Virus record (IMG/VR): IMGVR_UViG_3300032268_000986
Coordinates: 248,001 to 312,000 of that record
DNA length: 64,000 bases
Direction: 5' to 3' (one strand)
Shown here: positions 1-64,000 of the stretch, in pieces
Layout: every line of letters begins with the position of its first letter
How positions within the stretch are numbered: the first letter of the stretch is position 1
Made by a program: the position numbers and the translations under genes
The notes under the pieces: model-generated
What the model was told of the DNA's origin: nothing
Databases searched by the model: none
What the model saw: only the letters and a program-made list of their open reading frames with translations

Positions 1-112
1 TGCCTCATCCTATGTGATTTACATCTACATGCCACGGAACCAGCGGGCCCGGGTTGTCGACTCACCCCGCCAGGTCCATTAGATAACACGATTTCCCCGA
101 TCATGCCATGTA

Positions 113-141
113 ATTATACACACAGATCAGTGAAGTGTCAA
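113..141 (-). promoter_or_regulatory. sigma70-type promoter TTGACA-N17-TATAAT driving a transcript that runs off the left edge
   Basis: Minus strand reads TTGACA cttcactgatctgtgtg TATAAT; perfect consensus with 17-nt spacer. Confidence 0.8.
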
Positions 142-157
142 TTGATTTGGAAACTTA

Positions 158-619
158 TTAAGTTTTAGAGTTCTTGCGTGTCATTTCACACACCAGCAAG
201 AATTTGTTGTAGGCTTCTTGCACAGCTGGGTGAGTCATGAGTTTGGCAGCTTCTTTTTGAAGCGCCGTTACACCTGCTTCCACAACGTCATGAGTGCTTG
301 CACCGTTCAAAGTGCAAAGTTCATCGCCAAACTCTTTGGCCAGTTGGTGCCATGCACGTTGTTGACCCAGTGTGAGCGGAGTTCTCTGTGGGCGCAGTTC
401 GCTGGCCTTGCGCATGGCTTCACACATGGCATCTTCGGCCACACGTCCAGCCGCAATCATGGCAGCATAATTGGGATCAATATGGTAACGACGACTCTGT
501 CCGCCGGGGTAGCACATCACAAGATGTGTACCTTGAGAGAAACTGTCCAAGTACTCACTGTCGTACTCACTCACAGGCACATACCTGCGGCCACGTTTTT
601 CATAATAGATCTTTTTCAT
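158..619 (-). CDS. hypothetical phage protein (153 aa)
   Basis: ORF in a tightly overlapping minus-strand run; no motif recognised. Confidence 0.75.
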   Translation of the reverse strand: MKKIYYEKRGRRYVPVSEYDSEYLDSFSQGTHLVMCYPGGQSRRYHIDPNYAAMIAAGRVAEDAMCEAMRKASELRPQRTPLTLGQQRAWHQLAKEFGDELCTLNGASTHDVVEAGVTALQKEAAKLMTHPAVQEAYNKFLLVCEMTRKNSKT

Positions 620-1062
620 CGATATTCTTTATCCAATTTAACATTGGTCAACCCTGCTAGAGTTTGAAATTGATCCCAGGCCGCTTTCACAGCGGGTCGA
701 GTTTCAAGTTCAGAATCCGGCAACACCGTTTCCAACCAGATTTCGCGTCGACGGCTTGGATGCGCACCAAACTTGCGAGGCTGATGTAGCTTGCCAGTTT
801 CCCACAGCTCAATGCTGACACTACGAAATCGATCTTCGTCTTCAAAACCGTAGCTTTCCCATTCAGGATTACTACCGCTGAAAAATCCACGCATGCTCTG
901 CATGCCAGAGCCGCCGCCGTAACCTTGCCAAATTCCTTGCCACTGCTCGTCATCACGTGGGTCAAAATCTGTACGAGTAATCAACACCAACACATCAGAG
1001 ATGTCTACCTTGCCGTCCACAATATCGCGCACACACCGACTGTAACTGAGACCAATTTTCAT
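616..1062 (-). CDS. hypothetical phage protein (148 aa)
   Basis: ORF with 4-nt overlap to the next gene. Confidence 0.75.
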   Translation of the reverse strand: MKIGLSYSRCVRDIVDGKVDISDVLVLITRTDFDPRDDEQWQGIWQGYGGGSGMQSMRGFFSGSNPEWESYGFEDEDRFRSVSIELWETGKLHQPRKFGAHPSRRREIWLETVLPDSELETRPAVKAAWDQFQTLAGLTNVKLDKEYR

Positions 1063-1065
1063 TTT

Positions 1066-1296
1066 TTATCCGCCAAAGTACTTGATCACAGCGTCCAGAT
1101 GGTGAACCATGATTTCGTTATCAACTACATCTTCAGGGTGTAGCCAGTATCCGTCGGGATTGGCTTCTGTGCGAGGATTTTTCTTCCACATCCGAAGTTC
1201 TTCTTTAAGATAGTTTCGTTGTTCTTTCAGTGTGAGCACAGTGATTCGATCCGCGGCTTCACCGTCTAGTGTGATGGGGCCAACACGTTTGCTCAT
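1066..1296 (-). CDS. hypothetical phage protein (76 aa)
   Basis: ORF coupled to the ligase stop (ATGA overlap). Confidence 0.7.
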   Translation of the reverse strand: MSKRVGPITLDGEAADRITVLTLKEQRNYLKEELRMWKKNPRTEANPDGYWLHPEDVVDNEIMVHHLDAVIKYFGG

Positions 1297-2666
1297 ACTT
1301 TTTCTCCTGCGTCAAAATCACGGAATCTCAAGAACCTGGGGAATCGGAGACTGTACGATCCGTCTTGGTTTTGAGTAACTGCGTCCGCTTGGACTTCAAC
1401 CAAGTGACCAAGTAAGTCATCCCTATTGGCCCAATACTCATCACGAAGAGCATCACTAAAGCCAGTACCAACATTAACACGAATTCTACGGTCATTGTCT
1501 TCTCCTTCACAAATTATAGCACCAAGACGATTTAAATTCCTACCGGTGCCAGGTTCAAATCCCACAATGGTCAAATCAACACTAATAGTGGGTTTCCATT
1601 TCATCCACGAATCACTGCGTTTGCAGATGTAGGGTGCATCCATGCTTTTAATCATGATGCCTTCAAAACCTTCGGCCACTGCATCTTCGGCAAAACGTTG
1701 CATGATATCATGTCCCTGGGCAGTGTCCAGGTCCACGTCCAGGCCCGTCATGGCACGTAGACAATCAGTTTCCAACAACCGATCTCGAGCAGATTCAATC
1801 CACTCAACACGCTTGTATTGTTGCATGTTGCAGTGACCTTCTTTGAAAGCATCCAAGGGCAATACATCAAAAATATGATATACCATGTTGTCGGTCTTGG
1901 CATCCGATTTGCGATGTGCCTGCTTCATGAGTTTCTGGAAGCTCTCGCCCACAATCTCACCGTCCAGTACAAAATGACCACCGGTGCCACGGCCGTATTG
2001 AAAGGCCCGGCGGTTGTCTAAAATGGCCTGTGCAATCTGCGGAAAGTTTTCAAACTCTTTACCATTGCGACTGTACAGTGTGCAAGTATTACCAGAAACC
2101 ACGGCCAGCACACGCACACCATCCAGCTTGACTTCCAGCCGCTTGATACCCCGGAGTTTTTTGGGTTGATCAGCAGAGTCCTGGGCCAGCTGGCAAGTAA
2201 ACACCGGAATCTTCCAGGTGGTGTTGCCCAGTACTTTGTTCAAGGTCTTTTCTGAGATGCCACAGCGCAGGTCCTTGATCAGCACACGACGAGCCAACAT
2301 GTTCCACTCTTCGGAGTCAAACTGCTGGCTCATTTGCTCAATGGCTTCTCTAGCACGATTGCCTGTGATTGATCTGGTGCGCAGGCCTTCTAACATGGCC
2401 CAGAACTGCGTCCAAGGATTGTCACGGCCAGTCAGGTTCTCAGTCTCTGGCACTTGCCTGATGCCAAACACATAGAATGGATTGTAGGCTTGATAACAGT
2501 TGAACAAGAAACACTGTGCATCGGCACTGCCCAACTTTGCGGCCATGAGTGCTTTTTCAATCACTTTCTCTTTGTGAATGCGACTGTCTGAACTTTCGAG
2601 ATCGCGTATCCATCCTGCGGCCATTATGGCATCAAACCTTGAGTGGCTGTAATCAGTTTCATTCAT
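1293..2666 (-). CDS. lig: ATP-dependent DNA ligase
   Basis: Motif I EVKLDGVR, motif III VLDGEI, motif IV FEGIMIK, WMKWK, OB domain with VGTGFSD and SLRFPRF. Confidence 0.95.
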   Translation of the reverse strand: MNETDYSHSRFDAIMAAGWIRDLESSDSRIHKEKVIEKALMAAKLGSADAQCFLFNCYQAYNPFYVFGIRQVPETENLTGRDNPWTQFWAMLEGLRTRSITGNRAREAIEQMSQQFDSEEWNMLARRVLIKDLRCGISEKTLNKVLGNTTWKIPVFTCQLAQDSADQPKKLRGIKRLEVKLDGVRVLAVVSGNTCTLYSRNGKEFENFPQIAQAILDNRRAFQYGRGTGGHFVLDGEIVGESFQKLMKQAHRKSDAKTDNMVYHIFDVLPLDAFKEGHCNMQQYKRVEWIESARDRLLETDCLRAMTGLDVDLDTAQGHDIMQRFAEDAVAEGFEGIMIKSMDAPYICKRSDSWMKWKPTISVDLTIVGFEPGTGRNLNRLGAIICEGEDNDRRIRVNVGTGFSDALRDEYWANRDDLLGHLVEVQADAVTQNQDGSYSLRFPRFLRFRDFDAGEKV

Positions 2667-2678
2667 ATACTTAATGCC

Positions 2679-3104
2679 TTACCACGATGAGTTATAGAAT
2701 ACTTTCAAGCCCAGGAACATTTCTGCACGAGCTTCTTGAATGAACTTCAAGTCATTTTTGTAGTAGTGCTGGTCAGAATTGTCGCCAAAGAAGAATCCCG
2801 ACGTTGCTGGCAGTTGACGTTTTTTTACTGCGTACTCTAGCGCATCCAAGTCCTCGGCGGTGAGCTCGAATTCAATGCCGTTGAAGTTGTTCACATCACG
2901 TAGTTCATTGCCTTCACGAGCCAACCATAATCGGGCCATCCAGCCGTGCAGGTTGGGATGTTTACGCCAGTAGGCAATCTCACGTGGCCGGTTCACGTTG
3001 GGATTACGATGCTCTTTGAGATTCTCGTCCCACTCTGCACCTTCATAAAATTCATCTTGTTGGCCTGCCTTGGCGGCCACGTATGCGTACATGTCAAGTC
3101 CCAT
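2679..3104 (-). CDS. conserved hypothetical phage protein (MGLDMY.../YWRKHPNLHGW type)
   Basis: ORF with AAGGT Shine-Dalgarno; N-terminal MGLD and YWRK motifs recur in phage proteins. Confidence 0.75.
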   Translation of the reverse strand: MGLDMYAYVAAKAGQQDEFYEGAEWDENLKEHRNPNVNRPREIAYWRKHPNLHGWMARLWLAREGNELRDVNNFNGIEFELTAEDLDALEYAVKKRQLPATSGFFFGDNSDQHYYKNDLKFIQEARAEMFLGLKVFYNSSW

Positions 3105-3115
3105 GTTCTTACCTT

Positions 3116-3253
3116 TTAGAAATGTAAAGGATTGCGTTTACGAAGGTGTGCCAGTGCGGCCTCTTTGCTGTCAAATCGACCCGAGATGGGTGTTTGATGT
3201 GCGCCACGCACAATGTACCAACCACCCAACACGGCATTGTATACCACTTTCAT
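3116..3253 (-). CDS. small hypothetical protein (45 aa, MKVVYNAVLGGWYIVRGAHQTPISGRF...), below the ORF-track cutoff
   Basis: Read manually; ATG overlaps the stop of 3253..3528 (TAATG) and the ORF fills the gap exactly. Confidence 0.65.
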   Translation of the reverse strand: MKVVYNAVLGGWYIVRGAHQTPISGRFDSKEAALAHLRKRNPLHF

Positions 3254-3528
3254 TATACTGCCTCCAACATGTTAGCAGGCACACGCCACAACATGCCACC
3301 GTCTTTGACTGTGACATACTTGATGGCCACTTTGGTCACAGTACCAGTCACAGCCAGGCCACGTTTGATGCTGTAAAACTTCACAGCATCGCCTGCTTTG
3401 AAAGTTCGAATTTTGGTTTTGCGAAGTTGCTCGCGAGCATACTGTACCGCATTGGTGATACTGGTGAGTTCATCGTTGGTAAAGTTACCAAACATGATTG
3501 CAGAGTTAATGTCTTTGATGTTCATCAC
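3253..3528 (-). CDS. hypothetical early protein, possible SH3-like C-terminus
   Basis: AAGGAG RBS and own sigma70-type promoter upstream. Confidence 0.75.
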   Translation of the reverse strand: MMNIKDINSAIMFGNFTNDELTSITNAVQYAREQLRKTKIRTFKAGDAVKFYSIKRGLAVTGTVTKVAIKYVTVKDGGMLWRVPANMLEAV

Positions 3529-3556
3529 AGGCTCCTTTTTGTTACACTATGCCTAT

Positions 3557-3585
3557 ATTATAGCAAATTGTGAATAATTGGTCAA
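3557..3585 (-). promoter_or_regulatory. early promoter TTGACC-N17-TATAAT
   Basis: TTGACC aattattcacaatttgc TATAAT. Confidence 0.85.
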
Positions 3586-3591
3586 CCGTTT

Positions 3592-3981
3592 TTATACAGG
3601 TTGGCCTGCTACCAGTTTACGGATACGGTGGCCCATATCCTCTGGCGTGTCGCCTTTGCCTGTTAACATGTAGGCACCGTACTCGACCATGTCGGCACTT
3701 TTGAACTCTAGGTCGATGCCCAGGTTCTTGAACACAAGGTTCACTTGCTTTAGTGTTTCTTCCACAGTGCGATGAACAATTTCTTCATGGCCGGGGTCAA
3801 CTTCGTCATCGTCGTAGCCGACTGTATCTGTCAGCACGTTACGAAAAGCCATTTGGTCGTCCATGATACAGAACTTGCCAAAGGCCTTGTTCAGGGTTTC
3901 GTCGCCAAAGTCCTCAATGTACTCACCAATTTCGTTAGTGTCAATGTCGTTAAGGTTTTCTTGTTTTGTGTATGTACGCAT
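3592..3981 (-). CDS. hypothetical acidic early protein (129 aa)
   Basis: AAGGAG RBS and own promoter. Confidence 0.75.
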   Translation of the reverse strand: MRTYTKQENLNDIDTNEIGEYIEDFGDETLNKAFGKFCIMDDQMAFRNVLTDTVGYDDDEVDPGHEEIVHRTVEETLKQVNLVFKNLGIDLEFKSADMVEYGAYMLTGKGDTPEDMGHRIRKLVAGQPV

Positions 3982-4012
3982 TTCTGGGCTCCTTTTTGTT
4001 AAACTATGCTAT

Positions 4013-4041
4013 ATTATAGCAAATTGGCAATTATTGGTCAA
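4013..4041 (-). promoter_or_regulatory. early promoter TTGACC-N17-TATAAT
   Basis: TTGACC aataattgccaatttgc TATAAT. Confidence 0.85.
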
Positions 4042-4057
4042 CCAGCATTTTGTACTA

Positions 4058-4462
4058 CTAAAGTAGTACAGCATTCAGCAGTTGATCTGTGGGCACACCA
4101 TGCACTTGGTATCCTTCCATGACAGTGTCATAGTAGTGCTGGCTGGGCAAGGCCGGATCATTGCCGGGTTGCATGCGATACACCCAGGCCAGCATTTGTC
4201 GGTCTTGTAGACAAATTGTGGCCTGCACACGATCGTAGTACCATGGATAGCCTTCCAGTCTGTCCAGGGCCTGCAGATGATACTGATCAATTCGCCAGGC
4301 CACGCCCTCAACATGGCTGTGCTCACAAGGTACCACGTCGGCATGATGTGCAAACCTAAACGAGTGCCCCAGTAACTGTGCTGGTCCCAGACTCAATGCA
4401 CCACGGCAACGGTGATGCATTTCCTCTCTATTGGTGTTCATTCCATATGCAAAATATATCAT
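4058..4462 (-). CDS. gamma-glutamylcyclotransferase (GGCT/AIG2-like) family protein; start probably 4462 rather than 4501
   Basis: YFAYGMN, LDRLEGYP.YY.R and AWVYRM motifs; the 4501 start lies upstream of the promoter. Confidence 0.85.
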   Translation of the reverse strand: MIYFAYGMNTNREEMHHRCRGALSLGPAQLLGHSFRFAHHADVVPCEHSHVEGVAWRIDQYHLQALDRLEGYPWYYDRVQATICLQDRQMLAWVYRMQPGNDPALPSQHYYDTVMEGYQVHGVPTDQLLNAVLL

Positions 4463-4468
4463 ACAAGT

Positions 4469-4497
4469 ATTATAAGATAAAATGAATATTTGGTCAA
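4469..4497 (-). promoter_or_regulatory. early promoter TTGACC-N17-TATAAT, 6 nt before ATG (leaderless)
   Basis: TTGACC aaatattcattttatct TATAAT acttgt ATG. Confidence 0.8.
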
Positions 4498-4504
4498 CCA
4501 TGAG

Positions 4505-4527
4505 AAACCCTGCACAGGGCAGGGTTT
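4505..4527 (-). terminator. stem-loop terminator after the outer-membrane protein gene
   Basis: AAACCCTGC-ACAGG-GCAGGGTTT inverted repeat. Confidence 0.7.
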
Positions 4528-4561
4528 TGTTGTGAAATTACAACAGTATTAGAACTTGTGT

Positions 4562-5113
4562 TTAGAAACTACGTGTGTAAAATAATCCAACAATGTTTTG
4601 ATCGCTGTCGCCACGCTGTCTGTCAAATCTCATGCCAACTGCATCCTGCTTTGTTAGTGCATAGCTTGCACTTACGCGAGCGGTGTGTGTTTGATCGTTA
4701 TTTGTTTCTGGATCAAAGGATGAACGATAGCGATATCCAACTCGGGTATTGAATGGGCCAATTGGCATGGTTATGCCAGGTTCAACTACCCAGTAACTGG
4801 TGTTGCCTTTGGTACTGAATCTTTCACCAACTGCGCCACGAACATATCCTTTTACACTGCCAAAGAGTGGAGCACTATAGGCCAGGCCGCTTTCGACGCG
4901 GGTGGTTATTGTCATAGCAGCGGTGTCGGCTTGTGTTTGACCGATGACAACATCGCCAGCAAGACTTTTGCTAAAGTCATGTTTGTAAGCCATTCGGTAC
5001 ACAGTAGCGTCAGACGAGTTAATGCCTTGAACGTTTCGTGTCTCTAAAGAAATACTGTCAGCCGCAGCCACAGTGGAAATGGCCAAGGCCAAGATTGCAA
5101 AGATTTTCTTCAT
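4562..5113 (-). CDS. exported outer-membrane beta-barrel-like protein (porin-like); start MKKIF at 5113
   Basis: Sec signal peptide MKKIFAILALAISTVAAA, alternating beta-strand pattern, C-terminal aromatic signature (GLFYTRSF), AAGGAG RBS. Confidence 0.75.
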   Translation of the reverse strand: MKKIFAILALAISTVAAADSISLETRNVQGINSSDATVYRMAYKHDFSKSLAGDVVIGQTQADTAAMTITTRVESGLAYSAPLFGSVKGYVRGAVGERFSTKGNTSYWVVEPGITMPIGPFNTRVGYRYRSSFDPETNNDQTHTARVSASYALTKQDAVGMRFDRQRGDSDQNIVGLFYTRSF

Positions 5114-5143
5114 GTAATTCTCCTTTGATAATGAAGTGTGTCT

Positions 5144-5172
5144 AGTATACAAGATTTGTACACAAGAGTCAA
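5144..5172 (-). promoter_or_regulatory. sigma70-type promoter TTGACT-N17-TATACT for the OMP gene
   Basis: TTGACT cttgtgtacaaatcttg TATACT. Confidence 0.8.
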
Positions 5173-5195
5173 GCTGAGTTGATATTATATCAACA

Positions 5196-7205
5196 TCAAC
5201 ATTGAACCAGGTTTACCGCACTGGGCGGTGTTATTTCGGCATCTGACGGAATTGCCAGAGCCGCAGTGCCAATGCCGGCAGCATCAAGCCGAACTTGATT
5301 CTGTGCCTGGCGTAATGACCCTACCAGAGCTTGTCCAGCCAAGATTGTGGTATCAGCAATTTCAGACAAGAACTGGTTTGGGCCACCGGCAACAGTCTGT
5401 GGACCGTATGTAGCTAGGTTTTGCACCAGGGCCAACACACTGGTTTTTTCACCAGATTGTAGATTGAAGTAATCAATTGAGGCCTGTGTTTGATATGCTT
5501 TTTCAGAACTCAATCTAGCAGCCATGTCATTAAAACAGGTGTTAAGGCTTGCCACTTGTGTGGGATAGCTTGAGACTACTGTGGCAATTTGACCAGTAGC
5601 AGTGGCAATAAGTGATTGCATGGCAGCATCGGATGCCGCGGTCTGCATGCTGTTGTAGGTGGCAGTGAGTGCAGTCAATGCTCCAGCTGTGATAAGACTT
5701 TGCATCACCGCAGTGGCACTGACCAAACACTCGGTATGCGTAAGTCCCAGTGCAGTGCCCAGCACATCGTTGTTGTTGATGGTGCCGTTGGCACCTGATC
5801 CAGTGGCCACCGAGTTGGCAAAATAACTGGTAACTGATGCATCCACCGGTGTGGTTTGTGCTTCAATCAAGGGCAGGTCACACATGGTGTTCAAGCCTCC
5901 CAGGGTAGCAGGTGCCCAGTAACTGGTGTTGGTAATGTCCGTGCCTGGCGGAACATCTTGTTGAGCACGATAGTTAGTGGGTGTTGTTCCAGACACAGCA
6001 ACCACACTGTTGGCTAGATACTCGTTGACTGAGTTCCAGGTCTGCGGTGTGTTTCCCAGTATGGTCTCGGCCAGTTCGGGCAACGTGGTGTTGTTGATGT
6101 TGCCAATTTGTTGCAGGCTGACCTGTATTGCTTTGTTGGCAGTGGCTGTGGATTGTGGGATTATTTTACCAAGTGCATCACAGGCATTGTTGACCGGCAA
6201 GTTGACTTCCACTGCCGGGGCCACTGCCGATGATACTGATTCAGGACCATTGTAGATTGGTATGGGCCCGTTGATGGTGGGTGTTTGCAAGGACTGGTAA
6301 CTCAAGGGAAATACCTTGACTGGATCCAGCAGATCTGCCATGCTGGCAATATTGGGAGTGGTCACATCAAGAATATCCAGCACTTGTGACAAAGCAGTGT
6401 CTTTGACACTGACCATGGCGTTGTAGGCCAGACGCTGAAGTTGATCAAACTCGTTTTGCGTTAGTCCATTGGGATTGAGCAGGCCATAACGGTTGTCATT
6501 GACTAGGTCTGCAATGTTGCTGTCAGTTAGTCCAGTTGCCAGCAATGCAGGTTTGACCAGGGGCAAGGTGTCTCCACGTATTTTTCCCTGTTGTGAAATT
6601 TGTTGCAACAGTCCAGCCGGAGTTCCATACAATTCAAGATTGCTTAGATCCACTAGATTGCCCTGACGTGCTAGATCAATGCCAAAGTTTTCAAGATCAG
6701 GATTCACACTGTAAATGTTGTTGGTCACAAGATCATTCATGTTGGTAAAGAATGGTCCAAGATAGCTGTTGGCATTCACTGCTGACTCAATGAAACTGTT
6801 GGTGGTTCCAAGATAGCCTTGCACTGCCATGAAGCCCTGTGCAAATTTTCCTATATCACCGTCACCAAGGTAGGCATTGCCAGTTTGTTCAATCAGGCCA
6901 GTGAAGCCGGCTGGATCAACCACAGGTGTCAGTGTGGTGTAGGCAGCAGGGATACTGTCGCCCAGGGCAGGGCAGTTGGTGGCGCCCAGACTCTGCAATG
7001 ACAGCAGGGTGGCAGCAGTGGCGTCGGTGGCATAGGTCTTGGCTGCAAAATTGTCAATTGCGGTGCGCAGGTATTGAATAGGTGTTAGACTGTTGAAAGC
7101 CAACAATGCCGCTGTCAAGTCAGCAGGAAGTCCGCCAATGCCGGTGTTGTTGAGAAGTCCAGCGGCTGCTGTGAGTTGAAGTGGTGATGTAACTGATGTT
7201 GTCAT
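5196..7205 (-). CDS. large putative virion/baseplate-associated protein (669 aa)
   Basis: Directly downstream of PAAR gene; Ala/Thr/Asn-rich; small W...Y.A...VP.G......YW module. Confidence 0.5.
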   Translation of the reverse strand: MTTSVTSPLQLTAAAGLLNNTGIGGLPADLTAALLAFNSLTPIQYLRTAIDNFAAKTYATDATAATLLSLQSLGATNCPALGDSIPAAYTTLTPVVDPAGFTGLIEQTGNAYLGDGDIGKFAQGFMAVQGYLGTTNSFIESAVNANSYLGPFFTNMNDLVTNNIYSVNPDLENFGIDLARQGNLVDLSNLELYGTPAGLLQQISQQGKIRGDTLPLVKPALLATGLTDSNIADLVNDNRYGLLNPNGLTQNEFDQLQRLAYNAMVSVKDTALSQVLDILDVTTPNIASMADLLDPVKVFPLSYQSLQTPTINGPIPIYNGPESVSSAVAPAVEVNLPVNNACDALGKIIPQSTATANKAIQVSLQQIGNINNTTLPELAETILGNTPQTWNSVNEYLANSVVAVSGTTPTNYRAQQDVPPGTDITNTSYWAPATLGGLNTMCDLPLIEAQTTPVDASVTSYFANSVATGSGANGTINNNDVLGTALGLTHTECLVSATAVMQSLITAGALTALTATYNSMQTAASDAAMQSLIATATGQIATVVSSYPTQVASLNTCFNDMAARLSSEKAYQTQASIDYFNLQSGEKTSVLALVQNLATYGPQTVAGGPNQFLSEIADTTILAGQALVGSLRQAQNQVRLDAAGIGTAALAIPSDAEITPPSAVNLVQC

Positions 7206-7206
7206 G

Positions 7207-7494
7207 TTAGCCTACGTTTACTGTGCCACTGCCAGATGATCTGGCATGACCACATGTGTCTGAATTGCCGTCCACATTGATGGCAATACCTCCGGCCTTG
7301 ACTGACCCAACACCACCAGAGGTCACTGCACTGCAATGCACTGGTGGACACCCACGACGTCCACAGCAGGGATGCGGTGTCACTGAAGTACCGTCCACAA
7401 CGACTGGGCGATTGTTGACTCTAACCGAGCCAACTCCGCCGCTGGCCACGCCGCCAGCACCGTTGGGATCACCTTGTCGTTGTGCCGCTGGCAT
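7207..7494 (-). CDS. PAAR-motif baseplate spike tip protein (T4 gp5.4-like)
   Basis: N-terminal PAAQRQGD, His/Cys metal-binding residues, DTCGH...GS.TV.VG tail. Confidence 0.85.
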   Translation of the reverse strand: MPAAQRQGDPNGAGGVASGGVGSVRVNNRPVVVDGTSVTPHPCCGRRGCPPVHCSAVTSGGVGSVKAGGIAINVDGNSDTCGHARSSGSGTVNVG

Positions 7495-7495
7495 G

Positions 7496-7804
7496 TTAAC
7501 CCAGTATCAACTTTTTCTCAGGCACCTTGATGCCGGTCACAGCTTCAATGTATTTCATGCGAACTGAATCATCAGTACGAGCATACAGAGCAACACTGTT
7601 GCTGTTCAGTGTGATGGTTTCCTGCGGGTCAGAAGTAAACATCGTGGGCACCAGACCCAGCCCCTGCGGCCCCGGAGCCACGCTGACCGGATCTTCCAGG
7701 GTGGCTGTGCTGCCAACGCACGATGTCACCTTGGCCACTAATTCTTCACCAGAGTTTAATTTAAAGGTATAAACTTTACCTGTTTCAAGTACAAGTTGCA
7801 TCAT
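7496..7804 (-). CDS. Sm-like fold phage protein
   Basis: VYTFKLNSGEELVAKV....L..P pattern typical of T4-like phage Sm-like proteins. Confidence 0.55.
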   Translation of the reverse strand: MMQLVLETGKVYTFKLNSGEELVAKVTSCVGSTATLEDPVSVAPGPQGLGLVPTMFTSDPQETITLNSNSVALYARTDDSVRMKYIEAVTGIKVPEKKLILG

Positions 7805-8022
7805 GTTAATTTCACTTTCAGTTCGTTAAATCCGCCCACTAACTCTTCGTCAATAAAGATCTGTGGCACTGTTCTAGCTGTGGGCACAGCTTCCAACAGT
7901 TGTTCTCGAGTCCAGTCACGACTCATGTTGCGTTCTTCAAATTCAATACCTTTTTGTTTGAGCAGGGCCTTGGCCTGGTCGCAGTAAGGACATTGATCTT
8001 TTGACCATACAATTGCTTTCAT
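7801..8022 (-). CDS. grx: glutaredoxin
   Basis: CPYC active site, TVPQIFID, GGF. Confidence 0.95.
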   Translation of the reverse strand: MKAIVWSKDQCPYCDQAKALLKQKGIEFEERNMSRDWTREQLLEAVPTARTVPQIFIDEELVGGFNELKVKLT

Positions 8023-8042
8023 TTAGTTTCCTCGGTTGTTAA

Positions 8043-9128
8043 TTATTGAAACGGTACTCTTGGGATAGTAATAATACTTGGAAGTGTGTGACTCTTATGG
8101 TCGTGTGGCTTGTGCGGCTTGTGCGGTGCGCCGTGAGGTTTGTTGTGTGCTCTCAAATCAGCTGACCCCAGGGCTTGGTCATAGTTGACTGCGCCTCTAA
8201 AACACCCAACAGCGTATGGAAATTCACGGTTCAAGTGATAGTGATAGATATTCTGCATCTTGCCGTCCCACATCACTGGATGAGTGTGTCCATGACATTC
8301 GTCCAGTTGGGCATTAGTGACCATTTTGCCATCATCGCCTCTGGGACCATAGATGCCAAAGCCGTCTAGGGCATAACCAAATAAAGGTGAATGACCTTCT
8401 GTGCCTTGATTGGGGAAACACTTCCATGAATAACCATGCAAGTGATATTGTTGAGCATAAGGATGACCCCAGCATTGGTCAACTGGCAACACTGAAGCTG
8501 GTGGGTACCATGCTGTGTTGCTGGCGTTTGCAATCTCAGCATGCCACACTGTGCCTGTGAGTGTGACACCAATTGGCAATGCGGCAATGGGATTTGGTTT
8601 GGCACTGACCTTGGGATATTTAGGTAGTTGAATATTTAAAACATAGGGACTAACGCCAATGGCTGCGGCACTGGAATAGTCTGAACCAGGAATGCCTGTT
8701 CTAAAATCGTGTCCACCGGGTGCCACACTGTAATATTTGTAAGCAGGGGTGCCGGGCTGTACTGGAAAGTCGCCCATTGGGGTATTTGGCAATCCATTGC
8801 CCACAAAATAACGATAGTTGGCATCTTCGGTAATGGCAAACACACTGCCTTCCTTGGCATAGTCCGTGGCATATTTGGTACCACTCACATATGGCATCTT
8901 TGCGATGACCACAGTGTTGTTTGTAGTATCCATCCAAGGCTGTGTGCTTAGTTTAAATCTTGTGTTGGCCGGAACTGCCGCAAGAAAATCTGCAGCCATG
9001 AACAGTCCATTGCGTTGGGCCTGGTAAGGACTTATGGTTCCGGCGCTTAACAATGTTGTCGGTGCATCTTGGGCCGCAACCACATGGCTACATAGAGCCA
9101 ATGCAAATGCTAATAAGATTTTTTTCAT
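8043..9128 (-). CDS. exported YHYH-domain protein
   Basis: Signal peptide MKKILLAFALALCSHVVAA; YHLHG, GYALDGFGIYGP, LDECHGH, YHYH motifs; His-rich tail. Confidence 0.85.
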   Translation of the reverse strand: MKKILLAFALALCSHVVAAQDAPTTLLSAGTISPYQAQRNGLFMAADFLAAVPANTRFKLSTQPWMDTTNNTVVIAKMPYVSGTKYATDYAKEGSVFAITEDANYRYFVGNGLPNTPMGDFPVQPGTPAYKYYSVAPGGHDFRTGIPGSDYSSAAAIGVSPYVLNIQLPKYPKVSAKPNPIAALPIGVTLTGTVWHAEIANASNTAWYPPASVLPVDQCWGHPYAQQYHLHGYSWKCFPNQGTEGHSPLFGYALDGFGIYGPRGDDGKMVTNAQLDECHGHTHPVMWDGKMQNIYHYHLNREFPYAVGCFRGAVNYDQALGSADLRAHNKPHGAPHKPHKPHDHKSHTLPSIITIPRVPFQ

Positions 9129-9539
9129 TTAGTTTCCTTTTGTTGGTATGTGGTATGTTTTGGCAAAGATGTCTGTTTTAACAACACCGTAATCACCTGG
9201 GCCATGACGAACAATATAGTCATTGCCTTTGGTGTATTCTAAGTTGCCCCAGCTGGCTTTTACCACACCGTCATGGTCAGCCAGTCGAGCTGTTTTCATG
9301 ATCTTCTTGGGAGTAGCTGTGCCATCACCGTTGTCGTCGTAGTACGCAGAGAACTTGATGGGACTCACAGGATACCGCTCGCCCTTGGGGCCTGTGATGA
9401 TCTTGTGACCCACAGTGTAGTTCACAGGACCTTCTAGGGTGTCTACTGTGCCGTTGTCTGTGGCAGTTTCATAGCTAATGGGCGTTGGATGCTTGTAGGT
9501 TGTAAATCCACCTTGCTTGAACCAGTTGTCGTCAATCAT
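9129..9539 (-). CDS. PGDYG-family protein
   Basis: Internal duplication with GERYPV...F and PGDYGVV...IFAKTY motifs. Confidence 0.7.
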   Translation of the reverse strand: MIDDNWFKQGGFTTYKHPTPISYETATDNGTVDTLEGPVNYTVGHKIITGPKGERYPVSPIKFSAYYDDNGDGTATPKKIMKTARLADHDGVVKASWGNLEYTKGNDYIVRHGPGDYGVVKTDIFAKTYHIPTKGN

Positions 9540-10636
9540 AAATTAGGCAATTCCTCGTAGTCAATGGCATCTCCCATGACACCAATAACATAGTTAGTTG
9601 ATTCGTTTTCCTGGAGCGCAGTTTGTTTCTTGCTGGTGTCCACATGCTTGTTGAACCACGGTATGGGTGTGCTTCTGGGTGCTGGTTCTAAATACTTGAT
9701 ACCAATTTCCTTGAGAGCATTGGCTGCTGTATAATCCACAAAGTCACGCAAGATGTTGGCATTGAGACCAATCACTGGACCATACTTGAACAAGTGGTTG
9801 GCCCAGTCTTTTTCTTCACGAATTACATCCAAGTATAACTGATACACTTCTCGCTCACACTCGGCTTTGGCTGCGGCAAAGCGTGGATCTTCTTTTACAA
9901 CTTGATTGATCAACCACCCTGTCCAGTCCCGGTGCAGGATTTCGTCTTGTAAAATCAACTGAATGATGTTGCCATTGCCAATAAAGATACGGTTCTCTAC
10001 CATGGCCAAGCTGGTGGCAAACGATACCATGAAACGGAATGCTTCCAATGCATAGCTGGCATTGAGTGCCAACCAAATTGCTCGGATGTGTTCACTCTCT
10101 GTGATTAGTTCGCCTGCTTCTTTACGACAGTTGATCACATGCAATGCATCGTAGTAGTTGCCCACACTGCTTGCCATGTCCACAATCTCTTGTGTGTCGT
10201 GAATGGTGTTGAACACATCCTTGGGCACGTTGTAGATGTTACGGATAATATGACTGTAGCTGCGACTATGAATATTGGTTTCAAAGAAGCTCCAGTTGAA
10301 CATCAAGGCTTCCAGTTCAGGAATGCCCACCACAGGAGTAAACACCTGTGCTGGTCCACGACCTTGCAAACTATCTAGAGCTGTTTGACGCAACAGGTTT
10401 GATGTAAAGATGTGTTTCACAGTGTCTGACGCTTCCTTGAAGTCATTGGCATCTTTGGTCAACGATACTTCTTCTGGCACCCAAAAGAACCCCCGGGCCT
10501 CTTGTTCAAATTTCACAAGTTTGTTGTACTTGACTTCTTCAAATCGTTGAATGGTCACGGGACCGGCAGGGTCCAAGAACATTTTACGATTGAGATAATC
10601 TGTTTTTGTTGATAAATTATATTGTTCTTTGCTCAT
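9536..10636 (-). CDS. nrdB: ribonucleotide reductase class Ia beta subunit
   Basis: FFWVPEEV, E-IHSRSY (radical Tyr), LEAFRF, DEILH diiron ligands. Confidence 0.95.
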   Translation of the reverse strand: MSKEQYNLSTKTDYLNRKMFLDPAGPVTIQRFEEVKYNKLVKFEQEARGFFWVPEEVSLTKDANDFKEASDTVKHIFTSNLLRQTALDSLQGRGPAQVFTPVVGIPELEALMFNWSFFETNIHSRSYSHIIRNIYNVPKDVFNTIHDTQEIVDMASSVGNYYDALHVINCRKEAGELITESEHIRAIWLALNASYALEAFRFMVSFATSLAMVENRIFIGNGNIIQLILQDEILHRDWTGWLINQVVKEDPRFAAAKAECEREVYQLYLDVIREEKDWANHLFKYGPVIGLNANILRDFVDYTAANALKEIGIKYLEPAPRSTPIPWFNKHVDTSKKQTALQENESTNYVIGVMGDAIDYEELPNL

Positions 10637-11578
10637 TTATGTTTCCAGTGAATACTTAATTATGCCGCTGCGAACACTGTGTTCAACAACCAAGTTGTGC
10701 TGTGGCTTGACCAAGATAACAGGGTTTTCCCCAGGTCCCCAGTGTCCGGTGTCCAGGTAAAGTTTGTCTGAATCTTGTTGCATGCCCATGCGAGGCACAA
10801 CCAACACTGTTTTATCACGCCAGTTGTCAGTGGGTATTTCAAGCACCAACGAACGTGTGTCTTTGTTCCAGGTCATGACACAGTAACTGGCCACACAGGT
10901 GCCTGCTTGTACTGCTCGCATGTATGGAATCCAATTCCAAATAGTGGAAACTTCTCGATCAAATTGCATAATGCCATTGGTTAGTTCTATTGGCGGTGTG
11001 GGCAAGAACGTACAATCGTATGTTTTACATAATAATTCATTTACTGTGCGCACAAACTCCGAATCAATATCTACTCCTGGATTGAATATCCTGTTGACTT
11101 CTTCTTGTTGTTGTATGCCACATGCAAAACTATCTGGAACTTCTACTGCCCACATTTCTAAAAAATACTTGCCGGGTAAAAACGTAGATTTTTCATCACG
11201 TGGCAAACTATTCCACAATCCTTCCCACCACAAGTTGCCATTCACAGTCTCTGTAAATGTAATAGGCGTGGGCTGATAGTTGTGATCATAACGTTCATTG
11301 ATCAACTCAATTCGATCTGCCAGTTTTAATTGTTTAATAATTTCGCAACCAAGTTGATAACGATCATGGTCAATTTCGAATGCACGAATATGTCTGGCAC
11401 CATGTTTTAGTGCCAACATTGATAACAATCCTGTGCCAAACCCAATGTCGGTACAGTGTTGATTGGCCACATAACGAGAGAGAATTCTCTCGTAAAATTG
11501 ATTGCGAACAAAGTCATTGATCATGTTGAGGTTAACACCATCGTGTTGATACCAATCAATCTTGTTTAAAAAATCCAT
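10637..11578 (-). CDS. SAM-dependent methyltransferase, PRMT-like; start probably MDFL at 11578
   Basis: MIND..RN..Y, DIGFGTGLLS.LA..HGA, E-x8-E loop (ETVNGNLWWE), late TGHW motif; TAATG coupling to the upstream ORF. Confidence 0.75.
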   Translation of the reverse strand: MDFLNKIDWYQHDGVNLNMINDFVRNQFYERILSRYVANQHCTDIGFGTGLLSMLALKHGARHIRAFEIDHDRYQLGCEIIKQLKLADRIELINERYDHNYQPTPITFTETVNGNLWWEGLWNSLPRDEKSTFLPGKYFLEMWAVEVPDSFACGIQQQEEVNRIFNPGVDIDSEFVRTVNELLCKTYDCTFLPTPPIELTNGIMQFDREVSTIWNWIPYMRAVQAGTCVASYCVMTWNKDTRSLVLEIPTDNWRDKTVLVVPRMGMQQDSDKLYLDTGHWGPGENPVILVKPQHNLVVEHSVRSGIIKYSLET

Positions 11579-11769
11579 TACCAGTGCCTTATTGTGTTTG
11601 CCATGATAAACAAACATGTGATCACATGCAGTATCACCCAGAATGTTTTTAAAAACAATGCTATTCGGGCTTCGCGTAGTGTCAAGATAGGCACATCGGG
11701 CCTATCACTGTCAGACTTGCCCATCAAATGACCAGTGGCTCTGGCCCAGATTCGTTCAATACTGTTCAT
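11578..11769 (-). CDS. small membrane protein (63 aa); start probably MNSIE at 11769
   Basis: Hydrophobic C-terminal helix; stop overlaps the next ATG. Confidence 0.65.
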   Translation of the reverse strand: MNSIERIWARATGHLMGKSDSDRPDVPILTLREARIALFLKTFWVILHVITCLFIMANTIRHW

Positions 11770-11773
11770 GTGT

Positions 11774-12094
11774 TTATATTCTAAAACTTTCGCCGCAACC
11801 ACATCGGTCGCGTTCATTGGGATTGACAAATTCAAATCCTTCGTTTAAACCATTGCGCACATAGTCCACTTGCATGCCGTCAAGATACACATGGCTTTTG
11901 GGATCCACAAACAGTTTACACTGTGCGGAATCAATACAGATGTCATCGGGGGCAGGAGTATCTACATATTCTAACACATAAGCCAGGCCCGAGCAACCAG
12001 TGGTTCTAACGCCCAGACGTATGCCAAGCCCGCGACCTCGTTTGCTCAGTACTCGTGTGACCTGAGATTCAGCTGCGGGAGTCAGCGTTATCAT
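11774..12094 (-). CDS. iscA: A-type Fe-S carrier protein IscA
   Basis: [16 protein letters not shown] and C-terminal RCGCGESF. Confidence 0.92.
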
Positions 12095-12402
12095 ACGCCA
12101 AAACTGCTGCCGCAGCCACAGGTGGTAGTGGCGTTGGGATTGTTGATAACAAACTGACTGCCATTTAGGTCGTCTTTGAAATCTACCATGGCCCCGGCCA
12201 GGTACTGCATGCTCATGGCATCGGCTAGAACACCATCAATTTCAAAGTCGTCTTCGTTTTTGACTTCATCAAATGTGAATCCATACTGGAATCCTGAACA
12301 TCCACCGCCCTGCACAAACACTCGGACTTTTAGATTGGGATTGTTTTCTTCAACCAAGAGGTCAGAGATTTTTGATTTTGCTGATTCAGTTATGGTTATC
12401 AT
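12091..12402 (-). CDS. erpA: A-type Fe-S carrier protein ErpA/HesB-like
   Basis: [20 protein letters not shown] and TCGCGSSF. Confidence 0.9.
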
Positions 12403-12778
12403 GTTTTTCTCGGTAATCTTTTACAGCCGCCTTTATGGCATCTTCGGCCAGTATTGAGCAGTGTATCTTCACTGGCGGTAATGCTAGTTCTTCGGCGATT
12501 TGGGAGTTTTTGATGGCGCCTGCTTGGTCAAGTGTTTTTCCTTTGACCCATTCTGTAACAAGGCTGCTTGACGCAATCGCCGATCCGCAGCCATACGTTT
12601 TGAAGCGAGCATCTGTAATAATACCTGTATCATCATCTACCTTTATTTGTAGTTTCATAACATCGCCACAGGCTGGAGCACCCACCATGCCGGTGCCTAT
12701 GTCTGTGTCGTCCTTGCCAAACGATCCCACATTGCGTGGATTCTCATAGTGATCAATAACTTTGTTAGAATAAGCCAT
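12386..12778 (-). CDS. iscU: Fe-S scaffold protein IscU
   Basis: [43 protein letters not shown]. Confidence 0.96.
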
Positions 12779-12804
12779 GTGATATTTCCTTGTTGATTAT
12801 AACA

Positions 12805-12810
12805 TATTTA
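12805..12810 (-). promoter_or_regulatory. TAAATA late-promoter-like motif upstream of iscU
   Basis: Motif in the short gap before iscU; same motif precedes virion genes. Confidence 0.5.
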
Positions 12811-12823
12811 CTGGGCCAATACA

Positions 12824-13525
12824 TTATTTGGTTATCCAGTCGCACAGTGTTTGTGCAATTAATTCATGGCCTAGCTCGTTTGGGTGGCCACAGGTCCGCA
12901 AATATGGGTTTGATGGACTGTCTAGATCATCCAAATAGTCTGTCATGTCTTTGTATCCAAATAGTTGCACACAAGATTTGTGGTATATCCTATCAGTGTT
13001 AACACCTGGTAAATTTAGATCAATATCACTCCATCCAACAATGTAATAATCTTGTATTTTGTACTGTTGACATATTGCCTGCATGCTCAATACGTTTTTG
13101 TGTAGATTAAAATCTACCCCAGAAATTGAACTAAAATATTTTGTATAACTCCGAGACGCTTCATCAGTTTGGCCAGACCTCAAATCAACCACCTTGAACC
13201 CAGCAAGGTCCTTGGAAACAGTGATGTGTTTATTTACATCAGGAATGGGACTGTATAAATCCAATAGCACACAGTCTCTTGCCGGAGTAGTAATTAAAAA
13301 AACTGCCATTGAATTTTCCACATCTACATCGGTGCGCCGAACATAGTCCAGCAGTTGCAATACTGATCTGCTGTTGCTGGATCCGTTTATACCCAAATTG
13401 GTAAAATTGGTAGTGGATAATTTAACAGCCAGGCGTGCTCCAAATGTATCTGTTGGCAGAACTCCGGCACCTGCGGTCCAGCTGCATCCAAACACTGCCA
13501 ATGCAGGCATGGTCACAACTTGCAA
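12824..13525 (-). CDS. SGNH/GDSL-like hydrolase or acyltransferase
   Basis: VFGCSWTAG, N.GINGSSN, GHPNELGH blocks. Confidence 0.75.
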   Translation of the reverse strand: MQVVTMPALAVFGCSWTAGAGVLPTDTFGARLAVKLSTTNFTNLGINGSSNSRSVLQLLDYVRRTDVDVENSMAVFLITTPARDCVLLDLYSPIPDVNKHITVSKDLAGFKVVDLRSGQTDEASRSYTKYFSSISGVDFNLHKNVLSMQAICQQYKIQDYYIVGWSDIDLNLPGVNTDRIYHKSCVQLFGYKDMTDYLDDLDSPSNPYLRTCGHPNELGHELIAQTLCDWITK

Positions 13526-15834
13526 GCCTCGCAGTCCTCGACATCATCAAAATCAATTTGTTCCAATGATGCGGCTACTTCTTCGGGTTTCATTTTACTG
13601 CCTGCTTTGTTGATCAAGCTGTAGTAGAATGTTTTCAGTCCCCAGTAGTGGGCTTGCATTAAATTTTTAGCAATCAGAGTTGTGGGCACTTTGCGATCAG
13701 CCCAGTGTGCTGGGTTGTAAAATGTATTGGTTGATATGCTTTGATCCACATACGCTGCCAACACGGCTGCTGTTTTCAAGTAGCCGTCACAGTCTTTCTG
13801 TGCCCACATCAGTTGATATCGATTCTTGAGTCTTTGATAATCTGGCACCACTTGTGTGAGTGATCCAGCCTTGCTTTCTTTTACAGAGATTAGACTCATG
13901 GGCATTTCAATGCCATTGGTAGAATTGATCACAACTGAACTGGATTCCACCGGTGCAATGGCCATTTGGGTGGCATTGCGAACACCATGTTCTTTCATTT
14001 GTGCTCTCAACGGTTCCCAATCCAGTTCAGGAGCAAAGTCTGCTAGATCGTTTACACCCTGAGCTCTTAATTCCCAGGGGAATACACCTTGTCCATATCG
14101 TGTTTGGTCACTGCCTTCACAACGGCCACGTTCCCGGGCCAGCTCAACACTGGCTTCGGTCAAATAGTATGCCTGGTGTTCGGTCCATGTTTTGACATCT
14201 TGCAGGGCATCCTTTTCACCGTACTTGAACCCACGTTTGGCATGCCAGTATGACAAATTGGTAACCCCAATACCCAAGGGACGAATTTCATCATTGCTTA
14301 ATTTGGACTGAATGCTTAAAAAGTCTTGATAGTCCAATATATTATTGAGACTACGGTGTAGGATGCGACAAGCACGGCGCATGTCTTCAGGATTACGAAA
14401 TGCGCCCCAGTTGATTGAGCCCAAGGTGCAAAGTGCAATACGGCCAGACTCGTCATCCAAACGTTTAAAAGACTTGGTAGGAAGTAGAATTTCACAGCAG
14501 AGGTTACTCTGGTAAATGGTGTGGTACTCAGGATCAAACGGACCTTGCTTCATGACATTGTCAATGAACACTAGATAGATACGTCCTGTATCTGTTCTCT
14601 CTTTTAATATGCCACCCTTGAACACTTCTTCCGCAGCCATTACTTTCTTTCGAAGTCCACCCTGCTTTTCGTATTTGACATACAGTTCTTCAAACAGTGC
14701 AGTGTTTGTGTAGAACGCTTCGTACAAATCAGGAACTTCGTTGGGGTCAAAGAAACTTATGTTTTCTCGGTTTTTAAATCGTCTCCAGAAGAAAGCACTA
14801 AGCACAACCCCATAATCCATATGACGGACTCGGGTTTCTTCGGTTCCTTGGTTGTTTTTAAGTACAATAAGATCATCAAACTGATGATGCCAAATAGGAT
14901 AGAATACAGTAGCACTTGCATTACGAATACCTCCCTGTGAACATGATCGTAAATCTCCGAACCATTTTTTCAGGAAAGGTATCATACCTGTGTGCATAAT
15001 CTCACCACCACGGATGGGACTACCCAATGGTCGTAGTCGACCAATCTCCAACCCAATGCCGGCTCGCTTGCTGGCATACTTGGCCATCATTTCCCCGGAC
15101 GCAAAAATACTGTCCAGATCATCATCCGAGCGAATAAGAACGCAACTACTAAATTGCTTAGTAGGTGTACCAAGTCCTGCCAGCACCGGCGTGGCCAATG
15201 TAAATAATCCGTCACTGGCTGCTGTGTAGTACTCTTTGATGTAGCGCATTCTCGCTGTGTTCGGTTCTTCTGAGTGAAATACAGTAGCGGCCGCGACCAT
15301 GTATCTAACTTGTGGAGTTTCATATATTTCCTTTGTGGCACGATTGCGTACCAGATATTTTTCAATCAACTGCTCAATGGCTGCATAACTGTATTGTTCA
15401 TCTTTGTCATGATCAATCATGGCCTCCATCTTGTTCCAGTCTTCTGGTGTGTACCACTCCAACAACTCGGGAGTGTAAAGACCAATTTCTACATTGCGTT
15501 TGACAATCTCGTAAAGATGCGGGGGCTGGTATGAACCATACACATCTTTGCGCAACATGCTCAAGCGTTGTTTGCCGGCCACATACTGATAGTTGACATG
15601 TCCAACATCAGGATTGGCTTCCACATCAATCAAGTCCACGATGGCACGTAAGGTAATGCCATCAATTTCACGAGTAGAGATTCCATCGTAAAAATGCATC
15701 TGAGCTTTGATTTCGATCATGCTCTGACTCACATCTGCTGTGCCCTTGCACACCTTGGCCACTTGATTTTGCCACTTTTCAATATGCAGCAGTTCTCGGC
15801 TGCCGTTGCGCTTTTGTACAGAGATTGTTTTCAT
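13513..15834 (-). CDS. nrdA: ribonucleotide reductase class Ia alpha subunit with ATP cone
   Basis: VQKRNG ATP cone, QFSSC, QSNLCCEI, LCTLG, APVESSS, C-terminal CEACKL. Confidence 0.97.
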   Translation of the reverse strand: MKTISVQKRNGSRELLHIEKWQNQVAKVCKGTADVSQSMIEIKAQMHFYDGISTREIDGITLRAIVDLIDVEANPDVGHVNYQYVAGKQRLSMLRKDVYGSYQPPHLYEIVKRNVEIGLYTPELLEWYTPEDWNKMEAMIDHDKDEQYSYAAIEQLIEKYLVRNRATKEIYETPQVRYMVAAATVFHSEEPNTARMRYIKEYYTAASDGLFTLATPVLAGLGTPTKQFSSCVLIRSDDDLDSIFASGEMMAKYASKRAGIGLEIGRLRPLGSPIRGGEIMHTGMIPFLKKWFGDLRSCSQGGIRNASATVFYPIWHHQFDDLIVLKNNQGTEETRVRHMDYGVVLSAFFWRRFKNRENISFFDPNEVPDLYEAFYTNTALFEELYVKYEKQGGLRKKVMAAEEVFKGGILKERTDTGRIYLVFIDNVMKQGPFDPEYHTIYQSNLCCEILLPTKSFKRLDDESGRIALCTLGSINWGAFRNPEDMRRACRILHRSLNNILDYQDFLSIQSKLSNDEIRPLGIGVTNLSYWHAKRGFKYGEKDALQDVKTWTEHQAYYLTEASVELARERGRCEGSDQTRYGQGVFPWELRAQGVNDLADFAPELDWEPLRAQMKEHGVRNATQMAIAPVESSSVVINSTNGIEMPMSLISVKESKAGSLTQVVPDYQRLKNRYQLMWAQKDCDGYLKTAAVLAAYVDQSISTNTFYNPAHWADRKVPTTLIAKNLMQAHYWGLKTFYYSLINKAGSKMKPEEVAASLEQIDFDDVEDCEACKL

Positions 15835-15835
15835 G

Positions 15836-16267
15836 TCAGGTAATTTGCTTTTTTATTATTTGTTGTGTCAATCGACACTTGGACCGTTTTGGTTTTAACT
15901 TTGAGTTGATATTTACAATCTCGTCTTTATCCCAATTCAGTATATATTTCCCCCCAGACACTTGGACTAAATTGTCCGATCCTACTTCGATAAGTTCAGC
16001 ATCTTGAATGTCTGGTTGGTCTAATATACTAATAGTATACATGATTCCCAAGCCACGAGCAATATCACAATAGATGTTGTCGCTCAAAAGTTGCCAGGGA
16101 TCTGGCCAGGTGGACTGGTCATCCCAGTGCAGATGATACGGAACCCAGGGAGTTTGGAACCACCAGGCGTTGATGCGCTGCAAAGCAGTTTCAACATCCA
16201 CGGTGGCGACTTGTTGTCGTAGTTGGACCCAAGAGTCCAACCTCTGTTCAAATGTTCGAGGCCACAT
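15836..16267 (-). CDS. hypothetical protein, possibly transglutaminase-like Cys-protease fold
   Basis: WPDPWQLL....YCDIA..IMYTI resembles the W.TP.E.L...G.CEDYA..KY pattern. Confidence 0.45.
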   Translation of the reverse strand: MWPRTFEQRLDSWVQLRQQVATVDVETALQRINAWWFQTPWVPYHLHWDDQSTWPDPWQLLSDNIYCDIARGLGIMYTISILDQPDIQDAELIEVGSDNLVQVSGGKYILNWDKDEIVNINSKLKPKRSKCRLTQQIIKKQIT

Positions 16268-18099
16268 CAGGCAAGGTGTGTAACGCTGAAATGTATAGTG
16301 CCATTGACACCAGTTGAAGAAGCCGTGTAACTCACTGTGATATCACCACCAGCCGAGGCTTCAGCTGGTGTAAGTGTAATGCCAGTGCTGTCATTTTCTT
16401 GATAGTCGTCGGTGTAGCTAAACCCACCTGATGCATCGCTTTTGCCGCGCACCACAATCAGCGTACCAGTTCGAACATCTACATCACGCAAGATGGTGTA
16501 GTCCATTTTGAATGCTTGGACCTGTGCAGCAGTTGATGTGTCAACCACAAACAAACTGGCAGTGCTGTTGTCAGTCAATGCGTCTCGCAGGCCAGCTTCA
16601 CGCACATAGGTTCCCAGACTCATTTGATTGGCAATGGTCAAACTGCTGACACCACCTGGAGTGTAGGTCACAGCCGGAGTGTTGTTCATGCCCAGAGCAA
16701 TTGCTGTGGTATTGTTGGTCTCCACACGAGGATAGTATGAGCCACCGCGTAGACACTGTGCTGTGGTACGTGCAAACAGGTCACCAATGCTGGCACAGGT
16801 GTCACTGTTGATATCAATCACTGGAGTATAGGCCAATGTGTTGCCGTTGAAATGGTTGCCCACATCATAAAACGCATTATATGCCGACATGTTCATGCCT
16901 GCGGTGTCAAACACAATGCCCTCGTTGTACACATTGTCAAATGTACAGTGCATGACACGAACGCCAGTGGGTCCACCATTGACCAAGGTAGAGTCGCCCA
17001 GTACCACACCTTGATACAGAGTGTCAAAATAACTGCTGGAAATCACACAGCCCACAATTTGTTCGTCAGTGTCAACTGCATAAGTTGCTCCGCCAAACCA
17101 GCAGTTGTCAAAATTGATCTGTGTGCAAGGCAGTGACACACTGCCTGAAAAACGAATACAGCTTAGATCTTCTGTCTGTGTGTTGCCATCACTGACCGCA
17201 AATGGACCTTCAAATCGTGCAGAACTAAATTTGACTTGGCTGGCTTTTTCAATCAAGCCCACGTTGTGGGACACTGCCGAGTCAGTACCTGATTCAGTGG
17301 TGGCAAATGCCATGTTGACAATTTCAATGTCTCTTGGCGGTGTGGCCCCATTGGTGGCAATGTTGGCTCCAGTTTGTTGCAAACTGTCAGCGGTGTTAAA
17401 CACATAGTTGGGCAGGGCTTCTTCAGTCCAGTATGGTTGACTGCTGGGAGATATATCACCAATGTTGGTATTGGGCGGCACAGCAATGTTGGCTCGATAA
17501 TATTCACCAGTAGCAGTGTAGTACACTAGAGTACCAGCCGGCCAAGCCGCGGCAAAATTCCAATCAGCCACTGTGAACAGTATCTTGGTGCTGTCGGCAC
17601 CTTCGCCGTATAAAAATGCAAATGGAGGAATATTGATTGTGTCTGTGACAATGTATGTGCCAGCTGGAAAGAACAAGCCACGTCGAATTTGCGGGTTGAT
17701 TTCTCGGCAGTACAGTTGATAAAGTGCGCGGTTAATGGCCGCAGTCACATCGGTCACACCGTCACCGGTGGCACCAAAGTCTGTGATCACTGCAAAGCTG
17801 TCTAGGCGTTGCTGTATGCTTTGAGTAACAGGAACACCAACTGATGCACCGGTTTGAACACTGTAGCCTGCGGCAGCACCTTGATAGGTATAGCCCGTGG
17901 TGAAATTTAAGATGTCTGAATATTCAGTGAGAATTTCAGTGTTGCCAACCACTGGCGAACCCTCTTCCAGGGTACCGTTGCCAATGAACAGTCTGCGTTC
18001 GTCCACGGCCCAGCCCATTTCAGCTGGTGCCAGTGGTTGTGGCAAGTCGGTGTAAAGACCCTTGCGCTGGGTGATTCTAGAAATTTGTACTATTGCCAC
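16267..18099 (-). CDS. tail spike/fibre with pectate-lyase-like beta-helix
   Basis: N-terminal LAPAEMGWAVDERRLFIGNG anchor, DFGATGDGVTD..AIN.A, FFPAGTY, beta-helix repeats. Confidence 0.8.
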   Translation of the reverse strand: MAIVQISRITQRKGLYTDLPQPLAPAEMGWAVDERRLFIGNGTLEEGSPVVGNTEILTEYSDILNFTTGYTYQGAAAGYSVQTGASVGVPVTQSIQQRLDSFAVITDFGATGDGVTDVTAAINRALYQLYCREINPQIRRGLFFPAGTYIVTDTINIPPFAFLYGEGADSTKILFTVADWNFAAAWPAGTLVYYTATGEYYRANIAVPPNTNIGDISPSSQPYWTEEALPNYVFNTADSLQQTGANIATNGATPPRDIEIVNMAFATTESGTDSAVSHNVGLIEKASQVKFSSARFEGPFAVSDGNTQTEDLSCIRFSGSVSLPCTQINFDNCWFGGATYAVDTDEQIVGCVISSSYFDTLYQGVVLGDSTLVNGGPTGVRVMHCTFDNVYNEGIVFDTAGMNMSAYNAFYDVGNHFNGNTLAYTPVIDINSDTCASIGDLFARTTAQCLRGGSYYPRVETNNTTAIALGMNNTPAVTYTPGGVSSLTIANQMSLGTYVREAGLRDALTDNSTASLFVVDTSTAAQVQAFKMDYTILRDVDVRTGTLIVVRGKSDASGGFSYTDDYQENDSTGITLTPAEASAGGDITVSYTASSTGVNGTIHFSVTHLA

Positions 18100-18123
18100 A
18101 GTTGTAATCCTTGAGTGATCACA

Positions 18124-18129
18124 TATTTA
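18124..18129 (-). promoter_or_regulatory. TAAATA late-promoter-like motif before the tail spike gene
   Basis: Motif at the start of the intergenic gap upstream of a virion gene. Confidence 0.55.
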
Positions 18130-18888
18130 GCGTGTGAGATAGTACAGCTCGACTCGTTTCAACCACTCATTGTTCCAGTACGCAAACTCGTCGCCTTGGA
18201 TCACGAATTCCAAGTACTGTGGTGTGCTGTAGCTGCCATCATCCTGTAATTTGGGCTGTACAGCCATTAATATCACGCCAGTGTTGATTTCGGTGCCGTG
18301 CATCTCGTTGTGGGCCGCGGCATAGGCTGCTAACTGAATAAAATAGTCATCAATGTACTCACGCTTTTTGACCTTGTTGCTCTGCTTGAAATCCATGATA
18401 GCAGGCTGGCCTTTCCACAGCCCAACACAGTCTGTGGTACCTGCATATAACCCACTGTAATATACAGGAACTTCTGTGCCCCAGAATTCATCCACATGAC
18501 ACAGCCCTTTGAGAATGATTTCTGCTGCCATGAACCATGATGGATGTGCAAATGGGTTGCCGGGCAAGGGTTTCATGTCTTCTTGAAGAATGTAATGCTC
18601 AAGATAGGCATGCATGCGAGTGCCACGATTGGCAGCTTCTGTGGTGATTTCTTGTGCTCGCTGTTCGCCCACGGCCTTTCTCCAATTGGCCAGGGCTTCG
18701 CGAGCTTCACGAGGTTTTGTTTTGTCCAGTATGGTAGTGACACTGGGAACATTGCTGCCATTGGGCAAACAGTAATGACGTTTACCCTCAATTGTGGTTC
18801 TGGTCAGTGGCTGGTAGTCATAGCGTGGAGTAATCATTGTGTTAGTTTTCGATCTTGTAGATAGTTTATTGGGTTGAGGTTTCTCCAC
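18127..18888 (-). CDS. PD-(D/E)XK exonuclease (start may be 18834)
   Basis: PSVTTIL, RGT.MH..LE, YAGTTDC, IMDFKQS, QLAAYA.A. Confidence 0.88.
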   Translation of the reverse strand: MEKPQPNKLSTRSKTNTMITPRYDYQPLTRTTIEGKRHYCLPNGSNVPSVTTILDKTKPREAREALANWRKAVGEQRAQEITTEAANRGTRMHAYLEHYILQEDMKPLPGNPFAHPSWFMAAEIILKGLCHVDEFWGTEVPVYYSGLYAGTTDCVGLWKGQPAIMDFKQSNKVKKREYIDDYFIQLAAYAAAHNEMHGTEINTGVILMAVQPKLQDDGSYSTPQYLEFVIQGDEFAYWNNEWLKRVELYYLTR

Positions 18889-18903
18889 AATGGATAATTC
18901 AAC

Positions 18904-18932
18904 AGTTTAACACAAAATTGTCAGTGTGTCAA
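18904..18932 (-). promoter_or_regulatory. sigma70-type promoter TTGACA-N17-TAAACT
   Basis: TTGACA cactgacaattttgtgt TAAACT. Confidence 0.7.
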
Positions 18933-20215
18933 CCGCGAACTTGGTAATATGATTCTTGGTCAGATTCGGACAACAGATCCCACAACCTTGAATTGTAATC
19001 TTTCATTTCAATTCGAGTACGGTTGTCAAAATCTGCTGCCATGGTGAGATATTCATTCCACAAACGGTTATTGTCCGGACTATCACCCAAGCAAAATGCA
19101 TGCAGTCCTTCGATAAAAGTTCTAAATGTGTTCCATCCTGGATTGTCTGACGCCTGTGCAATTTGCAATGCACGATTGCATCTTTGGGCTAGTTCAAGTC
19201 GACATCGTTTTGGCATGACTTCCACGGCTGCATATTCGGGCCAGTGCAAATACATGATGCTAAAGTCTGGTTGTTGGTTGTGAGTTTTACCCCATTGATC
19301 CCAGTATTCAGCAATGCTGTCAATGTAAAACACATTACTCACGCTGATAACCAAATTGATGTTGAAATCAAATTGACCCGGATTGGCCTTTTTCAGATCC
19401 AGAGCTTGTTGTACAGTGCGTTCTATTCTTTCAAAACGTGCTGGCCAACGCACATAGTGATAGTTTTCCCCAACACTGTCAATGCTGAAGTTCAAGAACA
19501 CTCGACGAAATTTAGGAATAGCATCCACAAACATTTGATTGATACTGGTGCCATTGGTCGTGGCACTGAGGATCACTCGTTGTGAAAAGTCTTCGCCTAG
19601 ACTGTCCAAGAACTCCATTAGTCGATCCAGTCCAGGCTGTATCATGGATTCTCCGCCAGTCAAATTGATTTCAACAAATCGGTACGTGTTCAACACATCC
19701 ACTAGATACTGTTTAACAGTTGACCATATCACAGGATCATCGGTGATGTCCTGAACAAAATGATCCAGTGCTGGCTGTTTTAATACATCGGCTAGTAGGC
19801 TGCTGAATTCTGGTTGGCAACTTCGGCAAGCAAGATTACAAAGATTACTGAATTTGATAGTGACTCTGTTGGAGTCAGTTTGAGGAGAAAATTCTAAATT
19901 ACTGCTGAGTGTATTAACTGAATCTCGCATGCGCTCTGACACACTGTTGTGCTGTTCGCTGTGAACACATACATGACACTGACTGTTGGTTTTTTGATCC
20001 AGTACATCTTGCTTGATCTCTTGAAACAATTCTGAGAAAGGGCGACCAAATTCCAAATCATTTTCGCGCCAATTGCAACAGGGAATTGCTCGCATGCCAC
20101 GACTGCCTTGCAGTAAGAAAAGATTCTGAAATGGCTTTGCGCAGGCGCTGGGATTCTGCTTGAGCCAAACTATTTTTTGGTCGTATAAGGATGCGGGGTC
20201 GTTGTTGATTGCCAT
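18929..20215 (-). CDS. radical SAM enzyme with N-terminal twitch/SPASM-like Cys cluster
   Basis: C.KPF...PCC and C..C at N-terminus; CNLACRSC; TGGE; TTNGT; SIDSVG..Y.YVRW. Confidence 0.88.
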   Translation of the reverse strand: MAINNDPASLYDQKIVWLKQNPSACAKPFQNLFLLQGSRGMRAIPCCNWRENDLEFGRPFSELFQEIKQDVLDQKTNSQCHVCVHSEQHNSVSERMRDSVNTLSSNLEFSPQTDSNRVTIKFSNLCNLACRSCQPEFSSLLADVLKQPALDHFVQDITDDPVIWSTVKQYLVDVLNTYRFVEINLTGGESMIQPGLDRLMEFLDSLGEDFSQRVILSATTNGTSINQMFVDAIPKFRRVFLNFSIDSVGENYHYVRWPARFERIERTVQQALDLKKANPGQFDFNINLVISVSNVFYIDSIAEYWDQWGKTHNQQPDFSIMYLHWPEYAAVEVMPKRCRLELAQRCNRALQIAQASDNPGWNTFRTFIEGLHAFCLGDSPDNNRLWNEYLTMAADFDNRTRIEMKDYNSRLWDLLSESDQESYYQVRG

Positions 20216-20230
20216 GCCATGATTTATGTG

Positions 20231-20593
20231 TTAACCGGGACTGCGGTCTTTTTTCATGGCCGATTTGGCAGCTGTGGCCACAATGTCTTGTGCTTTGTTA
20301 ACTGGCATTTCTGTAGGAGCTGGTTCGCCCGAAGACTTAAATGTGATTGTGGTTGCACCAGGTTCCATGGGATTCAGCACCTGACTCAAGGGAGGTTGTC
20401 CCACTAGATCAGCCACGTTGTCCTGGCTGACATCTATGTCCAGGCTCTGTGCTAGATTGATAAAAGCGGCAACACTGATTTGTTTTTTGGCGCCGGTATC
20501 TTCGGCACGCCCATCAAGAAACTGCACCAGGCCCAACAATTGCTCAGGATCAGGTGTGGCCCCTGGAAAGTCTGCAACTTCAAATATTTTCAT
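20231..20593 (-). CDS. hypothetical late/virion protein (MKIFE...)
   Basis: Within late cluster; coupled to upstream gene. Confidence 0.7.
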   Translation of the reverse strand: MKIFEVADFPGATPDPEQLLGLVQFLDGRAEDTGAKKQISVAAFINLAQSLDIDVSQDNVADLVGQPPLSQVLNPMEPGATTITFKSSGEPAPTEMPVNKAQDIVATAAKSAMKKDRSPG

Positions 20594-21513
20594 CAGCGAC
20601 GAGCGCGACCTAGGCCTGCGCCACCTGCAGGTTCTTCAGCGTCCATGTCTGCGCCAGCATCGGCAGCAGCAGCGTCAAGATCATCCATGCCAGGTTCAGC
20701 ACCGGCTTCGGCACCAGCAACACCGGCAGCAGCCATGTCACCGGCAGCAGCGTCAACACCAGCGGCAGCAGCCGCCATGTCACCAGCCATGGCACCTGCA
20801 GGTGCTTGCCCAGTAACTACGCCTAGAGCAGCATCAAGTTGTTGCTTGGCACCTTGAATATTTTGCAACATTCCAGTGAGAGCCGCAGTGGCGTCAGAGT
20901 TGAATTGTGCTGCTTGATCAACACCAATTTGGTTCTTGATCGAGTCGACTAGGGCAGGCAGTTCTTTGAACTGTAATTCACTGACATCTTCCAGCATGCC
21001 TTGCATTTTGTCCACCATGTCTTGAGCAGCCAAGACAACTTGAGCTTGTTGAACTTCACTTTCTTTCAGCATGCGGTATGCATTGCGCAAACGACTTTCA
21101 GCTTTCATGAGAGCAGCACCGGCTACCATTTTTTGTTCATCAGGATTCAGTGTTTGGCCAGCAGCTGATTTTTTAAGAGCAGCAGCCAATTTGGGGTCTT
21201 TGACCTTGGCCACGGCCTGTGCAGGATCTGTTTGCTGTGCTTGTTGTCCAGGTGGGATTGGCAGGTCTTCTGATAACCTAGTTATCAATGCTTGTTCCAT
21301 CATGACCAATTGCAGATATTGAGGATTTTGTTCGCTGGTGTGGCGAGCACTGCTCTTGCGAGCTTCGCCAAGAATACCACGTACCTTGGTCAACATGGCA
21401 CGAGTTTGACCAGTGGTGAGACGGTCAAACTTGATGTTGTTACCAAAGTAACTTTCAAATACTTTAGCTATTTGCTTTGCTGGCTTGGGAGCCGAGAGTT
21501 CTTGCAGTTTCAT
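20593..21513 (-). CDS. putative head-internal/scaffold-like protein (MKLQE...), Ala-rich acidic tail
   Basis: GAGG RBS, TAAATA upstream, helical with several (L/M)xE sites. Confidence 0.6.
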   Translation of the reverse strand: MKLQELSAPKPAKQIAKVFESYFGNNIKFDRLTTGQTRAMLTKVRGILGEARKSSARHTSEQNPQYLQLVMMEQALITRLSEDLPIPPGQQAQQTDPAQAVAKVKDPKLAAALKKSAAGQTLNPDEQKMVAGAALMKAESRLRNAYRMLKESEVQQAQVVLAAQDMVDKMQGMLEDVSELQFKELPALVDSIKNQIGVDQAAQFNSDATAALTGMLQNIQGAKQQLDAALGVVTGQAPAGAMAGDMAAAAAGVDAAAGDMAAAGVAGAEAGAEPGMDDLDAAAADAGADMDAEEPAGGAGLGRARR

Positions 21514-21961
21514 TATTGAATCCTCTAATTTGCAGGTATTTAGCCTGATTTATACATTTTTCCAATTCAGTATTTACATAACGTAGTCGCTGAATCTTGG
21601 GCTCTAGCTTGGTTGTCACTGTTTCTTTAAACTCAGTGTCACGGCTGCGATCACGCAGAGTCATGCGACAGTGCAGGTCATTGACCAATCCTTGACGTCG
21701 CTGATCCAATTGTTGTATTTCTCGAGCTAGATTGTATTTTTTAAACTTGTCAGCTGTACACCAACTCATTGCAGTGCGTTGATTACTGAATTTGCCATGA
21801 TCTTGATCTGGTGTAGAAACTGTGACAGATTCACGAGTTTGATGTATTACATAAACACCAAATGCCACTACAGTACCGTTGCCATTGTCAACCACCATGT
21901 GCTGTATGTTTCGACGCAGTTCACGGTCAGCAAATCGTTCTAGCTTTTCTGTTGGGGTCAT
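21464..21961 (-). CDS. hypothetical protein (165 aa)
   Basis: ORF coupled by ATGA overlap. Confidence 0.7.
   Translation of the reverse strand: MTPTEKLERFADRELRRNIQHMVVDNGNGTVVAFGVYVIHQTRESVTVSTPDQDHGKFSNQRTAMSWCTADKFKKYNLAREIQQLDQRRQGLVNDLHCRMTLRDRSRDTEFKETVTTKLEPKIQRLRYVNTELEKCINQAKYLQIRGFNNETARTLGSQASKANS
21537..21542 (-). promoter_or_regulatory. TAAATA late-promoter-like motif
   Basis: 23 nt upstream of the 20593..21513 start. Confidence 0.5.
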
Positions 21962-22221
21962 TTCAAAACATATTGTTGCAGCATCCAGGCCACGGCAGCA
22001 AGCAAACTACCAATGATAGCTACTCCCCAGCCAATGATCTGATCATTGCGTTTGCTGGACATTGAGTCTATTTTTGTGCCAATGCCGTCGAGATTTTCTT
22101 TGACTTCGTTTACTGAGAACTCCACAACTCCCAGTTTGTGCTCCAGCATTTTATAACGTTCGGCGCACAGCTCAACATGAGCCTCCAAACTGTGTTTTTC
22201 AATTTCTGTGGTTTCAGACAT
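21958..22221 (-). CDS. small coiled-coil protein with C-terminal transmembrane helix
   Basis: SLEAHVELCAERY coiled coil; IIGWGVAIIGSLLAAVAWML. Confidence 0.7.
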   Translation of the reverse strand: MSETTEIEKHSLEAHVELCAERYKMLEHKLGVVEFSVNEVKENLDGIGTKIDSMSSKRNDQIIGWGVAIIGSLLAAVAWMLQQYVLK

Positions 22222-22657
22222 GAGAATTCTCCATTGCTGTATTTACCAATTCAAACCAAATGTTTTGTGTTTGTCCCTGGATAATCAAGCAAGGGTCAAT
22301 GCCGTATTCTTCATCTAGATTGATGATCATGGGCACACGGTCACAATCATGTTTGAGACCAGCCAAGGGATCATCACTGTCTGACAATCCGTAAACACCT
22401 TCAGATTCTGTGATAAAAGTAAATTCCCAGGTTCCGGCGTCACACACAGGATTGGATAACTCAAACGGTTGTGTTCTCAAACCAATGATTTGCAATAGTG
22501 TTTCCCAGTTGCGTTGTTGATTGCGACTCTTGTTCCAGTCATGTTGATTGCGCACCCACTGTCCAGCATGATCTTGAAACGGCATGGCTGTGGCTTTGAA
22601 ATGTCCAGTGACACCGGTGCGGCTGCAATCAAAAAGGGTACGACACAATATTTTCAT
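22214..22657 (-). CDS. hypothetical late protein (147 aa)
   Basis: TAAATA 8 nt upstream of ATG. Confidence 0.7.
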   Translation of the reverse strand: MKILCRTLFDCSRTGVTGHFKATAMPFQDHAGQWVRNQHDWNKSRNQQRNWETLLQIIGLRTQPFELSNPVCDAGTWEFTFITESEGVYGLSDSDDPLAGLKHDCDRVPMIINLDEEYGIDPCLIIQGQTQNIWFELVNTAMENSHV

Positions 22658-22665
22658 TCTGCCAG

Positions 22666-22671
22666 TATTTA
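22666..22671 (-). promoter_or_regulatory. TAAATA late-promoter-like motif, 8 nt before ATG
   Basis: TAAATA ctggcaga ATG. Confidence 0.5.
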
Positions 22672-22677
22672 ACGGTC

Positions 22678-22706
22678 AAAGAAAAGCCCTGGAATATTCC
22701 AGGGCT
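22678..22706 (-). terminator. Rho-independent terminator
   Basis: Perfect palindrome AGCCCTGGAATATTCCAGGGCT followed by TTTTCTTT on the minus strand. Confidence 0.85.
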
Positions 22707-22724
22707 GTTCGGTACTAGCGCGGA

Positions 22725-23123
22725 TTAAACGTTAGTGAAAGTAGCTGAGCCAGCAACGTTGGCAGTTGGGATACCAATAGCAGCGTTGGCTGTTTGAGCA
22801 GCAGCAACTAGAGTAGCTGTGGTGTATGCGCCTGTTGGGAACAGAGCGATATTCAACACAGTAGGAGCACTGGGAGTAACTTGATACATTGCCACAGTAG
22901 CAGTTTGTTGAACTGCTTGGATAACGTTGGCGATATAGCCGTTAACACCACCTTGAGCAATCAGAGTAGCGTTGGCGGTCAAGCTGAAAAATTCCAGCTT
23001 TGGACCAGCTGGTTGTACTGGACCGTTGGCAGCAATGTTGCTGGTTGGAGCCAAGGGACCGTTTTGTACGTCCAATGCAAATACTGGTTGTGCATCACCA
23101 TTAACACGAGTAAAATAAGCCAT
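22725..23123 (-). CDS. putative abundant virion protein (capsid decoration-like, 132 aa)
   Basis: Own TAAATA motif, AAAGGAAA RBS, strong terminator, Ala/Thr/Val-rich composition. Confidence 0.55.
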   Translation of the reverse strand: MAYFTRVNGDAQPVFALDVQNGPLAPTSNIAANGPVQPAGPKLEFFSLTANATLIAQGGVNGYIANVIQAVQQTATVAMYQVTPSAPTVLNIALFPTGAYTTATLVAAAQTANAAIGIPTANVAGSATFTNV

Positions 23124-23166
23124 GATAAAATTTCCTTTAAGTTTATAGGCGTTTAAGCCCTACACT

Positions 23167-23172
23167 TATTTA
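23167..23172 (-). promoter_or_regulatory. TAAATA late-promoter-like motif
   Basis: Intergenic, upstream of 22725..23123. Confidence 0.55.
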
Positions 23173-23193
23173 GTCATTTGGTAAAAATCATGC

Positions 23194-25119
23194 CTATTGA
23201 GGGTTGTTTCGGGCACGATTTCTAGCTGTGAAATCAAAGCGGTTCACAGCCTTGGCATAGCCGCTGGGGGTGGCCATGACCCAACCTTCATTGCCCGGAC
23301 TCTGTCGATCCAGCTGTTGTAGCACATCCATTTTGAGATCATGCAACAACAAGAACAGTGTAAACGCCGCTGCCATGCCTTCGGTGTTGGAACTGGGGCT
23401 CTTGAGATATTCAATAATATTGGCGAATTTTCTAGGGCTGACCTTGCTCTGCAGCCACTTGCCAAACTCGCCCAGGAGATTTTCAAAGTGTCCAGTTCCA
23501 ATTCTGTAGTTGATATAGTCCACACACAACTTGGCCAAGTCAGTGATCTGCTGTGATCGTAATTCTGCAGGATTAAACAAGGTGTCAATTGCAGCACCTT
23601 GAGTGCTCAACAGTGATTTGATTTCTTTGATCAACGGTTTGTCGGGCGTGATTTCATTGCCGTATATGGGTTCAATCAACAACAGGCCTGGAACATCCGC
23701 AAACTTCACACCACTGAGTGGTTGTCGAGCATCACCTTGATCTGCATACATGCTGTGCATGGCAATGCCCACTGTGCTGGCTCCAATGCGCTGACCCAAG
23801 GAACTTTGAGCTGGAATTCTGTACTCAACAGTGTTGGGTTGGAACACATAGTTGCCCGACACTTCGGGTGGGGTGTCCATGTACAACAGGTCGCCTTTGG
23901 CATAGCCCCGGAAGTTGGCAGGAGTTGCTGCTTCCAGCATGGGCCACAGTGTGGCATACAGCTGAATCAATTCCCGACGATCACCTGATCTCATGTTCAT
24001 GAATTGTGCCAGTTGATCTACGCTGGTGGCAAGTCCGTCATAGCCCTTGGCTTCAAATCCTGATCCGTCAGTGAGCACAAACTCGCCTGTGCTGGGTTTG
24101 CGCCCAAATATGATAGCAGGCTTGCCGTCCCACTTCACTGTGGTGGTGCCGCCGGGGTTGGCAGCCGCTGCATCAATGATGGACAGAGCTTCGCGCACAC
24201 CCTGTGACCCTTTACGGAACACCAAATCTTCCAAGTGTTCAATGCCCTTGGCTCTGCCGCCTACACCGGCAGCTTCTGCTTCGTACAAACGATAGGGATC
24301 AGCAGAAACCGGAGCTTCGACTATGGCCTGCATGCCTTGATTCACAATGCGGTCACGCAAGCGGGCCAGGAAATTCACATCATTCTCTTTGACCACTTCA
24401 GGTTCGCTGGCACCCTCTCTCTGAAGGTATTCACGAAAATCTGCCAGCTTGGCATCACGCTGGGGATCAGCCGACAGAGCATTGTAAATGGTTTCTACGT
24501 TTTTTAAACTTTTACGGTCATGCCCTTTGCCCAACAGCACTGATGCCACATAGTCGGGATCCAGACCATGGTTGACCAGTTGATTGGTTGCACGACTAAA
24601 CATGCCATTGGCGCCGACCTTGAGTCCCAGACTCTTGGCCACGGAACTTACAAGTACATTGCGCATGACACCCTTGTAGGCAGAATCTGTGCCACCGCCA
24701 TAGTAGTATGTGCCCCAGTCCACGTTGGGGAAAAACATAAAGTCTGTTTGCACAAAGCCTTGATCAGGGTCACCGTTGATGGGAGTTTTGAAATGTACTT
24801 CGCCGGCTTTTTTCACCCACTCACGCGGATCCTGTCCCTGACTGGTGACAAACTGTGTTAGCTTGGCGGCAACGGCTTCCTTGGAGGCTTCGTTGGTGTC
24901 AATGGCAATGTCAAGATCGCCCGACGATTCTTTTTTGCCGGTGCTGCCCAACCAGCGGCTGGGATATCCTGTGTCAGTGTCCTCTGGCCCCGACAGGTCC
25001 ATGTTCAACACTGATTCCAACCACTGAATGGTTCCAGGAATGTCGGCCTGGTTGATTCTCTGGGTCAGTGGTAGGCCCATTTTGTCTTTGAATACGTTGC
25101 CACCTTCAAATACGTTCAT
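23194..25119 (-). CDS. two-domain protein: Pol beta/Pol X-like nucleotidyltransferase fused to ligase-like KxDG domain (DUF6267-like)
   Basis: LGSTGKKESSGDLD (G58,S59,D68,D70) plus VQTD126; second domain IEHLED, TVK329WDG, KGDLLY. Confidence 0.7.
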   Translation of the reverse strand: MNVFEGGNVFKDKMGLPLTQRINQADIPGTIQWLESVLNMDLSGPEDTDTGYPSRWLGSTGKKESSGDLDIAIDTNEASKEAVAAKLTQFVTSQGQDPREWVKKAGEVHFKTPINGDPDQGFVQTDFMFFPNVDWGTYYYGGGTDSAYKGVMRNVLVSSVAKSLGLKVGANGMFSRATNQLVNHGLDPDYVASVLLGKGHDRKSLKNVETIYNALSADPQRDAKLADFREYLQREGASEPEVVKENDVNFLARLRDRIVNQGMQAIVEAPVSADPYRLYEAEAAGVGGRAKGIEHLEDLVFRKGSQGVREALSIIDAAAANPGGTTTVKWDGKPAIIFGRKPSTGEFVLTDGSGFEAKGYDGLATSVDQLAQFMNMRSGDRRELIQLYATLWPMLEAATPANFRGYAKGDLLYMDTPPEVSGNYVFQPNTVEYRIPAQSSLGQRIGASTVGIAMHSMYADQGDARQPLSGVKFADVPGLLLIEPIYGNEITPDKPLIKEIKSLLSTQGAAIDTLFNPAELRSQQITDLAKLCVDYINYRIGTGHFENLLGEFGKWLQSKVSPRKFANIIEYLKSPSSNTEGMAAAFTLFLLLHDLKMDVLQQLDRQSPGNEGWVMATPSGYAKAVNRFDFTARNRARNNPQ

Positions 25120-25967
25120 AGTAACTTTGCTGCTTTCAAAAGACTGTCCACCATGGGAGAACCTGTGCTGGTGATATTTAATTTTTGTCCTGACTGTTTT
25201 ACCTCGGCATTGAGCTTCATGAGTCCGGCAGCATCAACTCCCATGGCCTGCATGGCAGCATTGAGTTGAGGATCTGCGGCTGGGTTGGTTGCGGCGGCTC
25301 TAGTAGAAGCATCACGCTGAAACTGTGCCATGCTTGTGGCTGTGTGCATCAGCCCGGCTAATTCCTGCCAGGACTTTTGATTTAAATCTTTCAAGGTCTT
25401 GGCGGTGTTGCCAGGATCCTTTGCCGTGTTGATCAGCTTGGTAATTGCATTGTCAATTCGTTGCACAATGTCTCGGGCCATTTGTTGGCCTTTTCCGCCC
25501 ATGCTGGCAGGATCAACGCTGGCTGCTAGCTTTTTATAATCATTTCCCAGAGCTTTTAGATCATTGTTGACCATTTTTGTTGCAATGGCAGTTAAATTAT
25601 TGCCGTCTAATTGACTTATGTCAGTAGTTTTTTCATTGTTCATGGCAGCGGCCAAGGTCTGATCCCACAGCTGGGCTTTTTCCTGGGCCATTTGCTTGAT
25701 CAAGGGTGCTGTTGCGCCAGTGGCTGCTTGTTGAGCATAGCCTGGAGCCACAGTGGCACCAGCTGTGGCACCACCAATATTGGTGCCTAAATTTTGATTC
25801 ATGCTCTGCGCTAGAGCCGATGCAACTGGATTCTGCGCTATGCGATCGCCAATCTTACCGGCAGCTGATTTCACTTGATTGCCAATCTTGCCAGCAGCTG
25901 ATTTTATGTTGCTCAAAGATATTGCTTCATTGGTTTGTCGGGGGCGAGTTAGTTCATGAATCTGCAT
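25116..25967 (-). CDS. putative head-internal protein (MQIHE...); start probably 25967
   Basis: GGAG RBS before MQIHEL; Ala/Gln-rich helical; short internal repeat KSAAGKIG x2. Confidence 0.6.
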   Translation of the reverse strand: MQIHELTRPRQTNEAISLSNIKSAAGKIGNQVKSAAGKIGDRIAQNPVASALAQSMNQNLGTNIGGATAGATVAPGYAQQAATGATAPLIKQMAQEKAQLWDQTLAAAMNNEKTTDISQLDGNNLTAIATKMVNNDLKALGNDYKKLAASVDPASMGGKGQQMARDIVQRIDNAITKLINTAKDPGNTAKTLKDLNQKSWQELAGLMHTATSMAQFQRDASTRAAATNPAADPQLNAAMQAMGVDAAGLMKLNAEVKQSGQKLNITSTGSPMVDSLLKAAKLL

Positions 25968-26202
25968 GTGTTCTCCGTACTGATCTAGCAAACTTGCCGG
26001 TGTCTCGAGTGCGTATTGCATTCAACAATTTACGAGTGAGATTTTCTGCTTGCTCAGGTGTGTACTCTGCATCAATTTGTTCCAGCAAACGTATAGCAGT
26101 CTCGATGAGGGTGCTGGCACGATTTTCGATGATCAATCTACGATCACGCTCAACGTACATGCTATCAAGTTCTTCAAGAATGCTGCGGGTTCTTTTTTGC
26201 AT
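25954..26202 (-). CDS. small helical late protein (MQKRTRSILEE...); start probably 26202
   Basis: TAAATA at 26220..26225 upstream. Confidence 0.65.
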   Translation of the reverse strand: MQKRTRSILEELDSMYVERDRRLIIENRASTLIETAIRLLEQIDAEYTPEQAENLTRKLLNAIRTRDTGKFARSVRRTHADS

Positions 26203-26219
26203 TATATCAGCCTTTTGAT

Positions 26220-26249
26220 TATTTAGCGCATTGGGGCTAACGATAAATA
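26220..26249. promoter_or_regulatory. divergent pair of TAAATA motifs (minus 26220..26225, plus 26244..26249)
   Basis: Back-to-back motifs in the 68-nt gap between divergent late genes. Confidence 0.6.
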
Positions 26250-26270
26250 TCTGCAACACAAGGATCTCAA

Positions 26271-27203
26271 ATGACCAGCGCAATCAACCCCAACAACATC
26301 GACGGTGCTTATCCCATTGCCGGGCAGCCCAACAACACCCAAGGCATGCGGGACAACTTCACCGCCACAAAAACCAATTTTCAGTATGCAGCCGACGAAA
26401 TCACTGACTTGCAGAGCAAGGTTGTGGTTAAATCTGCTCTAACCGGCGGTACTATAGACAACAACATGAATGACAACCTCATTTATGCTGTCAAACTCAA
26501 TGATGTCAGTTACACTTATTTGCAAAATACAGCCACTGCGGGCACAGTCACAATAGACTATTCTGCAGGACAATATCAATTCCTTACAACTACAGGCAGC
26601 GTTTCCCTGAGTTTTGCCAACTGGCCCGTGGCCGGTGATACTGGCAGCGTGGACATTGCTGTGAACATCACCAACACTGCTTACACATTGACCCTGCCCT
26701 CGGCAGTCAGCCTGGGCACCGCCGGAGTTCAAGGCTACAGCGCAAATGTGATCACATTTGCTGCCACTGGCACCTATCAGTTCCGTTTCTCCACAGCCGA
26801 CAGCGGCACCACCATAACCATATTTGATTTGAATCGTCCTTTGTTAGCAGCCGAAGGGCAAACAATTGGATATCAGGGAGCAGCTGGTACAGGCGGCACA
26901 GTAACACAAGCAACCAACAAAGCCACAGGTGTAACGTTAAACAAACCTGTTGGACAAATTACCCTAAACAATGCATCGCTAGCGGCTGCCACTACAGTGA
27001 ATTTTACCTTGACCAATTCCTACATTGGCAACACTGACCTGCTGATAATCAATCAAACCAGCACAGCCAACGCAGGCGGTTACTATTTTAATGCAATATG
27101 TAATGCGGGCAATGCACAAGTGTCTGTGCGCAATATCATGGCAGCATCAGCAAGTGATGCTGTGGTGGTACGTTATGCTGTGGTCAAGGGCGAAATAGCT
27201 TAA
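26271..27203 (+). CDS. putative tail/fibre structural protein
   Basis: N-terminal NN.QG.RDNF..TK.N..YA..EI..LQ; C-terminal GG.VTQAT.K.TGVTLNK.VGQITLNNA.LAA module; Thr/Asn/Gly-rich. Confidence 0.65.
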   Translation: MTSAINPNNIDGAYPIAGQPNNTQGMRDNFTATKTNFQYAADEITDLQSKVVVKSALTGGTIDNNMNDNLIYAVKLNDVSYTYLQNTATAGTVTIDYSAGQYQFLTTTGSVSLSFANWPVAGDTGSVDIAVNITNTAYTLTLPSAVSLGTAGVQGYSANVITFAATGTYQFRFSTADSGTTITIFDLNRPLLAAEGQTIGYQGAAGTGGTVTQATNKATGVTLNKPVGQITLNNASLAAATTVNFTLTNSYIGNTDLLIINQTSTANAGGYYFNAICNAGNAQVSVRNIMAASASDAVVVRYAVVKGEIA

Positions 27204-28642
27204 TTTGATTTGATCTGTCCCAGCAGTTGTTTGAGCTTGGCGCTTTGAACATCTGCTGTTACTTTAGACCCCTGCTCCCATGCAGGGGTTCCTGTGGCAC
27301 GTTCCCAAGGCTGGTTGGCGGTTTCTCCCTCAGTAGCACTGCCTTGGGCAGGTTTTGCACTACTACGTGCCTTGATTGAATCCATGATTGAACTTTGTGG
27401 GCGGTTGGCTTCTTCTCCGCCTTCGTCAGTAATGCGCATTGTTTCAACATTGTACTCCAGATCAATTTTTTGACCAACGCCGGTCGAGCTTCGAGATTTC
27501 ATGCACTGTATCTGATACTTGCCACGTTCACGCATGGCGCGACTTGTAAAGATACCAAACACATTGTCAGCTGTGTTGATTTTACTGATACCACCCGAAA
27601 TGTGCGAGTGATCAAATTCAATCTCTTCCACAGCCGATCGATTCAACTGTGACGCTGTGACCATCAAGATACCCAGCTCTTTGGCCAAGTTACGCAATTC
27701 TTCCGATACATACTTGTCTTTGACAAACAAGTCGTTGGGACTGACCTTGGCACTCACAGGCATCAACAAGTCCAGGTAGTCAATCATCATGAAGTCCACT
27801 CGATGCCCAGTCTTGATCTGATATTCTTTCAAGAAACTGCGAATGTCGTTGATGTTGCTCTGCGCCGGCAAGGCCTTGACTTGATAGCTGCCGGCCTTTT
27901 TGCCCACCAGCTTGATCTTGAGTGCTGCTGTTTCTTTTTCTTTGCGAATGTCCTTGGTTGACATATTGGTCAACATGGCTGCTGTTCTCAAACCTGTGAG
28001 CTCTTCACTCAGTTCCAGAGTGATGTATACACCATGCAAGCCCAGTTGTACCCAGTTCAGGGCAATGTTCATCATCACAAGTGATTTGCCCGAGCCTGAT
28101 CCGCCGGCAAAGATATTGAGTTCACCACGGCTGAATCCGCCGTACAACAGTCGATCCATTTGTGGCCATCCTGTTGATACTTGGCCGCCTGCATCAAAGT
28201 ACCGGGCAAACATGGCTTCAGGATCAAGCCAAAAATCAGTGCCTAGATCCTTGGTCAAACTGATCTGTACAGCATCCTTTATGAGCTTTTCCACTGGATC
28301 AAACTCGCCCTTTTCCAGCAAGTCTGCGGCCTTGAGGATTGCACGTTCAAGCTCTTGGCGCTTGGTAAAGTTTTCAAATTCTTGCAAGAACCACTCGTAG
28401 TGTCCTTCATTCAAGTCTGGCACAGCTTCTAGTTTGACCCCGGTGGCCGCCGAGATCTGTGTGCGTTCAGGCAAGGTCTTGAACTTGTCTGAGTGCTCAA
28501 GAATGAACTTGGCGGCTGGACGTAGGCTGCGATCAAAGTTTTCTGGATTGTAGATGTTTTGAACACGCACATAGCTCTGTGCATCTTCTAGCATCATTTC
28601 TAGAAACAGTTTTTGTACTTCAATTCCGAATTCTTTTAACAA
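27200..28642 (-). CDS. gp41: replicative DnaB-like helicase (T4 gp41-like)
   Basis: Walker A GGSGSGKS, YITLELSE, IDYLDL, TASQLNR, SGGISKINTAD. Confidence 0.93.
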   Translation of the reverse strand: MLKEFGIEVQKLFLEMMLEDAQSYVRVQNIYNPENFDRSLRPAAKFILEHSDKFKTLPERTQISAATGVKLEAVPDLNEGHYEWFLQEFENFTKRQELERAILKAADLLEKGEFDPVEKLIKDAVQISLTKDLGTDFWLDPEAMFARYFDAGGQVSTGWPQMDRLLYGGFSRGELNIFAGGSGSGKSLVMMNIALNWVQLGLHGVYITLELSEELTGLRTAAMLTNMSTKDIRKEKETAALKIKLVGKKAGSYQVKALPAQSNINDIRSFLKEYQIKTGHRVDFMMIDYLDLLMPVSAKVSPNDLFVKDKYVSEELRNLAKELGILMVTASQLNRSAVEEIEFDHSHISGGISKINTADNVFGIFTSRAMRERGKYQIQCMKSRSSTGVGQKIDLEYNVETMRITDEGGEEANRPQSSIMDSIKARSSAKPAQGSATEGETANQPWERATGTPAWEQGSKVTADVQSAKLKQLLGQIKSN

Positions 28643-29349
28643 AGTCTATCCTTTATACTGGTTTCAAAAAAATAACTGTTTCCAGCAGGTCCGTGATGAC
28701 CCATCCATCCGTATTGTTTAAAATCTGCAGGCTCGTGCTTGTTTAAGTTTGTGCTATAGTATGTATTTTCAAACAGTATGCATCGTTTATGTTCTTGGCA
28801 ATATGGCAACACAAAATCGCTTGGTCCCCATTTGTTTTCAGGATCAAATGGTTTTGACAGATTGACAATGAGATAGTTGGCATTTTTTGAATCTAACCAG
28901 GTTGTTAATAAAAACAAAGTTCTCAATGTTTGTGTCTCTAGCCAGGAGCGATCGCTGTGAATAACTAACTGTTTGTCATTTCCGTAATTGTGCTCAGATA
29001 CCAGTCCATGATGACTAGTTATTTTAAATTTATGGTCATCCCATGTATCAGTGTCAAACTTGTAACCAGTGTATTCAGTGTCTTTGAAATTGTCAAATAT
29101 AGTAATTCTTTCCAAAGGAGGAATACCAATCAAGAATACATCTTTGTCCCAGTTATATTGATCTTGCATGCTGATTAACATATGACATACACTGTCAAGA
29201 CTGTTGCCATCTCTTGAGCAATTCTTAATAGCTGGTATCCCAAGATATTGTGCAGCCAATCCCCAGAAACTTTCTTGTGGGGTTACACAGCGATGTGGAG
29301 TGGTGTAACTATCACCAAAAACCCAAAGATTATTGTATTCTTTTGACAA
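28636..29349 (-). CDS. SGNH/GDSL-like hydrolase or acyltransferase
   Basis: VFGDSYT, NCSRDGNS, GHHGPAGN. Confidence 0.7.
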   Translation of the reverse strand: MSKEYNNLWVFGDSYTTPHRCVTPQESFWGLAAQYLGIPAIKNCSRDGNSLDSVCHMLISMQDQYNWDKDVFLIGIPPLERITIFDNFKDTEYTGYKFDTDTWDDHKFKITSHHGLVSEHNYGNDKQLVIHSDRSWLETQTLRTLFLLTTWLDSKNANYLIVNLSKPFDPENKWGPSDFVLPYCQEHKRCILFENTYYSTNLNKHEPADFKQYGWMGHHGPAGNSYFFETSIKDRLC

Positions 29350-30316
29350 GTTGACGTTTCCTTAACTCAATTTTGATACGGCTGGTTTCCCGAGCCTGCA
29401 TGATAGTTAGCAGTGTGGCCAGGCCACCATATTTCTTCACAGCATCGTTGACATCTTTGACATCATTGCCCCAGTCGGGTATGCTCACAGCCCAACCTAG
29501 ATCCAAGGCACGATCAATCAGTGCAACGCCAGCAGCGTCCTGATCTGGTACCACTGTGACTGTGCGGCCCAGACTGCGAATCAATCTGGCCTGTTGATCA
29601 CTGATGTCATTGTGCATCACAGCCAGGCCCTGTATACTGAGTGCATCAAAGATGCCTTCCATGACCAAGACATGTTGCCAGTTGTCCGGCTGTTGGTCTA
29701 TGCCAAACACATATCCGGGCTGAGTGTTGGATATAAATTTAGGCGCCCTCTGATCCAGCATGCGAGCAGTCCAGCCCACTATCTTTCCATCATGAGTGAA
29801 TGGTATGATCACCTGGGGGCGAATCCAATGTATGCCATCATTCTCTTTCACAGTCAATACTGGAAAGTCGTCAGGCACATGTCGGCTGCGTAGATAATTC
29901 CATTCATAAGTGTGTGCCGGAGTAACTGTTTCGGCTCGTGGAGGGAATTCATCAACTTCATCAAACTCAATACCCTGTAGCGAATTTGACACACGCATGC
30001 GATCATCCAAGATACCGTTGATGTTACGATGTCGCATGCTTTCAAGATTTAGCATGTCAATTTCTCGCTCTGGCACACCCATCCAGCCCAAGAGCCTACG
30101 GGCCTTGAAGCTCAACAAGCGGCCAAGGATAAAGCTGGCAGTGTACCCACAATTGAAGCAGTGATAGCTCCAGTTTTGATCAGTTGTTTTGAGTCCGCCA
30201 CGTTGTCGGGCGTCTCGTGAATTACCATTGTGTTCGCAACACACAGCATCAAAGCTGATCCAGCCCGAAGGAGTGGTCTTTTTTCGGGCAGGCAGATATT
30301 CAAGGATGTCTAGCAT
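29330..30316 (-). CDS. gp61: DNA primase (T4 gp61-like)
   Basis: Zn ribbon (CC...HCFNCG), Toprim VMEGIFDA, PDQD, KDVND. Confidence 0.9.
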   Translation of the reverse strand: MLDILEYLPARKKTTPSGWISFDAVCCEHNGNSRDARQRGGLKTTDQNWSYHCFNCGYTASFILGRLLSFKARRLLGWMGVPEREIDMLNLESMRHRNINGILDDRMRVSNSLQGIEFDEVDEFPPRAETVTPAHTYEWNYLRSRHVPDDFPVLTVKENDGIHWIRPQVIIPFTHDGKIVGWTARMLDQRAPKFISNTQPGYVFGIDQQPDNWQHVLVMEGIFDALSIQGLAVMHNDISDQQARLIRSLGRTVTVVPDQDAAGVALIDRALDLGWAVSIPDWGNDVKDVNDAVKKYGGLATLLTIMQARETSRIKIELRKRQLVKRIQ

Positions 30317-30322
30317 CTAAAC

Positions 30323-30351
30323 ATTGTAACACTGTTGCATGGCAAATGCAA
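30323..30351 (-). promoter_or_regulatory. sigma70-type promoter TTGCAT-N17-TACAAT, 6 nt before primase ATG
   Basis: TTGCAT ttgccatgcaacagtgt TACAAT gtttag ATG. Confidence 0.7.
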
Positions 30352-30353
30352 CG

Positions 30354-31427
30354 TTATCGGTATTGTGCGTTGAGTATTAGGCCGTTTGATATTACCACAG
30401 TGGCTGCTGTACCATTGTTGGCAAACTGCAAGGGCAAGTAGCCTGAGCCACCACGAGTCACCGTGATGCCGCTCACTGTACCACCGGCATTGATAGTGGC
30501 CACTGCTTCGGCACCCACACCATTGCCCAGAATTTGAACATAAGGTGGTGCCACATAGTAATTGCCCAAGTTGTTGAGAGAGATGCCAGTGACCACTCCA
30601 TCACTCACAGTGGCACTGGCTGTGGCACCATAGCCAATGGAGTTGTTGAGAGCCAGTCTCAACAGTGGATAATAGCCCGTGATGTTGATGTAATCACTTT
30701 GTGAAGCATCAAGATATTCCTTGAGTTCACTGACATCTGTCCAAACTGCTTCGTAATTTTCAGCGCCTTGCACCTTGACTGTGCCGGTGTAGTGTACCAG
30801 ATCATACTTGACTGTGGTGAAACTGGATTCGTTGCTTTCCATGAAGCTGGAATAAAATTCAGTCATCTGAATTGAGTTAATGGGCTGTGGGTTCAAGGCC
30901 CAGTCTGGCCAACCAGTGGGTGCTGTGCCCACGTACTGATTTTTACCATATAAGTCTGGAATGGTAACTACTTGGCTGGGGACGAATTCAGGCATGATGG
31001 AATCAACAATGTTGACGTCAGCGCGAGCTCCCGAGTTGGCGTCAACATAGGCAGCTTGAACATAGTTGCCGGCTGTGCGTTCAATGCTGTAACTGGCAGG
31101 TTGTGCAGTGATATTGATGGTGTCAGAGGTATCCAAAACTACCTTGACTCGACCAAGACCGGCGCTAAGTATATCCATGGGCTTGGACACAAGAACTTTG
31201 TCTCCAGCTTGACTGATCACTCGAAACACAAAGGTGCTTCCGGTGATGTTGACGGGCTTTTGATCTTGATTGATAAATTCAAACAACAATACGTTGTCAA
31301 CGCCTTTGTTGATGGTGAGTGTTTTTGCGTACACAGGGTCATACCTCGCAGTGAAATAGCCACCACTGGTGTCAATCAATAAAATTCGGGCAATTTGCTG
31401 ATATAAGTATGCAGTGGTAGAATACAT
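30354..31427 (-). CDS. putative baseplate/tail structural protein (BppU-like N-terminus)
   Basis: F.FINQDQKPVNITG; C-terminal A.A.V..G.V..I.......GY repeats; TAAATA at 31446..31451. Confidence 0.6.
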   Translation of the reverse strand: MYSTTAYLYQQIARILLIDTSGGYFTARYDPVYAKTLTINKGVDNVLLFEFINQDQKPVNITGSTFVFRVISQAGDKVLVSKPMDILSAGLGRVKVVLDTSDTINITAQPASYSIERTAGNYVQAAYVDANSGARADVNIVDSIMPEFVPSQVVTIPDLYGKNQYVGTAPTGWPDWALNPQPINSIQMTEFYSSFMESNESSFTTVKYDLVHYTGTVKVQGAENYEAVWTDVSELKEYLDASQSDYINITGYYPLLRLALNNSIGYGATASATVSDGVVTGISLNNLGNYYVAPPYVQILGNGVGAEAVATINAGGTVSGITVTRGGSGYLPLQFANNGTAATVVISNGLILNAQYR

Positions 31428-31450
31428 GGGATCCTCGATAACAACTATTT

Positions 31451-31825
31451 ATGGGCAGTAGCATCTTTGAAACACTAACGGAAAAATATCCGTTTATAAC
31501 CCTGTGCGTGTACGCCAGTGTGGAATACGTGGGCGTGATACAGAACAGAGACGATGCTGTAACCACCATCTACGACTTTGGCACGGTGGTCACACCTGAA
31601 GATAAACTGCTGTTTCTGGAACTGGCTGCTGTTTGGTGGTGGGAGAGCAATCGCAGCATTCCCATCAACATATTCTTGCGTCAGGACTGGGAACCATTTC
31701 GTTACACTTTGCGCACATTTGTCAACAAGGATCTTGACATACTGCACGGACCCATTTGCAGTCTTAGCGACATTGTGCGCAAGAAAAGCAAACGTAAATC
31801 AATCACCCTGGTGCGCAAGCTCTAA
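31451..31825 (+). CDS. conserved hypothetical protein (WWWESNRSIPINIFL motif)
   Basis: Plus-strand ORF filling the gap between converging/diverging genes. Confidence 0.7.
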   Translation: MGSSIFETLTEKYPFITLCVYASVEYVGVIQNRDDAVTTIYDFGTVVTPEDKLLFLELAAVWWWESNRSIPINIFLRQDWEPFRYTLRTFVNKDLDILHGPICSLSDIVRKKSKRKSITLVRKL

Positions 31826-32382
31826 TCCAGAAGATTCATGTGCAGAGCCACCAAGGCAGCATAACTCACTGCATGTGATTTTTTAAACACAAATCCACGG
31901 CTGGCGTCGCCGTCCCACACCGAATCAAACACTTGATCCCAGGGTCGTCCCTGCAGGTGTGCCTTGCCCGGTCTAATAATTGAAATAAAAGCAGCCATTC
32001 TAGGCACAGAATCTGGTCGCATCTGTTTCAACAAATCTGTGTAGTTGCCCACATGCACCAGTTGTTGTGCCCAGGTGGTGTCAGTCCACAATCGTTTCCA
32101 GTCTGGCGATTGACTCAACAGTTGTTCATAGTGATCAACGTCACGTATCTGCTGGTACACACTCATGTTCAACAGATCAATTTTGAAATATCCACGCTGG
32201 TCAGCCGTCTCATAATCCAAGGCCGCACACTCATTAACAGGATCCCAGGGTATGTCAGTGACGTATATGCCCGAGTTGTGTCGTCGTATTGTGCCGTTGG
32301 ATTCCTGGCTGGCCGCGGTGTGGCGAATCAGTGCCAACACACGACTTCGATCAGGAACGTCGATGTCAATATCTGCGCTCAT
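31822..32382 (-). CDS. dnaE: minimal DNA polymerase III alpha (DnaE, family C)-like catalytic core, 186 aa
   Basis: ADIDID (PDxDxD), RHNSGIY (H..G..I), GYFKIDLL (G..KxD.L), FKKSHAVSY (F.KSH..Y). Confidence 0.8.
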   Translation of the reverse strand: MSADIDIDVPDRSRVLALIRHTAASQESNGTIRRHNSGIYVTDIPWDPVNECAALDYETADQRGYFKIDLLNMSVYQQIRDVDHYEQLLSQSPDWKRLWTDTTWAQQLVHVGNYTDLLKQMRPDSVPRMAAFISIIRPGKAHLQGRPWDQVFDSVWDGDASRGFVFKKSHAVSYAALVALHMNLLD

Positions 32383-32726
32383 TTTACATCACACAATGCC
32401 ACAGCAATACGCACAGCATCCTCTGCACGATCTCTAGCCAGCAAGGCATCTGCCACAGTGGGATGTTTTTTTGCCAACTCATTCATCTTCTTTTCTTCTT
32501 CCATTTTCTGTCGTACCCACTGAATGGCTTCTTGAGTTACACCGTCAAGTTCAATCTGTGGTATACTTGCACTCAACATCAACCATGAACTGCCGTCATA
32601 CACTTCCATGCTTGATCCATTGCATCGAACCATACCTGCACTAGGGCGGCTCATGTCAACATAAGGTGTACTGTAACTGTTGCCGGCAATGTGTATGCCC
32701 AGACCTTGTGTGATGTTTCTAATCAT
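32379..32726 (-). CDS. hypothetical protein (115 aa)
   Basis: ORF coupled to the mini-DnaE start. Confidence 0.7.
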   Translation of the reverse strand: MIRNITQGLGIHIAGNSYSTPYVDMSRPSAGMVRCNGSSMEVYDGSSWLMLSASIPQIELDGVTQEAIQWVRQKMEEEKKMNELAKKHPTVADALLARDRAEDAVRIAVALCDVK

Positions 32727-32727
32727 G

Positions 32728-33402
32728 TCACCATCCTGCTTTCTTTAAAAGATCCTTGGTCCATTCCTGGTCGGCCATGTAGTTGCGAAACTTGGTTTGC
32801 CAGCGATCTGAGTCAATGTAAGGCCAGATCATGGCAATTTGTTCTGAATTGAGTTGGCTTAGAAACTCTTGGCCGGACTCTGAATTGTAAATGCACCAAG
32901 CACTGAGTCTACCAGCCACTATGTCATGACACAGGGCATTGTGGTTGCCATATCTCAACATGTCGTGACTGGGATGTGTGGTGTGTTCTTGCCAGGCCAA
33001 GCTGAGGTTCAGAGCACGTTCCAATGCATCTTGTGGTGCTTCCAGCAACAGATAATCCAACAAGTATTCAGTGTACAACTTGTCACTGCACCAGTTGTCA
33101 ATTTTTTTCTGTGCTCGCAACAACCATATCAAAAATTGCGAGGGATTGATCACTCGGGTGTTAACACAGTATCTTCCCCATTTCACAAATGCTCGATAGT
33201 AGGGCGAGTCCGCAAAGTCTTCAAACGTTTTGTTACGAGCCGATCCCTGCATGGTTTCATAAAACTTTACATAGGCCTGGAACCCCAAGCGAACACCTGC
33301 TTCGTGCTGTTCCAGTCGGCGTCGTTTGGGTTCACACATGTGAACAGCAACCGAACTTTCTTTAAAAAATTCTTTTTTGCAAAACTCACACGTATAATTC
33401 AT
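32728..33402 (-). CDS. hypothetical protein with N-terminal zinc finger
   Basis: YTCEFCKKEF......VHMC. Confidence 0.7.
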   Translation of the reverse strand: MNYTCEFCKKEFFKESSVAVHMCEPKRRRLEQHEAGVRLGFQAYVKFYETMQGSARNKTFEDFADSPYYRAFVKWGRYCVNTRVINPSQFLIWLLRAQKKIDNWCSDKLYTEYLLDYLLLEAPQDALERALNLSLAWQEHTTHPSHDMLRYGNHNALCHDIVAGRLSAWCIYNSESGQEFLSQLNSEQIAMIWPYIDSDRWQTKFRNYMADQEWTKDLLKKAGW

Positions 33403-34121
33403 TCTAGTATTGTATTACGTTTGATATAGTCTGTCAAGTATTCATTGACCCGGCCATGATGTCCAGGTCTACGATGGCGAAACTCCGGTGGGGGAGGAGG
33501 ATCATTGCGTATGGCCGATTGTGGTACGCCTTGTTGATGTTGCCAGTGAACAGCCGGCCAACGATACCGATCAACAAACAGCACGGGGTCACCAAAAATG
33601 TCCAATCGAGGATCTTCCAGATGCTGCAACATTTCTTGTTCGGGTTGATCGCTTATCTGCCGAAACACCAACAATCGATGTCCGTACGGTTCTAACAACA
33701 GCCTCAACGACAACAATTGATAACTCAAATGTTCCAGCATGTCCAACATACCATACACATGAGCGTCAAAATTTAGATCCGCCCATTCATGAGTTTTTTC
33801 CTGCGTCCAAGGACCTAGATATTTTTCTTGATGTCTTGATTGTGGATTGATCCAGGTGCCTTCAAATTTATCATCAGACGGGGACACTGGTATTTCCCAA
33901 CGATTCATAAAGCTCATGCCCAGCAAGTAAAACGACGGTCGGCGATTGTTCTGATGTGCATGCTTGGCAGTGGTTCTTATGATTCTTGAATTGCAACTAC
34001 CCCCCAGGGCCAGATTTTCACATGATTGCATGCCCAGACGATCAACTAGGTCATGAGCCCCGCCACCACTGGCATACACATCCATGTAACTGCATCCATT
34101 GACTACCAAATGCTTTATCAT
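33399..34121 (-). CDS. SGNH/GDSL-like protein
   Basis: VNGCSYM, NLALGGSCN.RI, C-terminal His motif HRRPGHH. Confidence 0.65.
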   Translation of the reverse strand: MIKHLVVNGCSYMDVYASGGGAHDLVDRLGMQSCENLALGGSCNSRIIRTTAKHAHQNNRRPSFYLLGMSFMNRWEIPVSPSDDKFEGTWINPQSRHQEKYLGPWTQEKTHEWADLNFDAHVYGMLDMLEHLSYQLLSLRLLLEPYGHRLLVFRQISDQPEQEMLQHLEDPRLDIFGDPVLFVDRYRWPAVHWQHQQGVPQSAIRNDPPPPPEFRHRRPGHHGRVNEYLTDYIKRNTILE

Positions 34122-34561
34122 TTGACATCTCGTCCCAATTGTCGATCGTGATCGTCCAGGTCTTTGGTAGAAACCACAGTCATCATGACATCCAGTTCGT
34201 CATCTCGATAAGTGGGATACAACTCCTGTAGACGCTTTCGTTTGGCACCGGCTCCGGCTTCTTTTTTCTTGGGCGCAACCCAGTTGTGCTTCATTGCCCC
34301 CAAGCCCGGGCTCACGGCAGTGGCACACAACCACTGCAATTTGGGGTGCCGGCCAATTGTGAAGAAGTGTTTGTTCAAGTAGTGGTTACAACTTTGCACA
34401 TAGTACTCTTGCAACTCCTGAGCACCGTCCACACAACTACCCCAACGGATCATGAGAAAAGTACTGAACTTCTTGAGCTCTTCTGTGGTAAGACTGTTGT
34501 AGAACTCTCGGTTCTTGACGTCCAGTTGACGCATCTCGTTGTGTATTGATAGCTTATCCAT
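34118..34561 (-). CDS. probable clamp-loader small subunit (T4 gp62-like); start probably MDKLS at 34561
   Basis: Size, position in the replication module, F.MIRW.S...N..LN.H...HPKLQW...W.APKK pattern. Confidence 0.55.
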   Translation of the reverse strand: MDKLSIHNEMRQLDVKNREFYNSLTTEELKKFSTFLMIRWGSCVDGAQELQEYYVQSCNHYLNKHFFTIGRHPKLQWLCATAVSPGLGAMKHNWVAPKKKEAGAGAKRKRLQELYPTYRDDELDVMMTVVSTKDLDDHDRQLGRDVK

Positions 34562-35612
34562 ACTTGAAAATTTTCCTATAGACCTGTTGTTGGACTGGCA
34601 AATGTTGAAACCATCCCTCACCCCGGGTGTGATCCATCATGAGCTGGCGTGCTGTGAACTTCCACCAGGCCTGAGTATTGTCCACTGTGCGCAGTACATC
34701 AATAGCTCGATCAATGTTGACATGCCGATGTGGTGCTGTTTCCAACTTGGCAATCAAATTGTCTCGAAATTCCCAGGGAATCAAGCCCAGTCCCTCTGCA
34801 CCATCAGGATTGGCCAATACTGGTTGGAACGCATGTTCCGTGACCTGTTGCTGTGAAAGATAGTCAAACAATTGATCTATCCACCAAACATTAATGGCAC
34901 TGATCACTGGTGCATAGGATAATTGTACATAAGATTGTGATTTACACCAAGCAATATTTTCTTCAATTTGACTCCATTTGGTGCCACTGCGAACTATTTC
35001 GGCAATCTCTCCCACGGCATCAATGCTGGCATTGACATTGATATACTTGAACTTGGACCAGTAGTCTTTCACGTGTTTGTTCTTGTAGCCCAACACAGTC
35101 ATATTGGTGCTGTACATCACACGAGGTTGCACCCGAGCTGCAATCAATTTTTCCAACAGCTGATAGTGCTGTGGATTCAGCAGTGGTTCACCGCCGGCAA
35201 AATACACCTGTTGACAATGACTCAAGTCAATGTCGCCCAATTCAACTTCTTCGTGTAAATGAATCACCTGTTGACCCAGTTCACTGGCCCAGCTGGTGCT
35301 GAATCCTGGACCACAACTGCGACATTTCAAATTGCAGAGATTGTTGTTTCTAAAATCCAAGAAGTGAACCTGCAAGTTGGTCAAGTCAGTGGGATAGTGC
35401 TGAAACATCTTACGCCAGCCTTCTCGCTCAGGTGGGCATGAGTTCATGCACTCCTGAGGAATTTCACCTCGCAAAAAAGCACCGCCTACTACGTCACGAA
35501 CCTGTTCAGGACTGTCAAAGTGATCGCCGCCCCAGCTGCAACAGGGTGTGAACTTGCCGCCAGGCATGTAGGTGACTGCGGTCCATGGAGCCTTGCAATA
35601 GATTTCACTCAT
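34554..35612 (-). CDS. radical SAM enzyme with N-terminal twitch-like Cys cluster
   Basis: CKAPW...PCC, CNLKCRSC, AGGEPL, YSTN.T, ASIDAVG..AEIVRSG. Confidence 0.9.
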   Translation of the reverse strand: MSEIYCKAPWTAVTYMPGGKFTPCCSWGGDHFDSPEQVRDVVGGAFLRGEIPQECMNSCPPEREGWRKMFQHYPTDLTNLQVHFLDFRNNNLCNLKCRSCGPGFSTSWASELGQQVIHLHEEVELGDIDLSHCQQVYFAGGEPLLNPQHYQLLEKLIAARVQPRVMYSTNMTVLGYKNKHVKDYWSKFKYINVNASIDAVGEIAEIVRSGTKWSQIEENIAWCKSQSYVQLSYAPVISAINVWWIDQLFDYLSQQQVTEHAFQPVLANPDGAEGLGLIPWEFRDNLIAKLETAPHRHVNIDRAIDVLRTVDNTQAWWKFTARQLMMDHTRGEGWFQHLPVQQQVYRKIFKYG

Positions 35613-35856
35613 GTGTTTTCCTCAAATTATACAGCACAAACAACTTGTCCAGCAACTCTTTCATGTCGGGATGTTGTTCACACATGACCAAGACATCATT
35701 GATTTGATTCATCATGCGTCTGGTGGGTTCACTCACCGTGGATGAGTTCTGCTCAATGCCAATTAATCTGCGTTTGGTCTGACCAAATTCACGTGCATAG
35801 ATTCTGTTGTCCACACGTTCATAAATGTAAGTGGCTCCGGGGGTCAAGGTTCCCAT
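35605..35856 (-). CDS. hypothetical protein (83 aa)
   Basis: L.PGATYIYER....IYARE motif; coupled ORF. Confidence 0.7.
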   Translation of the reverse strand: MGTLTPGATYIYERVDNRIYAREFGQTKRRLIGIEQNSSTVSEPTRRMMNQINDVLVMCEQHPDMKELLDKLFVLYNLRKTHE

Positions 35857-35857
35857 G

Positions 35858-36358
35858 TCACCAGGCCTTGTTGTAATCCACTATCTCACAGTTACGACTT
35901 ACGTCCTTGGCAAAATAAATGCAGTCAGGATCAGGATCATCAGTGAGGGGTACGGCCAACAATTGTCCGTTCTTGAGCTTGGGTGCATACCATACCACTT
36001 CATGATATACATCCAAGATTTCAATGTCGGGAAAACTGGGTCTAAAACTGCTGAGTGGGTTGAATTGAAACACTCGGAATCCACGATCGTTGATTGATGT
36101 CAAGGGCAGCATTTCCAGGTCGCCAATTTCGGGCTCCCCAATCAAGATTTGCCAGTCCATAGGCATTTTGATCACATTGTCTCCAATGCGCAGTACTAGA
36201 GCAGGACTGTTAAAACTCTCTAGAAATATCAAAGGAATGTAAAAATAATCTGGGTTGTTGGGATCTGAGTTGTCTAGTATTGCAAACCTCATGTCATCGA
36301 TTTCATCCGGAAGATGGTCTAGATCAAAGTGCGTGTTTTCTAATGTTAATATTCTCAT
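35858..36358 (-). CDS. conserved hypothetical protein, possibly degenerate Hint fold
   Basis: Beta-rich; segments resembling intein blocks B and F but no catalytic termini. Confidence 0.4.
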   Translation of the reverse strand: MRILTLENTHFDLDHLPDEIDDMRFAILDNSDPNNPDYFYIPLIFLESFNSPALVLRIGDNVIKMPMDWQILIGEPEIGDLEMLPLTSINDRGFRVFQFNPLSSFRPSFPDIEILDVYHEVVWYAPKLKNGQLLAVPLTDDPDPDCIYFAKDVSRNCEIVDYNKAW

Positions 36359-36364
36359 GGTTCT

Positions 36365-37834
36365 TTACTTGATGATCATCCATTCCAGTTTTTCCTGGGT
36401 GAATGGATAATTTGCTTCGCGATAAAACTGCTTGCGCTTGGTAAGATGTCGCTTGGCAAATTTGCATGTAGAGGTGATGTCCCAGATCTCCACATGGTCT
36501 TTGTCTTCGGCCTTTCTAATGCCTCGTCCAATACTTTGTATAACTCTAACAAAACTCTTGCCAGGTTCTACCAGTACTAGATTAAAGATACGGGGTATAT
36601 TGATGCCCACAGCAGCCACGCCGTATGTGGCCACAATGATTTTGTCTGTTGCATCGGCCACTGCATCGTATTCGGCCTGGCGCTTGGTTCCCTTGGTGGC
36701 GCCTGACACAAACACCGCCCGGTCGCCCAGCCGCTCGACCAGTTGACGACCGCATTCAGTTCGATCAACCAAGACCAGGGTGTTGCCAGTTTCATTCACT
36801 CGAGTGACCAAGGCCGCCATGGTGTCCAAGCGCCCGGACTCTTCCAACAAGTATTTGAGTTCGCTTTGATAGTCTTTGTACTCCACATGGTCAACCAACT
36901 GTACAATGTTCACATGACAGTTGGCCAGTACACCACGATCCTGTAGCTCACTTGCAGCCAGGCGGCTCACCACTGGTCCTAAACTTACCAACAATGCCTG
37001 ACTTTCAAACTTTTCCTTGGGCACAGTTCCAGTCAACCCCCAACGAATCGGCACTCTTGACAACACCCCGGCCAACAAGGTCTTGAGCGCATCAGCCTTG
37101 GCCATGTGTACTTCGTCTACAATTACACAGCAAACATCCTCAATAAAGTCATGTATGGTAAAGTTGGCTAAACCGCTTTGTGTGGTTTTCATCAAGTTGT
37201 TGAGACTCTGCCAGGTACAGATGGTGTGCTTTTTGCCCAGGTCTTTGCGGTCGCCAAAGTAAACACCCACGTCTAGCCCCAAGTTCACGTAGTCTTTCTC
37301 AGTCTGTGTCACAAGGCTTTTGTTGGGCACAATCACAAGACTGCGGCCATAGGGCTCAATGCTGGCACTCATGGCCGCTGTCATTAGGGTTTTGCCGGCG
37401 CCTGTGGCCACTTCCTGAATGCACTGTGGGTTCTCTAAGAAGTTGTTGATGATTTCAATTTGATAATCACGCAACATCACAGGCTCACCGGCTGCTGGGT
37501 GTCCTGGGGGCCAGGTCTTGTGTGAGAACGAGTGTTCCTCAAACGGAGAGAACTCAAATTGTATGGAATAATCTCTCTGATCATCCAGCTCAATGTCATA
37601 ACCATAGTGTTCTAGAATAGGCACAACCTCGGGCAGTAAGTTCACATAGGTTGATCCGCCCAATTGAAAATATGCTACCTTGCCATCCCAGCGGCCTAGC
37701 CTCACAGCCGGCAGATATCGTGCAGCCGGATTCTCATACTTGAATGTGTTCACTAGCTTTTTGCGAACGTCAAGGTCAAGTCCTTCGACTTTGATATTGA
37801 CTTCGTCTCGAATAATTATGGTTGCAGTTTTCAT
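36365..37834 (-). CDS. uvsW: UvsW-like SF2 DNA helicase
   Basis: LRDYQ, ATGAGKT, IVDEVH, GLTGT, ATYGVAAVGINIP, QSIGRGIR. Confidence 0.93.
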   Translation of the reverse strand: MKTATIIIRDEVNIKVEGLDLDVRKKLVNTFKYENPAARYLPAVRLGRWDGKVAYFQLGGSTYVNLLPEVVPILEHYGYDIELDDQRDYSIQFEFSPFEEHSFSHKTWPPGHPAAGEPVMLRDYQIEIINNFLENPQCIQEVATGAGKTLMTAAMSASIEPYGRSLVIVPNKSLVTQTEKDYVNLGLDVGVYFGDRKDLGKKHTICTWQSLNNLMKTTQSGLANFTIHDFIEDVCCVIVDEVHMAKADALKTLLAGVLSRVPIRWGLTGTVPKEKFESQALLVSLGPVVSRLAASELQDRGVLANCHVNIVQLVDHVEYKDYQSELKYLLEESGRLDTMAALVTRVNETGNTLVLVDRTECGRQLVERLGDRAVFVSGATKGTKRQAEYDAVADATDKIIVATYGVAAVGINIPRIFNLVLVEPGKSFVRVIQSIGRGIRKAEDKDHVEIWDITSTCKFAKRHLTKRKQFYREANYPFTQEKLEWMIIK

Positions 37835-37841
37835 TACTGCA

Positions 37842-37870
37842 ATTATATATTAGTCAATTGCAAAAGTCAA
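37842..37870 (-). promoter_or_regulatory. sigma70-type promoter TTGACT-N17-TATAAT, 7 nt before uvsW ATG
   Basis: TTGACT tttgcaattgactaata TATAAT tgcagta ATG. Confidence 0.8.
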
Positions 37871-37880
37871 ATTATCTGAC

Positions 37881-37911
37881 AAAAAAACAGGCACCTTTTT
37901 AGGGGTGCCTG
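37881..37911 (-). terminator. Rho-independent terminator
   Basis: CAGGCACC/GGTGCCTG stem followed by a T7 run on the minus strand. Confidence 0.85.
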
Positions 37912-37964
37912 CTGTAAAGCCTGGGCCGGAGCCAACCGTTTTTGCCCAGGAAAACTTTAAAGTC

Positions 37965-38189
37965 TCATTCTTTTGTGCTGACTGTGGTCTTGAACAAAAA
38001 GCCACACAATATTGTCAAGCCCCAGGCCTGCAACCAGCTGACTTCGCCAACACCTGCCACAGCACCCACCAAGCACCCGTTCCACAACATGTACACAGGC
38101 CAACTCAGCAAGAAACTGATCAATACCAAGGTTGCTAGACCCAACACAACTGCACCAACAATCACTGCAATTTTTTCCATTTTAGGCAC
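37965..38189 (-). CDS. small membrane protein with two TM helices
   Basis: Two hydrophobic stretches. Confidence 0.7.
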   Translation of the reverse strand: MPKMEKIAVIVGAVVLGLATLVLISFLLSWPVYMLWNGCLVGAVAGVGEVSWLQAWGLTILCGFLFKTTVSTKE

Positions 38190-39204
38190 TCTTCATAACA
38201 GTGGTTTCTGCCATGCGTTTCCAGTTGCCTGGAAAGCTCTTGCGCAAGTCTGCAATCTTCAGCGCCATGCGCAGGCTCATCTCACGCAACCGAGCTTGGT
38301 TGGTGTTCATGAACTCAATGATGTCGTCCTGTACGCACTCTTCAAAGTCGTAGTCAGCAAACAACACACCGTCCTTGGCAATCTGCTTGATACGCAGGAT
38401 CTTGTCACGCATGGTGTCCAAGGTCAAGTCTAGGTAGTGACAGCGTGACTGCAATGCATCCAAGTGATCACGAAGTTTCTGGCTCTTCATGCTGTCAAAC
38501 TTCAAGTTAGTGATAAAGATCACCGAACCCTTGAACTCAAAACTGTCTGGAATGCCTTCGCGACGCAGAGTGCTGGACTCTGACAACCAGGAAATCTTGC
38601 GCTTCTTGCCGGAGTCAAGAGCGCCCTTGAGCAAGTTCAAGCTGACATCGTCAAGCAAGATTGAGTCACAGTCATCAAACACCACCACACAATTGGTGTC
38701 AGAATATTTGTACAAGGTCTGGTACAGGCCAATTGGGGTTGCCGAGCCTTTAACAACTTCGGCACGGAGTCGCTTGCCAGCCAGCTTGTCCAGCAATGTG
38801 GCTTTTTCAATTTCTTGTTCCACACCAAAGCTCTTGCCCACGCCGGGAGGACCTGACACAATCATAGCACGGATGTCGCCGTTGACACAGGCCTTGCTCA
38901 TCTCATGCAAGATGTCAAAACGCTCGCGAATGCGATCCATTGCTTCGTCTTCAGTTTCCGCTGTTACCACGGGCTTTTTTAATTGTACGGTGTTGTCTTG
39001 TATCATGCCGTTAGTATACTCTAGATCTCGAATGCTGTCAACCCGCACTCTTACCACATCAAACTCGGCACCAAAATAGCCGTTGCTCTTGACAGTGACG
39101 TAGCCGCCTTTGGCTCCAGTTTGGAACCCTTTGACAAGTTCAAAAGTGGCACCTTTTACAGGCTGGTTGCGATAAACACCGTTTAAAATACGAATTGCGC
39201 TCAT
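38182..39204 (-). CDS. AAA+ ATPase
   Basis: Walker A GPPGVGKS, Walker B VVFDDCD, sensor FITN, ALQSRC. Confidence 0.88.
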   Translation of the reverse strand: MSAIRILNGVYRNQPVKGATFELVKGFQTGAKGGYVTVKSNGYFGAEFDVVRVRVDSIRDLEYTNGMIQDNTVQLKKPVVTAETEDEAMDRIRERFDILHEMSKACVNGDIRAMIVSGPPGVGKSFGVEQEIEKATLLDKLAGKRLRAEVVKGSATPIGLYQTLYKYSDTNCVVVFDDCDSILLDDVSLNLLKGALDSGKKRKISWLSESSTLRREGIPDSFEFKGSVIFITNLKFDSMKSQKLRDHLDALQSRCHYLDLTLDTMRDKILRIKQIAKDGVLFADYDFEECVQDDIIEFMNTNQARLREMSLRMALKIADLRKSFPGNWKRMAETTVMKSA

Positions 39205-39249
39205 TTGTTGGCTCCTTGTGAGTGCGGGTTATTTACTTACTAAGCTTCT

Positions 39250-39278
39250 ATTATAACAAATCTGGGTTTATTGGTCAA
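39250..39278 (-). promoter_or_regulatory. early promoter TTGACC-N17-TATAAT
   Basis: TTGACC aataaacccagatttgt TATAAT. Confidence 0.85.
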
Positions 39279-39450
39279 CCGGAGCAAACATTTTTTGCCC
39301 GTGTTGCATAAAAACAACAAACGCTGCCATGGTTTTTTCACTGTAGACCATGCTACCATGTCGCTGAATGTCTTGCAAGAGTTCCAAAAATCCCATGCCC
39401 AAAAACTCTTGTTCTTTGTTGAGTTGGGCAATTGCTGTGGCTATTTGCAT
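39268..39450 (-). CDS. small early hypothetical protein (60 aa)
   Basis: GGAG RBS and own promoter. Confidence 0.7.
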   Translation of the reverse strand: MQIATAIAQLNKEQEFLGMGFLELLQDIQRHGSMVYSEKTMAAFVVFMQHGQKMFAPVDQ

Positions 39451-39479
39451 ACTGGCTCCGTTTTGTTAATCTATGCTAT

Positions 39480-39508
39480 ATTATAGCAAAATGGCGAATT
39501 TTGGTCAA
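39480..39508 (-). promoter_or_regulatory. early promoter TTGACC-N17-TATAAT
   Basis: TTGACC aaaattcgccattttgc TATAAT. Confidence 0.85.
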
Positions 39509-39544
39509 CCACTCTAATTGTGGCTTTTTTACAACAAAAATTGC

Positions 39545-39754
39545 TTATTTTTTAAGCACTTCGTAGAATTGCAGGTTGATAGCATCCATTTCCTCTTGGG
39601 AAACGTAGAAATCTGTGGTGGGATCGTAGTAGGCGCCCTCTTTGTTGTCATAATACAACACTCTGCCCGAGAAGTTAAACGGGCCTTCAAGGCCTTTACG
39701 CGGTTCATATTTGGTACGCATCATGTCCACTGTGTCAACGACCTTGTAACCCAT
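39545..39754 (-). CDS. small early hypothetical protein (MGYKV..., LYYD.KEG.YYDP motif); start probably 39754
   Basis: AAGGAG RBS; the 39826 start lies upstream of the promoter. Confidence 0.75.
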   Translation of the reverse strand: MGYKVVDTVDMMRTKYEPRKGLEGPFNFSGRVLYYDNKEGAYYDPTTDFYVSQEEMDAINLQFYEVLKK

Positions 39755-39784
39755 TGCTGGCTCCTTGTTGCTGTCTATGTGTAT

Positions 39785-39813
39785 ATTATAGCAAAATGGC
39801 GAATTTTGGTCAA
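39785..39813 (-). promoter_or_regulatory. early promoter TTGACC-N17-TATAAT
   Basis: Identical to the 39480 promoter. Confidence 0.85.
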
Positions 39814-39816
39814 CCA

Positions 39817-40554
39817 CTATTTCCACAAGTTTTTTATCAGCGGGTCACTGACTTGATGTGGCTTGGGAGTTCCGTGAAACACAATGACCGAAGCTTCAGG
39901 GTCAATCACAGCACCTGCACCGGGTTTGCTGAATGTGCGTGACGGAAATTGCATGCCACCGTCCTGTACCTGCCAGCGATAACTTTGCACATGTTTTTCA
40001 GGATAGAAGCGGCGTTTGTTGTGATCAATTACTGCACCAATGTAGTCTTGGTCCCCGGCATGTCGACGCATGACATCTTCAAGGTTCTCGCCGCGAAACT
40101 TTTGCCACACCCAGTCAAACTGAACTGTGTTCCAGTACATGAGACTGCTGTTCATGCCCGAATACCCAGTGCGTTGTAGATATCTAAAATCACGCAAGGT
40201 CCAAAAATAATCAGTATGGCCAGCTGTGGCCCAGGTCATGTCATTGAATACCACAACATCTAGGTCTAAATACAACAGAGGTCCTTGCCAGTGCTCACTG
40301 TTGAACAACTGCATCTTGTACCACCAGGACTTTTTGGGACCAGACACGCCGGCCCAGTCTTCTAATATGTGTTTGATCATGTGTGGTGGTACTGATCGGT
40401 CATGTTCAGTGTACACATGCATGCGGGCACCACCTGGCAGCTGTCGGTTCAACATGCTGTGCAGTCGTTCCACATACTGCCAGTCGTATCCTGACCCGTG
40501 TATCACACAGGCACACTCGGTTACTCTAGGGCTGGTGCCAATCTTTTTAGCCAT
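39817..40554 (-). CDS. GT-A glycosyltransferase (GT8-like)
   Basis: WWYKMQLF, YLDLDVV (DxD), NSSLM, GDQDYI, IVFHG.PKP. Confidence 0.8.
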   Translation of the reverse strand: MAKKIGTSPRVTECACVIHGSGYDWQYVERLHSMLNRQLPGGARMHVYTEHDRSVPPHMIKHILEDWAGVSGPKKSWWYKMQLFNSEHWQGPLLYLDLDVVVFNDMTWATAGHTDYFWTLRDFRYLQRTGYSGMNSSLMYWNTVQFDWVWQKFRGENLEDVMRRHAGDQDYIGAVIDHNKRRFYPEKHVQSYRWQVQDGGMQFPSRTFSKPGAGAVIDPEASVIVFHGTPKPHQVSDPLIKNLWK

Positions 40555-41369
40555 AAACCTTGGGCAATTTCTTCAATGGTGTATTCAGTGTGTGCAATTT
40601 CAATCAACCAACGGTCACGATCAACTGTGTAGGGCTGGTTGATGTCTTGAATGGCCACGCTGACTGGATGTGCAAGACTGGACACATCCACCATGGGTCT
40701 TGCACCTGCCATGGCTGCTTGAACGCCTGGTCCTGAATTGTAGTTCAACACAGCATGATAACCATAGTCAATGTTGAAACTGTCGTAGCTGCCGGGGATC
40801 TGTCGTGGATACTCAATCTCAGCACCACCGGGCAATAGAGTGATATCCAGGGGGCATCTGGGGTGTGGTCTTATCACAATGGGTCGGTCTGACACAGCAC
40901 GTATTTCACGCACACGTTCGGCAATCCAGCGTTCTTGACAAGGAACATTGGCCAATTGCAGACTTTTTTTGTGTTGTGCGGCCACCAGTATGGCTGGTCG
41001 CAAATTGGGGTTGCGTTGCAGTTGCATGCCCAGTTGTCCGGGGCGGTCTGGATCTAGATCCTGCTGATGCCCGTAGTAGCCTTCGGCATTGATGTTGTTT
41101 ACTGCTATTTTCCAAGTTGTGCCCCGTGATATTGCACCAACGTCAACTACTATGACAGGCCGTCCAGACTCACGATAGTGCTGATAAATGGCTTGATTTC
41201 CTGCCATGCGCCCGTTCCACAGCACACTCCAAACAATCACAGCATCAGCACTCATGCCACGTTCTTGTGCATGAATACCAGAGGATTTTAAACCAGCCAG
41301 TACAGCATCCATGACCGGGCGTGAATTTAATGCACAGTAAGAAGGAAAGTAGGCTACGGAACGGATCAC
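40521..41369 (-). CDS. capsule polysaccharide biosynthesis (KpsS/KpsC-like) GT-B protein
   Basis: IVIRPHP, H..LNYNSG.GVQA.MAG.P, W...IA..EYT..EI..G. Confidence 0.6.
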   Translation of the reverse strand: MIRSVAYFPSYCALNSRPVMDAVLAGLKSSGIHAQERGMSADAVIVWSVLWNGRMAGNQAIYQHYRESGRPVIVVDVGAISRGTTWKIAVNNINAEGYYGHQQDLDPDRPGQLGMQLQRNPNLRPAILVAAQHKKSLQLANVPCQERWIAERVREIRAVSDRPIVIRPHPRCPLDITLLPGGAEIEYPRQIPGSYDSFNIDYGYHAVLNYNSGPGVQAAMAGARPMVDVSSLAHPVSVAIQDINQPYTVDRDRWLIEIAHTEYTIEEIAQGLWLKRLAPALE

Positions 41370-41375
41370 TAAATA
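41370..41375 (+). promoter_or_regulatory. TAAATA late-promoter-like motif, 5 nt before ATG of the plus-strand glycosyltransferase operon
   Basis: TAAATA tccct ATG. Confidence 0.55.
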
Positions 41376-41380
41376 TCCCT

Positions 41381-42181
41381 ATGAAATATAGTGTAGTTAC
41401 CACTTTCAACGCAGAAGGTTATGAGAAATACGGGCGCAGAATGATTGAAACATTCATTCAAAACTGGCCTGCCACTGTGCAGTTGACCGTTTATGCCGAA
41501 GGCTGCAGAGTAAATGAAACGGCCGCCAACCTTGAAGTCTGTGACATTGCAGTGGTCACTGAACTCACTGCATTCAAGCAACAGTGGCAGGGCGTGGCCC
41601 GAGCCAACGGCGATGTCAGTGCTGATCCTGTTAGATCAAAACGTCGGGATGCCGGCAAAGGATTCAAGTGGGACGCTGTGAGATTTTCACACAAAGTCTA
41701 CAGTATTTTTCACTGTGCAAAAAATACACACACTGACTGGTTAATTTGGATGGACGCAGACACTGTGTGTCACAGTCCCGTGACTGAACAGGATCTAACA
41801 AGACTATGTCCCGACAATCGAGATCTTTGTTTTCTTGGGCGCCGGGGCAAGTTCAGTGAGTGCGGACTGTATGCAATGAATCTTGGCAGACCCAATACGA
41901 GAGATTTTTTAACTAAATTTCAAAAGTATTATGACGACGCTGAACAAGGAATTTTTACTCTAGACGAATGGCATGACAGTTTTGTTTTTGATGCTGTTCG
42001 TCGGCAGACTAGTTTATACGAACTAGACTGGAGCAGTCATTTGATCACCGGAGAAGGTCATCCCTTGATCAATTCAGACTGGGGTGCATATCTAGATCAT
42101 CTCAAAGGCAAGCGCAAGACCACAGGACGCAGTCCTGCCACAGACTTAAAAGTTCAACGAACCGAGGCATACTGGCAATGA
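41381..42181 (+). CDS. GT-A glycosyltransferase; start probably MKYSV at 41381
   Basis: RFSHKVYSI, WLIWMDADT (DxD), ECG, EWHDSFVFD, HLKG. Confidence 0.75.
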   Translation: MKYSVVTTFNAEGYEKYGRRMIETFIQNWPATVQLTVYAEGCRVNETAANLEVCDIAVVTELTAFKQQWQGVARANGDVSADPVRSKRRDAGKGFKWDAVRFSHKVYSIFHCAKNTHTDWLIWMDADTVCHSPVTEQDLTRLCPDNRDLCFLGRRGKFSECGLYAMNLGRPNTRDFLTKFQKYYDDAEQGIFTLDEWHDSFVFDAVRRQTSLYELDWSSHLITGEGHPLINSDWGAYLDHLKGKRKTTGRSPATDLKVQRTEAYWQ

Positions 42182-42978
42182 CCTGGATATTTCTCAACAA
42201 GAAAAACAGTGACGAGTACATAGAAATGTTTGCTCGTGGATGCAGTGCAGTGCCCACTGAGTTAGAAACCTGGCAGTACCAAGACAGTGATGCGCCCTTG
42301 GTGATCCGAGGCATCATGAAACACAAGATTATCAAACAGTGCTGGGCAGACAACCGACCATTCTGGTACATGGATTCCGGCTATGTTGGCAATAGACCCA
42401 GTACTCAAAATCCTCATGGTTGGAAACAGTGGCATAGGATAGTGCCCAACAACCTGCAACATGGTGCAGTGATCCCAAGGCCTGCTGATCGTTGGCAGCG
42501 GCATGACATTGCCATGCCTCGACGTCGGCATGGCAGCAAAATATTACTAGCAGCACCAGACGAAAAACCCTGTGTGTTTTATGACATCACTCTGTCTGAC
42601 TGGATTGCACAAACCGTTGCCACAATCAAACAATACACTGACCGAGAAATTGTCATACGTGAGCGCAACCCCAATCGCCAGGCACGTGTGGCCAGTGACT
42701 TGCAATCAGCACTGATGGATGTGCATGCCGTGGTCACATTTAATTCTATTGCAGCCACCGAAAGTGTGCTGGCTGGTGTGCCGGCATTTGCTCTGGCACC
42801 GTCAAATGCTGCCATTCCAGTGTCCAACACTGACTTATCCAAAATCAACAACCCATGGTACCCTGATCGAGATCAAATTCATGATTGGGCGTGCCATTTG
42901 GCCTATGGGCAGTTTCACAATTCTGAACTGCAGAATGGCACAGCGCACCGAATACTACAGGAGACTCTCAATGCGTGA
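42178..42978 (+). CDS. KpsS/KpsC-like GT-B protein
   Basis: YMDSGY, IVIRER, HAVVTFNSIAATESVLAGVP, WACHLAYGQF. Confidence 0.6.
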   Translation: MTWIFLNKKNSDEYIEMFARGCSAVPTELETWQYQDSDAPLVIRGIMKHKIIKQCWADNRPFWYMDSGYVGNRPSTQNPHGWKQWHRIVPNNLQHGAVIPRPADRWQRHDIAMPRRRHGSKILLAAPDEKPCVFYDITLSDWIAQTVATIKQYTDREIVIRERNPNRQARVASDLQSALMDVHAVVTFNSIAATESVLAGVPAFALAPSNAAIPVSNTDLSKINNPWYPDRDQIHDWACHLAYGQFHNSELQNGTAHRILQETLNA

Positions 42979-43621
42979 ACACTATGGCTGGTATTTCCCA
43001 GATGTTGACACACACTTTCCACAAATGCTAAAGAAAAGTGTTGATCGCGGTGGCCCCGCAGAATATCAATTACCTGTGCGCCGTCGCAGTATTGAATTGT
43101 GTGCTGGACATGGCACTGCCTTGGACATTGGAGCCAATGTGGGCCTGTGGAGTCGTGACCTAGTGGACAACTTTTCCCAGGTGATTGCGTTTGAGCCCGT
43201 GGCCATCTTTAGAGAATGTCTGGAACGCAATGTGTCTGGCTCTAACTTTTCTATCAGCCCCTTGGCTCTGGGAAATCAAGAAACTCAGGCCACCATGATC
43301 ATCACTCCAGGCAATACTGGACACAGTCACCTGGATCCTGCCAGCATGGGCACCGGTGATGTGAAAGTGGTGACTCTTGACAGCTTGAACATACCCAATG
43401 TTGACTATGTCAAGATTGACTGCGAAGGGTACGAGTATCGTGTGTTGCAAGGTGCAGAACAAACCATTAAAACCTGTCGTCCTGTTGTGGTAGTGGAACA
43501 AAAACCGCATGCAGCCTACAGTGATCAATACGCACAGCATGCAGCCGTCGAGTTGCTGAAATCCTGGGGCATGACCCGGCTGGACCAAGTCAAGGATGAC
43601 TGGATCATGGGATGGAACTGA
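42971..43621 (+). CDS. FkbM-family SAM methyltransferase; start probably MREHY at 42971
   Basis: ALDIGANVGLW, FEPV, ALG, VKIDCEGYE..VLQGA. Confidence 0.88.
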   Translation: MREHYGWYFPDVDTHFPQMLKKSVDRGGPAEYQLPVRRRSIELCAGHGTALDIGANVGLWSRDLVDNFSQVIAFEPVAIFRECLERNVSGSNFSISPLALGNQETQATMIITPGNTGHSHLDPASMGTGDVKVVTLDSLNIPNVDYVKIDCEGYEYRVLQGAEQTIKTCRPVVVVEQKPHAAYSDQYAQHAAVELLKSWGMTRLDQVKDDWIMGWN

Positions 43622-43648
43622 TAATAAAATTTTAAAATAGGAAATAGC

Positions 43649-44179
43649 ATGCCATCAAGTAATAAAGAAGGTAAGTCAGTGATAAGAGAATGGGTTACAG
43701 AATTTGGTCCTGACGTAAAAACTGTACTAGATCTTGGAGTCGGGAACGGAACTTATCATAGGCTGTATACCAGGAAGTCGCCAGCTCTTAAAGAAGCATA
43801 CTGGATTGGCGTCGAGGCATGGGAGCCCTATATTCGTGAATTTGATTTGTTAACAAGATATAATAAGATTGTCAATGAAGATATTAGAACAGTAGATTTC
43901 AACACCTTGGGTCCAATCGATTTAGTGTTTGCAGGTGATGTATTGGAACATATAACCAAAGAAGAAGCAATTAAAGTAGTTGACAATCTATTAAAGGTTG
44001 CTAAGAAAATTATTGTTAGTATTCCTATTGTGCATTTTCCACAAGGCAAAGAAGAAGGAAATCCCTACGAAGCACATGTAAAGGATGATTGGTCACACAC
44101 AGAAATGTTGGAAACTTTCCCTCAAATTAAACGATCATGGACCGGTAACATCATTGGAGTGTACCTATTAGAGTTATGA
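43649..44179 (+). CDS. class I SAM-dependent methyltransferase
   Basis: VLDLGVGNG.Y, GVEAWE, GDVLEH. Confidence 0.85.
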   Translation: MPSSNKEGKSVIREWVTEFGPDVKTVLDLGVGNGTYHRLYTRKSPALKEAYWIGVEAWEPYIREFDLLTRYNKIVNEDIRTVDFNTLGPIDLVFAGDVLEHITKEEAIKVVDNLLKVAKKIIVSIPIVHFPQGKEEGNPYEAHVKDDWSHTEMLETFPQIKRSWTGNIIGVYLLEL

Positions 44180-44877
44180 AAGCATACATAATTAGACTGA
44201 AAAACAACGCCATGTCTGAGAAATACGCAGACCTTGGTGTTGCCCAGGCTCGCAAGTTTGGCATTGATGTTGAATACTTTGACGGCATCAACGGATTGGA
44301 ATATCAACAGCATGTGACTGAATTGGGCATTGCGCCAAGATACAAATTCAAAAAAGGTCGAGCCGGGGTTTTTGGTTGCTTTCTAAGTCATTACTACCTA
44401 TGGCAACAGTGTGCAGCAGGTGATCAGCCTTTTTTGATTCTTGAACACGACGGATATTTTGTCAAGACCTTGCCCAACAACATACTTGACACATTTACAG
44501 ATGTGCTCAAACTTGATGATCAGGATCCTTATTCCAAGCACTACGACACCACAGTCACGTCTCAACTCAATCAACCCGTAGTTGTAAACAAATATCACAA
44601 CCCGCAAGCCAAGACTGTGAATGACGGATCAGATTTTGTTGACAAAATTGGCACAGGCAACTACATTCGCGGCGCCTACAGTTACATCATCAAACCACAT
44701 GCAGCACAACGGCTGATTGGCTGGATCAAACAAAATGGATTTGTTCCTGCCGATCAACAGATCGGCGATGCCGTGGTCGATATACAAGTAACCGTGCCCA
44801 CCATAGCAAGGTTGCACCCTGACTATCACAACCGAATCAAAGAAATGTCTTTGACCGGGAATCCCGACCTGTTGTGA
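44176..44877 (+). CDS. GT25-family (LPS biosynthesis-type) glycosyltransferase
   Basis: AYII.L, F.GING, GCFLSHY.LW, ILEHD, GAY.YII.P.AA..L, PAD. Confidence 0.82.
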   Translation: MKAYIIRLKNNAMSEKYADLGVAQARKFGIDVEYFDGINGLEYQQHVTELGIAPRYKFKKGRAGVFGCFLSHYYLWQQCAAGDQPFLILEHDGYFVKTLPNNILDTFTDVLKLDDQDPYSKHYDTTVTSQLNQPVVVNKYHNPQAKTVNDGSDFVDKIGTGNYIRGAYSYIIKPHAAQRLIGWIKQNGFVPADQQIGDAVVDIQVTVPTIARLHPDYHNRIKEMSLTGNPDLL

Positions 44878-44878
44878 T

Positions 44879-45823
44879 TTATTTTGTGCGATTTATTGTT
44901 TTGAGAAAAGGCAAAAACTTCTGATAGATGCTGCCATTACGAGCATCCTCATCGCTCCAATGTGCAGCCGCTAGATCATACACCCATTGAGTTCGATCAA
45001 ACACCACCGGAGTGTTGATCTGAGAGATGTCATGGTTGGCCACTGCCCAGCTCACACAACTGCTGTCATCCGCAAACACTGGAACTCCGGCCAACACAGC
45101 AGCCACACTGGCCGAACTATTGAATACCACCGCGGCATGAGCATGAGAAAGATTGTCTTTTAGTGTTGCGGACAATGGGTCAAGTACATGCACGTTGAGC
45201 TGTCGACGATAATGCCGATTCCTAAAAATTGAAAAATCATCACTGGCATAGGTTCCTGGATGCGGTCGTATCATAATGGGTAGATCACTGTGTTGCCTTA
45301 TCTCAGTGATCTTTTGATTGATCCAGGCTGTTGGATCCAGGGACTTCATTGCAAACCCACCATCTCGTTGCACACACAACAGTATGTAATTGCCAGACAA
45401 CTTGGGAGGTGCCATGACAATGTTTAAATCACTGCTGATTCGTTGCCATTGGTCAGGACTGCTGTTGTGATTGGCATATTCGGCTTTGTCGTAGAACGGG
45501 CCTCCTAGACTGTAGCGCAAGTAACTGCCATGATCATCTAGATACTTGAAACAACTGGCATCAATACACATGGTATGCCGACCGGTTCGCCGTTGTTCAG
45601 CAATGATTTGTTTGCGTAGTTCAATGTTTCGGCCGCCAGTGTTGGTGGTAGCCCAGCCCAAGATCACAGCCAAGTGACTGGGGGTATACCGATTTTCCCA
45701 CTCTATTGCAACTGACGCTCCTTGGGCCCGTGCTCCTTCAGCAAAGGCTTCCAGGCATGCAATCTTGCGAGTGTGTTTGCGCGGGTTTGCCACCGAGCTG
45801 ACATAAACAACAACATCAGCCAC
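44879..45823 (-). CDS. KpsS/KpsC-like GT-B protein; start probably GTG at 45823
   Basis: IMIRPHP, HAAVVFNSSASVAAVLAGVP, W...LAAAHW; GGAG RBS. Confidence 0.6.
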   Translation of the reverse strand: MADVVVYVSSVANPRKHTRKIACLEAFAEGARAQGASVAIEWENRYTPSHLAVILGWATTNTGGRNIELRKQIIAEQRRTGRHTMCIDASCFKYLDDHGSYLRYSLGGPFYDKAEYANHNSSPDQWQRISSDLNIVMAPPKLSGNYILLCVQRDGGFAMKSLDPTAWINQKITEIRQHSDLPIMIRPHPGTYASDDFSIFRNRHYRRQLNVHVLDPLSATLKDNLSHAHAAVVFNSSASVAAVLAGVPVFADDSSCVSWAVANHDISQINTPVVFDRTQWVYDLAAAHWSDEDARNGSIYQKFLPFLKTINRTK

Positions 45824-46802
45824 CGTTGAGAATTCTCCAAGCAGTTCCGTCTCGCATTTCTGGTTCAGTAAATTGACAATAAGACAAGTGTGCAGCCCAG
45901 GCCACAACTTCATCCAACGTGGGAATCTTGGGGGTTTCAATTTCACTCAGTGATTGGCTGCACAAGGCTGCGGCAGCATTAGGACCCAGTGTGATTGCTG
46001 GTTTGCCCAGTAACAATGCTTCCCCGGCTGCAATACTGGAAAATGTAACCAAGCAATGTACATCTCGGTCTAGTGCCATTTCCATAGTATCGTCGTTTAC
46101 TCGTGTTGATCTACCTTGTTTAGTACGTATTACAATTTCTCGGTCAGTGTGTTGCTTGATTTCATTGATGGTGGAATCCAACCAAGATTCAAGATTGATG
46201 TTATACAGATTCAAGAGTTTTTGACTGGGAGGAGCCAACAACACCTTGGACCCGGGTCTGAATTTTGTCAACTGTATTCCGGTGCGTTCCAGTCTGTCAT
46301 GGGGCCTGTCTATGACTGGACCAAACTTTTGTACATCATTCAGTGTAACGCGATGAAACGTCTTCTTTTTGCCGTTGCCAAAATATCCAGTGTCAACGTA
46401 ATAAAAATCACGATTGGCTGCTCGGCAGGCTGCCATTTCTTTCCTTTTGCTAATACCACGCAACACACACGGTATCATGGAGTTAGCGTCCCGCTCCCAG
46501 CTACTGATTTGTCCGCCAGCTCCTTGCACAAAGCTCTGTAAAATAGGATCGTACATGTGCCCCTTTTCCTTGTATTTGACTTCGCCTGGATCTGACGCAA
46601 TTGCCACCACTGTTTGCAATGCAACGGCGTTGCAGGACTGATGTATCTTGGCCGCGGTTATTCCATAGTATGCGCCCGACGGATCCACACGGAACTTGAG
46701 GATATCTTCAAACAGTTGTCGCACATCTGGTGGCACCATGTCAAATGGCGACCTTGGCAATGGAGCCGGTTCTTGTTCTTGATCTTGATCTTGATCACTC
46801 AT
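45816..46802 (-). CDS. KpsS/KpsC-like GT-B protein with N-terminal extension
   Basis: YVDTGY, IVIRTK, HCLVTFSSIAAGEALLLGKP, WAAHLSYCQF. Confidence 0.6.
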   Translation of the reverse strand: MSDQDQDQEQEPAPLPRSPFDMVPPDVRQLFEDILKFRVDPSGAYYGITAAKIHQSCNAVALQTVVAIASDPGEVKYKEKGHMYDPILQSFVQGAGGQISSWERDANSMIPCVLRGISKRKEMAACRAANRDFYYVDTGYFGNGKKKTFHRVTLNDVQKFGPVIDRPHDRLERTGIQLTKFRPGSKVLLAPPSQKLLNLYNINLESWLDSTINEIKQHTDREIVIRTKQGRSTRVNDDTMEMALDRDVHCLVTFSSIAAGEALLLGKPAITLGPNAAAALCSQSLSEIETPKIPTLDEVVAWAAHLSYCQFTEPEMRDGTAWRILNGG

Positions 46803-47484
46803 GAGTTATTTGCTGACAATGCAGTGTGAGTTTGTGTTCTTGATGCCAGGCTTCATTCTGAGGAGTGTTGGCAAACTCATCAAAGCAGGGCGTTCCCAAG
46901 GTGTAGTGCAACAACTTGGCATTGGCATTGGGTCCAAACTCATCAGGTAACCAATTCCATTCTATTGGCAGTTCACCGATGCGTGAATCATCGATCCAAG
47001 AAAATCTGTGCAGTTCTGCTCCGGTGGCCTTCTGCACGTATTCAGGAGTTAGTTTTCGATTTGGAAAACTGTTGCAGTTCCAGAGAATTACACTGCTCCA
47101 ATTCTTGCGTGGGTAATCTTCGTTTTTGGCACCCAGGTACTTTGTTGGCATGCGTGTTTTATAGTTGTGTTTGACCACTTGCACATCCATGTAAGGATTT
47201 CTCATGTCCCAAAGTTCAGCAATGTCGCCACGCACAATCATGTCACCGTCGATAAAAATAGCCGAACCAGTAAATCCCATCAGGTAAGGTACTAGGAAAC
47301 GTGTGTAGATAAAGTGGTTGCTACCGTCGGTGTGTGTTTCGTCGTAATCTTTAAATAGATTAAGTGCCACTGGCACAATACTCACAGGACGACTTGCATT
47401 TCTAATAATACTGTTAACGCAGGTATGATATGCTATGGCCTCACGTGGATCATAGCCAATAAAAATTGGTATGATCTCTTTCAT
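46795..47484 (-). CDS. GT-A glycosyltransferase (GT8-related phage family)
   Basis: IFIGYDPRE, FIYTRFLVP, FIDGDM (DxD), YPRKNWSS, WNWL, LHYTLG.P. Confidence 0.8.
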   Translation of the reverse strand: MKEIIPIFIGYDPREAIAYHTCVNSIIRNASRPVSIVPVALNLFKDYDETHTDGSNHFIYTRFLVPYLMGFTGSAIFIDGDMIVRGDIAELWDMRNPYMDVQVVKHNYKTRMPTKYLGAKNEDYPRKNWSSVILWNCNSFPNRKLTPEYVQKATGAELHRFSWIDDSRIGELPIEWNWLPDEFGPNANAKLLHYTLGTPCFDEFANTPQNEAWHQEHKLTLHCQQITHE

Positions 47485-48245
47485 CGACGCTCAATGTCCT
47501 CTTCAACACAATCTTCACCGTATTGAATTTCAATTAGTCGCAAGGGCTTGTCAGTTTCGTTGCACAACTGGTGCCACTCGTTAAGTTTGATCCAAGTACT
47601 CTGATGACGGGCAGGACTGGCCATTAGATCACGATCAGTTGAGTGTGGATCCACGGTGTACACTGTGGCTTCACCTTCGGCCACAAACCAAAACTCAGCA
47701 CGTTTTTCATGCCGTTGCATGCTCAAGCATGTCTTGGGACTCACAGTGAGTTCTTTGAGTTTGACATGATTTCCAACTTCGTGCAACACACGATAATAGC
47801 CCCAGGCACGACTGGTACGGGGTTTTTTCCAGTCTTCAAGTATCCAGCTAGAACTATTTTTCTTGTCCGCACCGCCAACACCAAACGCAAATGTCAATTG
47901 ATCATCGACAACATCCATTTCTGGAATGTTCAGGTGTGTGCGATCACCACCATTGGCAAACACCAAGGTTGCGTCAGGGTAGTGTGCTCTGACTTGACGT
48001 ATGAACTCCTTGGCCGAACCATCAGCATCGTCAAATGTGTACACTTCGTCCACCATGGCAAGATTGTTTATCACACACAATCTTTCTGTCCAGGGCATGA
48101 ATGGGCGACCTTTTTTGCGTGTGAGCCATTCGTCTGAATTGAGTCCCACAATCAGCATGTCGCCTAGAGCGCGGGCAGCTTTGAAATACGCAATATGCCC
48201 AGAATGCAGCGGATCAAAGCCGCCAGTTACAAGTACAATTTTCAT
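47481..48245 (-). CDS. cytidylyltransferase (HxGH) fused to mannose-6-phosphate-isomerase-type cupin; start probably MKIVL at 48245
   Basis: TGGFDPLHSGH, GLNSD, FANGGDR; RAWGYY, LSMQRH..RAE.W.V, WHQL.N, IEIQ.G..C.E.DI.R. Confidence 0.88.
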   Translation of the reverse strand: MKIVLVTGGFDPLHSGHIAYFKAARALGDMLIVGLNSDEWLTRKKGRPFMPWTERLCVINNLAMVDEVYTFDDADGSAKEFIRQVRAHYPDATLVFANGGDRTHLNIPEMDVVDDQLTFAFGVGGADKKNSSSWILEDWKKPRTSRAWGYYRVLHEVGNHVKLKELTVSPKTCLSMQRHEKRAEFWFVAEGEATVYTVDPHSTDRDLMASPARHQSTWIKLNEWHQLCNETDKPLRLIEIQYGEDCVEEDIERR

Positions 48246-48250
48246 ACAGG

Positions 48251-48256
48251 TATTTA
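48251..48256 (-). promoter_or_regulatory. TAAATA late-promoter-like motif, 5 nt before ATG of the cytidylyltransferase operon
   Basis: TAAATA cctgt ATG. Confidence 0.55.
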
Positions 48257-48706
48257 CACCTGTATATCTTCCATGCCAGCAGTTCTTAGACGAACCACAT
48301 GGCCCATTTGCCACTGTTTGGTGTCCAGGCCTTTGAGGATGCCCAACCAGCGGTTGCGCAGATATGCCACTTCGTTGATTATGGTTTCATAGTCAATTAC
48401 TTCGTCTTCACCGTCCACGTACTTTTCAGCATCCCTGGATGTCAGTGCGCGAGCATATCCTTCAAGATACTTTTGAAAGTGTTTTCTGCGTATCTTACGC
48501 AACTGGATGTTAAGGTAATTGAGCACAGCTTCGATCTCTTGCAACTGATTGAATCTCTGCTCTGTGATACCTGGCAAGGCCGTGATGTTTTTCTCTACCA
48601 AGCCGCCAATCTTGCAGTCTTTTTTAGCTGACTCAAGTTCGTTCTCGTAGTGAGATATGAAATCAGGAATGAGTCCTAGATCAGCTACTACGCGACTGTA
48701 CCACAT
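48254..48706 (-). CDS. uvsY: recombination mediator UvsY-like
   Basis: Helical ~150 aa, ALTSRDAEKYVDGE..V; downstream of uvsX. Confidence 0.75.
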   Translation of the reverse strand: MWYSRVVADLGLIPDFISHYENELESAKKDCKIGGLVEKNITALPGITEQRFNQLQEIEAVLNYLNIQLRKIRRKHFQKYLEGYARALTSRDAEKYVDGEDEVIDYETIINEVAYLRNRWLGILKGLDTKQWQMGHVVRLRTAGMEDIQV

Positions 48707-48960
48707 CAGTTTTCCCAGTCATGGTCGTCTTCTTCTTCAACGTCGTCTTCTTCTTCGCTGCCTTCGTCATGCCCTTGATCCATGTAGTCAGTAAGAGCAC
48801 GTTTGATATCCGAATCTCCCTTGAAGGCATCACGGATGTCTTCTACAGAACAATCATTGTCAACCATGACTGATACCACAATGTCAGCAGCTTCGCTACG
48901 ATCCACTGAGTTTATGTATCGCTTGAGCTCACTCCAAATTTCACTTACGATATGTTCCAT
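48706..48960 (-). CDS. small acidic hypothetical protein
   Basis: Coupled between uvsX and uvsY; acidic tail. Confidence 0.7.
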   Translation of the reverse strand: MEHIVSEIWSELKRYINSVDRSEAADIVVSVMVDNDCSVEDIRDAFKGDSDIKRALTDYMDQGHDEGSEEEDDVEEEDDHDWEN

Positions 48961-50015
48961 TATTCTTCCTCAACGTCAACAACAGGTGTGGCATCCTTTT
49001 GATTGCCAAAATCTTTCATCACAGTGTCAAGACAGCCGTCAGTATTGGCTTCCCATGCCTTGCGAAACTTCTTGATGATCTCGCCATCGCTTGTGGTAAA
49101 CACTAGACTGTTGCCTTCGCGTTTGAGCAGGCCTTTTTTCTCAATCAAGTCCACAAGACCTGAGTAAGGGCTCATGCCTGTTTCATAAGGAATCTTGACT
49201 TGCACTCCCTCGAACGGCTTGGCATAGCGTGTTTTCATTACTTTACAGCCAGCACGAATACCAGTTACATCTGAAATCTTGTTGCCGTCTTCGTCCTCTT
49301 TGAGTTTCATCTTCTTCATGGCCACCACAATTGAGCTGGCGTAAATGAAACCTTGACCACCTGAAATCTTGTCGTCTGGATCAAACATGTCTTGACTGGC
49401 GTATGTGTGATTGGTACAAACCAGGCCCACGTTGTAACTACCAAACATGTTGACACAGTTACGCACCAAGGCGGTAAGAGCTTTGGGCTTGCGACCTAGG
49501 TCACCTTTCATTTCGCCTGCATCAAATTGATTCACATCAGTGGGTGTCAGCAACATGCCCAGGCTGTCAATTACAAACATGACCTTGGGTCGCTCGGCAG
49601 GATCAAGAGCTTTGTAGTCGCTCATGAATGTAGAGATAGTTTTAGCTACATCGTCAATCATGGCCATTGACAATTTGAGTAACTTGCTGTCACTGGTATC
49701 AACTCCCAGGGCCTTGAGCCAGTCTTCGTCCAAGGCATTTTCGCTGTCAATCAACACTACAAAGATGCCTTGCTGTTGTGCATGTTTGATAATGTTGCCA
49801 CTACAGATGTAACTTTTACCTGCGCCCGAGTCACCGGCAAACACCGTGACCTTGCCCAAGGGGATACCTCGATCAAAGTCTCCTGAGATCAAGTAGTTCA
49901 AAGCATAGTTGCCTGTGGAGATCCAGTCTGTGGGATCATTGAATCCAATCGACAATCCGTCGATACTTTTTGTAATTTCCTTGCGGAATTTTGATACGTC
50001 AAATGGTTTAGCCAT
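48960..50015 (-). CDS. uvsX: RecA/UvsX recombinase
   Basis: STGNYALN, GDSGAGKS, IDSEN, VIDSLG, TNHTY, SGG.G..YASS. Confidence 0.95.
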   Translation of the reverse strand: MAKPFDVSKFRKEITKSIDGLSIGFNDPTDWISTGNYALNYLISGDFDRGIPLGKVTVFAGDSGAGKSYICSGNIIKHAQQQGIFVVLIDSENALDEDWLKALGVDTSDSKLLKLSMAMIDDVAKTISTFMSDYKALDPAERPKVMFVIDSLGMLLTPTDVNQFDAGEMKGDLGRKPKALTALVRNCVNMFGSYNVGLVCTNHTYASQDMFDPDDKISGGQGFIYASSIVVAMKKMKLKEDEDGNKISDVTGIRAGCKVMKTRYAKPFEGVQVKIPYETGMSPYSGLVDLIEKKGLLKREGNSLVFTTSDGEIIKKFRKAWEANTDGCLDTVMKDFGNQKDATPVVDVEEE

Positions 50016-51606
50016 GGTATTTTCCTTTGTAAATGATATCTGCTATTTCTGGATGTGTCTGATTAAATTTTTGATCTCTTATATTGTCTAATTTTAGCAT
50101 GAATTTTGATAGTTCGTCAATTAAATCTGGTGAATATTTGTTCTGTTTGAGTAAGGCAATGATAGGAAATACATTGTGTTTTATTAACTTGTCATGATCA
50201 ATTTGAGATAATTTGTCAATGACTTGAGTTGTTAATTCCGTATTCATTGCTGTTATGCTTAAAAATTTTGGGTGTTCTAATAAATTAAAATTTAATTTGT
50301 TAAATTTTTTTGTATCTACCCAGGTTATTAACTGATCAAGATAATAAACATTTTGAACATTAACTGTGGTAAAAATACTAAGGATCATGTTTGGTAGTTT
50401 GTTTTCTAAGAATTTATCTAAGTTAACATTGACCAAATCCCATTTCCCCCCGCGCTCTAATTCAAACCGTGTACCTATGTTATCTATGCTAAATGCAATG
50501 TCAACTTGTCGGAACAACTTCCATTTTTCAAACAAATGTGCTGGGTACACAGACCCGTTTGAATTGTAATGTAGTCTAATTTTGTGTGCCAGGTCATGCT
50601 CTATTAGATAATCTAAAAATGTCTCTTGTTGCTTGATGAGAAACGGCTCGCCACCATAAAAATCAATGTTAACCAGCTGATTTCCCAACGTGTTAAACAT
50701 TTTCCAAATTTGATCATTTTTGACCCACTGTCCTTTTCGATTGAGATTTTTGAGATCAATAATAGAGTCAAAGTGTCGTGCCTGTTCTTCTGCTATTTTT
50801 GAACTAGCGTCTGAATTGCATATTCTGCATGCAAAATTACAAAGATTTCCTAGTTTTAAATCTAGACTAACTAAATTTTCAAGTTGATCTTGCTCTATGT
50901 CTAAACATTGCGCATCAATCCCAAGACAATCACTGAACCACTGTCGATTTGATTGCCCTTTATGTTGTTCTTTCATCCAGCAGCTCGAACATCCGGCAGG
51001 ACGATCCCCGTCGAGAAATTGTGTTCTTAACCTTGTTAAATAGTCACTGTGGTAGACTTCTTCAATACTATTAGTATTGATATTGTAGGGAACATTGTTG
51101 GAATCCGTTATTGATTCTTTATACACACAACAAGGTCTAAATTCGCCTTGTGACGAAATTTCTAAATGTGCCCATGGACTAAAACAAAATGTGTCAGGCA
51201 AGGTAATTGCAGGATTCTTAACAACCTCAGGTGCGACGTCACTAAATTTTATGTCCAGTGTTGAAAAAATACAATCATCTGTTGAATAGTTGCGTCTAAC
51301 TAATTCAAGATGATCTTGATCAATGTCAGAACCAGAACTACAAATTAAAATAAAAAAGTTAGATATATCTAACAGCGTTGCGCTTTTTTGTATGTGTATT
51401 AAAGTTTCAACTGATATCAAATTTCTACTGTACAGAACTATTCGACTATGATCACTGTATTCTGGTTGGTACCATTGTTTAAATAATTTATACAGTGTTT
51501 TTCGAGGTTGACCAAGTAATTGATCTAGGTCGATTACACCAACTATTTGATAGTTGTAATGTTGTTCTAAATACTGTTTTAGGTCAGTTGAGGGTATCGG
51601 TGTCAT
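50008..51606 (-). CDS. radical SAM enzyme with twitch-like Cys cluster and extra N-terminal domain; AT-rich gene
   Basis: CFSPW.HL.I...G..RPCC, C.SCW, CNFACRIC, YGGEPF, YNSNG, FSIDNIG. Confidence 0.9.
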   Translation of the reverse strand: MTPIPSTDLKQYLEQHYNYQIVGVIDLDQLLGQPRKTLYKLFKQWYQPEYSDHSRIVLYSRNLISVETLIHIQKSATLLDISNFFILICSSGSDIDQDHLELVRRNYSTDDCIFSTLDIKFSDVAPEVVKNPAITLPDTFCFSPWAHLEISSQGEFRPCCVYKESITDSNNVPYNINTNSIEEVYHSDYLTRLRTQFLDGDRPAGCSSCWMKEQHKGQSNRQWFSDCLGIDAQCLDIEQDQLENLVSLDLKLGNLCNFACRICNSDASSKIAEEQARHFDSIIDLKNLNRKGQWVKNDQIWKMFNTLGNQLVNIDFYGGEPFLIKQQETFLDYLIEHDLAHKIRLHYNSNGSVYPAHLFEKWKLFRQVDIAFSIDNIGTRFELERGGKWDLVNVNLDKFLENKLPNMILSIFTTVNVQNVYYLDQLITWVDTKKFNKLNFNLLEHPKFLSITAMNTELTTQVIDKLSQIDHDKLIKHNVFPIIALLKQNKYSPDLIDELSKFMLKLDNIRDQKFNQTHPEIADIIYKGKYHG

Positions 51607-51627
51607 TTGAGTTTAATCAGAGAAATT

Positions 51628-51652
51628 ACAAGGGGCCTTAAAGGCCCCTTGT
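51628..51652 (-). terminator. stem-loop after gp32 (probable terminator)
   Basis: ACAAGGGGCCT-TAA-AGGCCCCTTGT 11-bp stem; U-tract short. Confidence 0.65.
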
Positions 51653-51665
51653 GTCTACTATCTGC

Positions 51666-52667
51666 TTATTGCTTCTGACGACTACGAATCATGGCCAAGA
51701 TGTCTTCGGCCTTTTGTGGTGGTTTGTTGGCTGCTACAGGTGCCGACGCTGCCGGAACATCATCCACATCAAATGGAGGATCTTCGTTGACCACGTCTGG
51801 CTTGGCTGCCACTGGTGCTGGACGGCTAGCAGGCTTTGCTGGCGCATCTTCGTCAGTGCTGGCTGCGGCACCACCAGGTGCTTGAACGCCAGCTGGACGG
51901 AAGTACTGGCCCCAACGTTCTGTGTCGTAAGGTTGTCCATCCACACTTGCTTCAAACATCTCTTTGATGACCTTGAGTTCGACCTCGCCGGGCTTCTTGG
52001 GCAGGAATGTGCTGAGATCAAACAGACCATGTTTTTCAACAGCGGCTGCTTCCTCTTCAGACAAGGCCGATTCCTTACGTGCCCACTTTGAGCCGTTGTA
52101 GTCGGCAAATCCACCCTTGGCACCTTTGCTGATGCGGAAGTCTAGACCACGCAGGTAGTCAGTTGGCAATTCTTCCAACTCAGGATCCATCAGCGCACCC
52201 TTGATGGTGGTAAAGATCTGCGGGCCAATGATGAATCTGCGGATTGGGTTTTCTGGTGTTTTGTCCTCACCAATGGGATTTTCGCGAACAAAGCCTTGGA
52301 AAATATAACTGCGTTTTTTCCAGTACTTGCGACCCATTTCTTCAAGGCTCTTGTCCTTGAACCAGGTGCGTACTTCGGCCAGGATGGGGCATGCCTCGCC
52401 CCACATTTCCACGCAGGGTACTTGTACCATGACCTGCTTGGATTCCATCTCTCCTTTGATGCCATTAAAGGGCAAACGAATCATGGCTCGTTCTTGCCAA
52501 AAGAAAGTGTTTTTAGAGTTACCATCAGGGAGGAAGCGTAGTGTGGCCGATTGGCCTTCTTCCATGTTCCAGTGCGGGTAGATAGAATTATCACCGCCTG
52601 TGCTTTGGCCGCCTTGTTTGTTGTCAGCTGCCTGTAGTCGTGCTCGAATTTCTGCTAGAGATGCCAT
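51666..52667 (-). CDS. gp32: single-stranded DNA-binding protein (T4 gp32-like)
   Basis: A.LRFLPD, C....GE.CP, YWKKRSY, G.DF.I.K...G.FADY..S.W; acidic/Pro-rich tail. Confidence 0.9.
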   Translation of the reverse strand: MASLAEIRARLQAADNKQGGQSTGGDNSIYPHWNMEEGQSATLRFLPDGNSKNTFFWQERAMIRLPFNGIKGEMESKQVMVQVPCVEMWGEACPILAEVRTWFKDKSLEEMGRKYWKKRSYIFQGFVRENPIGEDKTPENPIRRFIIGPQIFTTIKGALMDPELEELPTDYLRGLDFRISKGAKGGFADYNGSKWARKESALSEEEAAAVEKHGLFDLSTFLPKKPGEVELKVIKEMFEASVDGQPYDTERWGQYFRPAGVQAPGGAAASTDEDAPAKPASRPAPVAAKPDVVNEDPPFDVDDVPAASAPVAANKPPQKAEDILAMIRSRQKQ

Positions 52668-52685
52668 AGTATGTTTCCTTTATAA

Positions 52686-52736
52686 GTTGCCTATGTGTGT
52701 TGCCTATCTAAATTAATTAGATCAATTGTTGCCTGT
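52686..52736 (-). repeat. three AGGCAAC direct repeats in the gp32 5-prime leader
   Basis: Plus-strand GTTGCCT at 52686, 52699 and 52728. Confidence 0.8.
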
Positions 52737-52767
52737 GCCACAAAAGAAAAAGCGCAAACACAGTAGT

Positions 52768-52796
52768 AGTATATGCGCTTTTGTCCGCTGTGTCAA
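52768..52796 (-). promoter_or_regulatory. sigma70-type promoter TTGACA-N17-TATACT for gp32, overlapped by an AAAAGCGCA/TGCGCTTTT inverted repeat (52748..52782)
   Basis: TTGACA cagcggacaaaagcgca TATACT. Confidence 0.8.
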
Positions 52797-52807
52797 GTTT
52801 ATTTATA

Positions 52808-54568
52808 TCATTTGAGCAAAGCCAGTGATTTTATTCTTGCCAGTTCGTCTGACTCGTAGTAGCTGCCTGTGATTGCGGCATTGTAGTTCATGGGGTCGTC
52901 GTTGCCTTCGTCCATGACCGGAGCCATGCCGCCGGCCACTGTGCCCATTTCATACATGCCTCCACATTCGGCCAGGCCATGTTCGGGACAATAAGCACCT
53001 TCGGCAGTCATGTTGCAGGCGCTGCCTTCTGTAGTGACTGGCATGGCCATGGGAGAGATGAGATTTTCAGCTAAGCCGCGATCTTGAGCAAATCGATCTG
53101 ATATCCATTCATATGGATCACCATCACGTGCTTTCTTTGTGCCATATGGCATGTCATCAAAATAATAGTCATACAGGGCATGGTACAAATCATCACTCAT
53201 GTCCCCGGTGGCTTCAAAGTCACGCACCTCTTTGCCAAATCTGTTACAGATGTGATCCAAGGTGCTGCCAGTAGAATCAGTCAGCACACCTTCGTTTAGG
53301 TCATCGTACTCGCCTTCTTGCTCTTCGGGTGGTGTGTTGCCCTGTGGAACGTCAACACCTAGTTCATTCAACCGATCCATGATGGCAGGATTTTCCCAGA
53401 TGCTGACGTTGGGATCTTGTTCAGCTTGGTCGCCAATGAGATCAAACAGCTGATCATCGCCCACAAGGTCATACAACTGCTCAGTGGCATTGGTACCATC
53501 GGGGCCGGCTTCCAGCGGCTGACTCATCAGTTGTTTCAAACGATTCTGTTGTTCTGGAGTTTCGGGCAACGCCCAGGTTCCCTCGGCTAGATTATTGATC
53601 CAGTTTTCAAAGATTTGTGCTTCTTTCATGTCTTGTCCTTGTTGTTGTATTCTTGCCAGCAAGGGCAAGGCCTCTTCGATACGTGCATCCAGTGTTTGTT
53701 CCACAAACAAACTCTTGATGTCTTCAACCAAAGATTCATGATCGGCCACTTGCATGGGCGACCATGATTCAAAATATGCTGAGTAACCACGATGGGTGCC
53801 CATGTGTTTGAGATTTTCTCGCAGTTGTTGATAATAGGTATTGGCTTGCTCAATGACTGATTGTTTCACGCTTTCGGCCACGGCATCATGGCTGGCTCGA
53901 CGAAAACGACTCAAGACCTTGAGTTCAGTCACTGTTTCTGTGATATGACTGCCGCGAACATCGTAGGGTTTGCCGCCCTGACGCACATGCTCTAACATGG
54001 CTCTGCCGCCGGCCATGTTGACAAACGGCAACTTGAATCGCTCTTGATCAGCTGTTTCAATAAACAAACTTTCAACGTAGCGGAATCTTGCATCGTTTTC
54101 GCCCAGCACACGATTGTGACGGATCATGAGTCTGGCTTCAGTGGGTTCGCCTGCGTAGCTGACCTTGCGTGTGCCATAGTAGCCTTCAAACAGGCCTTCT
54201 TGTATGGCAGCAATACCAGCTTGTACTCGTTTGAGTTTGTTGAGATTTGTCAGTGTGCCGGTCCAGCGATTGCGGTTGGCCAACTGCATGAGTTGCTGTT
54301 GAAAATCAAAGAACTCATTGCGGTCCTGGGCATCTTCAATGGTTTTGCCCAGATTGTCACCGTACATGATCATCATTTCGTTGTCATTGCCCAGTACAAT
54401 CACCATGGTGCCATAGTTTTTACCCGAGCCAGATACATAGTCAAAGCTGAATGTCTTGGCATCTTCGGTGTCGCAGGGACGGCCGTCTCGACCCAGAGTT
54501 TCAGGATGAAAGTCCCGAGTATCCAGTAAATCACTTAGTTGTTGTTCAAAATTGAGGGTTTGTGCCAT
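52808..54568 (-). CDS. large putative head-internal/late protein (586 aa) with multiple xxE-G/S sites
   Basis: TAAATA 7 nt before ATG; LFE-G, LAE-G, LNE-G, MDE-G, YYE-S sites; C-terminal ELARIKSLA. Confidence 0.55.
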   Translation of the reverse strand: MAQTLNFEQQLSDLLDTRDFHPETLGRDGRPCDTEDAKTFSFDYVSGSGKNYGTMVIVLGNDNEMMIMYGDNLGKTIEDAQDRNEFFDFQQQLMQLANRNRWTGTLTNLNKLKRVQAGIAAIQEGLFEGYYGTRKVSYAGEPTEARLMIRHNRVLGENDARFRYVESLFIETADQERFKLPFVNMAGGRAMLEHVRQGGKPYDVRGSHITETVTELKVLSRFRRASHDAVAESVKQSVIEQANTYYQQLRENLKHMGTHRGYSAYFESWSPMQVADHESLVEDIKSLFVEQTLDARIEEALPLLARIQQQGQDMKEAQIFENWINNLAEGTWALPETPEQQNRLKQLMSQPLEAGPDGTNATEQLYDLVGDDQLFDLIGDQAEQDPNVSIWENPAIMDRLNELGVDVPQGNTPPEEQEGEYDDLNEGVLTDSTGSTLDHICNRFGKEVRDFEATGDMSDDLYHALYDYYFDDMPYGTKKARDGDPYEWISDRFAQDRGLAENLISPMAMPVTTEGSACNMTAEGAYCPEHGLAECGGMYEMGTVAGGMAPVMDEGNDDPMNYNAAITGSYYESDELARIKSLALLK

Positions 54569-54575
54569 GGTAGTA

Positions 54576-54581
54576 TATTTA
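54576..54581 (-). promoter_or_regulatory. TAAATA late-promoter-like motif, 7 nt before ATG
   Basis: TAAATA tactacc ATG. Confidence 0.55.
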
Positions 54582-56168
54582 GCGCATTATGGAAATAAAG
54601 GGCATGGGTTCAACTATGACATCGCCATGATCTTTGAGGTGACTGTCCAATTCAGAGTGATAGGTTTGCAACAACATCAACATGCGCACTGCCAACAAAC
54701 TGCTCATCACAAGATCATCAGTTTCCCCGGGTTTGGCAGAGTAACTGGTGCCAGCTGCCACAAAGGTCTTGAGCTCAGAAATCAAGGGCTTGCTGTACAG
54801 TTTCATGCGGCCCGATTCCACAAGGATTTTGAACTTGTTGCAGGCTGTGATCTTGGCCTTGTGTGTGGTGTTGAAACCTTTGCGGAATCTGCGACCTGTG
54901 GTGCCTGTCACAGAGTTGTCGCTGAGAAAGTACCCAGGAATATTTTCTTCACCGTATTCTGCAATAGAGATCAAGGCTGCTTCTCCCAGGGTGTTGTTTT
55001 CCACCGAGTAATACACGCTCTTGTCGTTCTTGGTCACTGCTTTTATTTCCTTGATGATGTCCACCAGTATGCGAACTTGACTGGGCACATCAGTTTTGTT
55101 GTGGCGCCACTCGGCTACTTGTTCTGTGGTGTCGGCCTCAAAAACCTGTATAGCTGCTGGATCACCTCCGGTGCCCAGGCTGGGATCCAAGGCAACAATG
55201 TACATTTTACCTGGGTTGATTGGCTTGTACCAGCGCACTTGACCGGTACGGTGTATGGGGTCAACTCCTTCTATCTCCAGCAGTTTGATAGGGGATATCA
55301 AAGTTTCATCGTTGATAACAAACTCACAGTCCATTTCTCTGCGGAAACGTTCTTCACCCAGCTGAGCTCGTTGTTCATTGGCCCAGGCATCATCACGATC
55401 TGGGTGTTCTCTCCAATAGGCGCGGTACGCACGGAAGCCATTGATGCCTAGACCGTCGGGTCTGGGATTGCCGTACTCGTCTTCAATCTTGTTGGCACCT
55501 TTCCAGATATAAGCAAATTGATCTTCGTCTGAGTTGGGAGTTGATGTGATAATGGCTTTACCACCAGTGCTCAATGTGGGAGTGATGGAAGTCCAAAACT
55601 CCTTGGCAATTGTGGGTCGCACAAACGCAAACTCATCAAGATACAGCAAGGTGATACTCATACCACGGCCGGTGTTTTCAGTTGTGGTCTGACTTACAAT
55701 ACGGCTACCGTTGTCAAACTCTAGGCTTCCTTTGTTGTAGCTGGTGGCGCCGGCACGAATGTGATTGGGGCACAACTCATAAGCATATCTTATGCGTTGC
55801 ATGATTTCCTGGGCGCCTAGATACTTGTGTGCAGCAATCAAGATTGTGCTGTCGGGAATAAACATGGCATACCACAGCAGGTATCCAGCTGCTGATGTTG
55901 ATTTGCCTGTTTGTCGAGGCATGAGACTGATACTAAATCTATTGGTGTGATAGTTGTCAATCAGCTTTTTTTGATAGTCATAAGCATGGTACAACATCTT
56001 GCCACGTGTGGGATGCTGAATGTGAAAAAAGTTGTCCATGAAGTATGCCGGGCCCGTGACAGGGTCGGCGCACAGTGCAAATTCTTGTAGTTCTTGATTG
56101 GTGTAGGTCTCTCGTCTGTGTGGCGATTTGACCAGTACAGTGTCCAGTGTTGGTTTCATTCCAATCAT
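54579..56168 (-). CDS. terL: terminase large subunit (T4 gp17-like)
   Basis: PRQTGKST, RGMSITLLYLDEFAFV, IITSTPN, ALDPSLG.G.D, DDLVM. Confidence 0.96.
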   Translation of the reverse strand: MIGMKPTLDTVLVKSPHRRETYTNQELQEFALCADPVTGPAYFMDNFFHIQHPTRGKMLYHAYDYQKKLIDNYHTNRFSISLMPRQTGKSTSAAGYLLWYAMFIPDSTILIAAHKYLGAQEIMQRIRYAYELCPNHIRAGATSYNKGSLEFDNGSRIVSQTTTENTGRGMSITLLYLDEFAFVRPTIAKEFWTSITPTLSTGGKAIITSTPNSDEDQFAYIWKGANKIEDEYGNPRPDGLGINGFRAYRAYWREHPDRDDAWANEQRAQLGEERFRREMDCEFVINDETLISPIKLLEIEGVDPIHRTGQVRWYKPINPGKMYIVALDPSLGTGGDPAAIQVFEADTTEQVAEWRHNKTDVPSQVRILVDIIKEIKAVTKNDKSVYYSVENNTLGEAALISIAEYGEENIPGYFLSDNSVTGTTGRRFRKGFNTTHKAKITACNKFKILVESGRMKLYSKPLISELKTFVAAGTSYSAKPGETDDLVMSSLLAVRMLMLLQTYHSELDSHLKDHGDVIVEPMPFISIMR

Positions 56169-56749
56169 GTGATATTGGGCTTTAATAATGTGTACGAGGT
56201 CAGTCTAAATGTGCCCACAGGCACAGGGTTGAGCATGCCATGAAACAAGCCAGTGGTTTCAGCATTGTTTAAAGGGTTGGTCATTATGTATCCTGTGTTG
56301 GCCTGAGATTCAAACTGTTTTCTCACTTGCTGGCCTTGACTGTCATGATAAAAACAGGTGCCCTGTTCAGAATGGCCTATCCAATACATCTGCATGGCGC
56401 CCGGCAACGCACCGTCGGTATGTATAGGGCAATCAAACCCTTCATGATCCAACCAAAACACAGTATGTCCATGATGATGACTGAGTAAAGGCATGTTGAT
56501 CATGGTGCTGATACGAAACCATATCTGTTGTTGATTGGTTGTCCATTGGTCTCCCCAGGACAGATCATGAAGTTCAATTCTGCGTCGAGGCCAGGTTTCT
56601 TGGCAAGGTTGAGTACTGTGTGGGACATTCAACCAGTCCGTGGCAAGTATTTGTTGCAAAAGATCTGAGGGCACCAGGTCAGTTACCTGGAACAGATTTG
56701 GAACACTGTCAACTGCGGTTATTTGCATAGGTGTGATAACTCTGGCCAT
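56165..56749 (-). CDS. 2OG-Fe(II) oxygenase-like protein
   Basis: HTD...FHG...R facial triad and 2OG-binding Arg pattern. Confidence 0.7.
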   Translation of the reverse strand: MARVITPMQITAVDSVPNLFQVTDLVPSDLLQQILATDWLNVPHSTQPCQETWPRRRIELHDLSWGDQWTTNQQQIWFRISTMINMPLLSHHHGHTVFWLDHEGFDCPIHTDGALPGAMQMYWIGHSEQGTCFYHDSQGQQVRKQFESQANTGYIMTNPLNNAETTGLFHGMLNPVPVGTFRLTSYTLLKPNIT

Positions 56750-57861
56750 AGCTTTTCAAACTCACCTGCTTTGTCAGGATGGAACACAGTTTCGTTGTCC
56801 ACTATGTGTTGTTTGAATTGTTTTTCAATTCCAGGTCGGGCCTGTTTTATGTCACGATACATATTTAATGAGTTATCAAAAAATGCACGTTCAGCCGGAG
56901 TGGAGATCCCTAGATTGTAAAAACGTTCTATCTCAGAAATTGCTGCGGCTGCAACTTCTGGACCATGCAGAAATGGATCAAGATACTCTGGTTGAAACAG
57001 GTTCTGCCACAACACTGTGGTACCAGTTTGCTCGGCAAATTCGCGCAGTTCACAAATGCGTGTGGCATTGTAGATGTTGTACACTGCATGTATGCCACCC
57101 CACTGTCCTTGCGTTTTCATCAAGTCCTTGATCAGTTGCAAGTTGTGTTGAATTGTGCTCCAGGTGGCACCATGTCGCACATATTCAAGGCGATCACCGG
57201 TGTTATCAAAGCTCATGCTCCAGCCCACTTTGTTTCTAGTTGATAACTTTTGAAATATCTTGTTTGATTCTAGATCAACATTCAAGTTTGTAATCAGTGT
57301 GACAATTGCGTCCTTGGGTATGACATCCAACAAACGATTGTTTTCTGGCAACAACAAGGGCTCGCCGCCTACCAGCGCAACTTCATGTATGTGTTCGTAG
57401 TGCTGTTCAATGAAGTCACACACTGAATCGTAGTAGGGTCTTGCACCACTCTTGAATGGAATACCTTTGATGCCGGCCCATTTTGAGCTGCATGATTCAC
57501 CGCAGTAGTTACAACTCAGGTTACAAGTGGTATTCCAACGCACATCCACAATCACAGGATAGTGATATTTGTCTCCTGCTGTGGCATAATCAAAGTTGGG
57601 ATTTACATTGTTGTGCCAGGCCCGTTCAGAATCAGCACCAAATCGTTCTGCTCGCACACAATTGCTGCAATACTCATGTGGGATTCCTTGTGCAAGACTA
57701 TTGCGTATCTTGCCCATGAGATCAGAGTTTAAAATCTCAACAATGCTCTGTGAGTTCAAGTTGCCCAGCATGTTGGGATTGCCGGCACAGCAGGTTTTTA
57801 CATCGCCCCTGGGATTGATATGTAGGCCGCGCCAGGGAGCGGCACAATAGAAATTTGTCAT
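56719..57861 (-). CDS. radical SAM enzyme with N-terminal twitch-like Cys cluster
   Basis: CAAPW.GLHI.P.G.V.TCC, CSNC, CNLSCNYC, VGGEPL, ITN, SFDN.G.R.EYVRHG. Confidence 0.92.
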   Translation of the reverse strand: MTNFYCAAPWRGLHINPRGDVKTCCAGNPNMLGNLNSQSIVEILNSDLMGKIRNSLAQGIPHEYCSNCVRAERFGADSERAWHNNVNPNFDYATAGDKYHYPVIVDVRWNTTCNLSCNYCGESCSSKWAGIKGIPFKSGARPYYDSVCDFIEQHYEHIHEVALVGGEPLLLPENNRLLDVIPKDAIVTLITNLNVDLESNKIFQKLSTRNKVGWSMSFDNTGDRLEYVRHGATWSTIQHNLQLIKDLMKTQGQWGGIHAVYNIYNATRICELREFAEQTGTTVLWQNLFQPEYLDPFLHGPEVAAAAISEIERFYNLGISTPAERAFFDNSLNMYRDIKQARPGIEKQFKQHIVDNETVFHPDKAGEFEKLWPELSHLCK

Positions 57862-57875
57862 CCCGTATTTACGGG
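57862..57875 (-). promoter_or_regulatory. TAAATA late-promoter-like motif in a CCCGT-AAAT-ACGGG inverted repeat, 4 nt before the radical SAM ATG
   Basis: cccg TAAATA cggg ATG. Confidence 0.55.
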
Positions 57876-57879
57876 TGTT

Positions 57880-58317
57880 TTAGTTGCACCAAGATGTTTT
57901 GGCTTCGCCGTAGTATTCGCGGGCAAACCCGTTGGCAATCAGTTGCTGACGTAGGCTAACACCGTTTAACAGCACATCTCCCAGCACACGGCCACCATAC
58001 TTGTCCCAGTCCATGAGCACAATCTGTCGCTTTTGACTGGCAGCAATCAGTTGCTTGGTAAATGCTGTGGCAGCTTCACCACGTTGAGCTTCACTGGCAC
58101 ATTGAGCACGATGGCCCTTTTCAGGAGTGTCAACTCCGAACACACGGATACTGAGTTCCTGTTTGAGTGGTGCAGGCAACCATGTGGCTTGTATGCCCAC
58201 TGTGTCACCGTCTATGACTCTGGTGATTACGGCGTCATATGTGACACCGGGTTTTTGTCGGGGTTGTGCTAATACTAACACAGGAACGACGAGTAAGAGT
58301 AGGATGAGTTTTTTCAT
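57880..58317 (-). CDS. thermonuclease (SNase) family protein with signal peptide
   Basis: RVIDGDT, IR..GVDTPE, DKYGGRVL, L...G.AR.Y; N-terminal MKKLILLLLVVPVLVLA. Confidence 0.9.
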   Translation of the reverse strand: MKKLILLLLVVPVLVLAQPRQKPGVTYDAVITRVIDGDTVGIQATWLPAPLKQELSIRVFGVDTPEKGHRAQCASEAQRGEAATAFTKQLIAASQKRQIVLMDWDKYGGRVLGDVLLNGVSLRQQLIANGFAREYYGEAKTSWCN

Positions 58318-58324
58318 ATGGTAT

Positions 58325-58933
58325 TTAAGCTACTTGATATGTGCCAGAAAGATCAAAATGTGCGCCCGATTGCCAGGCGCCTGTGGCCGGAGTGTTGAAT
58401 TTCCAAACTAGATCGGTAGTGCTACCAGAATAATACAGTTTCATAACTGTGGTGCTGTCAATGACATCTGTGATTCCGGCAATATGGTATAAGGCAGGAG
58501 AACCAGCACCGGCTGTTTGATGCAGGCTGCCTCCGGCCAGTCTAAATGTGTTTAGTGCGGGGGTGGGCAGTGTAATCTGATATCCTGTGCTGCCAAAGTT
58601 GGTAACTCCTGTAAAATCCACATACACATGTATATACATCAGCGGACCCATACGCACATAAGATGCTGTAGCAGTGCCGCCGGCAAATGTGCCCGATCCG
58701 TCAGTGAACTGTGGGTTGAATGTTGTGGTGCTGGTAACGCCAGATCCGTATGCTACTAAATTTAAATTTCCGTTGACGTTGCCCACATAGATATCTTGTG
58801 TGAGTTGGTTGACTACTAATTCACTTGGGCGAGCAACACCATTGTAATCGCCAATGGTTTCTTGTGCATTGTCTTTCATCACAGCACGGCTTATGCCTGT
58901 GATGTTGTCGTATGGTGGGGGTGGATTGGCCAT
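58325..58933 (-). CDS. putative virion fibre-like structural protein
   Basis: Tandem TAAATA upstream (58958, 58966); YNG.ARP.ELVV....IYVG anchor; beta-sandwich-like C-terminus. Confidence 0.55.
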   Translation of the reverse strand: MANPPPPYDNITGISRAVMKDNAQETIGDYNGVARPSELVVNQLTQDIYVGNVNGNLNLVAYGSGVTSTTTFNPQFTDGSGTFAGGTATASYVRMGPLMYIHVYVDFTGVTNFGSTGYQITLPTPALNTFRLAGGSLHQTAGAGSPALYHIAGITDVIDSTTVMKLYYSGSTTDLVWKFNTPATGAWQSGAHFDLSGTYQVA

Positions 58934-58973
58934 GATCTCTAACTTTCCTTGTTAGAGTATTTAGCTATTTATG

Positions 58974-59354
58974 TTAATAGCCATTAAAGGGTCGGACTGG
59001 ACTCTGTGTGTCCACAAACGTGGGTTCTGTGCTGTCAGGGGTTGATACTAGTTGTTTGCCGTCCGGAGTGTTGGTCATGGTCAGTGCAGTATCAATTATT
59101 TGTGCGATTCCTGCGTTCATGCCAGCAATGACCCCGTGTTCGCCAAATGCAGTTTCACCGCTCCATGCTGGCAGGTTGTCGGTTAATCCATCTGTGCCTG
59201 CATCACTTCTGGCTCGTGCCATGGCCACACTGAATCTATAGTTGTTGTAGGGATCAGCAGCACTGAGCCCGGGAATCACATAGGTATGACGCATGGGATT
59301 GGCCTGCTCAGGTGGCAGGGATTTATGCTCGGTTACAAATTCACGGGCTCGCAT
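58974..59354 (-). CDS. putative head-internal protein, MRAREFVTE paralog 2
   Basis: N-terminus resembles T4 capsid-targeting sequence; paralog of 59354..59719. Confidence 0.6.
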   Translation of the reverse strand: MRAREFVTEHKSLPPEQANPMRHTYVIPGLSAADPYNNYRFSVAMARARSDAGTDGLTDNLPAWSGETAFGEHGVIAGMNAGIAQIIDTALTMTNTPDGKQLVSTPDSTEPTFVDTQSPVRPFNGY

Positions 59355-59719
59355 CAGTAACCCCCAAACGCCTTGACTGGACTTTGTTTGCCAGTGCTTG
59401 CTAGTTCTTCTGAATCCATGTCACCTGAATTCAAATCAGTATACTCAGCACCAGCTGCCTTGAATGCTTGTTTCAGCATTTCGTGTTCAATTTCTGTGTA
59501 AGGATAGGCACCACGTTTTTTTCCTATCCAACTTTTTTCATCCATGTCCAACACATCGCCTGATCCGTCGGCCATGGCCACTGCCATCATCACACGATTG
59601 AGAGTGTAGTCACTGTTGGTGCGTTCGCCATCGCTAAACGTGGTCAAGCCCACCGTGGCGGCTTGACGACGGTTGCCTATAGTACCATCGCGCTCAGTGA
59701 TAAACTCTCGTGCTCGCAT
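59354..59719 (-). CDS. putative head-internal protein, MRAREFITE paralog 1
   Basis: Shares MRAREF.TE start and QSPV..F.GY end with neighbour. Confidence 0.6.
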   Translation of the reverse strand: MRAREFITERDGTIGNRRQAATVGLTTFSDGERTNSDYTLNRVMMAVAMADGSGDVLDMDEKSWIGKKRGAYPYTEIEHEMLKQAFKAAGAEYTDLNSGDMDSEELASTGKQSPVKAFGGY

Positions 59720-60000
59720 TACGGTGTGTACACGCTGGACAGTGCCGAACTTGCTGTGCCCAGTTCAGTTGCTGTCCAATTTGAACCAGTCACAGTGACT
59801 TTGTTGCCAGCACCTGAGTATATTTCAACTGTGCTGTTGGCAGGTACTTGCACAGCAACAGTGTATAAATTTCCCACGGCAGCAGCCGATCCCAAGGCAA
59901 CTGCATACACATTGTAAGTCACTGCGGTGTTGCCTGTGGCAATACTGAGCTTGTCAGTGTAAACTGTGGCATTGGACAGTGTGGTGTATACGTTGGCCAT
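59719..60000 (-). CDS. small beta-rich virion-type protein (93 aa)
   Basis: Thr/Ala/Val-rich, coupled in late cluster. Confidence 0.6.
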   Translation of the reverse strand: MANVYTTLSNATVYTDKLSIATGNTAVTYNVYAVALGSAAAVGNLYTVAVQVPANSTVEIYSGAGNKVTVTGSNWTATELGTASSALSSVYTP

Positions 60001-60185
60001 TATTTCTTGTCCTGTGGAGGAGTTTGTGGAGGGATAGCAACCACTGGTTGAAACAAGTTACGAGTCTGATCCAACACACCAGGAATGTTTACAGGCTGTT
60101 GCTTGTAACCCTGTGTTGCAGGGCTGTGTGGATTCAACACTGGTAGTGTTGTCAGTACTGATTCTTTAATAATTTTTTGTGTCAT
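60000..60185 (-). CDS. small late protein (MTQKIIKES...); start probably 60185
   Basis: GGAG RBS, 1 nt after the upstream stop. Confidence 0.6.
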   Translation of the reverse strand: MTQKIIKESVLTTLPVLNPHSPATQGYKQQPVNIPGVLDQTRNLFQPVVAIPPQTPPQDKK

Positions 60186-60186
60186 A

Positions 60187-62289
60187 TCAAACTCCGTGTT
60201 TGCCTTTGTACTCTTTCCAAAGACCAGCCACGCTCTCACGTACTTTTTCCATGTCGCCGTCGCCGTCTAGGTCAGCTTCTTTCTTGCCATCGGCACGGGC
60301 CTTGGCCAGATTGCCAGTGAACTTGTTGCCTTCTTCGGTCTTTTCTTCGTCAACTTCTTTTTTCTTGACGCCGGCCATTTCCATCATGCGCTTGATGGCA
60401 TCTTCTTCTTCGGCAGCATAGCTTTGCTGACGTTCTTCTTGACTGGCCAGCACAGGTACTGTGCTCTGACCAGTTGACTTGGGACCGTTCAAGCCACCTG
60501 AGTATTCAAAGTTGTTGTCAGCCTGTTCAGTCTTGGTGGGATAGTCAGGAGAATTTTCATCCACCATGTCTGAACAACCACATGGGGCTTGATTGCAAGT
60601 TGGACAGGCTTCTTCACCGTGATCATGACCATGATCTTGTCCGCCACCAATACCGGCCATTTTGAGGATTTCTGCCAACTTGGCTGCATCTTCTTCAGTG
60701 GCTGTGACTGTTAGAGAACTGCCACCTTCGGTTGAGCTGCTCATGTTGATGCTCATGCTTTCAGCAATCATGCTTTCTAGTTCACGATTCATTGAATCAT
60801 AGATGCCCTTGCCAAAACTCATGCTGCCCTTGCCACCAGCAGCTGGAGCCACGCTGCCTGCTGTGGTGCTGGATTCGTCAACTTCTTTTTCTTTCTTCTT
60901 GCCTTCGGATTTTTTCTTTTCAGGCAAGCCCTTGTGCTTGGTGCTGGCAAAATCTTCAGCATCTTTTTTCTTCATGGTCTTGGCAACTTTGGCAACTTCT
61001 TTGCTGGGGGCTTTTTCGCCCTTTTGTGTTGCATGTACCATGCCCATGAACTTCTGCTGCTTCTTGCTTACTGCTTTTTCATCAAGCTCTTGTTCACCGT
61101 CTTTGCTGATTTTGTAGCCGGCTTTTTTCAGCAACTTCATAGCTGCTTTAACGTCGTCACCTTCTTCTTTGAGATTGTATTCTGGTCCAGAAGCAGTACC
61201 GCCCACACGTTGTGCCATTGGTCGCATACCAGCTCTATTAATCATCTGAGTTTGCTTGAGTCTTTGTGGATTTTTTTGTGCAAAGGCTAGCAGTTGACGA
61301 GCTGTGTTTTCATCGTAAGTTTCGACACTACCTGCGTCAGGATCAACTTCGGCGCCATTCATAGCAGCAATCTGATCAATCAATGTGTCATCTAAGATAG
61401 CAAAAGTTTGTTTCATTCCGCCGCTTTCTTTAGTCATTAACTTTGATCGGCCGCTTGGTCCCTTGGCACCGGTGCGATTGCTTGTGCCTTTGGGTCGGCC
61501 ACGACTGCGTTTTTCTCCGGCTGCTGGAGTTTCATCACCTGTGTTGGTTTCACCAGTCTTGGCATCGTAGGCACGTGTGTGACGAATACCAGTTGCTGTT
61601 TTTTCAATTTCGCCCTTGCTGGTCTTGACACGATCGCCCACACGCATGCCGCTGTGGTCGCCGGCACGGCGCTTGACGTCGGCCATCATGTCGTCCCAAC
61701 CTTCGTCCATTTCTGAGTTACGACCTCGGCCGCCGCCCAGGGCTGACTTCATGGCTTCTGCAGCCACATCGCCCAGCATCTCGTCAACTTCTTTCTTGGC
61801 GCCGGCAATTTTGTCGGCAAAAGTGATCTTGTCTTTTGGTTCGGCTAGTGCAGCAAAGCTCTTGGCCTTGGCCGGTGACATTTTTTCTTTGACTACCTTG
61901 GGATTTGGTTCACGGCCAGGCTTCATGCCAGTTTGTGGTACGCCCATTCTTTTCTGCAGGTCACGCATCATGTCTGCATCGCTGCCATGTCCCAGTGTGT
62001 CCAGGGCCTTGGAGCCCAGCTTTTTGGCAGCACCACCCACTTTCTTGACAATGTTGCCCAGGCCTTCGTCAACTTCGGTGTTGTCATATTTGTCATATTT
62101 GGCACGTACTGGGTCAAGGTCTTTGCCTTCACGTCCGGCCTTGGCCAAGGCTTCCATGCCTTCTTTGCCGTATTTTTCATAGCCCTTGGCAGCACGGCTC
62201 ATGTCACGCTCATTGAGCTGACCATGTGTTTTGCTTGGTGTGGCGCGGATCTCGTCCAGCTTTTTGTTTAAGTCGTAAAAAAATGTCAT
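60187..62289 (-). CDS. highly charged polyprotein-like head-internal protein with DUF3008-like module
   Basis: About 12 (V/L/M)xE sites; AVSKKQQKFMGMV...DFASTKHKGLPE module. Confidence 0.65.
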   Translation of the reverse strand: MTFFYDLNKKLDEIRATPSKTHGQLNERDMSRAAKGYEKYGKEGMEALAKAGREGKDLDPVRAKYDKYDNTEVDEGLGNIVKKVGGAAKKLGSKALDTLGHGSDADMMRDLQKRMGVPQTGMKPGREPNPKVVKEKMSPAKAKSFAALAEPKDKITFADKIAGAKKEVDEMLGDVAAEAMKSALGGGRGRNSEMDEGWDDMMADVKRRAGDHSGMRVGDRVKTSKGEIEKTATGIRHTRAYDAKTGETNTGDETPAAGEKRSRGRPKGTSNRTGAKGPSGRSKLMTKESGGMKQTFAILDDTLIDQIAAMNGAEVDPDAGSVETYDENTARQLLAFAQKNPQRLKQTQMINRAGMRPMAQRVGGTASGPEYNLKEEGDDVKAAMKLLKKAGYKISKDGEQELDEKAVSKKQQKFMGMVHATQKGEKAPSKEVAKVAKTMKKKDAEDFASTKHKGLPEKKKSEGKKKEKEVDESSTTAGSVAPAAGGKGSMSFGKGIYDSMNRELESMIAESMSINMSSSTEGGSSLTVTATEEDAAKLAEILKMAGIGGGQDHGHDHGEEACPTCNQAPCGCSDMVDENSPDYPTKTEQADNNFEYSGGLNGPKSTGQSTVPVLASQEERQQSYAAEEEDAIKRMMEMAGVKKKEVDEEKTEEGNKFTGNLAKARADGKKEADLDGDGDMEKVRESVAGLWKEYKGKHGV

Positions 62290-62294
62290 TTGAT

Positions 62295-62903
62295 TTATCC
62301 TCTTGGGTGTGCGCCTGTAGTAGGCTTTGGCGGACGCTTGACCTTGCTGAACGGGCTGTTGTTGCCCATTGGCAGATCATTTGTGGTTTTTGCCGGAGGT
62401 GTCTTGCCGCCAGCCACTGTGAAATCACTACGGTATGCATTTTTCAGCACAACATGATTGTATGGATCAGCTGAGTAATCTTTCTTCAATGCACGTTGCT
62501 CGGCATCGTCGGCAGGATAATCAGTGTCTTTCAACAGATCTTTGTTTTGATCTGTGATCTTTTCACTTTCTTGACGTAGACTTTCATCATGAGCACGAGT
62601 GCCCATGACAATACGATTTGGATCCATGCCTAGAATCTGTGCCAACTGTTTGATCTGTGGCTCGATTGCAGGGTAACGGAAGTCTACGTCAATAATGGTA
62701 ACAGGCTCGTTTTCAAAGGCCGGAAACTCTGGAATGCTTTTACGCACCGGAGTTGTCTTGGGGTCAGTCATCTTGGCGATGTCAAACTGAGCCAGTCGGG
62801 CTTTGAGCTGACGTACAAAGTCAGCTGGAGCGTCACCAACAATTTTAATGCGATATGTGTATACACGTTCGCTTTCAGCAAGATATTGTGCAAATGGTCT
62901 CAT
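62295..62903 (-). CDS. putative head protein (MRPFAQYLAE-S...)
   Basis: Capsid-targeting-like N-terminus; TAAATA at 62921..62926. Confidence 0.6.
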   Translation of the reverse strand: MRPFAQYLAESERVYTYRIKIVGDAPADFVRQLKARLAQFDIAKMTDPKTTPVRKSIPEFPAFENEPVTIIDVDFRYPAIEPQIKQLAQILGMDPNRIVMGTRAHDESLRQESEKITDQNKDLLKDTDYPADDAEQRALKKDYSADPYNHVVLKNAYRSDFTVAGGKTPPAKTTNDLPMGNNSPFSKVKRPPKPTTGAHPRG

Positions 62904-62923
62904 GGCGATTTCCTATTGAGTAT

Positions 62924-63412
62924 TTATTCTTTTTTGTCGTTTTGATCCACAGGAGGGCGCAAACGTGCCAGTAGATCATTACGACTAAGCACCACACTGG
63001 TGCCAGTTTGTGACACAGTTGCTTCAGGCGGTGTGGCTTGGTCTAGACGTGCTTTTTTCAGCTGCAAATCAATCATTTTGAGTTTTTTGTCTAGCTTGGC
63101 TGTTTTGGCTGTGATTGCATGTCCCAGCATGTTCGAAGCCACACTGAAGATATCACTGGCAAATCTTGAATCAACTTGCATGCCAAGATCCATGAGATCT
63201 CGATAGCTTTCGGTTGCCAGGCCAGCAAGTTCGTCCATTTCAGTGTCGGTTGCATCAAGGCCATTGACCGCAGGCAGTGCATTGTCAATTTTGTCAATGG
63301 CTTGATCAATGGCCTGAATCTGTTCACGCTGTTCTTCCACAGCAACAGGCAGATCTGTGTCAGGTGCAGCACCTGGGGGTAAATTAAACAGTTCTTCGAG
63401 TTTGCGAGTCAT
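62924..63412 (-). CDS. probable terminase small subunit (gp16-like)
   Basis: Helical ~160 aa, SR..DIFSVA..ML......, C-terminal V.LSRNDLL; TAAATA 4 nt before ATG. Confidence 0.55.
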   Translation of the reverse strand: MTRKLEELFNLPPGAAPDTDLPVAVEEQREQIQAIDQAIDKIDNALPAVNGLDATDTEMDELAGLATESYRDLMDLGMQVDSRFASDIFSVASNMLGHAITAKTAKLDKKLKMIDLQLKKARLDQATPPEATVSQTGTSVVLSRNDLLARLRPPVDQNDKKE

Positions 63413-63427
63413 GCCATATTTATGGGC

Positions 63428-63859
63428 TTACTGACGGCCGTTGTGAAACATGTCGGTCTCGGTGATGACTCTAAACATCATGCCGTTGCGGCGTGCCCAC
63501 TTGGTGGCAGCATCCCATTTGGCATAGTTGATGGCTATCACAGCACGATCACGACTGCTCATCTTGCTCTCTATAACACTTTGTTTTTTGGGTTTGATTT
63601 CAATCAGCTCGGCTCGCACAGTGTTGTCTCTGGTGCGATATGTGATCAAAAAATCCGGGATGTAGTTGGCTGTTTTGCCTGTGAGTGGGTGGCGATAGGG
63701 TATGGCTATGCTTTCACTGGCCCACTGCAAGATATGATCATTGGTGTCACAAAATCGCATGAAGCTGTGTTCCCAGCCTGATCGATAGTGAGGTGCGCCG
63801 CGGCCCACATACTTGGCTGGATTGACAACTTGGTAGTCGCCTTGTGCCCACTTGGCCAT
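63428..63859 (-). CDS. head completion nuclease (T4 gp4-like, PD-(D/E)XK)
   Basis: YRSGWE..FM.FCD, WASE.I.IPY, YIPDF, IEIKP, NYAKW.AA. Confidence 0.88.
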   Translation of the reverse strand: MAKWAQGDYQVVNPAKYVGRGAPHYRSGWEHSFMRFCDTNDHILQWASESIAIPYRHPLTGKTANYIPDFLITYRTRDNTVRAELIEIKPKKQSVIESKMSSRDRAVIAINYAKWDAATKWARRNGMMFRVITETDMFHNGRQ

Positions 63860-64000
63860 TATTGAACCACTGCTCGTGCAGCATAATAGTTGGGGGCCAC
63901 TGGAGCACCCACTCCCAACAAGGTCTCACGACTTCGAATACTGTTGAGGTAGTAGGCCAGGTTTACATCTAGATCCATGCCTCGAGGGCCTTGCAGTTGT
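63859..64000 (-). CDS. 3-prime end of a gene truncated by the window edge (...LAYYLNSIRSRETLLGV...)
   Basis: Open frame ending TAA overlapping the gp4-like ATG (TAATG). Confidence 0.65.
   Translation of the reverse strand, partial: QLQGPRGMDLDVNLAYYLNSIRSRETLLGVGAPVAPNYYAARAVVQ

What the first reader, a model, noticed from the sequence alone, without database searches (positions are those of the whole stretch)
11774..12810. Phage-encoded IscU-ErpA-IscA cassette inserted between nrdA and nrdB
A scaffold and two distinct A-type carriers keep all conserved Cys and are translationally coupled. No IscS, HscBA or ferredoxin is present in this window, so sulfur donation would come from the host (or elsewhere in the genome). 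Two non-exclusive clients: the four radical SAM enzymes, or iron delivery to the NrdB diferric cofactor given the location. The sequences look proteobacterial (from recall, betaproteobacterial-like), hinting at the host.
Basis: partly seen in the sequence, partly recalled or inferred. Interest (0 to 1): 0.7.

Follow-up and report, generated by a model that had tools for sequence, protein, structure and literature searches.

The report
Phage iron-sulfur assembly genes inside RNR operon
A 343-kb freshwater jumbo phage carries three intact, strongly conserved bacterial-type genes for building and delivering iron-sulfur clusters (IscU, ErpA, IscA) between its two ribonucleotide reductase genes. 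This is a real but already known kind of phage helper gene set, most likely feeding the phage's 14 radical SAM enzymes.

Summary
On the minus strand, IscU (12386-12778), ErpA (12091-12402) and IscA (11774-12094) are intact, overlap by 17 and 4 nt, and keep every cluster ligand plus the LPPVK chaperone-binding motif. They lie between class Ia nrdA and nrdB in a 342,865-bp IMG/VR virus record that has a large terminase, 33 tRNAs and a tmRNA. Contigs from independent freshwater metagenomes bridge all junctions, so this is not a chimera.

The whole genome has no IscS, HscA, HscB, ferredoxin or Nfu, but it has 14 radical SAM hits, four of them in the window.

The cassette is not rare. IMG/VR holds more than 600 IscU and 327 ErpA relatives, and 55 of the 80 best ErpA loci carry all three genes. 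Phage copies form their own clades next to or inside Burkholderiales sequences. dN/dS against near relatives is 0.01-0.13.

Phage iscU, A-type carrier genes and their co-occurrence with radical SAM genes were published in 2017.

The less described part is the position. The isc genes sit between the RNR alpha and beta genes in 27 of 160 phage loci, across two RNR lineages only 22% identical. Some relatives add SufC-SufD-SufS.

Verdict: a new member of a known kind, of moderate interest.

The parts
12386..12778 (-). IscU, the Fe-S cluster assembly scaffold (130 aa)
   Evidence: TIGR01999 scores 222.8 bits (cut-off 192.4) and PF01592 184.5 bits. It is about 80% identical to solved H. influenzae and E. 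coli IscU. C37, D39, C64, H106, C107 and LPPVK are present and invariant or nearly so in 136 phage copies. It also matches phrog_8429.
12091..12402 (-). ErpA-type (type I) A-type carrier (103 aa); its start overlaps the IscU 3' end by 17 nt
   Evidence: NF010147 scores 154.3 bits (cut-off 117). The best solved relative is H. influenzae HI1723, E 5.8e-36. C35, C95 and C97 are invariant in 87 phage copies. The phage clade has 100/100 support and is nested in Burkholderiales ErpA.
11774..12094 (-). IscA-type (type II) A-type carrier (106 aa); ATGA overlap with the ErpA stop
   Evidence: TIGR02011 scores 150.3 bits against a cut-off of 150.6, and TIGR00049 110.3 against 58.8. The best solved relative is E. 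coli IscA (1s98), E 2.5e-39. C34, C98 and C100 are invariant in 119 phage copies.
13513..15834 (-). nrdA, class I RNR large subunit (773 aa), upstream flank
   Evidence: ORF. It is 84-97% identical to nrdA next to the isc genes in related phage loci.
9536..10636 (-). nrdB, class Ia RNR small subunit (366 aa), downstream flank
   Evidence: The best solved relatives are E. coli NrdB entries, E 6e-74. The positions aligned to the E. coli Fe ligands and the radical tyrosine are conserved.
12824..13510 (-). SGNH/GDSL-hydrolase-like ORF (DUF6071-like viral family) between nrdA and IscU; an accessory insertion
   Evidence: There was no Pfam, NCBIfam or PHROG hit. Atlas feature hits score 0.96 to viral DUF6071/SGNH clusters, which is a lead only. 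The ORF is absent from the nearest relatives L184-L188.
11578..11769 (-). Small ORF (63 aa from the internal ATG), phrog_1679, function unknown
   Evidence: It follows IscA in near relatives but lies kilobases away from IscU in other loci.
10637..11578 (-). Class I SAM-dependent methyltransferase-like ORF (PrmA-like viral family); an accessory insertion
   Evidence: Weak NCBIfam methyltransferase hits and Atlas PrmA-type viral clusters at 0.96-0.97. It is present at 70% identity in L186-188 and absent from L184/185.
7801..8022 (-). Dithiol (CPYC) glutaredoxin, probable RNR reductant, at the end of the RNR block
   Evidence: PF00462 scores 62.3 bits. It follows nrdB in most related loci.
18929..20215 (-). 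Radical SAM protein (428 aa), candidate client
   Evidence: PF04055.
34554..35612 (-). Radical SAM protein (352 aa) with Fer4_12, candidate client
50008..51606 (-). Radical SAM protein (532 aa) with a SPASM domain before the core, candidate client
56719..57861 (-). Radical SAM protein (380 aa) with an N-terminal SPASM domain, candidate client
54579..56168 (-). Large terminase subunit, the phage hallmark that fixes the context
   Evidence: PF03237 and PF17289; phrog_36964 at 401.5 bits.

Best explanation
The three genes are a working, phage-maintained fragment of the bacterial ISC pathway: the scaffold IscU, a type II carrier (IscA) and a type I carrier (ErpA). During infection the phage IscU would receive sulfur from the host cysteine desulfurase IscS and electrons from host ferredoxin. 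It would release clusters with the help of host HscA/HscB, which recognise the conserved LPPVK motif. IscA and ErpA would then build or carry [4Fe-4S] clusters to apo-proteins. The main clients are most likely the phage's own 14 radical SAM enzymes, several of which have SPASM auxiliary-cluster domains and so need up to three [4Fe-4S] clusters each. The cassette would raise Fe-S supply when this demand appears suddenly and host synthesis declines. Shown here: gene identity, intact ligands and motifs, phage location, purifying selection, long residence in phages, absence of the other ISC parts, and the large radical SAM complement. Inferred: use of host IscS/Fdx/HscBA, the order IscU to IscA to ErpA (taken from the E. 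coli model of Vinella et al. 2009, my own knowledge), and the identity of the clients.
For: The family scores are above or at the curated cut-offs. Residue-level alignments to solved IscU, ErpA and IscA show all ligands and LPPVK present. These positions are invariant in 136, 87 and 119 phage copies, even though overall identity falls to 49-62%. dN/dS against the nearest relatives is 0.011-0.127, similar to nrdB at 0.082. Phage copies form their own clades: ErpA 100/100; IscU SH-aLRT 92 for 79 of 82 copies; IscA 76, with the cellular clade at 98. The genome has 14 PF04055 hits, 9 over the cut-off, with SPASM or Fer4_12 domains. It has no Aminotran_5, Fer2, HSP70 or Nfu, and no HscB apart from the J domain of a DnaJ-like protein. 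Related isc-carrying jumbo records hold 12, 13 and 12 radical SAM hits, and two fragments hold 12 and 10. Related phages place SufC-SufD-SufS directly upstream of IscU-IscA, which ties the module to cluster biogenesis proper. The same idea was proposed for marine viral genomes with IscU/ATC, up to 12 radical SAM genes and grx (PMC5332604). Lake metatranscriptome contigs at 93-98% identity span the IscU/ErpA and ErpA/IscA junctions, which suggests transcription.
Against: There is no biochemical or genetic evidence. A 157-kb record that is 91% complete carries IscU and ErpA but has no radical SAM hit over the cut-off, so radical SAM enzymes cannot be the only clients across the lineage. The cassette lies next to the RNR genes, not next to any radical SAM gene; the nearest is about 6 kb away. 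The RNA-library matches could be DNA carry-over or come from relatives. Promoter and terminator scans were no better than shuffles, so the transcription unit is not defined.
Confidence: 0.68

Rival explanations
1. The cassette serves the neighbouring class I ribonucleotide reductase. It would deliver iron or reducing power for assembly or repair of the NrdB diferric-tyrosyl cofactor, either directly or by maturing a host YfaE-type [2Fe-2S] ferredoxin. This may operate alongside supply to radical SAM enzymes.
For: isc genes lie between RNR alpha and beta in 27 of 160 phage loci, and an RNR gene is present in 70 of 160. Among 44 loci with at least 4.5 kb on both sides, 23 have an RNR gene and 13 are directly adjacent; after dereplication this is 19 of 37 clusters. 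The position recurs in many gene orders, including IscU alone or ErpA alone between nrdA and nrdB. It also recurs in a second RNR lineage only 22% identical, whose beta is nearest to PDB 9dws and then to Chlamydia R2. NrdB here keeps all Fe ligands and the tyrosine. From my own knowledge, E. coli keeps the Fe-S ferredoxin gene yfaE in its nrdAB operon, and yeast Rnr2 cofactor assembly depends on Fe-S proteins.
Against: Related phages share gene order by descent, so the counts are not independent. The nrdA-nrdB interval is plastic and also takes unrelated cargo: an SGNH-like ORF, a methyltransferase, a GATase-like ORF and unknown ORFs that differ between close relatives. About half of the fully flanked loci have no RNR nearby. 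The phage has no Fer2 ferredoxin. No A-type carrier is known to load NrdB. The NrdB-ErpA complex prediction gave no answer and counts neither way.
Confidence: 0.2
2. This is a general host-support gene set. The cassette keeps host Fe-S enzymes working (respiration, isoprenoid and nucleotide synthesis) under iron-poor or oxidising lake conditions, with no dedicated phage client.
For: A nearly complete 157-kb phage has IscU and ErpA but no radical SAM gene. Small marine and freshwater phages are reported with iscU and erpA. From my own knowledge, ErpA in E. coli serves respiratory complexes and IspG/H.
Against: Radical SAM genes are strikingly numerous in the jumbo members that carry the cassette. 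This rival is hard to separate from the main explanation, because both use the same biochemistry.
Confidence: 0.1
3. This is an artefact: host DNA joined to phage DNA during assembly, or a recent, decaying capture with no function.
For: IscU is 84-87% identical to Comamonadaceae IscU. The record is a metagenome assembly classed as linear.
Against: Contigs from other samples and another study bridge every junction at about 97% identity. More than 100 viral contigs carry the same genes between phage-type RNR genes, and none of the 160 loci carries an iscRSUA-hscBA context. Phage copies form separate clades, dN/dS is 0.01-0.13, and all ligands are invariant.
Confidence: 0.01

Closest known systems
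Bacterial ISC operon (iscRSUA-hscBA-fdx) of Betaproteobacteria, plus the unlinked erpA
   Same: IscU, IscA and ErpA are clear homologues: 84-87%, 60-68% and 69-72% identity to Burkholderiales proteins. All ligands and the LPPVK motif are present.
   Different: Only three of the roughly nine components are present. IscR, IscS, HscB, HscA and Fdx are missing. ErpA is fused into the same gene string as IscU and IscA, which cellular genomes do not do: cellular ErpA was found at separate loci. The phage ErpA starts at cellular residue 9-10, so it lacks the short N-terminal extension.
Viral Fe-S assembly auxiliary genes: phrog_8429 (NifU-like) and phrog_17776 (A-type carrier); marine environmental viral genomes with IscU/ATC, up to 12 radical SAM genes and grx (Nishimura et al. 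2017, PMC5332604); iscU/erpA in HMO-2011-type phages (PMC9038755) and in lake viromes (PMC13760526)
   Same: The same gene families occur in phages, with the same co-occurrence with many radical SAM genes and a glutaredoxin, and the same proposed role.
   Different: This is a freshwater lineage of betaproteobacterial rather than gammaproteobacterial ancestry. It has scaffold, type I and type II carriers together as one overlapping string. It is placed inside the class I RNR operon, which I did not find described in the papers I could search.
E. coli nrdA-nrdB-yfaE operon (an Fe-S ferredoxin gene kept with class Ia RNR; my own knowledge)
   Same: An Fe-S-related gene is embedded in a class Ia RNR operon.
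   Different: YfaE is a [2Fe-2S] ferredoxin that reduces the NrdB cofactor. The phage has no Fer2 gene, and what sits in its operon is assembly machinery.
SUF-type modules in related jumbo phages (SufC-SufD-SufS-IscU-IscA, L020/L303/L305)
   Same: The same IscU-IscA pair (89% and 58% identity) occurs in phages that share other genes with this genome at 50-64%.
   Different: Those relatives bring their own cysteine desulfurase and SufC/D ATPase complex. This phage does not: there was no tblastx match to that stretch.

Membership tests
IscU (TIGR01999 / PF01592 NifU_N) | Profile score over the curated cut-off | tested here: met
   222.8 bits against 192.4; PF01592 184.5 against 22
IscU (TIGR01999 / PF01592 NifU_N) | Cluster ligands: three Cys plus Asp and His | tested here: met
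   C37, D39, C64, H106 and C107 align to E. coli and H. influenzae IscU. C64, H106 and C107 are invariant in all 136 phage copies, and C37 and D39 in 135 of 136
IscU (TIGR01999 / PF01592 NifU_N) | LPPVK motif for HscA binding | tested here: met
   Residues 100-104; invariant in 136 copies
IscU (TIGR01999 / PF01592 NifU_N) | Assembles a [2Fe-2S] cluster with IscS | not testable with these tools
   Needs biochemistry
ErpA, type I A-type carrier (NF010147) | Profile score over the curated cut-off, and higher than for the IscA/SufA models | tested here: met
   154.3 bits against 117; the IscA models score 58-66 bits
ErpA, type I A-type carrier (NF010147) | C-X(n)-C-G-C cluster ligands | tested here: met
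   C35, C95 and C97; invariant in 87 copies
ErpA, type I A-type carrier (NF010147) | Groups with cellular ErpA in a tree | tested here: met
   The phage clade is nested in Burkholderiales ErpA when rooted on Acinetobacter ErpA
IscA, type II A-type carrier (TIGR02011) | Profile score over the curated cut-off | tested here: inconclusive
   150.3 bits against 150.6, which is 0.3 bit short. The subfamily model TIGR00049 passes at 110.3 against 58.8, and the IscA score is far above the ErpA score of 69.6
IscA, type II A-type carrier (TIGR02011) | Three conserved Cys | tested here: met
   C34, C98 and C100 align to E. coli IscA C35, C99 and C101; invariant in 119 copies
Complete ISC system | Cysteine desulfurase IscS | tested here: not met
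   No PF00266 match in the 343-kb genome at E 0.1, and no tblastn hit
Complete ISC system | HscA/HscB chaperones and Fdx | tested here: not met
   No HSP70 and no Fer2. The only HscB-like hit is the J domain of a DnaJ/CbpA-like protein
Viral Fe-S auxiliary genes (phrog_8429, phrog_17776) | Match to the PHROG profiles, and location in a virus genome | tested here: met
   139.5, 135.1 and 136 bits; terminase and other phage genes in the window
Class Ia RNR (NrdAB) as the flanking operon | Ferritin-like beta subunit with Fe ligands and radical tyrosine | tested here: met
   Alignment to E. coli NrdB, E 6e-74, with the ligand positions and the Tyr conserved

The most novel reading that the evidence does not exclude
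In a large group of freshwater phages, the Fe-S scaffold and carrier proteins are dedicated accessory factors of class I ribonucleotide reductase. They would supply iron or electrons to build or repair the beta-subunit metallocofactor. This would explain why the isc genes have been kept between the alpha and beta genes through many rearrangements and across two RNR lineages that share only 22% identity. It would be a bacterial-world counterpart of the Fe-S dependence of RNR cofactor assembly known in yeast.
Probability: 0.15. Interest if true: 0.75.

Novelty: new member of a known kind. Interest (0 to 1): 0.42.

Why it matters
The cassette shows that jumbo phages with a heavy load of radical SAM enzymes also carry the cofactor supply line for them. 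The line is reduced to the parts that are probably limiting, the scaffold and the carriers, and the sulfur donor and chaperones are left to the host. That gives a defined minimal set to test for what limits Fe-S enzyme maturation in an infected cell.

The repeated placement of these genes inside class I RNR operons is a concrete, testable lead on how the RNR metallocofactor is assembled in bacteria, a question still open beyond YfaE.

For virome annotation, iscU, erpA and iscA at 85% identity to Comamonadaceae should not be read as host contamination or as a reliable host marker.

Tried and rejected
- **Megablast against GenBank phages:** the 6.5-kb region found nothing.
- **tblastn against GenBank phages:** most hits were bacterial contigs mislabelled as phage, for example 'Acinetobacter phage MD-2021a', which carries iscRSUA-hscBA-fdx. 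The true phage hits were a lone iscU in phage C48C1, a Microcystis phage and two huge uncultured phages.
- **Promoter and terminator scan of 7000-17000:** counts were no different from shuffles, so no transcription unit could be drawn.
- **Rfam over 7000-17000:** no known RNA family.
- **Gp23 capsid family search:** uninformative, because the control rang nowhere.
- **Complex prediction of NrdB2 with ErpA2:** returned 'no answer' and is evidence neither way.
- **Narrowing the donor or host below order level:** this failed. The ErpA clade is sister (100/100) to an unnamed low-GC 1.8-Mb Burkholderiales genome, but that genome's IscU is only 81% identical, below the Comamonadaceae values. The flanks of its erpA are not conserved, and a compositional artefact is possible.
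- **Terminase search in the SufCDS-carrying relatives:** found nothing in those 61-70% complete records. Their kinship to this phage rests on shared genes at 50-64% identity.
- **Chimera idea:** rejected.
- **Phage HscB:** rejected. The hit is a DnaJ/CbpA-like protein.

Full report
**What is in the sequence.**
- On the minus strand, window 7801-16267 is one tightly packed, co-directional gene string.
- In order it holds: a 143-aa ORF, nrdA (13513-15834) and an SGNH-hydrolase-like ORF (12824-13510).
- After a 45-nt gap come IscU (12386-12778), ErpA (12091-12402) and IscA (11774-12094).
- These are followed by a small phrog_1679 ORF (11578-11769), a PrmA-like methyltransferase ORF (10637-11578) and nrdB (9536-10636).
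- The string ends with a PGDYG protein, a YHYH protein and a CPYC glutaredoxin (7801-8022).
- IscU passes its equivalog cut-off (222.8 against 192.4 bits) and so does ErpA (154.3 against 117). IscA misses its own by 0.3 bit (150.3 against 150.6) but passes the A-type carrier subfamily model.
- The ErpA start overlaps the IscU 3' end by 17 nt, and the ErpA stop and IscA start share ATGA. This fits translational coupling but does not prove it.

**Residues.**
- The phage IscU aligns almost without gaps to solved H. influenzae and E. coli IscU. It keeps C37, D39, C64, H106, C107 and the LPPVK motif.
- ErpA aligns best to H. influenzae HI1723, and IscA to E. coli IscA. Both have the three cysteines in place.

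**Phage context.**
- The window is bases 248001-312000 of a 342,865-bp IMG/VR virus record, estimated 99% complete.
- The window itself holds a large terminase (phrog_36964, 401 bits), a virion structural protein, a DnaB-like helicase, a second helicase, an ATP-dependent ligase and an SSB.
- The genome is 47.1% G+C and carries 33 tRNAs and a permuted tmRNA.

**Not a chimera.**
- Logan contigs from a second sample of the same study, and from a different study, bridge nrdB-methyltransferase-small ORF-IscA-ErpA-IscU and IscU-SGNH-like ORF-nrdA. They are strain variants about 97% identical.
- Five IMG/VR contigs are near-identical relatives (ErpA 97-99%) with the same nrdA-IscU-ErpA-IscA-nrdB order.

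**What the genome lacks and has.**
- The whole genome has no Aminotran_5 (IscS or SufS), no Fer2 ferredoxin, no HSP70, no Nfu domain and no class III RNR.
- The only HscB-like hit is the J domain of a DnaJ/CbpA-like protein.
- It has one NifU_N gene and two Fe-S_biosyn genes, the ones in the finding.
- It has 14 radical SAM matches, 9 over the Pfam cut-off, and four of them are in the window.
- Five of the 14 carry SPASM domains and two carry Fer4_12, so several need more than one [4Fe-4S] cluster.

**How common the cassette is.**
- Among the 80 best IscU loci, 63 have IscU followed by IscA only, 4 have both carriers and 2 have ErpA only.
- Among the 80 best ErpA loci, 55 carry all three genes, in the orders U-E-A, E-U-A, U-A-E and A-E-U.
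- None of the 160 loci shows the cellular iscRSUA-hscBA context, whereas all 80 best cellular loci do.
- In GenBank phage records true cases are few, and most hits are mislabelled bacterial contigs.

**Origin.**
- The nearest cellular IscU proteins are from Comamonadaceae and other Burkholderiales (84-87%). ErpA is 69-72% identical and IscA 60-68%. ErpA of Salmonella, E. coli and Acinetobacter is about 52% identical.
- In trees the phage copies form their own groups: 79 of 82 IscU (SH-aLRT 92, with the Comamonadaceae clade at 98), all 87 ErpA (100/100, nested in Burkholderiales when rooted on Acinetobacter) and all 119 IscA (76, with cellular betaproteobacteria at 98).
- This fits one old capture per gene from a betaproteobacterial donor, followed by long descent in phages. 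It does not fit a recent host grab.
- The alignments are short (107-130 columns) and the sampling is the best 80 per search, so deep branching is not firm.
- The donor cannot be narrowed below order, because the ErpA and IscU trees point to different Burkholderiales.

**Selection.**
- Across the phage copies the cluster ligands and LPPVK are invariant, apart from one IscU row that differs at C37 and D39. Overall identity to the window proteins falls to 62%, 61% and 49%.
- Against the nearest relatives dN/dS is 0.011-0.054 for IscU and ErpA and 0.08-0.13 for IscA. nrdB is 0.082.

**Clients.**
- Relatives with IscU in records of 300, 262 and 374 kb have 12, 13 and 12 radical SAM matches. Fragments of 86 and 120 kb have 12 and 10.
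- This agrees with the published marine case of a 183-kb T4-like viral genome with an A-type carrier, 12 radical SAM genes and grx. Its authors proposed that viral Fe-S assembly proteins serve viral Fe-S enzymes (PMC5332604).
- Against an exclusive link, a 157-kb record that is 91% complete has IscU and ErpA but no radical SAM match over the cut-off.
- Some relatives of this phage share other genes with it at 50-64% identity. They place SufC (253 bits, over cut-off), a SufD-like protein and a SufS-family desulfurase directly upstream of IscU-IscA. This ties the module to cluster biogenesis rather than to some other use of the proteins.

**The RNR neighbourhood.**
- isc genes lie between the RNR alpha and beta genes in 27 of 160 phage loci, and an RNR gene is in the locus in 70.
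- Of 44 loci with at least 4.5 kb on both sides, 23 have an RNR gene and 13 are directly adjacent. After dereplication at 95% nucleotide identity this is 19 of 37 clusters.
- The arrangements differ widely: a-U-E-A-b-g, a-E-U-A-b-g, a-U-b-g, a-E-b-g, a-E-A-b-U-g and a-b-U-A-g, among others.
- A second phage group shows the same sandwich. Its RNR is only 22% identical, its alpha subunit is shorter, and its beta subunit is nearest to PDB 9dws and then to Chlamydia R2.
- This is more than one inherited gene order and is the least described aspect of the finding.
- Two cautions apply. Related phages are not independent samples. The interval is also plastic: the SGNH-like ORF, the methyltransferase, PGDYG and YHYH are absent from the closest relatives L184/185, and other phages hold a GATase-like ORF there.
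- NrdB here is a standard class Ia protein with its Fe ligands and tyrosine. The phage has no YfaE-type ferredoxin.
- A complex prediction of NrdB with ErpA gave no answer.

**Expression.**
- Three lake metatranscriptome runs hold short contigs at 93-98% identity. They cover ErpA, IscU, the IscU/ErpA junction and the ErpA/IscA junction, which are arrangements that only the phage form has.
- The same runs hold none over the methyltransferase or the SGNH-like ORF.
- This suggests that relatives transcribe the cassette. DNA carry-over is not excluded, and the contigs may come from relatives that lack the accessory ORFs.

**Verdict.**
- The finding is a well-preserved member of a known class of phage auxiliary genes. 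It belongs to a large freshwater jumbo-phage lineage rich in radical SAM enzymes.
- The most likely role is Fe-S supply for phage enzymes using host IscS, ferredoxin and HscBA.
- A dedicated role in RNR cofactor assembly is a minority reading, kept alive by the recurrent gene position.

Noticed in passing
Window 56719-57861 and 50008-51606; also L165 (genome 56438-57655) and L171 (genome 54611-55873): Four radical SAM proteins have the SPASM auxiliary-cluster domain on the N-terminal side of the radical SAM core. Examples are SPASM 6-68 with core 111-249, and SPASM 141-210 with core 252-415. To my knowledge the usual position is C-terminal. A fifth protein (L166) has the usual order.
   Followed up: partly
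Genome G000:C1 50294-59920 (outside the window): Five radical SAM hits lie within 10 kb (50294-52222, 53299-54624, 54611-55873, 56438-57655, 58565-59920), which looks like a modification or biosynthesis cluster. Related fragments show similar clusters, for example 12 hits in 60-81 kb of G073.
   Followed up: no
L020 3350-6685; also L303, L304, L305, L306, L307 (IMG/VR contigs up to 245 kb): Relatives of this phage encode SufC (TIGR01978, 253 bits, over cut-off), a SufD-like protein and a SufS-family cysteine desulfurase directly upstream of IscU-IscA. This is a hybrid SUF/ISC module with its own sulfur donor, and it is absent from this genome.
   Followed up: partly
L204 3454-8596 and L258 2383-7323: A second phage group has a short class I RNR alpha subunit (603-622 aa). 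Its beta subunit is nearest to PDB 9dws and then to Chlamydia trachomatis R2, but a Tyr aligns with the window NrdB's radical tyrosine. It holds IscU-IscA-ErpA between alpha and beta, together with a GATase-like ORF or an unknown 211-aa ORF.
   Followed up: partly
Genome G000:C1 91040-109238; tmRNA at 105048-105526 (L295 340-696): There is a block of 33 tRNA genes and a permuted (two-piece type) tmRNA with tag ANDSQFALAA. It matches RF04321 at 135.9 bits and alpha_tmRNA weakly. This may be a host clue.
   Followed up: partly
Genome G000:C1 167428-168249 (L301 929-1750, minus strand): A 273-aa DnaJ/CbpA-like protein has a J domain with HPD, a Gly-rich linker and a C-terminal domain, but no zinc finger. 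It is a phage co-chaperone for a host Hsp70, not an HscB.
   Followed up: partly
Window 8043-13510 compared with L184-L188: The nrdA-nrdB-grx block gains and loses cargo between close relatives. The SGNH-like ORF and the YHYH protein are found only in this phage. The methyltransferase and PGDYG are shared with L186-188. All four are missing in L184/185.
   Followed up: partly
Window 8043-9128: A 361-aa YHYH-domain protein (PF14240) has an N-terminal signal-like sequence (MKKILLAFALALCSHVVAAQD) and a His/Pro-rich tail. It is probably secreted or periplasmic, sits inside a nucleotide-metabolism block, and is of unknown role.
   Followed up: no
GenBank records CAKLQH020000011.1, CAKLQF020000009.1 (L003) and CAKLQH020000026.1 (L293): Records named 'Acinetobacter phage MD-2021a' carry ordinary chromosomal genes (ppiD, hupB, iscRSUA-hscBA-fdx, erpA, anmK). 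They look like bacterial contigs filed as phage. Several short 'Salmonella/Escherichia/Listeria phage' records that hit IscU or ErpA may be of the same kind.
   Followed up: partly
L086 (CALRUK020000005.1, 264-kb contig of a 'Synechococcus sp. UW140' MAG): The contig carries a full iscRSUA-hscBA operon whose IscU groups with Hydrogenophaga and other Comamonadaceae. It is probably a misbinned betaproteobacterial contig.
   Followed up: no
Window 23194-25119: A 641-aa protein has a DUF6267 domain (102 bits) in the replication and structural region. Its function is unknown.
   Followed up: no
L040 7892-8248 and L042 11985-12374: Two related phage loci have an Hsp70-like gene start (37% identical to HscA residues 22-146) about 5.6 kb downstream of IscU-IscA, cut off by the locus end. 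It could be a phage DnaK/HscA-type chaperone.
   Followed up: no

What the first reader, a model, noticed from the sequence alone, without database searches (positions are those of the whole stretch)
18929..57861. Four dispersed paralogous radical SAM enzymes with the auxiliary Cys cluster N-terminal to the SAM domain
ORFs at 18929, 34554, 50008 and 56719 share C..PW(F)...PCC...C..C ahead of CxxxCxxC, GGE(P), TN and S(I/F)D..G...RxG. This reverses the usual C-terminal SPASM/twitch order. Each copy sits singly between core genes (after a head cluster, before gp62-like, between gp32 and uvsX, before terL). No precursor peptide or sulfatase substrate is evident next to them. Inference: a phage-expanded family acting on a common substrate class, such as sugars.
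Basis: partly seen in the sequence, partly recalled or inferred. Interest (0 to 1): 0.65.

Follow-up and report, generated by a model that had tools for sequence, protein, structure and literature searches.

The report
N-terminal-twitch radical SAM paralogs, jumbo phage
Four genes in this freshwater giant-phage window (ten in the whole genome) encode radical SAM enzymes whose extra iron-sulfur domain sits in front of the catalytic domain; the family already has a name but no known function, and gene neighbourhoods point to sugar chemistry.

Summary
The four minus-strand ORFs (428, 352, 532 and 380 aa) are real paralogs. Each matches NCBIfam NF033640 (N_Twi_rSAM, "twitch domain-containing radical SAM protein") end to end, above its curated cut-off. 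The N-terminal Cys cluster aligns to the C-terminal twitch domain of BtrN, matching all four of BtrN's Cys.

The architecture is therefore not new; it is a named family with no function assigned. The window shows only part of the picture:
- The 342,865-bp phage genome has ten such genes, five in a tandem cluster, plus three conventional rSAM/C-terminal-SPASM genes and two Fe-S carrier genes.
- Related jumbo-phage records carry 7-16 copies.
- The ten copies are old, separate subfamilies (17-33% identity), each with its own orthologs under purifying selection.

In 79 phage loci the commonest neighbour is an unannotated family of glycosyltransferase-like fold (nine copies here). Nucleotide-sugar dehydrogenases and epimerases also recur. 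Bacterial homologs sit beside Wzt ABC transporters, GT2 and DegT genes, though a few sit beside PqqD.

Best reading (about 0.5): radical tailoring enzymes for sugars of a phage-made glycan. Chemistry and substrate are untested.

The parts
18929..20215 (-). N_Twi_rSAM paralog P0001, 428 aa. Twitch Cys at residues 25, 46/47, 80 and 83 (nt 19967-20143). CxxxCxxC at residues 126-133 (nt 19817-19840).
   Evidence: NF033640 at 188.4 bits against cut-off 170; Radical_SAM; Cys positions. Lies between a virion structural gene and a Cas4-like exonuclease gene.
34554..35612 (-). N_Twi_rSAM paralog P0002, 352 aa. Twitch Cys at 6, 24/25, 55 and 59 (CxxxC variant; nt 35436-35597). CxxxCxxC at residues 93-100 (nt 35313-35336).
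   Evidence: NF033640 at 198.8 bits; Radical_SAM and Fer4_12; Cys positions. Lies downstream of a DNA helicase gene, and its 3' end overlaps the next ORF.
50008..51606 (-). N_Twi_rSAM paralog P0003, 532 aa, with an extra N-terminal extension of about 138 aa of unknown fold (nt 51193-51606). Twitch Cys at 141, 159/160, 206 and 209 (nt 50980-51186). CxxxCxxC at residues 256-263 (nt 50818-50841).
   Evidence: NF033640 at 314.2 bits over residues 138-524; Pfam SPASM at 141-210, ahead of Radical_SAM at 252-415. The extension has no Pfam match. Flanked by SSB and UvsX-like genes, with an 8-nt overlap with the UvsX-like gene.
56719..57861 (-). N_Twi_rSAM paralog P0004, 380 aa. Twitch Cys at 6, 24/25, 65 and 68 (nt 57658-57846). 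CxxxCxxC at residues 113-120 (nt 57502-57525).
   Evidence: NF033640 at 206 bits; Pfam SPASM at 6-68, ahead of Radical_SAM; AF2 model with pLDDT 81.7. More than 2,000 metagenomic homologs, the best 120 at 76-99% identity. Nuclease-rSAM-terL order is conserved in a 318-kb relative. pN 0.12-0.17 with pS saturated.
11774..12402 (-). Two tandem A-type Fe-S carrier genes (IscA/ATC-like). They probably support cluster supply for the 13 Fe-S-rich radical SAM enzymes.
   Evidence: PF01521 Fe-S_biosyn at genome 259792-260091 and 260109-260399, E = 1e-19 and 3e-15; the two are paralogs of each other. The link to the rSAM genes is inference; a similar co-occurrence is reported in PMC5332604.

Best explanation
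The four ORFs are members of the named but uncharacterised family N_Twi_rSAM (NF033640). These are radical SAM enzymes in which a twitch domain precedes the CxxxCxxC/GGE core instead of following it. The twitch domain has four Cys and is predicted to hold one auxiliary [4Fe-4S] cluster. The four belong to a set of ten ancient, individually conserved paralogs in a 343-kb freshwater T4-related jumbo phage.

Proposed mechanism (inferred):
1. The SAM cluster generates a 5'-deoxyadenosyl radical.
2. The radical abstracts a hydrogen from an unactivated carbon of a sugar, either a nucleotide sugar or a growing glycan.
3. The fully Cys-ligated auxiliary cluster takes or returns the electron, as in BtrN.
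4. The result is oxidation, epimerisation, dehydration or decarboxylation.
5. Each paralog handles a different sugar or position.
6. The products are used by the co-encoded GT-B (GT10-like) glycosyltransferases, the carbamoyltransferase and the SGNH/GDSL-like enzyme to build a phage-specified glycoconjugate. Its target is unknown: virion proteins, the host envelope or, less likely, DNA.

Shown: family membership, domain order, Cys conservation, copy number, gene linkage and purifying selection. Inferred: cluster binding, chemistry, substrate and target.
For: Family and architecture:
- All four exceed the curated cut-off over the full model.
- Pfam SPASM lies N-terminal.
- Four Cys align to the four Cys of the BtrN twitch stretch.

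Copy number:
- Ten copies in the genome, 0 of 14 control genomes over the cut-off.
- 7-16 copies in five other 275-347-kb phage records.

Age and selection:
- 17-33% pairwise identity.
- Ten separate tree positions; the six cluster copies have 78-87% identical orthologs in other phage contigs.
- P0004 orthologs at 83%, 77% and 54% identity, with pN 0.12-0.17 in the two closest (0.33 in the 54% one) and pS saturated.

Sugar context in this genome:
- A carbamoyltransferase (PF02543) and a weak GDSL-like match flank the cluster.
- There are two NAD-dependent sugar epimerase/dehydratase genes. One closes the cluster region; the other abuts a conventional rSAM gene.

Context elsewhere:
- A1-like genes sit in or beside the rSAM clusters of four other jumbo-phage records.
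- In 79 IMG/VR loci, A1 is the commonest neighbour (63 ORFs in 43 loci, on average 1.4 genes away). UDP-glucose/GDP-mannose dehydrogenase occurs in 13 loci and epimerase/dehydratase in 10.
- Bacterial homologs neighbour Wzt-type ABC ATPases (9 loci), GT2 (8), DegT aminotransferase, split transketolase, ACP and SDR genes.

Other points:
- No PqqD/RRE in the genome.
Against: - No biochemical data exist for any family member in the searched literature.
- The four window copies themselves have no sugar-gene neighbours; they sit among replication, packaging and structural genes.
- Fold searches of the rSAM model do not separate sugar-acting from peptide-acting enzymes.
- Some bacterial homologs sit next to PqqD and an HprK-like gene, or next to PhoX, so the family is probably not isofunctional.
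- Transcription is not shown.
Confidence: 0.5

Rival explanations
1. They are peptide- or protein-modifying maturases, like most characterised SPASM/twitch enzymes (thioether, C-C cross-link, epimerisation, formylglycine). They would act on phage structural or other phage proteins rather than on sugars.
For: The best Foldseek matches include SkfB, SuiB, anSME, CteB and EpeE. NCBIfam secondary hits are mostly RiPP maturases. A branch of bacterial homologs (Anderseniella, Hyphomicrobiales) sits beside a PqqD-domain protein and an HprK-like gene. One window copy follows a virion structural gene, and another sits directly upstream of the packaging genes.
Against: The genome has no PqqD/RRE domain. 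No conserved small precursor ORF is seen beside any copy. The recurrent phage neighbours are a GT-like family and nucleotide-sugar enzymes, not peptidases or transporters. The structural matches are to the shared rSAM core only (TM 0.33-0.41).
Confidence: 0.2
2. They act on nucleotides or nucleic acids: viperin-, MoaA- or QueE-like chemistry, or DNA hypermodification, with the GT-B enzymes glycosylating DNA as in T4.
Against: The viperin, MoaA and QueE scores are far below their cut-offs and reflect the common core. Seven to sixteen divergent paralogs plus about nine GTs per genome is far more than any DNA-modification pathway I know of needs (my own judgement). Bacterial homologs sit with Wzt exporters and GT2, which is a surface-polysaccharide context.
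Confidence: 0.12
3. One reading: the four fall into unrelated known families with housekeeping roles, or the resemblance is chance or decayed duplicates.
For: Pairwise identity is low, at 17-33%.
Against: All four hit one curated family over its full length, above the cut-off, and hit no equivalog model of a housekeeping enzyme above its cut-off. The invariant Cys, GGE, N, S and R positions are shared by all ten copies. Strong purifying selection was measured on one copy, P0004.
Confidence: 0.02

Closest known systems
NCBIfam NF033640, N_Twi_rSAM (twitch domain-containing radical SAM protein)
   Same: All four window proteins and six more in the genome match it full-length, above the curated cut-off. 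The domain order is the same: twitch, then CxxxCxxC core, then a helical C-terminal region.
   Different: Nothing in architecture. The family has no assigned function, and I found no paper on it. What is added here is its massive multiplicity in jumbo phages and its gene linkage.
BtrN (2-deoxy-scyllo-inosamine dehydrogenase, the founding twitch radical SAM enzyme; PDB 4M7S/4M7T)
   Same: The N-terminal domain aligns to the BtrN twitch domain (chain residues 166-237), with four Cys matching the four Cys in that stretch. From my own knowledge, not verified here: those four Cys ligate BtrN's auxiliary cluster, and BtrN acts on a carbohydrate-like substrate, using that cluster in a two-electron oxidation.
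   Different: In BtrN the twitch domain follows the barrel; here it precedes it. Sequence similarity is marginal (E about 0.003). The rSAM cores are not specifically related, and these proteins have an extra helical C-terminal region of about 90 aa.
Sugar- and nucleoside-acting radical SAM enzymes BlsE and DesII
   Different: Within 1 Z unit of BlsE are SuiB, SkfB, PFL-AE, viperin and MoaA, so the match shows the common core only. Identity is 14-15%.
SPASM peptide maturases (anSME, SkfB, SuiB, PqqE)
   Same: Same superfamily subgroup (SPASM/twitch). The Pfam SPASM model matches the N-terminal domain.
   Different: Only four or five auxiliary Cys (one cluster, not two). The domain is N-terminal. 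There is no RRE/PqqD in the genome and no precursor peptide.
T4-like marine environmental viral genome with 12 radical SAM genes plus Fe-S assembly genes (Nishimura et al. 2017, PMC5332604)
   Same: A T4-related phage with an unusually large radical SAM complement, together with an A-type Fe-S carrier, ClpP and cas4. This genome has 13 rSAM genes, two A-type carriers, ClpP next to one copy and a Cas4-like exonuclease next to another.
   Different: That genome is marine and 183 kb; this one is freshwater and 343 kb. The paper treats the genes as Fe-S clients and does not describe the N-terminal twitch family or its glycosyltransferase linkage.
Tandem radical SAM cluster of Vibrio phages K566/K567 (isolates); single copies in nt-1, CZ01 and VS2
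   Same: At least four adjacent ORFs match the paralog profile (E 1e-31 to 1e-46) with the same N-terminal C...CC...CxxC pattern.
   Different: Only 22-24% identity. There is no A1-family gene in that cluster. The genes are annotated only as 'radical SAM domain-containing protein'.

Membership tests
NCBIfam NF033640 N_Twi_rSAM | Full-length HMM score above the curated cut-off (170 bits) | tested here: met
   188.4, 198.8, 314.2 and 206 bits, covering model positions 2-396/398. Ten places in the genome are over the cut-off.
NCBIfam NF033640 N_Twi_rSAM | Twitch-type Cys domain located N-terminal to the radical SAM core | tested here: met
   Pfam SPASM at residues 6-68 and 141-210, ahead of Radical_SAM. 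Cys positions. Alignment to the BtrN twitch domain.
Radical SAM superfamily | CxxxCxxC cluster motif and GGE SAM-binding motif | tested here: met
   Invariant in all ten paralogs. PF04055 hits.
Radical SAM superfamily | Reductive cleavage of SAM by a [4Fe-4S] cluster | not testable with these tools
   Needs anaerobic reconstitution and a 5'-deoxyadenosine assay.
Twitch domain (as defined on BtrN and MoaA) | CX9-15GX4C beta-hairpin followed by a helix and further Cys, giving 3-4 ligands for one auxiliary [4Fe-4S] | tested here: met
   P0004 has C6-x12-G19-x4-C24 and then C65xxC68. The model shows a hairpin (strands 12-15 and 20-22) followed by helices. Cluster binding itself was not tested.
Twitch domain (as defined on BtrN and MoaA) | [quoted passage not shown] | tested here: not met
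   The domain precedes the core in all ten paralogs.
Full SPASM domain | Seven or eight Cys binding two auxiliary clusters | tested here: not met
   Only five Cys lie upstream of the core in P0001, P0002 and P0004.
RiPP radical SAM maturases | RRE/PqqD recognition domain (fused or adjacent) and a precursor peptide gene | tested here: not met
   No PF05402 match anywhere in the genome. No recurrent small ORF beside the copies. PqqD is present beside a minority of bacterial homologs.
Anaerobic sulfatase-maturating enzymes | Equivalog-level similarity and a sulfatase substrate gene | tested here: not met
   No anSME or AslB model appears among the NCBIfam matches listed for the four proteins. The only similarity to anSME is at the level of the shared core: E about 5e-6 for the paralog profile against PDB chains, and Foldseek TM about 0.4. 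'AslB' is only an automatic JGI label on some homologs. A sulfatase gene was not specifically searched for.
GT10 fucosyltransferase-like GT-B (for the linked family A1) | Match to PF00852, or a GT-B fold with a nucleotide-sugar-binding C-terminal domain | tested here: inconclusive

The most novel reading that the evidence does not exclude
A widespread lineage of freshwater jumbo phages, and many smaller phages, encodes a self-contained radical glycan pathway. Seven to sixteen N-terminal-twitch radical SAM enzymes each create a different rare sugar. A dedicated, so far unannotated glycosyltransferase family and several unknown partner families (c2, c3, c5) assemble these sugars into a phage-specific glycoconjugate on the virion or the infected cell. 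This would be the first assigned function for N_Twi_rSAM and a new kind of viral glycosylation system.
Probability: 0.33. Interest if true: 0.8.

Novelty: new member of a known kind. Interest (0 to 1): 0.5.

Why it matters
What may matter is the scale and the linkage. These phages devote about 4% of a 343-kb genome to ten divergent, individually conserved copies of an uncharacterised radical SAM family. Relatives carry up to 16 copies. The genes are tied to an equally uncharacterised glycosyltransferase-like family and to nucleotide-sugar enzymes, and the phage carries its own Fe-S carrier genes.

That gives a concrete, testable hypothesis for a family with no known function. It also points to cultivable phages (Vibrio phage K566/K567, nt-1) in which it can be tested. 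If correct, it would extend virus-encoded glycosylation, known from giant viruses and some phages, to radical-based sugar diversification.

Tried and rejected
- Megablast of the terL/rSAM region against 50,697 isolate phage records found no match.
- tblastn of P0004 and of an A1 member against the same collection found no match.
- Full-text searches for 'N-terminal twitch', 'NF033640', 'N-terminal SPASM' and jumbo phage + radical SAM + glycosyltransferase found nothing.
- Family A1 has no Pfam match at E up to 10, no credible PDB sequence match (best E 0.4) and no PHROG match.
- The other cluster genes (c2, c3, c5 and the 194-aa ORF families) have no Pfam match and essentially no PHROG match.
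It was repeated with four closer sequences.
- Fold searches of the P0004 model (Foldseek and VIA) return the generic rSAM core and do not tell sugar-, peptide- and nucleotide-acting enzymes apart. I rejected using them to assign a substrate.
- The N-terminal extensions of P0003 and of the 642-aa cluster copy have no Pfam match.
- Expression: one lake metatranscriptome run holds only five short contigs on the 3.3-kb stretch, and only one of them touches the rSAM gene, with 10 mismatches in 67 nt. This is not evidence of transcription.
- The 'gp62-like' neighbour of P0002 could not be confirmed.
- The idea of recent in-genome duplication was rejected on the tree and on 17-33% identity.
- The large representative-protein search was not run, because no claim here rests on absence of relatives. 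No complex prediction was run, because no binding claim is made.
Full report
**Observation.** They encode proteins of 428, 352, 532 and 380 aa. All four match a single curated NCBIfam model, NF033640 'N_Twi_rSAM, twitch domain-containing radical SAM protein'. The matches cover essentially its whole length at 188-314 bits, against a cut-off of 170. Pfam finds Radical_SAM in all four. In two of them it finds its SPASM model upstream of the core, at residues 6-68 and 141-210.

Each protein has CxxxCxxC and GGE. Upstream are five Cys arranged C-x12-20-G-x4-(C)C ... CxxC. This is the CX9-15GX4C hairpin plus CxxC signature of twitch domains. A profile of the N-terminal ~100 residues aligns to the C-terminal twitch domain of BtrN (chain residues 166-237). 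Four Cys align to the four Cys BtrN has in that stretch, at E about 0.003. The literature describes SPASM and twitch domains as C-terminal to the barrel (PMC9477430). The reversed order is therefore real, but it is already captured by a named family. I found no paper on that family.

**The rest of the genome.** The window is part of a 342,865-bp IMG/VR virus record rated 99% complete, with 47% G+C. Its terminase is 52% identical to that of Pseudomonas phage PA5oct and about 50% to those of Atu_ph07 and Phosso.

- NF033640 is met over the cut-off at ten places. Five lie in a plus-strand tandem cluster at genome 50.3-59.9 kb, one at 226 kb next to a ClpP gene, and four in the window.
- Three more radical SAM genes have the conventional order, with SPASM C-terminal.
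- Two tandem A-type Fe-S carrier genes lie in the window at 11774-12402.
- The ten paralogs share only 17-33% identity but keep the invariant Cys, GGE, N, S and R positions.

**Not a recent expansion.** Five other 275-347-kb phage records carry 7, 7, 11, 14 and 16 matches over the cut-off, again largely in tandem. I built a FastTree of 392 family members from this genome, 79 phage loci and bacterial loci. The ten copies occupy ten separate positions. The cluster copies have 78-87% identical orthologs in other phage contigs.

P0004 has more than 2,000 metagenomic homologs, and the best 120 clusters are 76-99% identical. It has orthologs at 83% and 54% identity in two of the jumbo records. It also has a 77% ortholog in a 318-kb scaffold with the same nuclease-rSAM-terL order. 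In the two closest orthologs, non-synonymous differences are 0.12-0.17 per site while synonymous sites are saturated. The stretch is found in lake and freshwater metagenomes from 12 studies.

Gene context is more informative.

- *Other jumbo phages.* A1-like genes lie in or beside the rSAM clusters of four other jumbo records.
- *Phage loci in general.* Across 79 IMG/VR loci holding 298 N_Twi ORFs, most often five per ~13-kb locus, A1 is the commonest neighbour. It accounts for 63 ORFs in 43 loci, on average 1.4 genes away. Three unknown families that are also present in this cluster come next. UDP-glucose/GDP-mannose dehydrogenase occurs in 13 loci and epimerase/dehydratase in 10.
- *Bacteria.* Homologs at 30-40% identity occur in Bacteriovoracaceae (up to eight tandem copies), Bdellovibrio, Polyangiaceae, Paenibacillus, several Alphaproteobacteria and Bacteroidota. 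Their recurrent neighbours are Wzt-type ABC ATPases, GT2, a GDSL-like family, DegT aminotransferase, split transketolase, ACP, SDR and a WelO5-like oxygenase. A minority sit beside PqqD plus an HprK-like protein, or beside PhoX.
- *RRE.* This genome encodes no PqqD domain.

**Interpretation.** Membership in N_Twi_rSAM is essentially certain. The most likely function, at about 0.5, is radical tailoring of sugars for a phage-made glycan. The fully Cys-ligated auxiliary cluster would serve electron transfer as in BtrN. That mechanism is inference from analogy, and the analogy draws on my knowledge of BtrN rather than on a test here. The many paralogs would provide different sugar or position specificities.

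The glycan's target cannot be told from sequence. It could be the virion, the host envelope or DNA. The four window copies have no sugar genes beside them. They overlap or abut replication, packaging and structural genes, which suggests co-expression with core modules but says nothing about substrate.

Rivals are peptide or protein modification (about 0.2) and nucleotide or DNA modification (about 0.12). The family may well be heterofunctional.

**Novelty and limits.** The architecture and family are known. A large rSAM complement with Fe-S carrier genes in a T4-like environmental phage has been noted before (PMC5332604). New, as far as my searches reach, are the 7-16-fold multiplicity of this particular family in a freshwater jumbo-phage lineage, its stable ancient subfamilies, and its tight linkage to an unannotated GT-like family.

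Isolates that carry relatives are Vibrio phages K566/K567, with at least four tandem copies, and nt-1, CZ01, VS2 and Ralstonia phage RsoM2USA. They offer a route to experiment.

Transcription was not shown. The 3D placement of the N-terminal twitch domain could not be measured. The GT assignment of A1 remains moderate.

Noticed in passing
window 11774-12402 (-): Two tandem paralogous A-type Fe-S carrier genes (PF01521). This looks like a phage-encoded cluster-supply function matching its 13 radical SAM genes.
   Followed up: partly
genome 50294-59920 (outside the window; L013:8294-17920): A tandem cluster of five N_Twi_rSAM genes interleaved with two A1 (GT-like) genes. It is flanked by unknown families c2, c3 and c5, a weak GDSL-like match, a carbamoyltransferase (61051-62526) and an epimerase/dehydratase (70805-71767).
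   Followed up: yes
genome 5770-6783, 132625-133563 and 148992-150035 (L020, L019, L017): Three further radical SAM paralogs with the conventional order. Two of them match SPASM C-terminal to the core. One lies directly beside a GDP-mannose-dehydratase-like SDR gene, so both architectures coexist in one phage.
   Followed up: partly
L101, L102 and L170 (NZ_JBBAKG010000001/3, 'Haliscomenobacter sp. MAG EUL_031', contigs of 183 and 148 kb): These MAG contigs carry 83-84% identical copies of the cluster rSAM, plus A1 genes. Together they are about the size of this phage. They look like a mis-binned relative of the phage rather than bacterial DNA. At most this is a weak hint at a Saprospiraceae host.
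   Followed up: no
genome 27414-41786 (+): A single ORF of about 4,790 aa. It has four paralogs elsewhere in the genome, one of them in the window at 5196-7205. There is also an 11-member paralog family of large, probably structural proteins at 183-201 kb and 324-340 kb, with one member at window 26271-27203.
   Followed up: no
window 18127-18888 (-) and genome 227530-228123 (-): A Cas4-like exonuclease gene lies directly downstream of P0001. A ClpP protease gene lies directly upstream of the 226-kb rSAM copy. The same gene types were listed with rSAM-rich T4-like marine genomes in PMC5332604.
   Followed up: no
G003:C1:318146-319294: One N_Twi_rSAM match in a related complete 347-kb phage record has an in-frame TAG. 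It may be a pseudogene, a sequencing error or a recoded stop.
   Followed up: no
L188 (Vibrio phage K566, OZ196521.1, 161.5-168.3 kb): An isolate phage with at least four tandem N_Twi-like rSAM genes. One neighbouring ORF has a DxD-containing stretch that recalls GT8 glycosyltransferases (from memory). A gene annotated as PagP lipid A acylation protein lies nearby.
   Followed up: partly
window 1-64000: No tRNA or tmRNA genes in the window.
   Followed up: yes
L108, L126 and L136 (Bacteriovoracaceae and Halobacteriovoraceae MAG contigs): Five to eight tandem N_Twi_rSAM genes in predatory-bacteria MAGs. In one group of four loci, including L126 and L136, they lie next to a PhoX alkaline phosphatase gene and an unknown 230-aa family. 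This context is unexplained.
   Followed up: no

What the first reader, a model, noticed from the sequence alone, without database searches (positions are those of the whole stretch)
31822..32382. 186-aa minimal family C (DnaE-like) polymerase core inside a T4-type replisome module
All DnaE palm hallmarks are compressed into 186 aa: DIDID (D6/D8, equivalent to E. coli D401/D403), HNSG, KID69LL (equivalent to D555) and FKKSHAVSY. The protein starts at the DxD motif and has no PHP, OB or clamp-binding domain; cellular DnaE is over 1000 aa. It sits among helicase, primase and gp62-like genes, whereas T4-type replisomes normally use family B gp43. The intact catalytic Asps and open frame argue against a decaying pseudogene. 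Inference: a split polymerase subunit, or a repurposed primer-extension/nucleotidyltransferase enzyme.
Basis: partly seen in the sequence, partly recalled or inferred. Interest (0 to 1): 0.75.

Follow-up and report, generated by a model that had tools for sequence, protein, structure and literature searches.

The report
Half of a split mini-DnaE polymerase
This 186-residue gene is the metal- and template-binding half of a two-gene, stripped-down relative of the bacterial replicative polymerase DnaE, a class first described by sequence analysis in 2021 in one group of giant phages, where it sits beside an ordinary T4-type polymerase and has never been tested at the bench.

Summary
The ORF is real: window 31822..32382 on the minus strand, 186 aa. 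It is DnaE-like. Its family profile matches only Pol III alpha in the PDB (E 7e-6), and an AlphaFold model (pLDDT 96) aligns over its whole length with E. coli DnaE 399-776, Taq 460-833 and PolC 970-1291 (Z 8-9.7; next unrelated fold Z 3.8).

It is not a complete core. The nucleotide-binding GS loop lies on a second 176-aa protein encoded about 89 kb away in the same 343-kb phage genome. That protein ends exactly where this one begins.

- The two halves co-occur in the same groups of isolated phages, judged by parallel counts.
- They are predicted to bind (0.92 against 0.27 for the best control).
- They are naturally fused in a rare 375-aa variant.
- Both are under purifying selection (dN/dS about 0.08 and 0.21).

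The genome also has a full 888-aa family B polymerase and a clamp loader. The catalytic pair is D4/D6, not D6/D8. The thumb, most of the index finger, PHP, clamp-binding and OB parts are absent.

Iyer et al. 2021 (PMC7824862) already described this split minimal Pol III alpha in group 2.2 jumbo phages, so this is a new freshwater member of a known, biochemically untested kind.

The parts
31822..32382 (-). C-terminal half of the split minimal Pol III alpha (186 aa). It carries the Mg-binding Asps D4, D6 and D69, the primer-phosphate Lys K67, the template-contact motif R137-P138-G139, and the base-stacking/steric-gate motif F164..F166-K167-K168-S169-H170.
   Evidence: phrog_11778 E 1.9e-54. Profile against the PDB hits only DnaE. 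AF2 pLDDT 96.4. Foldseek top 19 and VIA top 16 matches are all family C polymerases, Z up to 9.7. Residue conservation counts are. dN/dS 0.08.
32379..32726 (-). Upstream 115-aa ORF whose stop overlaps the start of the C half (ATGA). It occupies a variable slot and is probably not part of the enzyme.
   Evidence: No Pfam or PHROG hit. A homologue is found in only 37 of 83 related loci. A contig of a related strain has about 900 nt of other sequence at this slot (X5 record 14).
32728..33402 (-). Conserved upstream C2H2 zinc-finger protein (224 aa, phrog_11058). It is a candidate accessory factor and is untested.
   Evidence: phrog_11058 E 4.8e-49. It lies upstream of the C half in 76 of 83 loci, including Phosso and the PA5oct-like phage PAC2. 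It is found in 90 phage records. Its Atlas neighbours are a phage-only family.
31451..31825 (+). Conserved convergent 124-aa gene (phrog_11637) whose stop overlaps the C half's stop by 4 nt. Function unknown.
   Evidence: phrog_11637 E 1.8e-29. It is adjacent and convergent in 82 of 83 loci, including the locus of the fused variant. It is found in 89 phage records, and is adjacent to the C half in those whose coordinates I compared.
29330..30316 (-). Context: DNA primase.
   Evidence: phrog_47 E 4.6e-31. The same order is seen in Phosso and PAC2.
27200..28642 (-). Context: DnaB-like replicative helicase.
   Evidence: phrog_19 E 7.4e-67.
36365..37834 (-). Context: UvsW-like helicase at the head of the same minus-strand gene run.
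   Evidence: phrog_16 E 9.2e-72. PAC2 annotates 'DNA helicase UvsW' in the same relative place.

Best explanation
The gene encodes the C-terminal half of a heterodimeric, minimal family C (Pol III alpha / DnaE-like) nucleotidyltransferase.

Its partner is a 176-aa protein encoded outside the window, at genome C1:190386-190916 on the minus strand, 88.9 kb upstream. The partner supplies the first part of the Pol-beta-like palm, including the invariant G-R145-G146-S147-S GS loop that holds the incoming nucleotide. It ends at ...EEFLR, which corresponds to E. coli ...ERFLN393. The C half starts three residues before the first catalytic Asp.

Together the two halves rebuild one active site:
- N half: GS loop.
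- C half: D4/D6/D69 for the two metals.
- C half: K67 on the primer's last phosphate.
- C half: R137-P138-G139 at the templating base.
- C half: F/Y164 stacking on the incoming base.
- C half: H170 as the steric gate against ribonucleotides.

Shown here: homology, fold, the exact complementarity of the split site, co-occurrence, a natural fusion, a predicted interface through the active-site elements, and purifying selection.

Inferred: the pair is an active, template-directed, dNTP-using DNA polymerase. It probably has low intrinsic processivity, because it has no thumb, most of the index finger is missing, and it has no clamp-binding, OB or PHP part. It would work as an auxiliary enzyme (primer extension, one strand, or repair/recombination-dependent synthesis) beside the phage's own family B replicase. 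It does not replace that replicase.
For: Identity and fold:
- phrog_11778 E 1.9e-54.
- A family profile of 84 diverse sequences hits only DnaE chains in the PDB (E. coli 6.8e-6, Taq 1.1e-5, M. tuberculosis 3.9e-5), in register at KxD, RPG and FNKSH.
- The AF2 model has pLDDT 96.4.
- The Foldseek top 19 matches are all family C polymerases.
- VIA gives Z 8.2-9.7 for residues 1-186 against E. coli 399-776, Taq 460-833 and PolC 970-1291; the next fold scores Z 3.8.

Partner:
- PF07733 finds a second piece in the same genome (33.6 bits in the genome scan, 34.1 on the ORF, cut-off 23.9, model positions 20-95) in a 176-aa ORF.
- That ORF matches phrog_11127 at E 2.3e-40.
- Its residues 67-176 align only with family C palms, E. 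coli 271-387.

The two halves belong together:
- In the isolated-phage collection the two halves show near-identical counts by host genus (C half in 96 records; N-half query in 110, which also picks up phages with a full-length DnaE). Both were seen directly in five isolates, which also carry PolB, and on two IMG/VR contigs.
- The N halves of five diverse phages all end at EF[LFS] plus 1-3 further residues.
- Natural 375-376-aa fusions exist (P0288, P0391, P0392). Their N part is homologous to our N half (E 1e-21). One of them, P0392, was located, and it lies in the C-half gene context.
- Complex prediction scores 0.92 against 0.27 for the best of 3 controls. That mark was reached by 58 of 80 solved complexes and 2 of 110 mismatched pairs. 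The interface runs through N 137-150 and 173-176, and through C 2-10, 63-73 and 167-170.

Constraint:
- D4, D6, K67, D69 and P138 are 83/83 invariant. H170 and H35 are 82/83, R137 is 81/83. The N-half GRGSS is 28/28.
- dN/dS is 0.08 for the C half and 0.21 for the N half.
- Each half has more than 7,900 clusters at 90% identity in metagenomes.

Residue roles are taken from the E. coli ternary complex (bioRxiv 10.64898/2026.06.29.735100).

Prior description: Iyer et al. 2021, PMC7824862.
Against: - No biochemical or genetic test of any member was found in the searched literature.
- The enzyme lacks the thumb. There are 63 residues between the D401 and K553 equivalents, against 152 in E. coli.
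- It lacks the index-finger segment that carries R709, R710, K714 and K715, which contact the dNTP. There are 24 residues between the RPG and Y754 equivalents, against about 112 in E. coli.
- The E. coli R390 position aligns with an invariant Glu, E173, in the N half.
- Substrate binding may therefore differ from DnaE, and polymerase activity is not assured.
- The complex score could partly reflect the model's memory of intact DnaE structures (caveat stated).
- The one lake metatranscriptome that holds this region covers only the neighbouring structural gene. It says nothing about expression of this gene.
Confidence: 0.8

Rival explanations
1. The two halves do form one Pol-beta-like nucleotidyltransferase, but it is not a template-copying DNA polymerase. 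It could instead be a terminal transferase, a primer- or end-tailing enzyme, an RNA or mixed polymerase, or the maker of a nucleotide signal or DNA modification.
For: [quoted passage not shown] R390 is replaced by an invariant Glu. A complete family B replicase is already present. The wider Pol-beta NTase superfamily has many non-polymerase members (general knowledge).
Against: The residues that are specific to templated dNTP use in Pol III are kept. These are the RPG template contact (R137 81/83, P138 83/83), the stacking aromatic residue at 164 (Y or F in 64/83), the steric-gate His170 (82/83) and the primer-phosphate Lys67 (83/83). Both genes sit in replisome gene clusters, one by primase and helicase, the other by the clamp loader.
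Confidence: 0.12
2. The 186-aa protein is a self-sufficient minimal polymerase, that works alone or as a homo-oligomer.
For: All three metal-binding Asps and the finger motifs are on this chain. It folds confidently on its own, pLDDT 96.
Against: It lacks the GS loop and the first half of the palm, which contact the incoming nucleotide in Pol III. That half exists as a separate gene that co-occurs with it and is under selection. It is fused to this half in rare variants. A high-confidence interface is predicted.
Confidence: 0.03
3. The two ORFs are decaying fragments of a captured bacterial dnaE gene, or they are non-catalytic proteins that only bind or decoy replisome parts.
For: The pieces are short and scattered compared with the roughly 1160-aa cellular enzyme. 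No PHP, finger (PF17657) or HhH (PF14579) domains were detected anywhere in the genome.
Against: dN/dS is 0.08 and 0.21. The catalytic residues are invariant across 83 representatives that share about 28-60% identity with the query. The split point and lengths are the same in phages of Alpha- and Gammaproteobacteria and in freshwater metagenomes. Thousands of intact copies exist.
Confidence: 0.04

Closest known systems
Split minimal DNA polymerase III alpha of group 2.2 jumbo phages (Iyer, Anantharaman, Krishnan, Burroughs & Aravind 2021, Viruses 13:63, PMC7824862). Corresponds to PHROG families phrog_11778 (C half) and phrog_11127 (N half).
   Same: It has two stand-alone proteins from distant genes: an N-terminal NTP-binding half and a C-terminal Mg- and template-binding half. 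It has no other Pol III domains. It sits beside a family B polymerase and a T4-like helicase, primase and clamp-loader set. The isolated phages that carry homologues of both halves (PA5oct-type, RaK2/121Q-type, Atu_ph07, XacN1) are of the kind the paper assigns to group 2.2; the paper names Atu_ph07 there.
   Different: Nothing essential differs. This copy comes from an uncultivated 343-kb freshwater phage and is 28-41% identical to the copies in isolated phages. Added here: a natural fused form, the complex prediction, selection estimates, residue-level mapping, the conserved flanking genes, and presence in a 142-kb phage that is not a jumbo phage (Slickus01).
Cellular DnaE / Pol III alpha (E. 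coli 2HNH and 5FKU, Taq 2HPI and 3E0D, M. tuberculosis DnaE1 5LEW) and PolC (3F2B)
   Same: It shares the Pol-beta-like palm with the GS loop, the DxD pair plus a third Asp, the KxD Lys, the RPG motif and the FxKSH helix-loop-helix. The full-length structural alignment of the C half scores Z 8-9.7, and N-half residues 67-176 score Z 4.5-7.5.
   Different: About 296 aligned residues stand in for E. coli 271-776. There is no PHP domain and no thumb. The index finger is reduced to about 24 residues. The outer fingers, the beta-clamp-binding, OB and tau-binding parts are absent. The chain is broken between the equivalents of N393 and S398. Sequence similarity is detectable only with profiles.
Intein-split DnaE of cyanobacteria (dnaE-n / dnaE-c, joined by protein trans-splicing; from general knowledge)
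   Same: A DnaE encoded by two distant genes.
   Different: Here there is no room for intein fragments. The N half ends at the residue aligned to E. coli 392-393, and the C half begins 3 residues before the D401 equivalent. The split lies inside the palm rather than in the fingers. The halves are expected to associate non-covalently.
Other phage-encoded DnaE-like polymerases (phrog_405 full length; phrog_13169 of 463 positions and phrog_11165 of 782 positions; Iyer's group 3.2 phages such as Bacillus phage G)
   Same: They are family C palm homologues carried by phages.
   Different: Those keep PHP and the full fingers and act as the main replicase. Matches to them are only weak and local (E 1e-9 to 7e-4).

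Membership tests
Family C DNA polymerase catalytic core (DnaE/PolC) | Pol-beta-like palm with three metal-binding Asps (E. coli D401, D403, D555) | tested here: met
   D4 and D6 align to Taq D463 and D465, and D69 to Taq D618. All three are 83/83 invariant. The fold aligns with DnaE and PolC at Z 8-9.7.
Family C DNA polymerase catalytic core (DnaE/PolC) | GS (R-G-S) nucleotide-binding loop on the same polypeptide | tested here: not met
   It is absent from the 186-aa protein. It is present as G144-R145-G146-S147-S148 (28/28) on the separate 176-aa N half at C1:190386-190916.
Family C DNA polymerase catalytic core (DnaE/PolC) | N-terminal PHP domain | tested here: not met
   PF02811 finds nothing in the 343-kb genome at E<=10, while the control rings in 14 of 14 genomes.
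Family C DNA polymerase catalytic core (DnaE/PolC) | Thumb and full fingers (index, middle, ring, little) | tested here: not met
   There are 63 residues between the D401 and K553 equivalents against 152 in E. coli, and 24 against about 112 between RPG and Y754. The structural match ends at E. coli 776. PF17657 gives no hit. Only the RPG and FKKSH elements are kept.
Family C DNA polymerase catalytic core (DnaE/PolC) | Beta-clamp-binding, (HhH)2 and OB C-terminal parts | tested here: not met
   The protein ends 16 residues after the KSH motif. PF14579 gives no hit in the genome. No clamp-binding motif was looked for beyond this.
Family C DNA polymerase catalytic core (DnaE/PolC) | Template-directed DNA polymerase activity | not testable with these tools
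Split minimal Pol III alpha of group 2.2 jumbo phages (Iyer et al. 2021) | Two stand-alone proteins, N (NTP-binding) and C (Mg/template-binding), encoded by distant genes | tested here: met
   The N half is at C1:190386-190916 and the C half at C1:279822-280382, 88.9 kb apart. They match phrog_11127 and phrog_11778.
Split minimal Pol III alpha of group 2.2 jumbo phages (Iyer et al. 2021) | Accompanied by a family B polymerase and T4-like replisome genes, with no other Pol III domains | tested here: met
   An 888-aa PolB matches phrog_262 at E 1.5e-193, and a clamp loader matches phrog_168. DnaB, primase, UvsW and UvsX are present. There are no PHP, finger or HhH domains. PolB is present in 5 of 5 isolated phages checked.
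Split minimal Pol III alpha of group 2.2 jumbo phages (Iyer et al. 2021) | Homology to the copies in phages of the kind assigned to group 2.2 (RaK2/121Q-type, PA5oct-type, Atu_ph07, XacN1) | tested here: met
   tblastn gives 28-41% identity over 92-99% of the length in nearly all of the 96 records with a match. Flanking genes are conserved. Only Atu_ph07 is named under group 2.2 in the passages I read.
Split minimal Pol III alpha of group 2.2 jumbo phages (Iyer et al. 2021) | The halves reconstitute one enzyme | tested here: inconclusive
   This is supported by prediction only: score 0.92 against 0.27 for the best control, natural fusions and co-occurrence. Physical association has not been measured.
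Intein-split DnaE (trans-splicing) | Split-intein fragments at the junction | tested here: not met
   The N half ends, and the C half begins, within a few residues of the aligned DnaE junction, so no extra sequence is available.

The most novel reading that the evidence does not exclude
The two-gene mini Pol III may be only the catalytic heart of a larger phage-specific machine. The conserved flanking proteins are the C2H2 zinc-finger protein phrog_11058 (upstream) and the convergent phrog_11637 protein. They, and/or the 66-residue N-terminal extension of the N half, might replace the missing thumb, index finger and clamp tether. This would give a dedicated primer-extension or recombination-dependent polymerase. 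Its assembly would depend on genes in two different replisome clusters, one by primase and helicase and one by the clamp loader. If so, it would be a simplified or ancestral-like architecture for family C polymerases that could be studied at the bench.
Probability: 0.15. Interest if true: 0.65.

Novelty: new member of a known kind. Interest (0 to 1): 0.38.

Why it matters
Family C polymerases are the replicases of bacteria. Every solved family C structure matched in these searches is a large multidomain enzyme of roughly 900-1,200 residues.

A conserved two-piece version of about 360 residues is extremely abundant: more than 7,900 clusters at 90% identity for each half in public metagenomes. 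It keeps only the active-site elements. That makes it a natural minimal system for asking what a Pol III-type active site needs in order to work, and why a phage with a good family B replicase keeps a second, unrelated polymerase.

The idea itself is published, so this window adds no new category. It shows that the system extends to a very common freshwater phage lineage and to at least one phage of 142 kb. It also adds support for the two-halves model: a natural fusion, a predicted interface, evidence of selection and a residue map.

Tried and rejected
- Pfam on the C half alone gives no hit. Single-sequence phmmer against the PDB is not significant, although it is in the correct register. 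Profiles were needed.
- Megablast of the 11-kb neighbourhood against isolated phages finds nothing.
- I built a combined alignment of fused, N-half and C-half rows in order to fold the fused protein P0288. MAFFT laid the N halves onto the C region, so I dropped it. It gave pLDDT 78, with the GS loop and the C-terminus poorly defined without the partner.
I re-sent it only with the window's and genome's own proteins and proteins from the protein searches.
- A pseudogene reading was rejected on dN/dS and invariant residues.
- An intein-mediated split was rejected on sequence arithmetic.
- The idea that neighbour 32379..32726 is the missing piece was rejected. It is a variable ORF without homology to DnaE.
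- gp62 (PF16790) and the gp45 C-terminal domain (PF09116) give no hit in the genome.
- Expression: the only RNA run holding this region covers just the structural gene at 30568-31400, so it is uninformative for this gene.
- Atlas look-ups of the two conserved neighbours gave only phage families of unknown function.
- Literature searches for experimental work on the split enzyme found none.
Full report
**1. What is at the coordinates**

Window 31822..32382 holds one intact ORF of 186 aa on the minus strand (MSADIDIDVPDR ... FKKSHAVSYAALVALHMNLLD). Its ATG overlaps the stop of the upstream ORF 32379..32726 as ATGA. Its stop overlaps, tail to tail, the stop of a convergent gene at 31451..31825.

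The window is bases 248001-312000 of a 342,865-bp IMG/VR virus record that CheckV estimates to be 99% complete. Near-identical DNA occurs in lake and other freshwater metagenomes.

**2. Is it DnaE-like?**

Yes.
- Pfam alone sees nothing. PHROGs places the whole protein in phrog_11778 'DNA polymerase' (E 1.9e-54), with a weak local match to the full-length DnaE-type family phrog_405.
- A search of 1.84 billion representatives found 346 clusters at 50% identity. Nearly all full-length members are about 180-215 aa.
- A profile of 84 diverse members hits only Pol III alpha chains in the PDB: E. coli 6.8e-6, Taq 1.1e-5, M. tuberculosis DnaE1 3.9e-5. The hits are in register at the DxD strand, K-x-D, RPG and FNKSH.
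- The AlphaFold2 model is very confident, pLDDT 96.4. Foldseek's top 19 PDB matches are all family C polymerases.
- VIA-align places residues 1-186 on E. coli DnaE 399-776, Taq 460-833, M. tuberculosis DnaE1 418-803 and PolC 970-1291 at Z 8.2-9.7. The first unrelated fold scores Z 3.8.

**3.

The HMM alignment to Taq (S460-M-P-D463-I-D465-T-D467) puts the catalytic pair on D4 and D6, not D6 and D8. D69 corresponds to Taq D618.

In 83 representatives that share about 28-60% identity with the query, conservation is as follows:

| Residue | Conserved in |
|---|---|
| D4, D6, K67, D69, P138 | 83/83 |
| H35, H170 | 82/83 |
| D8, R137 | 81/83 |
| K167 | 77/83, plus 5 R |
| Position 164 | Y or F in 64/83 |

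I used the residue roles reported for the E. coli ternary complex (bioRxiv 10.64898/2026.06.29.735100). The correspondences below rest on the alignments.

| E. coli residue(s) | Role | Phage equivalent |
|---|---|---|
| K553 | Contacts the primer's last phosphate; K553A is dead | K67 |
| R639/P640/G641 | Contact the templating base | R137/P138/G139 |
| Y754 | Stacks on the incoming base | F164 |
| H760 | Steric gate against rNTPs | H170 |

**4. It is only half of the core**

- The GS loop (E. coli R362-G363-S364) and the first part of the palm are missing from this protein.
- A scan of the phage's own genome with PF07733 found a second piece at C1:190389-190616.
- The ORF there (C1:190386-190916, minus strand, 176 aa) ends ...GVGRGSSTASYVLYLLGVHRIDSMYYDLDPEEFLR.
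- It passes Pfam's cut-off (34.1 against 23.9 bits, model positions 20-94) and matches phrog_11127 'DNA polymerase' at E 2.3e-40.
- Its residues 106-175 align to E. coli 323-392. In the model of this half (pLDDT 78), residues 67-176 align only with family C palms, E. coli 271-387, at Z 4.5-7.5.
- So the N half stops at the equivalent of E. coli N393, and the C half starts at the equivalent of S398, three residues before D401.
- The N halves of five diverse isolated phages all end at EF[LFS] plus 1-3 further residues. GRGSS is 28/28 invariant.

**5. Evidence that the halves work together**

(a) Co-occurrence.
- tblastn finds the C half in 96 isolated-phage records. The N-half query matches 110 records; the excess includes phages with a full-length DnaE. 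The counts by host genus are nearly the same: Escherichia 34/34, Pseudomonas 11/11, Salmonella 8/8, Erwinia 8/8.
- Both halves are on the same IMG/VR contigs where these are long enough, for example 3300025435_001056 and 3300028392_000034.
- All five isolates checked directly have the N half and a family B polymerase.

(b) Rosetta-stone fusion. P0288, P0391 and P0392 (375-376 aa, 78-81% identical to each other, from different sources) carry both halves in one chain, joined by a short linker. Their N part matches our N half at E 1e-21. The one that was located, P0392, sits in the usual C-half context, followed by the convergent phrog_11637 gene and a structural gene.

(c) Complex prediction. 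The score is 0.92 in three runs, against 0.27 for the best of three controls. That mark was reached by 58 of 80 solved complexes and 2 of 110 mismatched pairs in the tool's calibration. The interface runs through the N-half GS loop (137-150) and C-terminus (173-176), and through the C-half DxD strand (2-10), the K-x-D region (63-73) and KKSH (167-170). This supports binding but does not prove it, and memory of intact DnaE structures may contribute.

(d) Selection. Pairwise Nei-Gojobori dN/dS has a median of 0.08 for the C half (293 pairs with dS 0.05-1.5). It is 0.21 for the N half (115 pairs, with dS near saturation). Each half has more than 7,900 clusters at 90% identity in metagenomes.

**6. 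What is absent**

- PHP, the PF17657 finger domain, the HhH domain and family A polymerase give no hit anywhere in the genome.
- There are 63 residues between the D401 and K553 equivalents against 152 in E. coli, which leaves no room for the 78-residue thumb.
- There are 24 residues between RPG and the Y754 equivalent against about 112 in E. coli. The index-finger segment with R709, R710, K714 and K715 is therefore gone.
- The chain ends at the equivalent of about E. coli 776.
- The E. coli R390 position aligns with an invariant Glu (E173). The C-terminal residue 176 is R or K in 27 of 28 sequences.
- The first 66 or so residues of the N half have no DnaE counterpart, and they touch the C half in the predicted complex.

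**7. Genomic setting**

- The genome has its own 888-aa family B polymerase (phrog_262, E 1.5e-193) and a gp44-like clamp loader. The clamp loader lies 0.9 kb downstream of the N half, next to a GroES-like gene, as in RaK2 and XacN1.
- The C half lies in a minus-strand run: UvsW-like helicase ... C2H2 protein - variable ORF - C half. A convergent gene, a structural gene, the primase and the DnaB-like helicase follow. A UvsX-like recombinase is further on.
- The same order is seen in Phosso and in the PA5oct-like phage PAC2.
- So the mini enzyme accompanies a T4-type replisome and does not replace its polymerase. A gp62-like gene could not be verified.

**8. Comparison with what is known**

This is the system that Iyer et al. 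2021 (Viruses 13:63, PMC7824862) described in group 2.2 jumbo phages. [quoted passage not shown] They found it beside a family B polymerase and proposed that it helps with one strand or with repair.

PHROGs and several GenBank and RefSeq records already label both pieces 'DNA polymerase' or 'DnaE-like'. I found no experimental follow-up.

All features of that class that could be tested are met. Membership of 'DnaE proper' fails on architecture: PHP, thumb, full fingers, the C-terminal domains, and the GS loop in cis.

**9. Mechanism and confidence**

- That this is the C half of the split mini Pol III: about 0.9.
- That the pair is an active, templated, dNTP-using DNA polymerase: about 0.55-0.6. 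This rests on the retained template-contact, stacking and steric-gate residues, and is tempered by the missing thumb and index finger.
- The main rival is another nucleotidyltransferase chemistry, at about 0.12.
- The stand-alone, pseudogene and non-catalytic readings are unlikely.

**10. Verdict**

The feature is real and biologically striking, but the category has been known since 2021. This is a new, environmentally abundant member. Added here are the corrected catalytic assignment, the location of the partner gene, a natural fusion, a predicted composite active site, selection estimates and two conserved flanking genes worth testing.

Noticed in passing
window 31451..31825 (+): A 124-aa gene of unknown function (phrog_11637) lies convergent to the C half, with the two stop codons overlapping by 4 nt. 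It holds this position in 82 of 83 related loci, in 89 isolated-phage records, and next to the naturally fused variant.
   Followed up: partly
window 32728..33402 (-): A phage-specific C2H2 zinc-finger protein (phrog_11058, 224 aa) is conserved just upstream of the C half in 76 of 83 loci and is found in 90 isolated-phage records. It might be a DNA-binding accessory of the thumb-less enzyme. This is untested.
   Followed up: partly
window 32379..32726 (-): The slot between the C2H2 gene and the C half is variable. This 115-aa ORF has homologues in only 37 of 83 loci. A contig of a related strain (run X5, record 14) carries about 900 nt of different sequence exactly at 32379/32382.
   Followed up: partly
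P0288, P0391, P0392; locus L093 519..1649: Rare natural fusions of the N and C halves into one 375-376-aa protein. The linker (DNKEGIYNIA) takes the place of E. coli's NPERVSMP.
   Followed up: yes
genome C1:189731-190129 and C1:188567-189490 (L176 7731..8129 and 6567..7490, minus strand): The N half is followed by a GroES/gp31-like co-chaperonin (Cpn10, phrog_931) and a gp44-like clamp loader (phrog_168). The same order is seen in RaK2; in XacN1 the clamp loader follows the N half, and in PA5oct a 'chaperonin' does.
   Followed up: partly
Alishewanella phage Slickus01, OQ508957.1 (L087, L092): A 142-kb phage, which is not a jumbo phage, carries both mini Pol III halves about 11 kb apart. Its family B polymerase lies in two adjacent ORFs (578 and 322 aa). 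In the PA5oct-like phage PAC2 the PolB matches are also spread over two frames about 2.5 kb apart.
   Followed up: no
window 34554..35612 (-) and 50008..51606 (-): Two radical-SAM-like proteins (phrog_14086 / phrog_1802) lie among the replication and recombination genes. A glycosyltransferase (39817..40554) and a methyltransferase (42719..43621) are also there. Together they may form a DNA- or nucleotide-modification set.
   Followed up: no
window 28636..29349 (-) and 33399..34121 (-): Two ORFs with no family hit lie among the replisome genes: 237 aa beginning ...VFGDSYTTP (GDSL/SGNH-like motif), and 240 aa. The first overlaps both the primase gene and the helicase gene.
   Followed up: no
window 30568..31400: A lake-water metatranscriptome (run X20) holds contigs that are at least 95% identical, and only over the 357-aa structural gene (30354..31427). 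DNA runs from several freshwater studies cover the whole stretch with many synonymous-looking differences. The phage lineage is therefore widespread in lakes.
   Followed up: partly
N half residues 1-66 (genome C1:190719-190916): The N-terminal third of the N half has no counterpart in DnaE. It has only a weak match to the SMF/DprA SAM domain (PF25317, E 0.008), yet it contacts the C half in the predicted complex.
   Followed up: no
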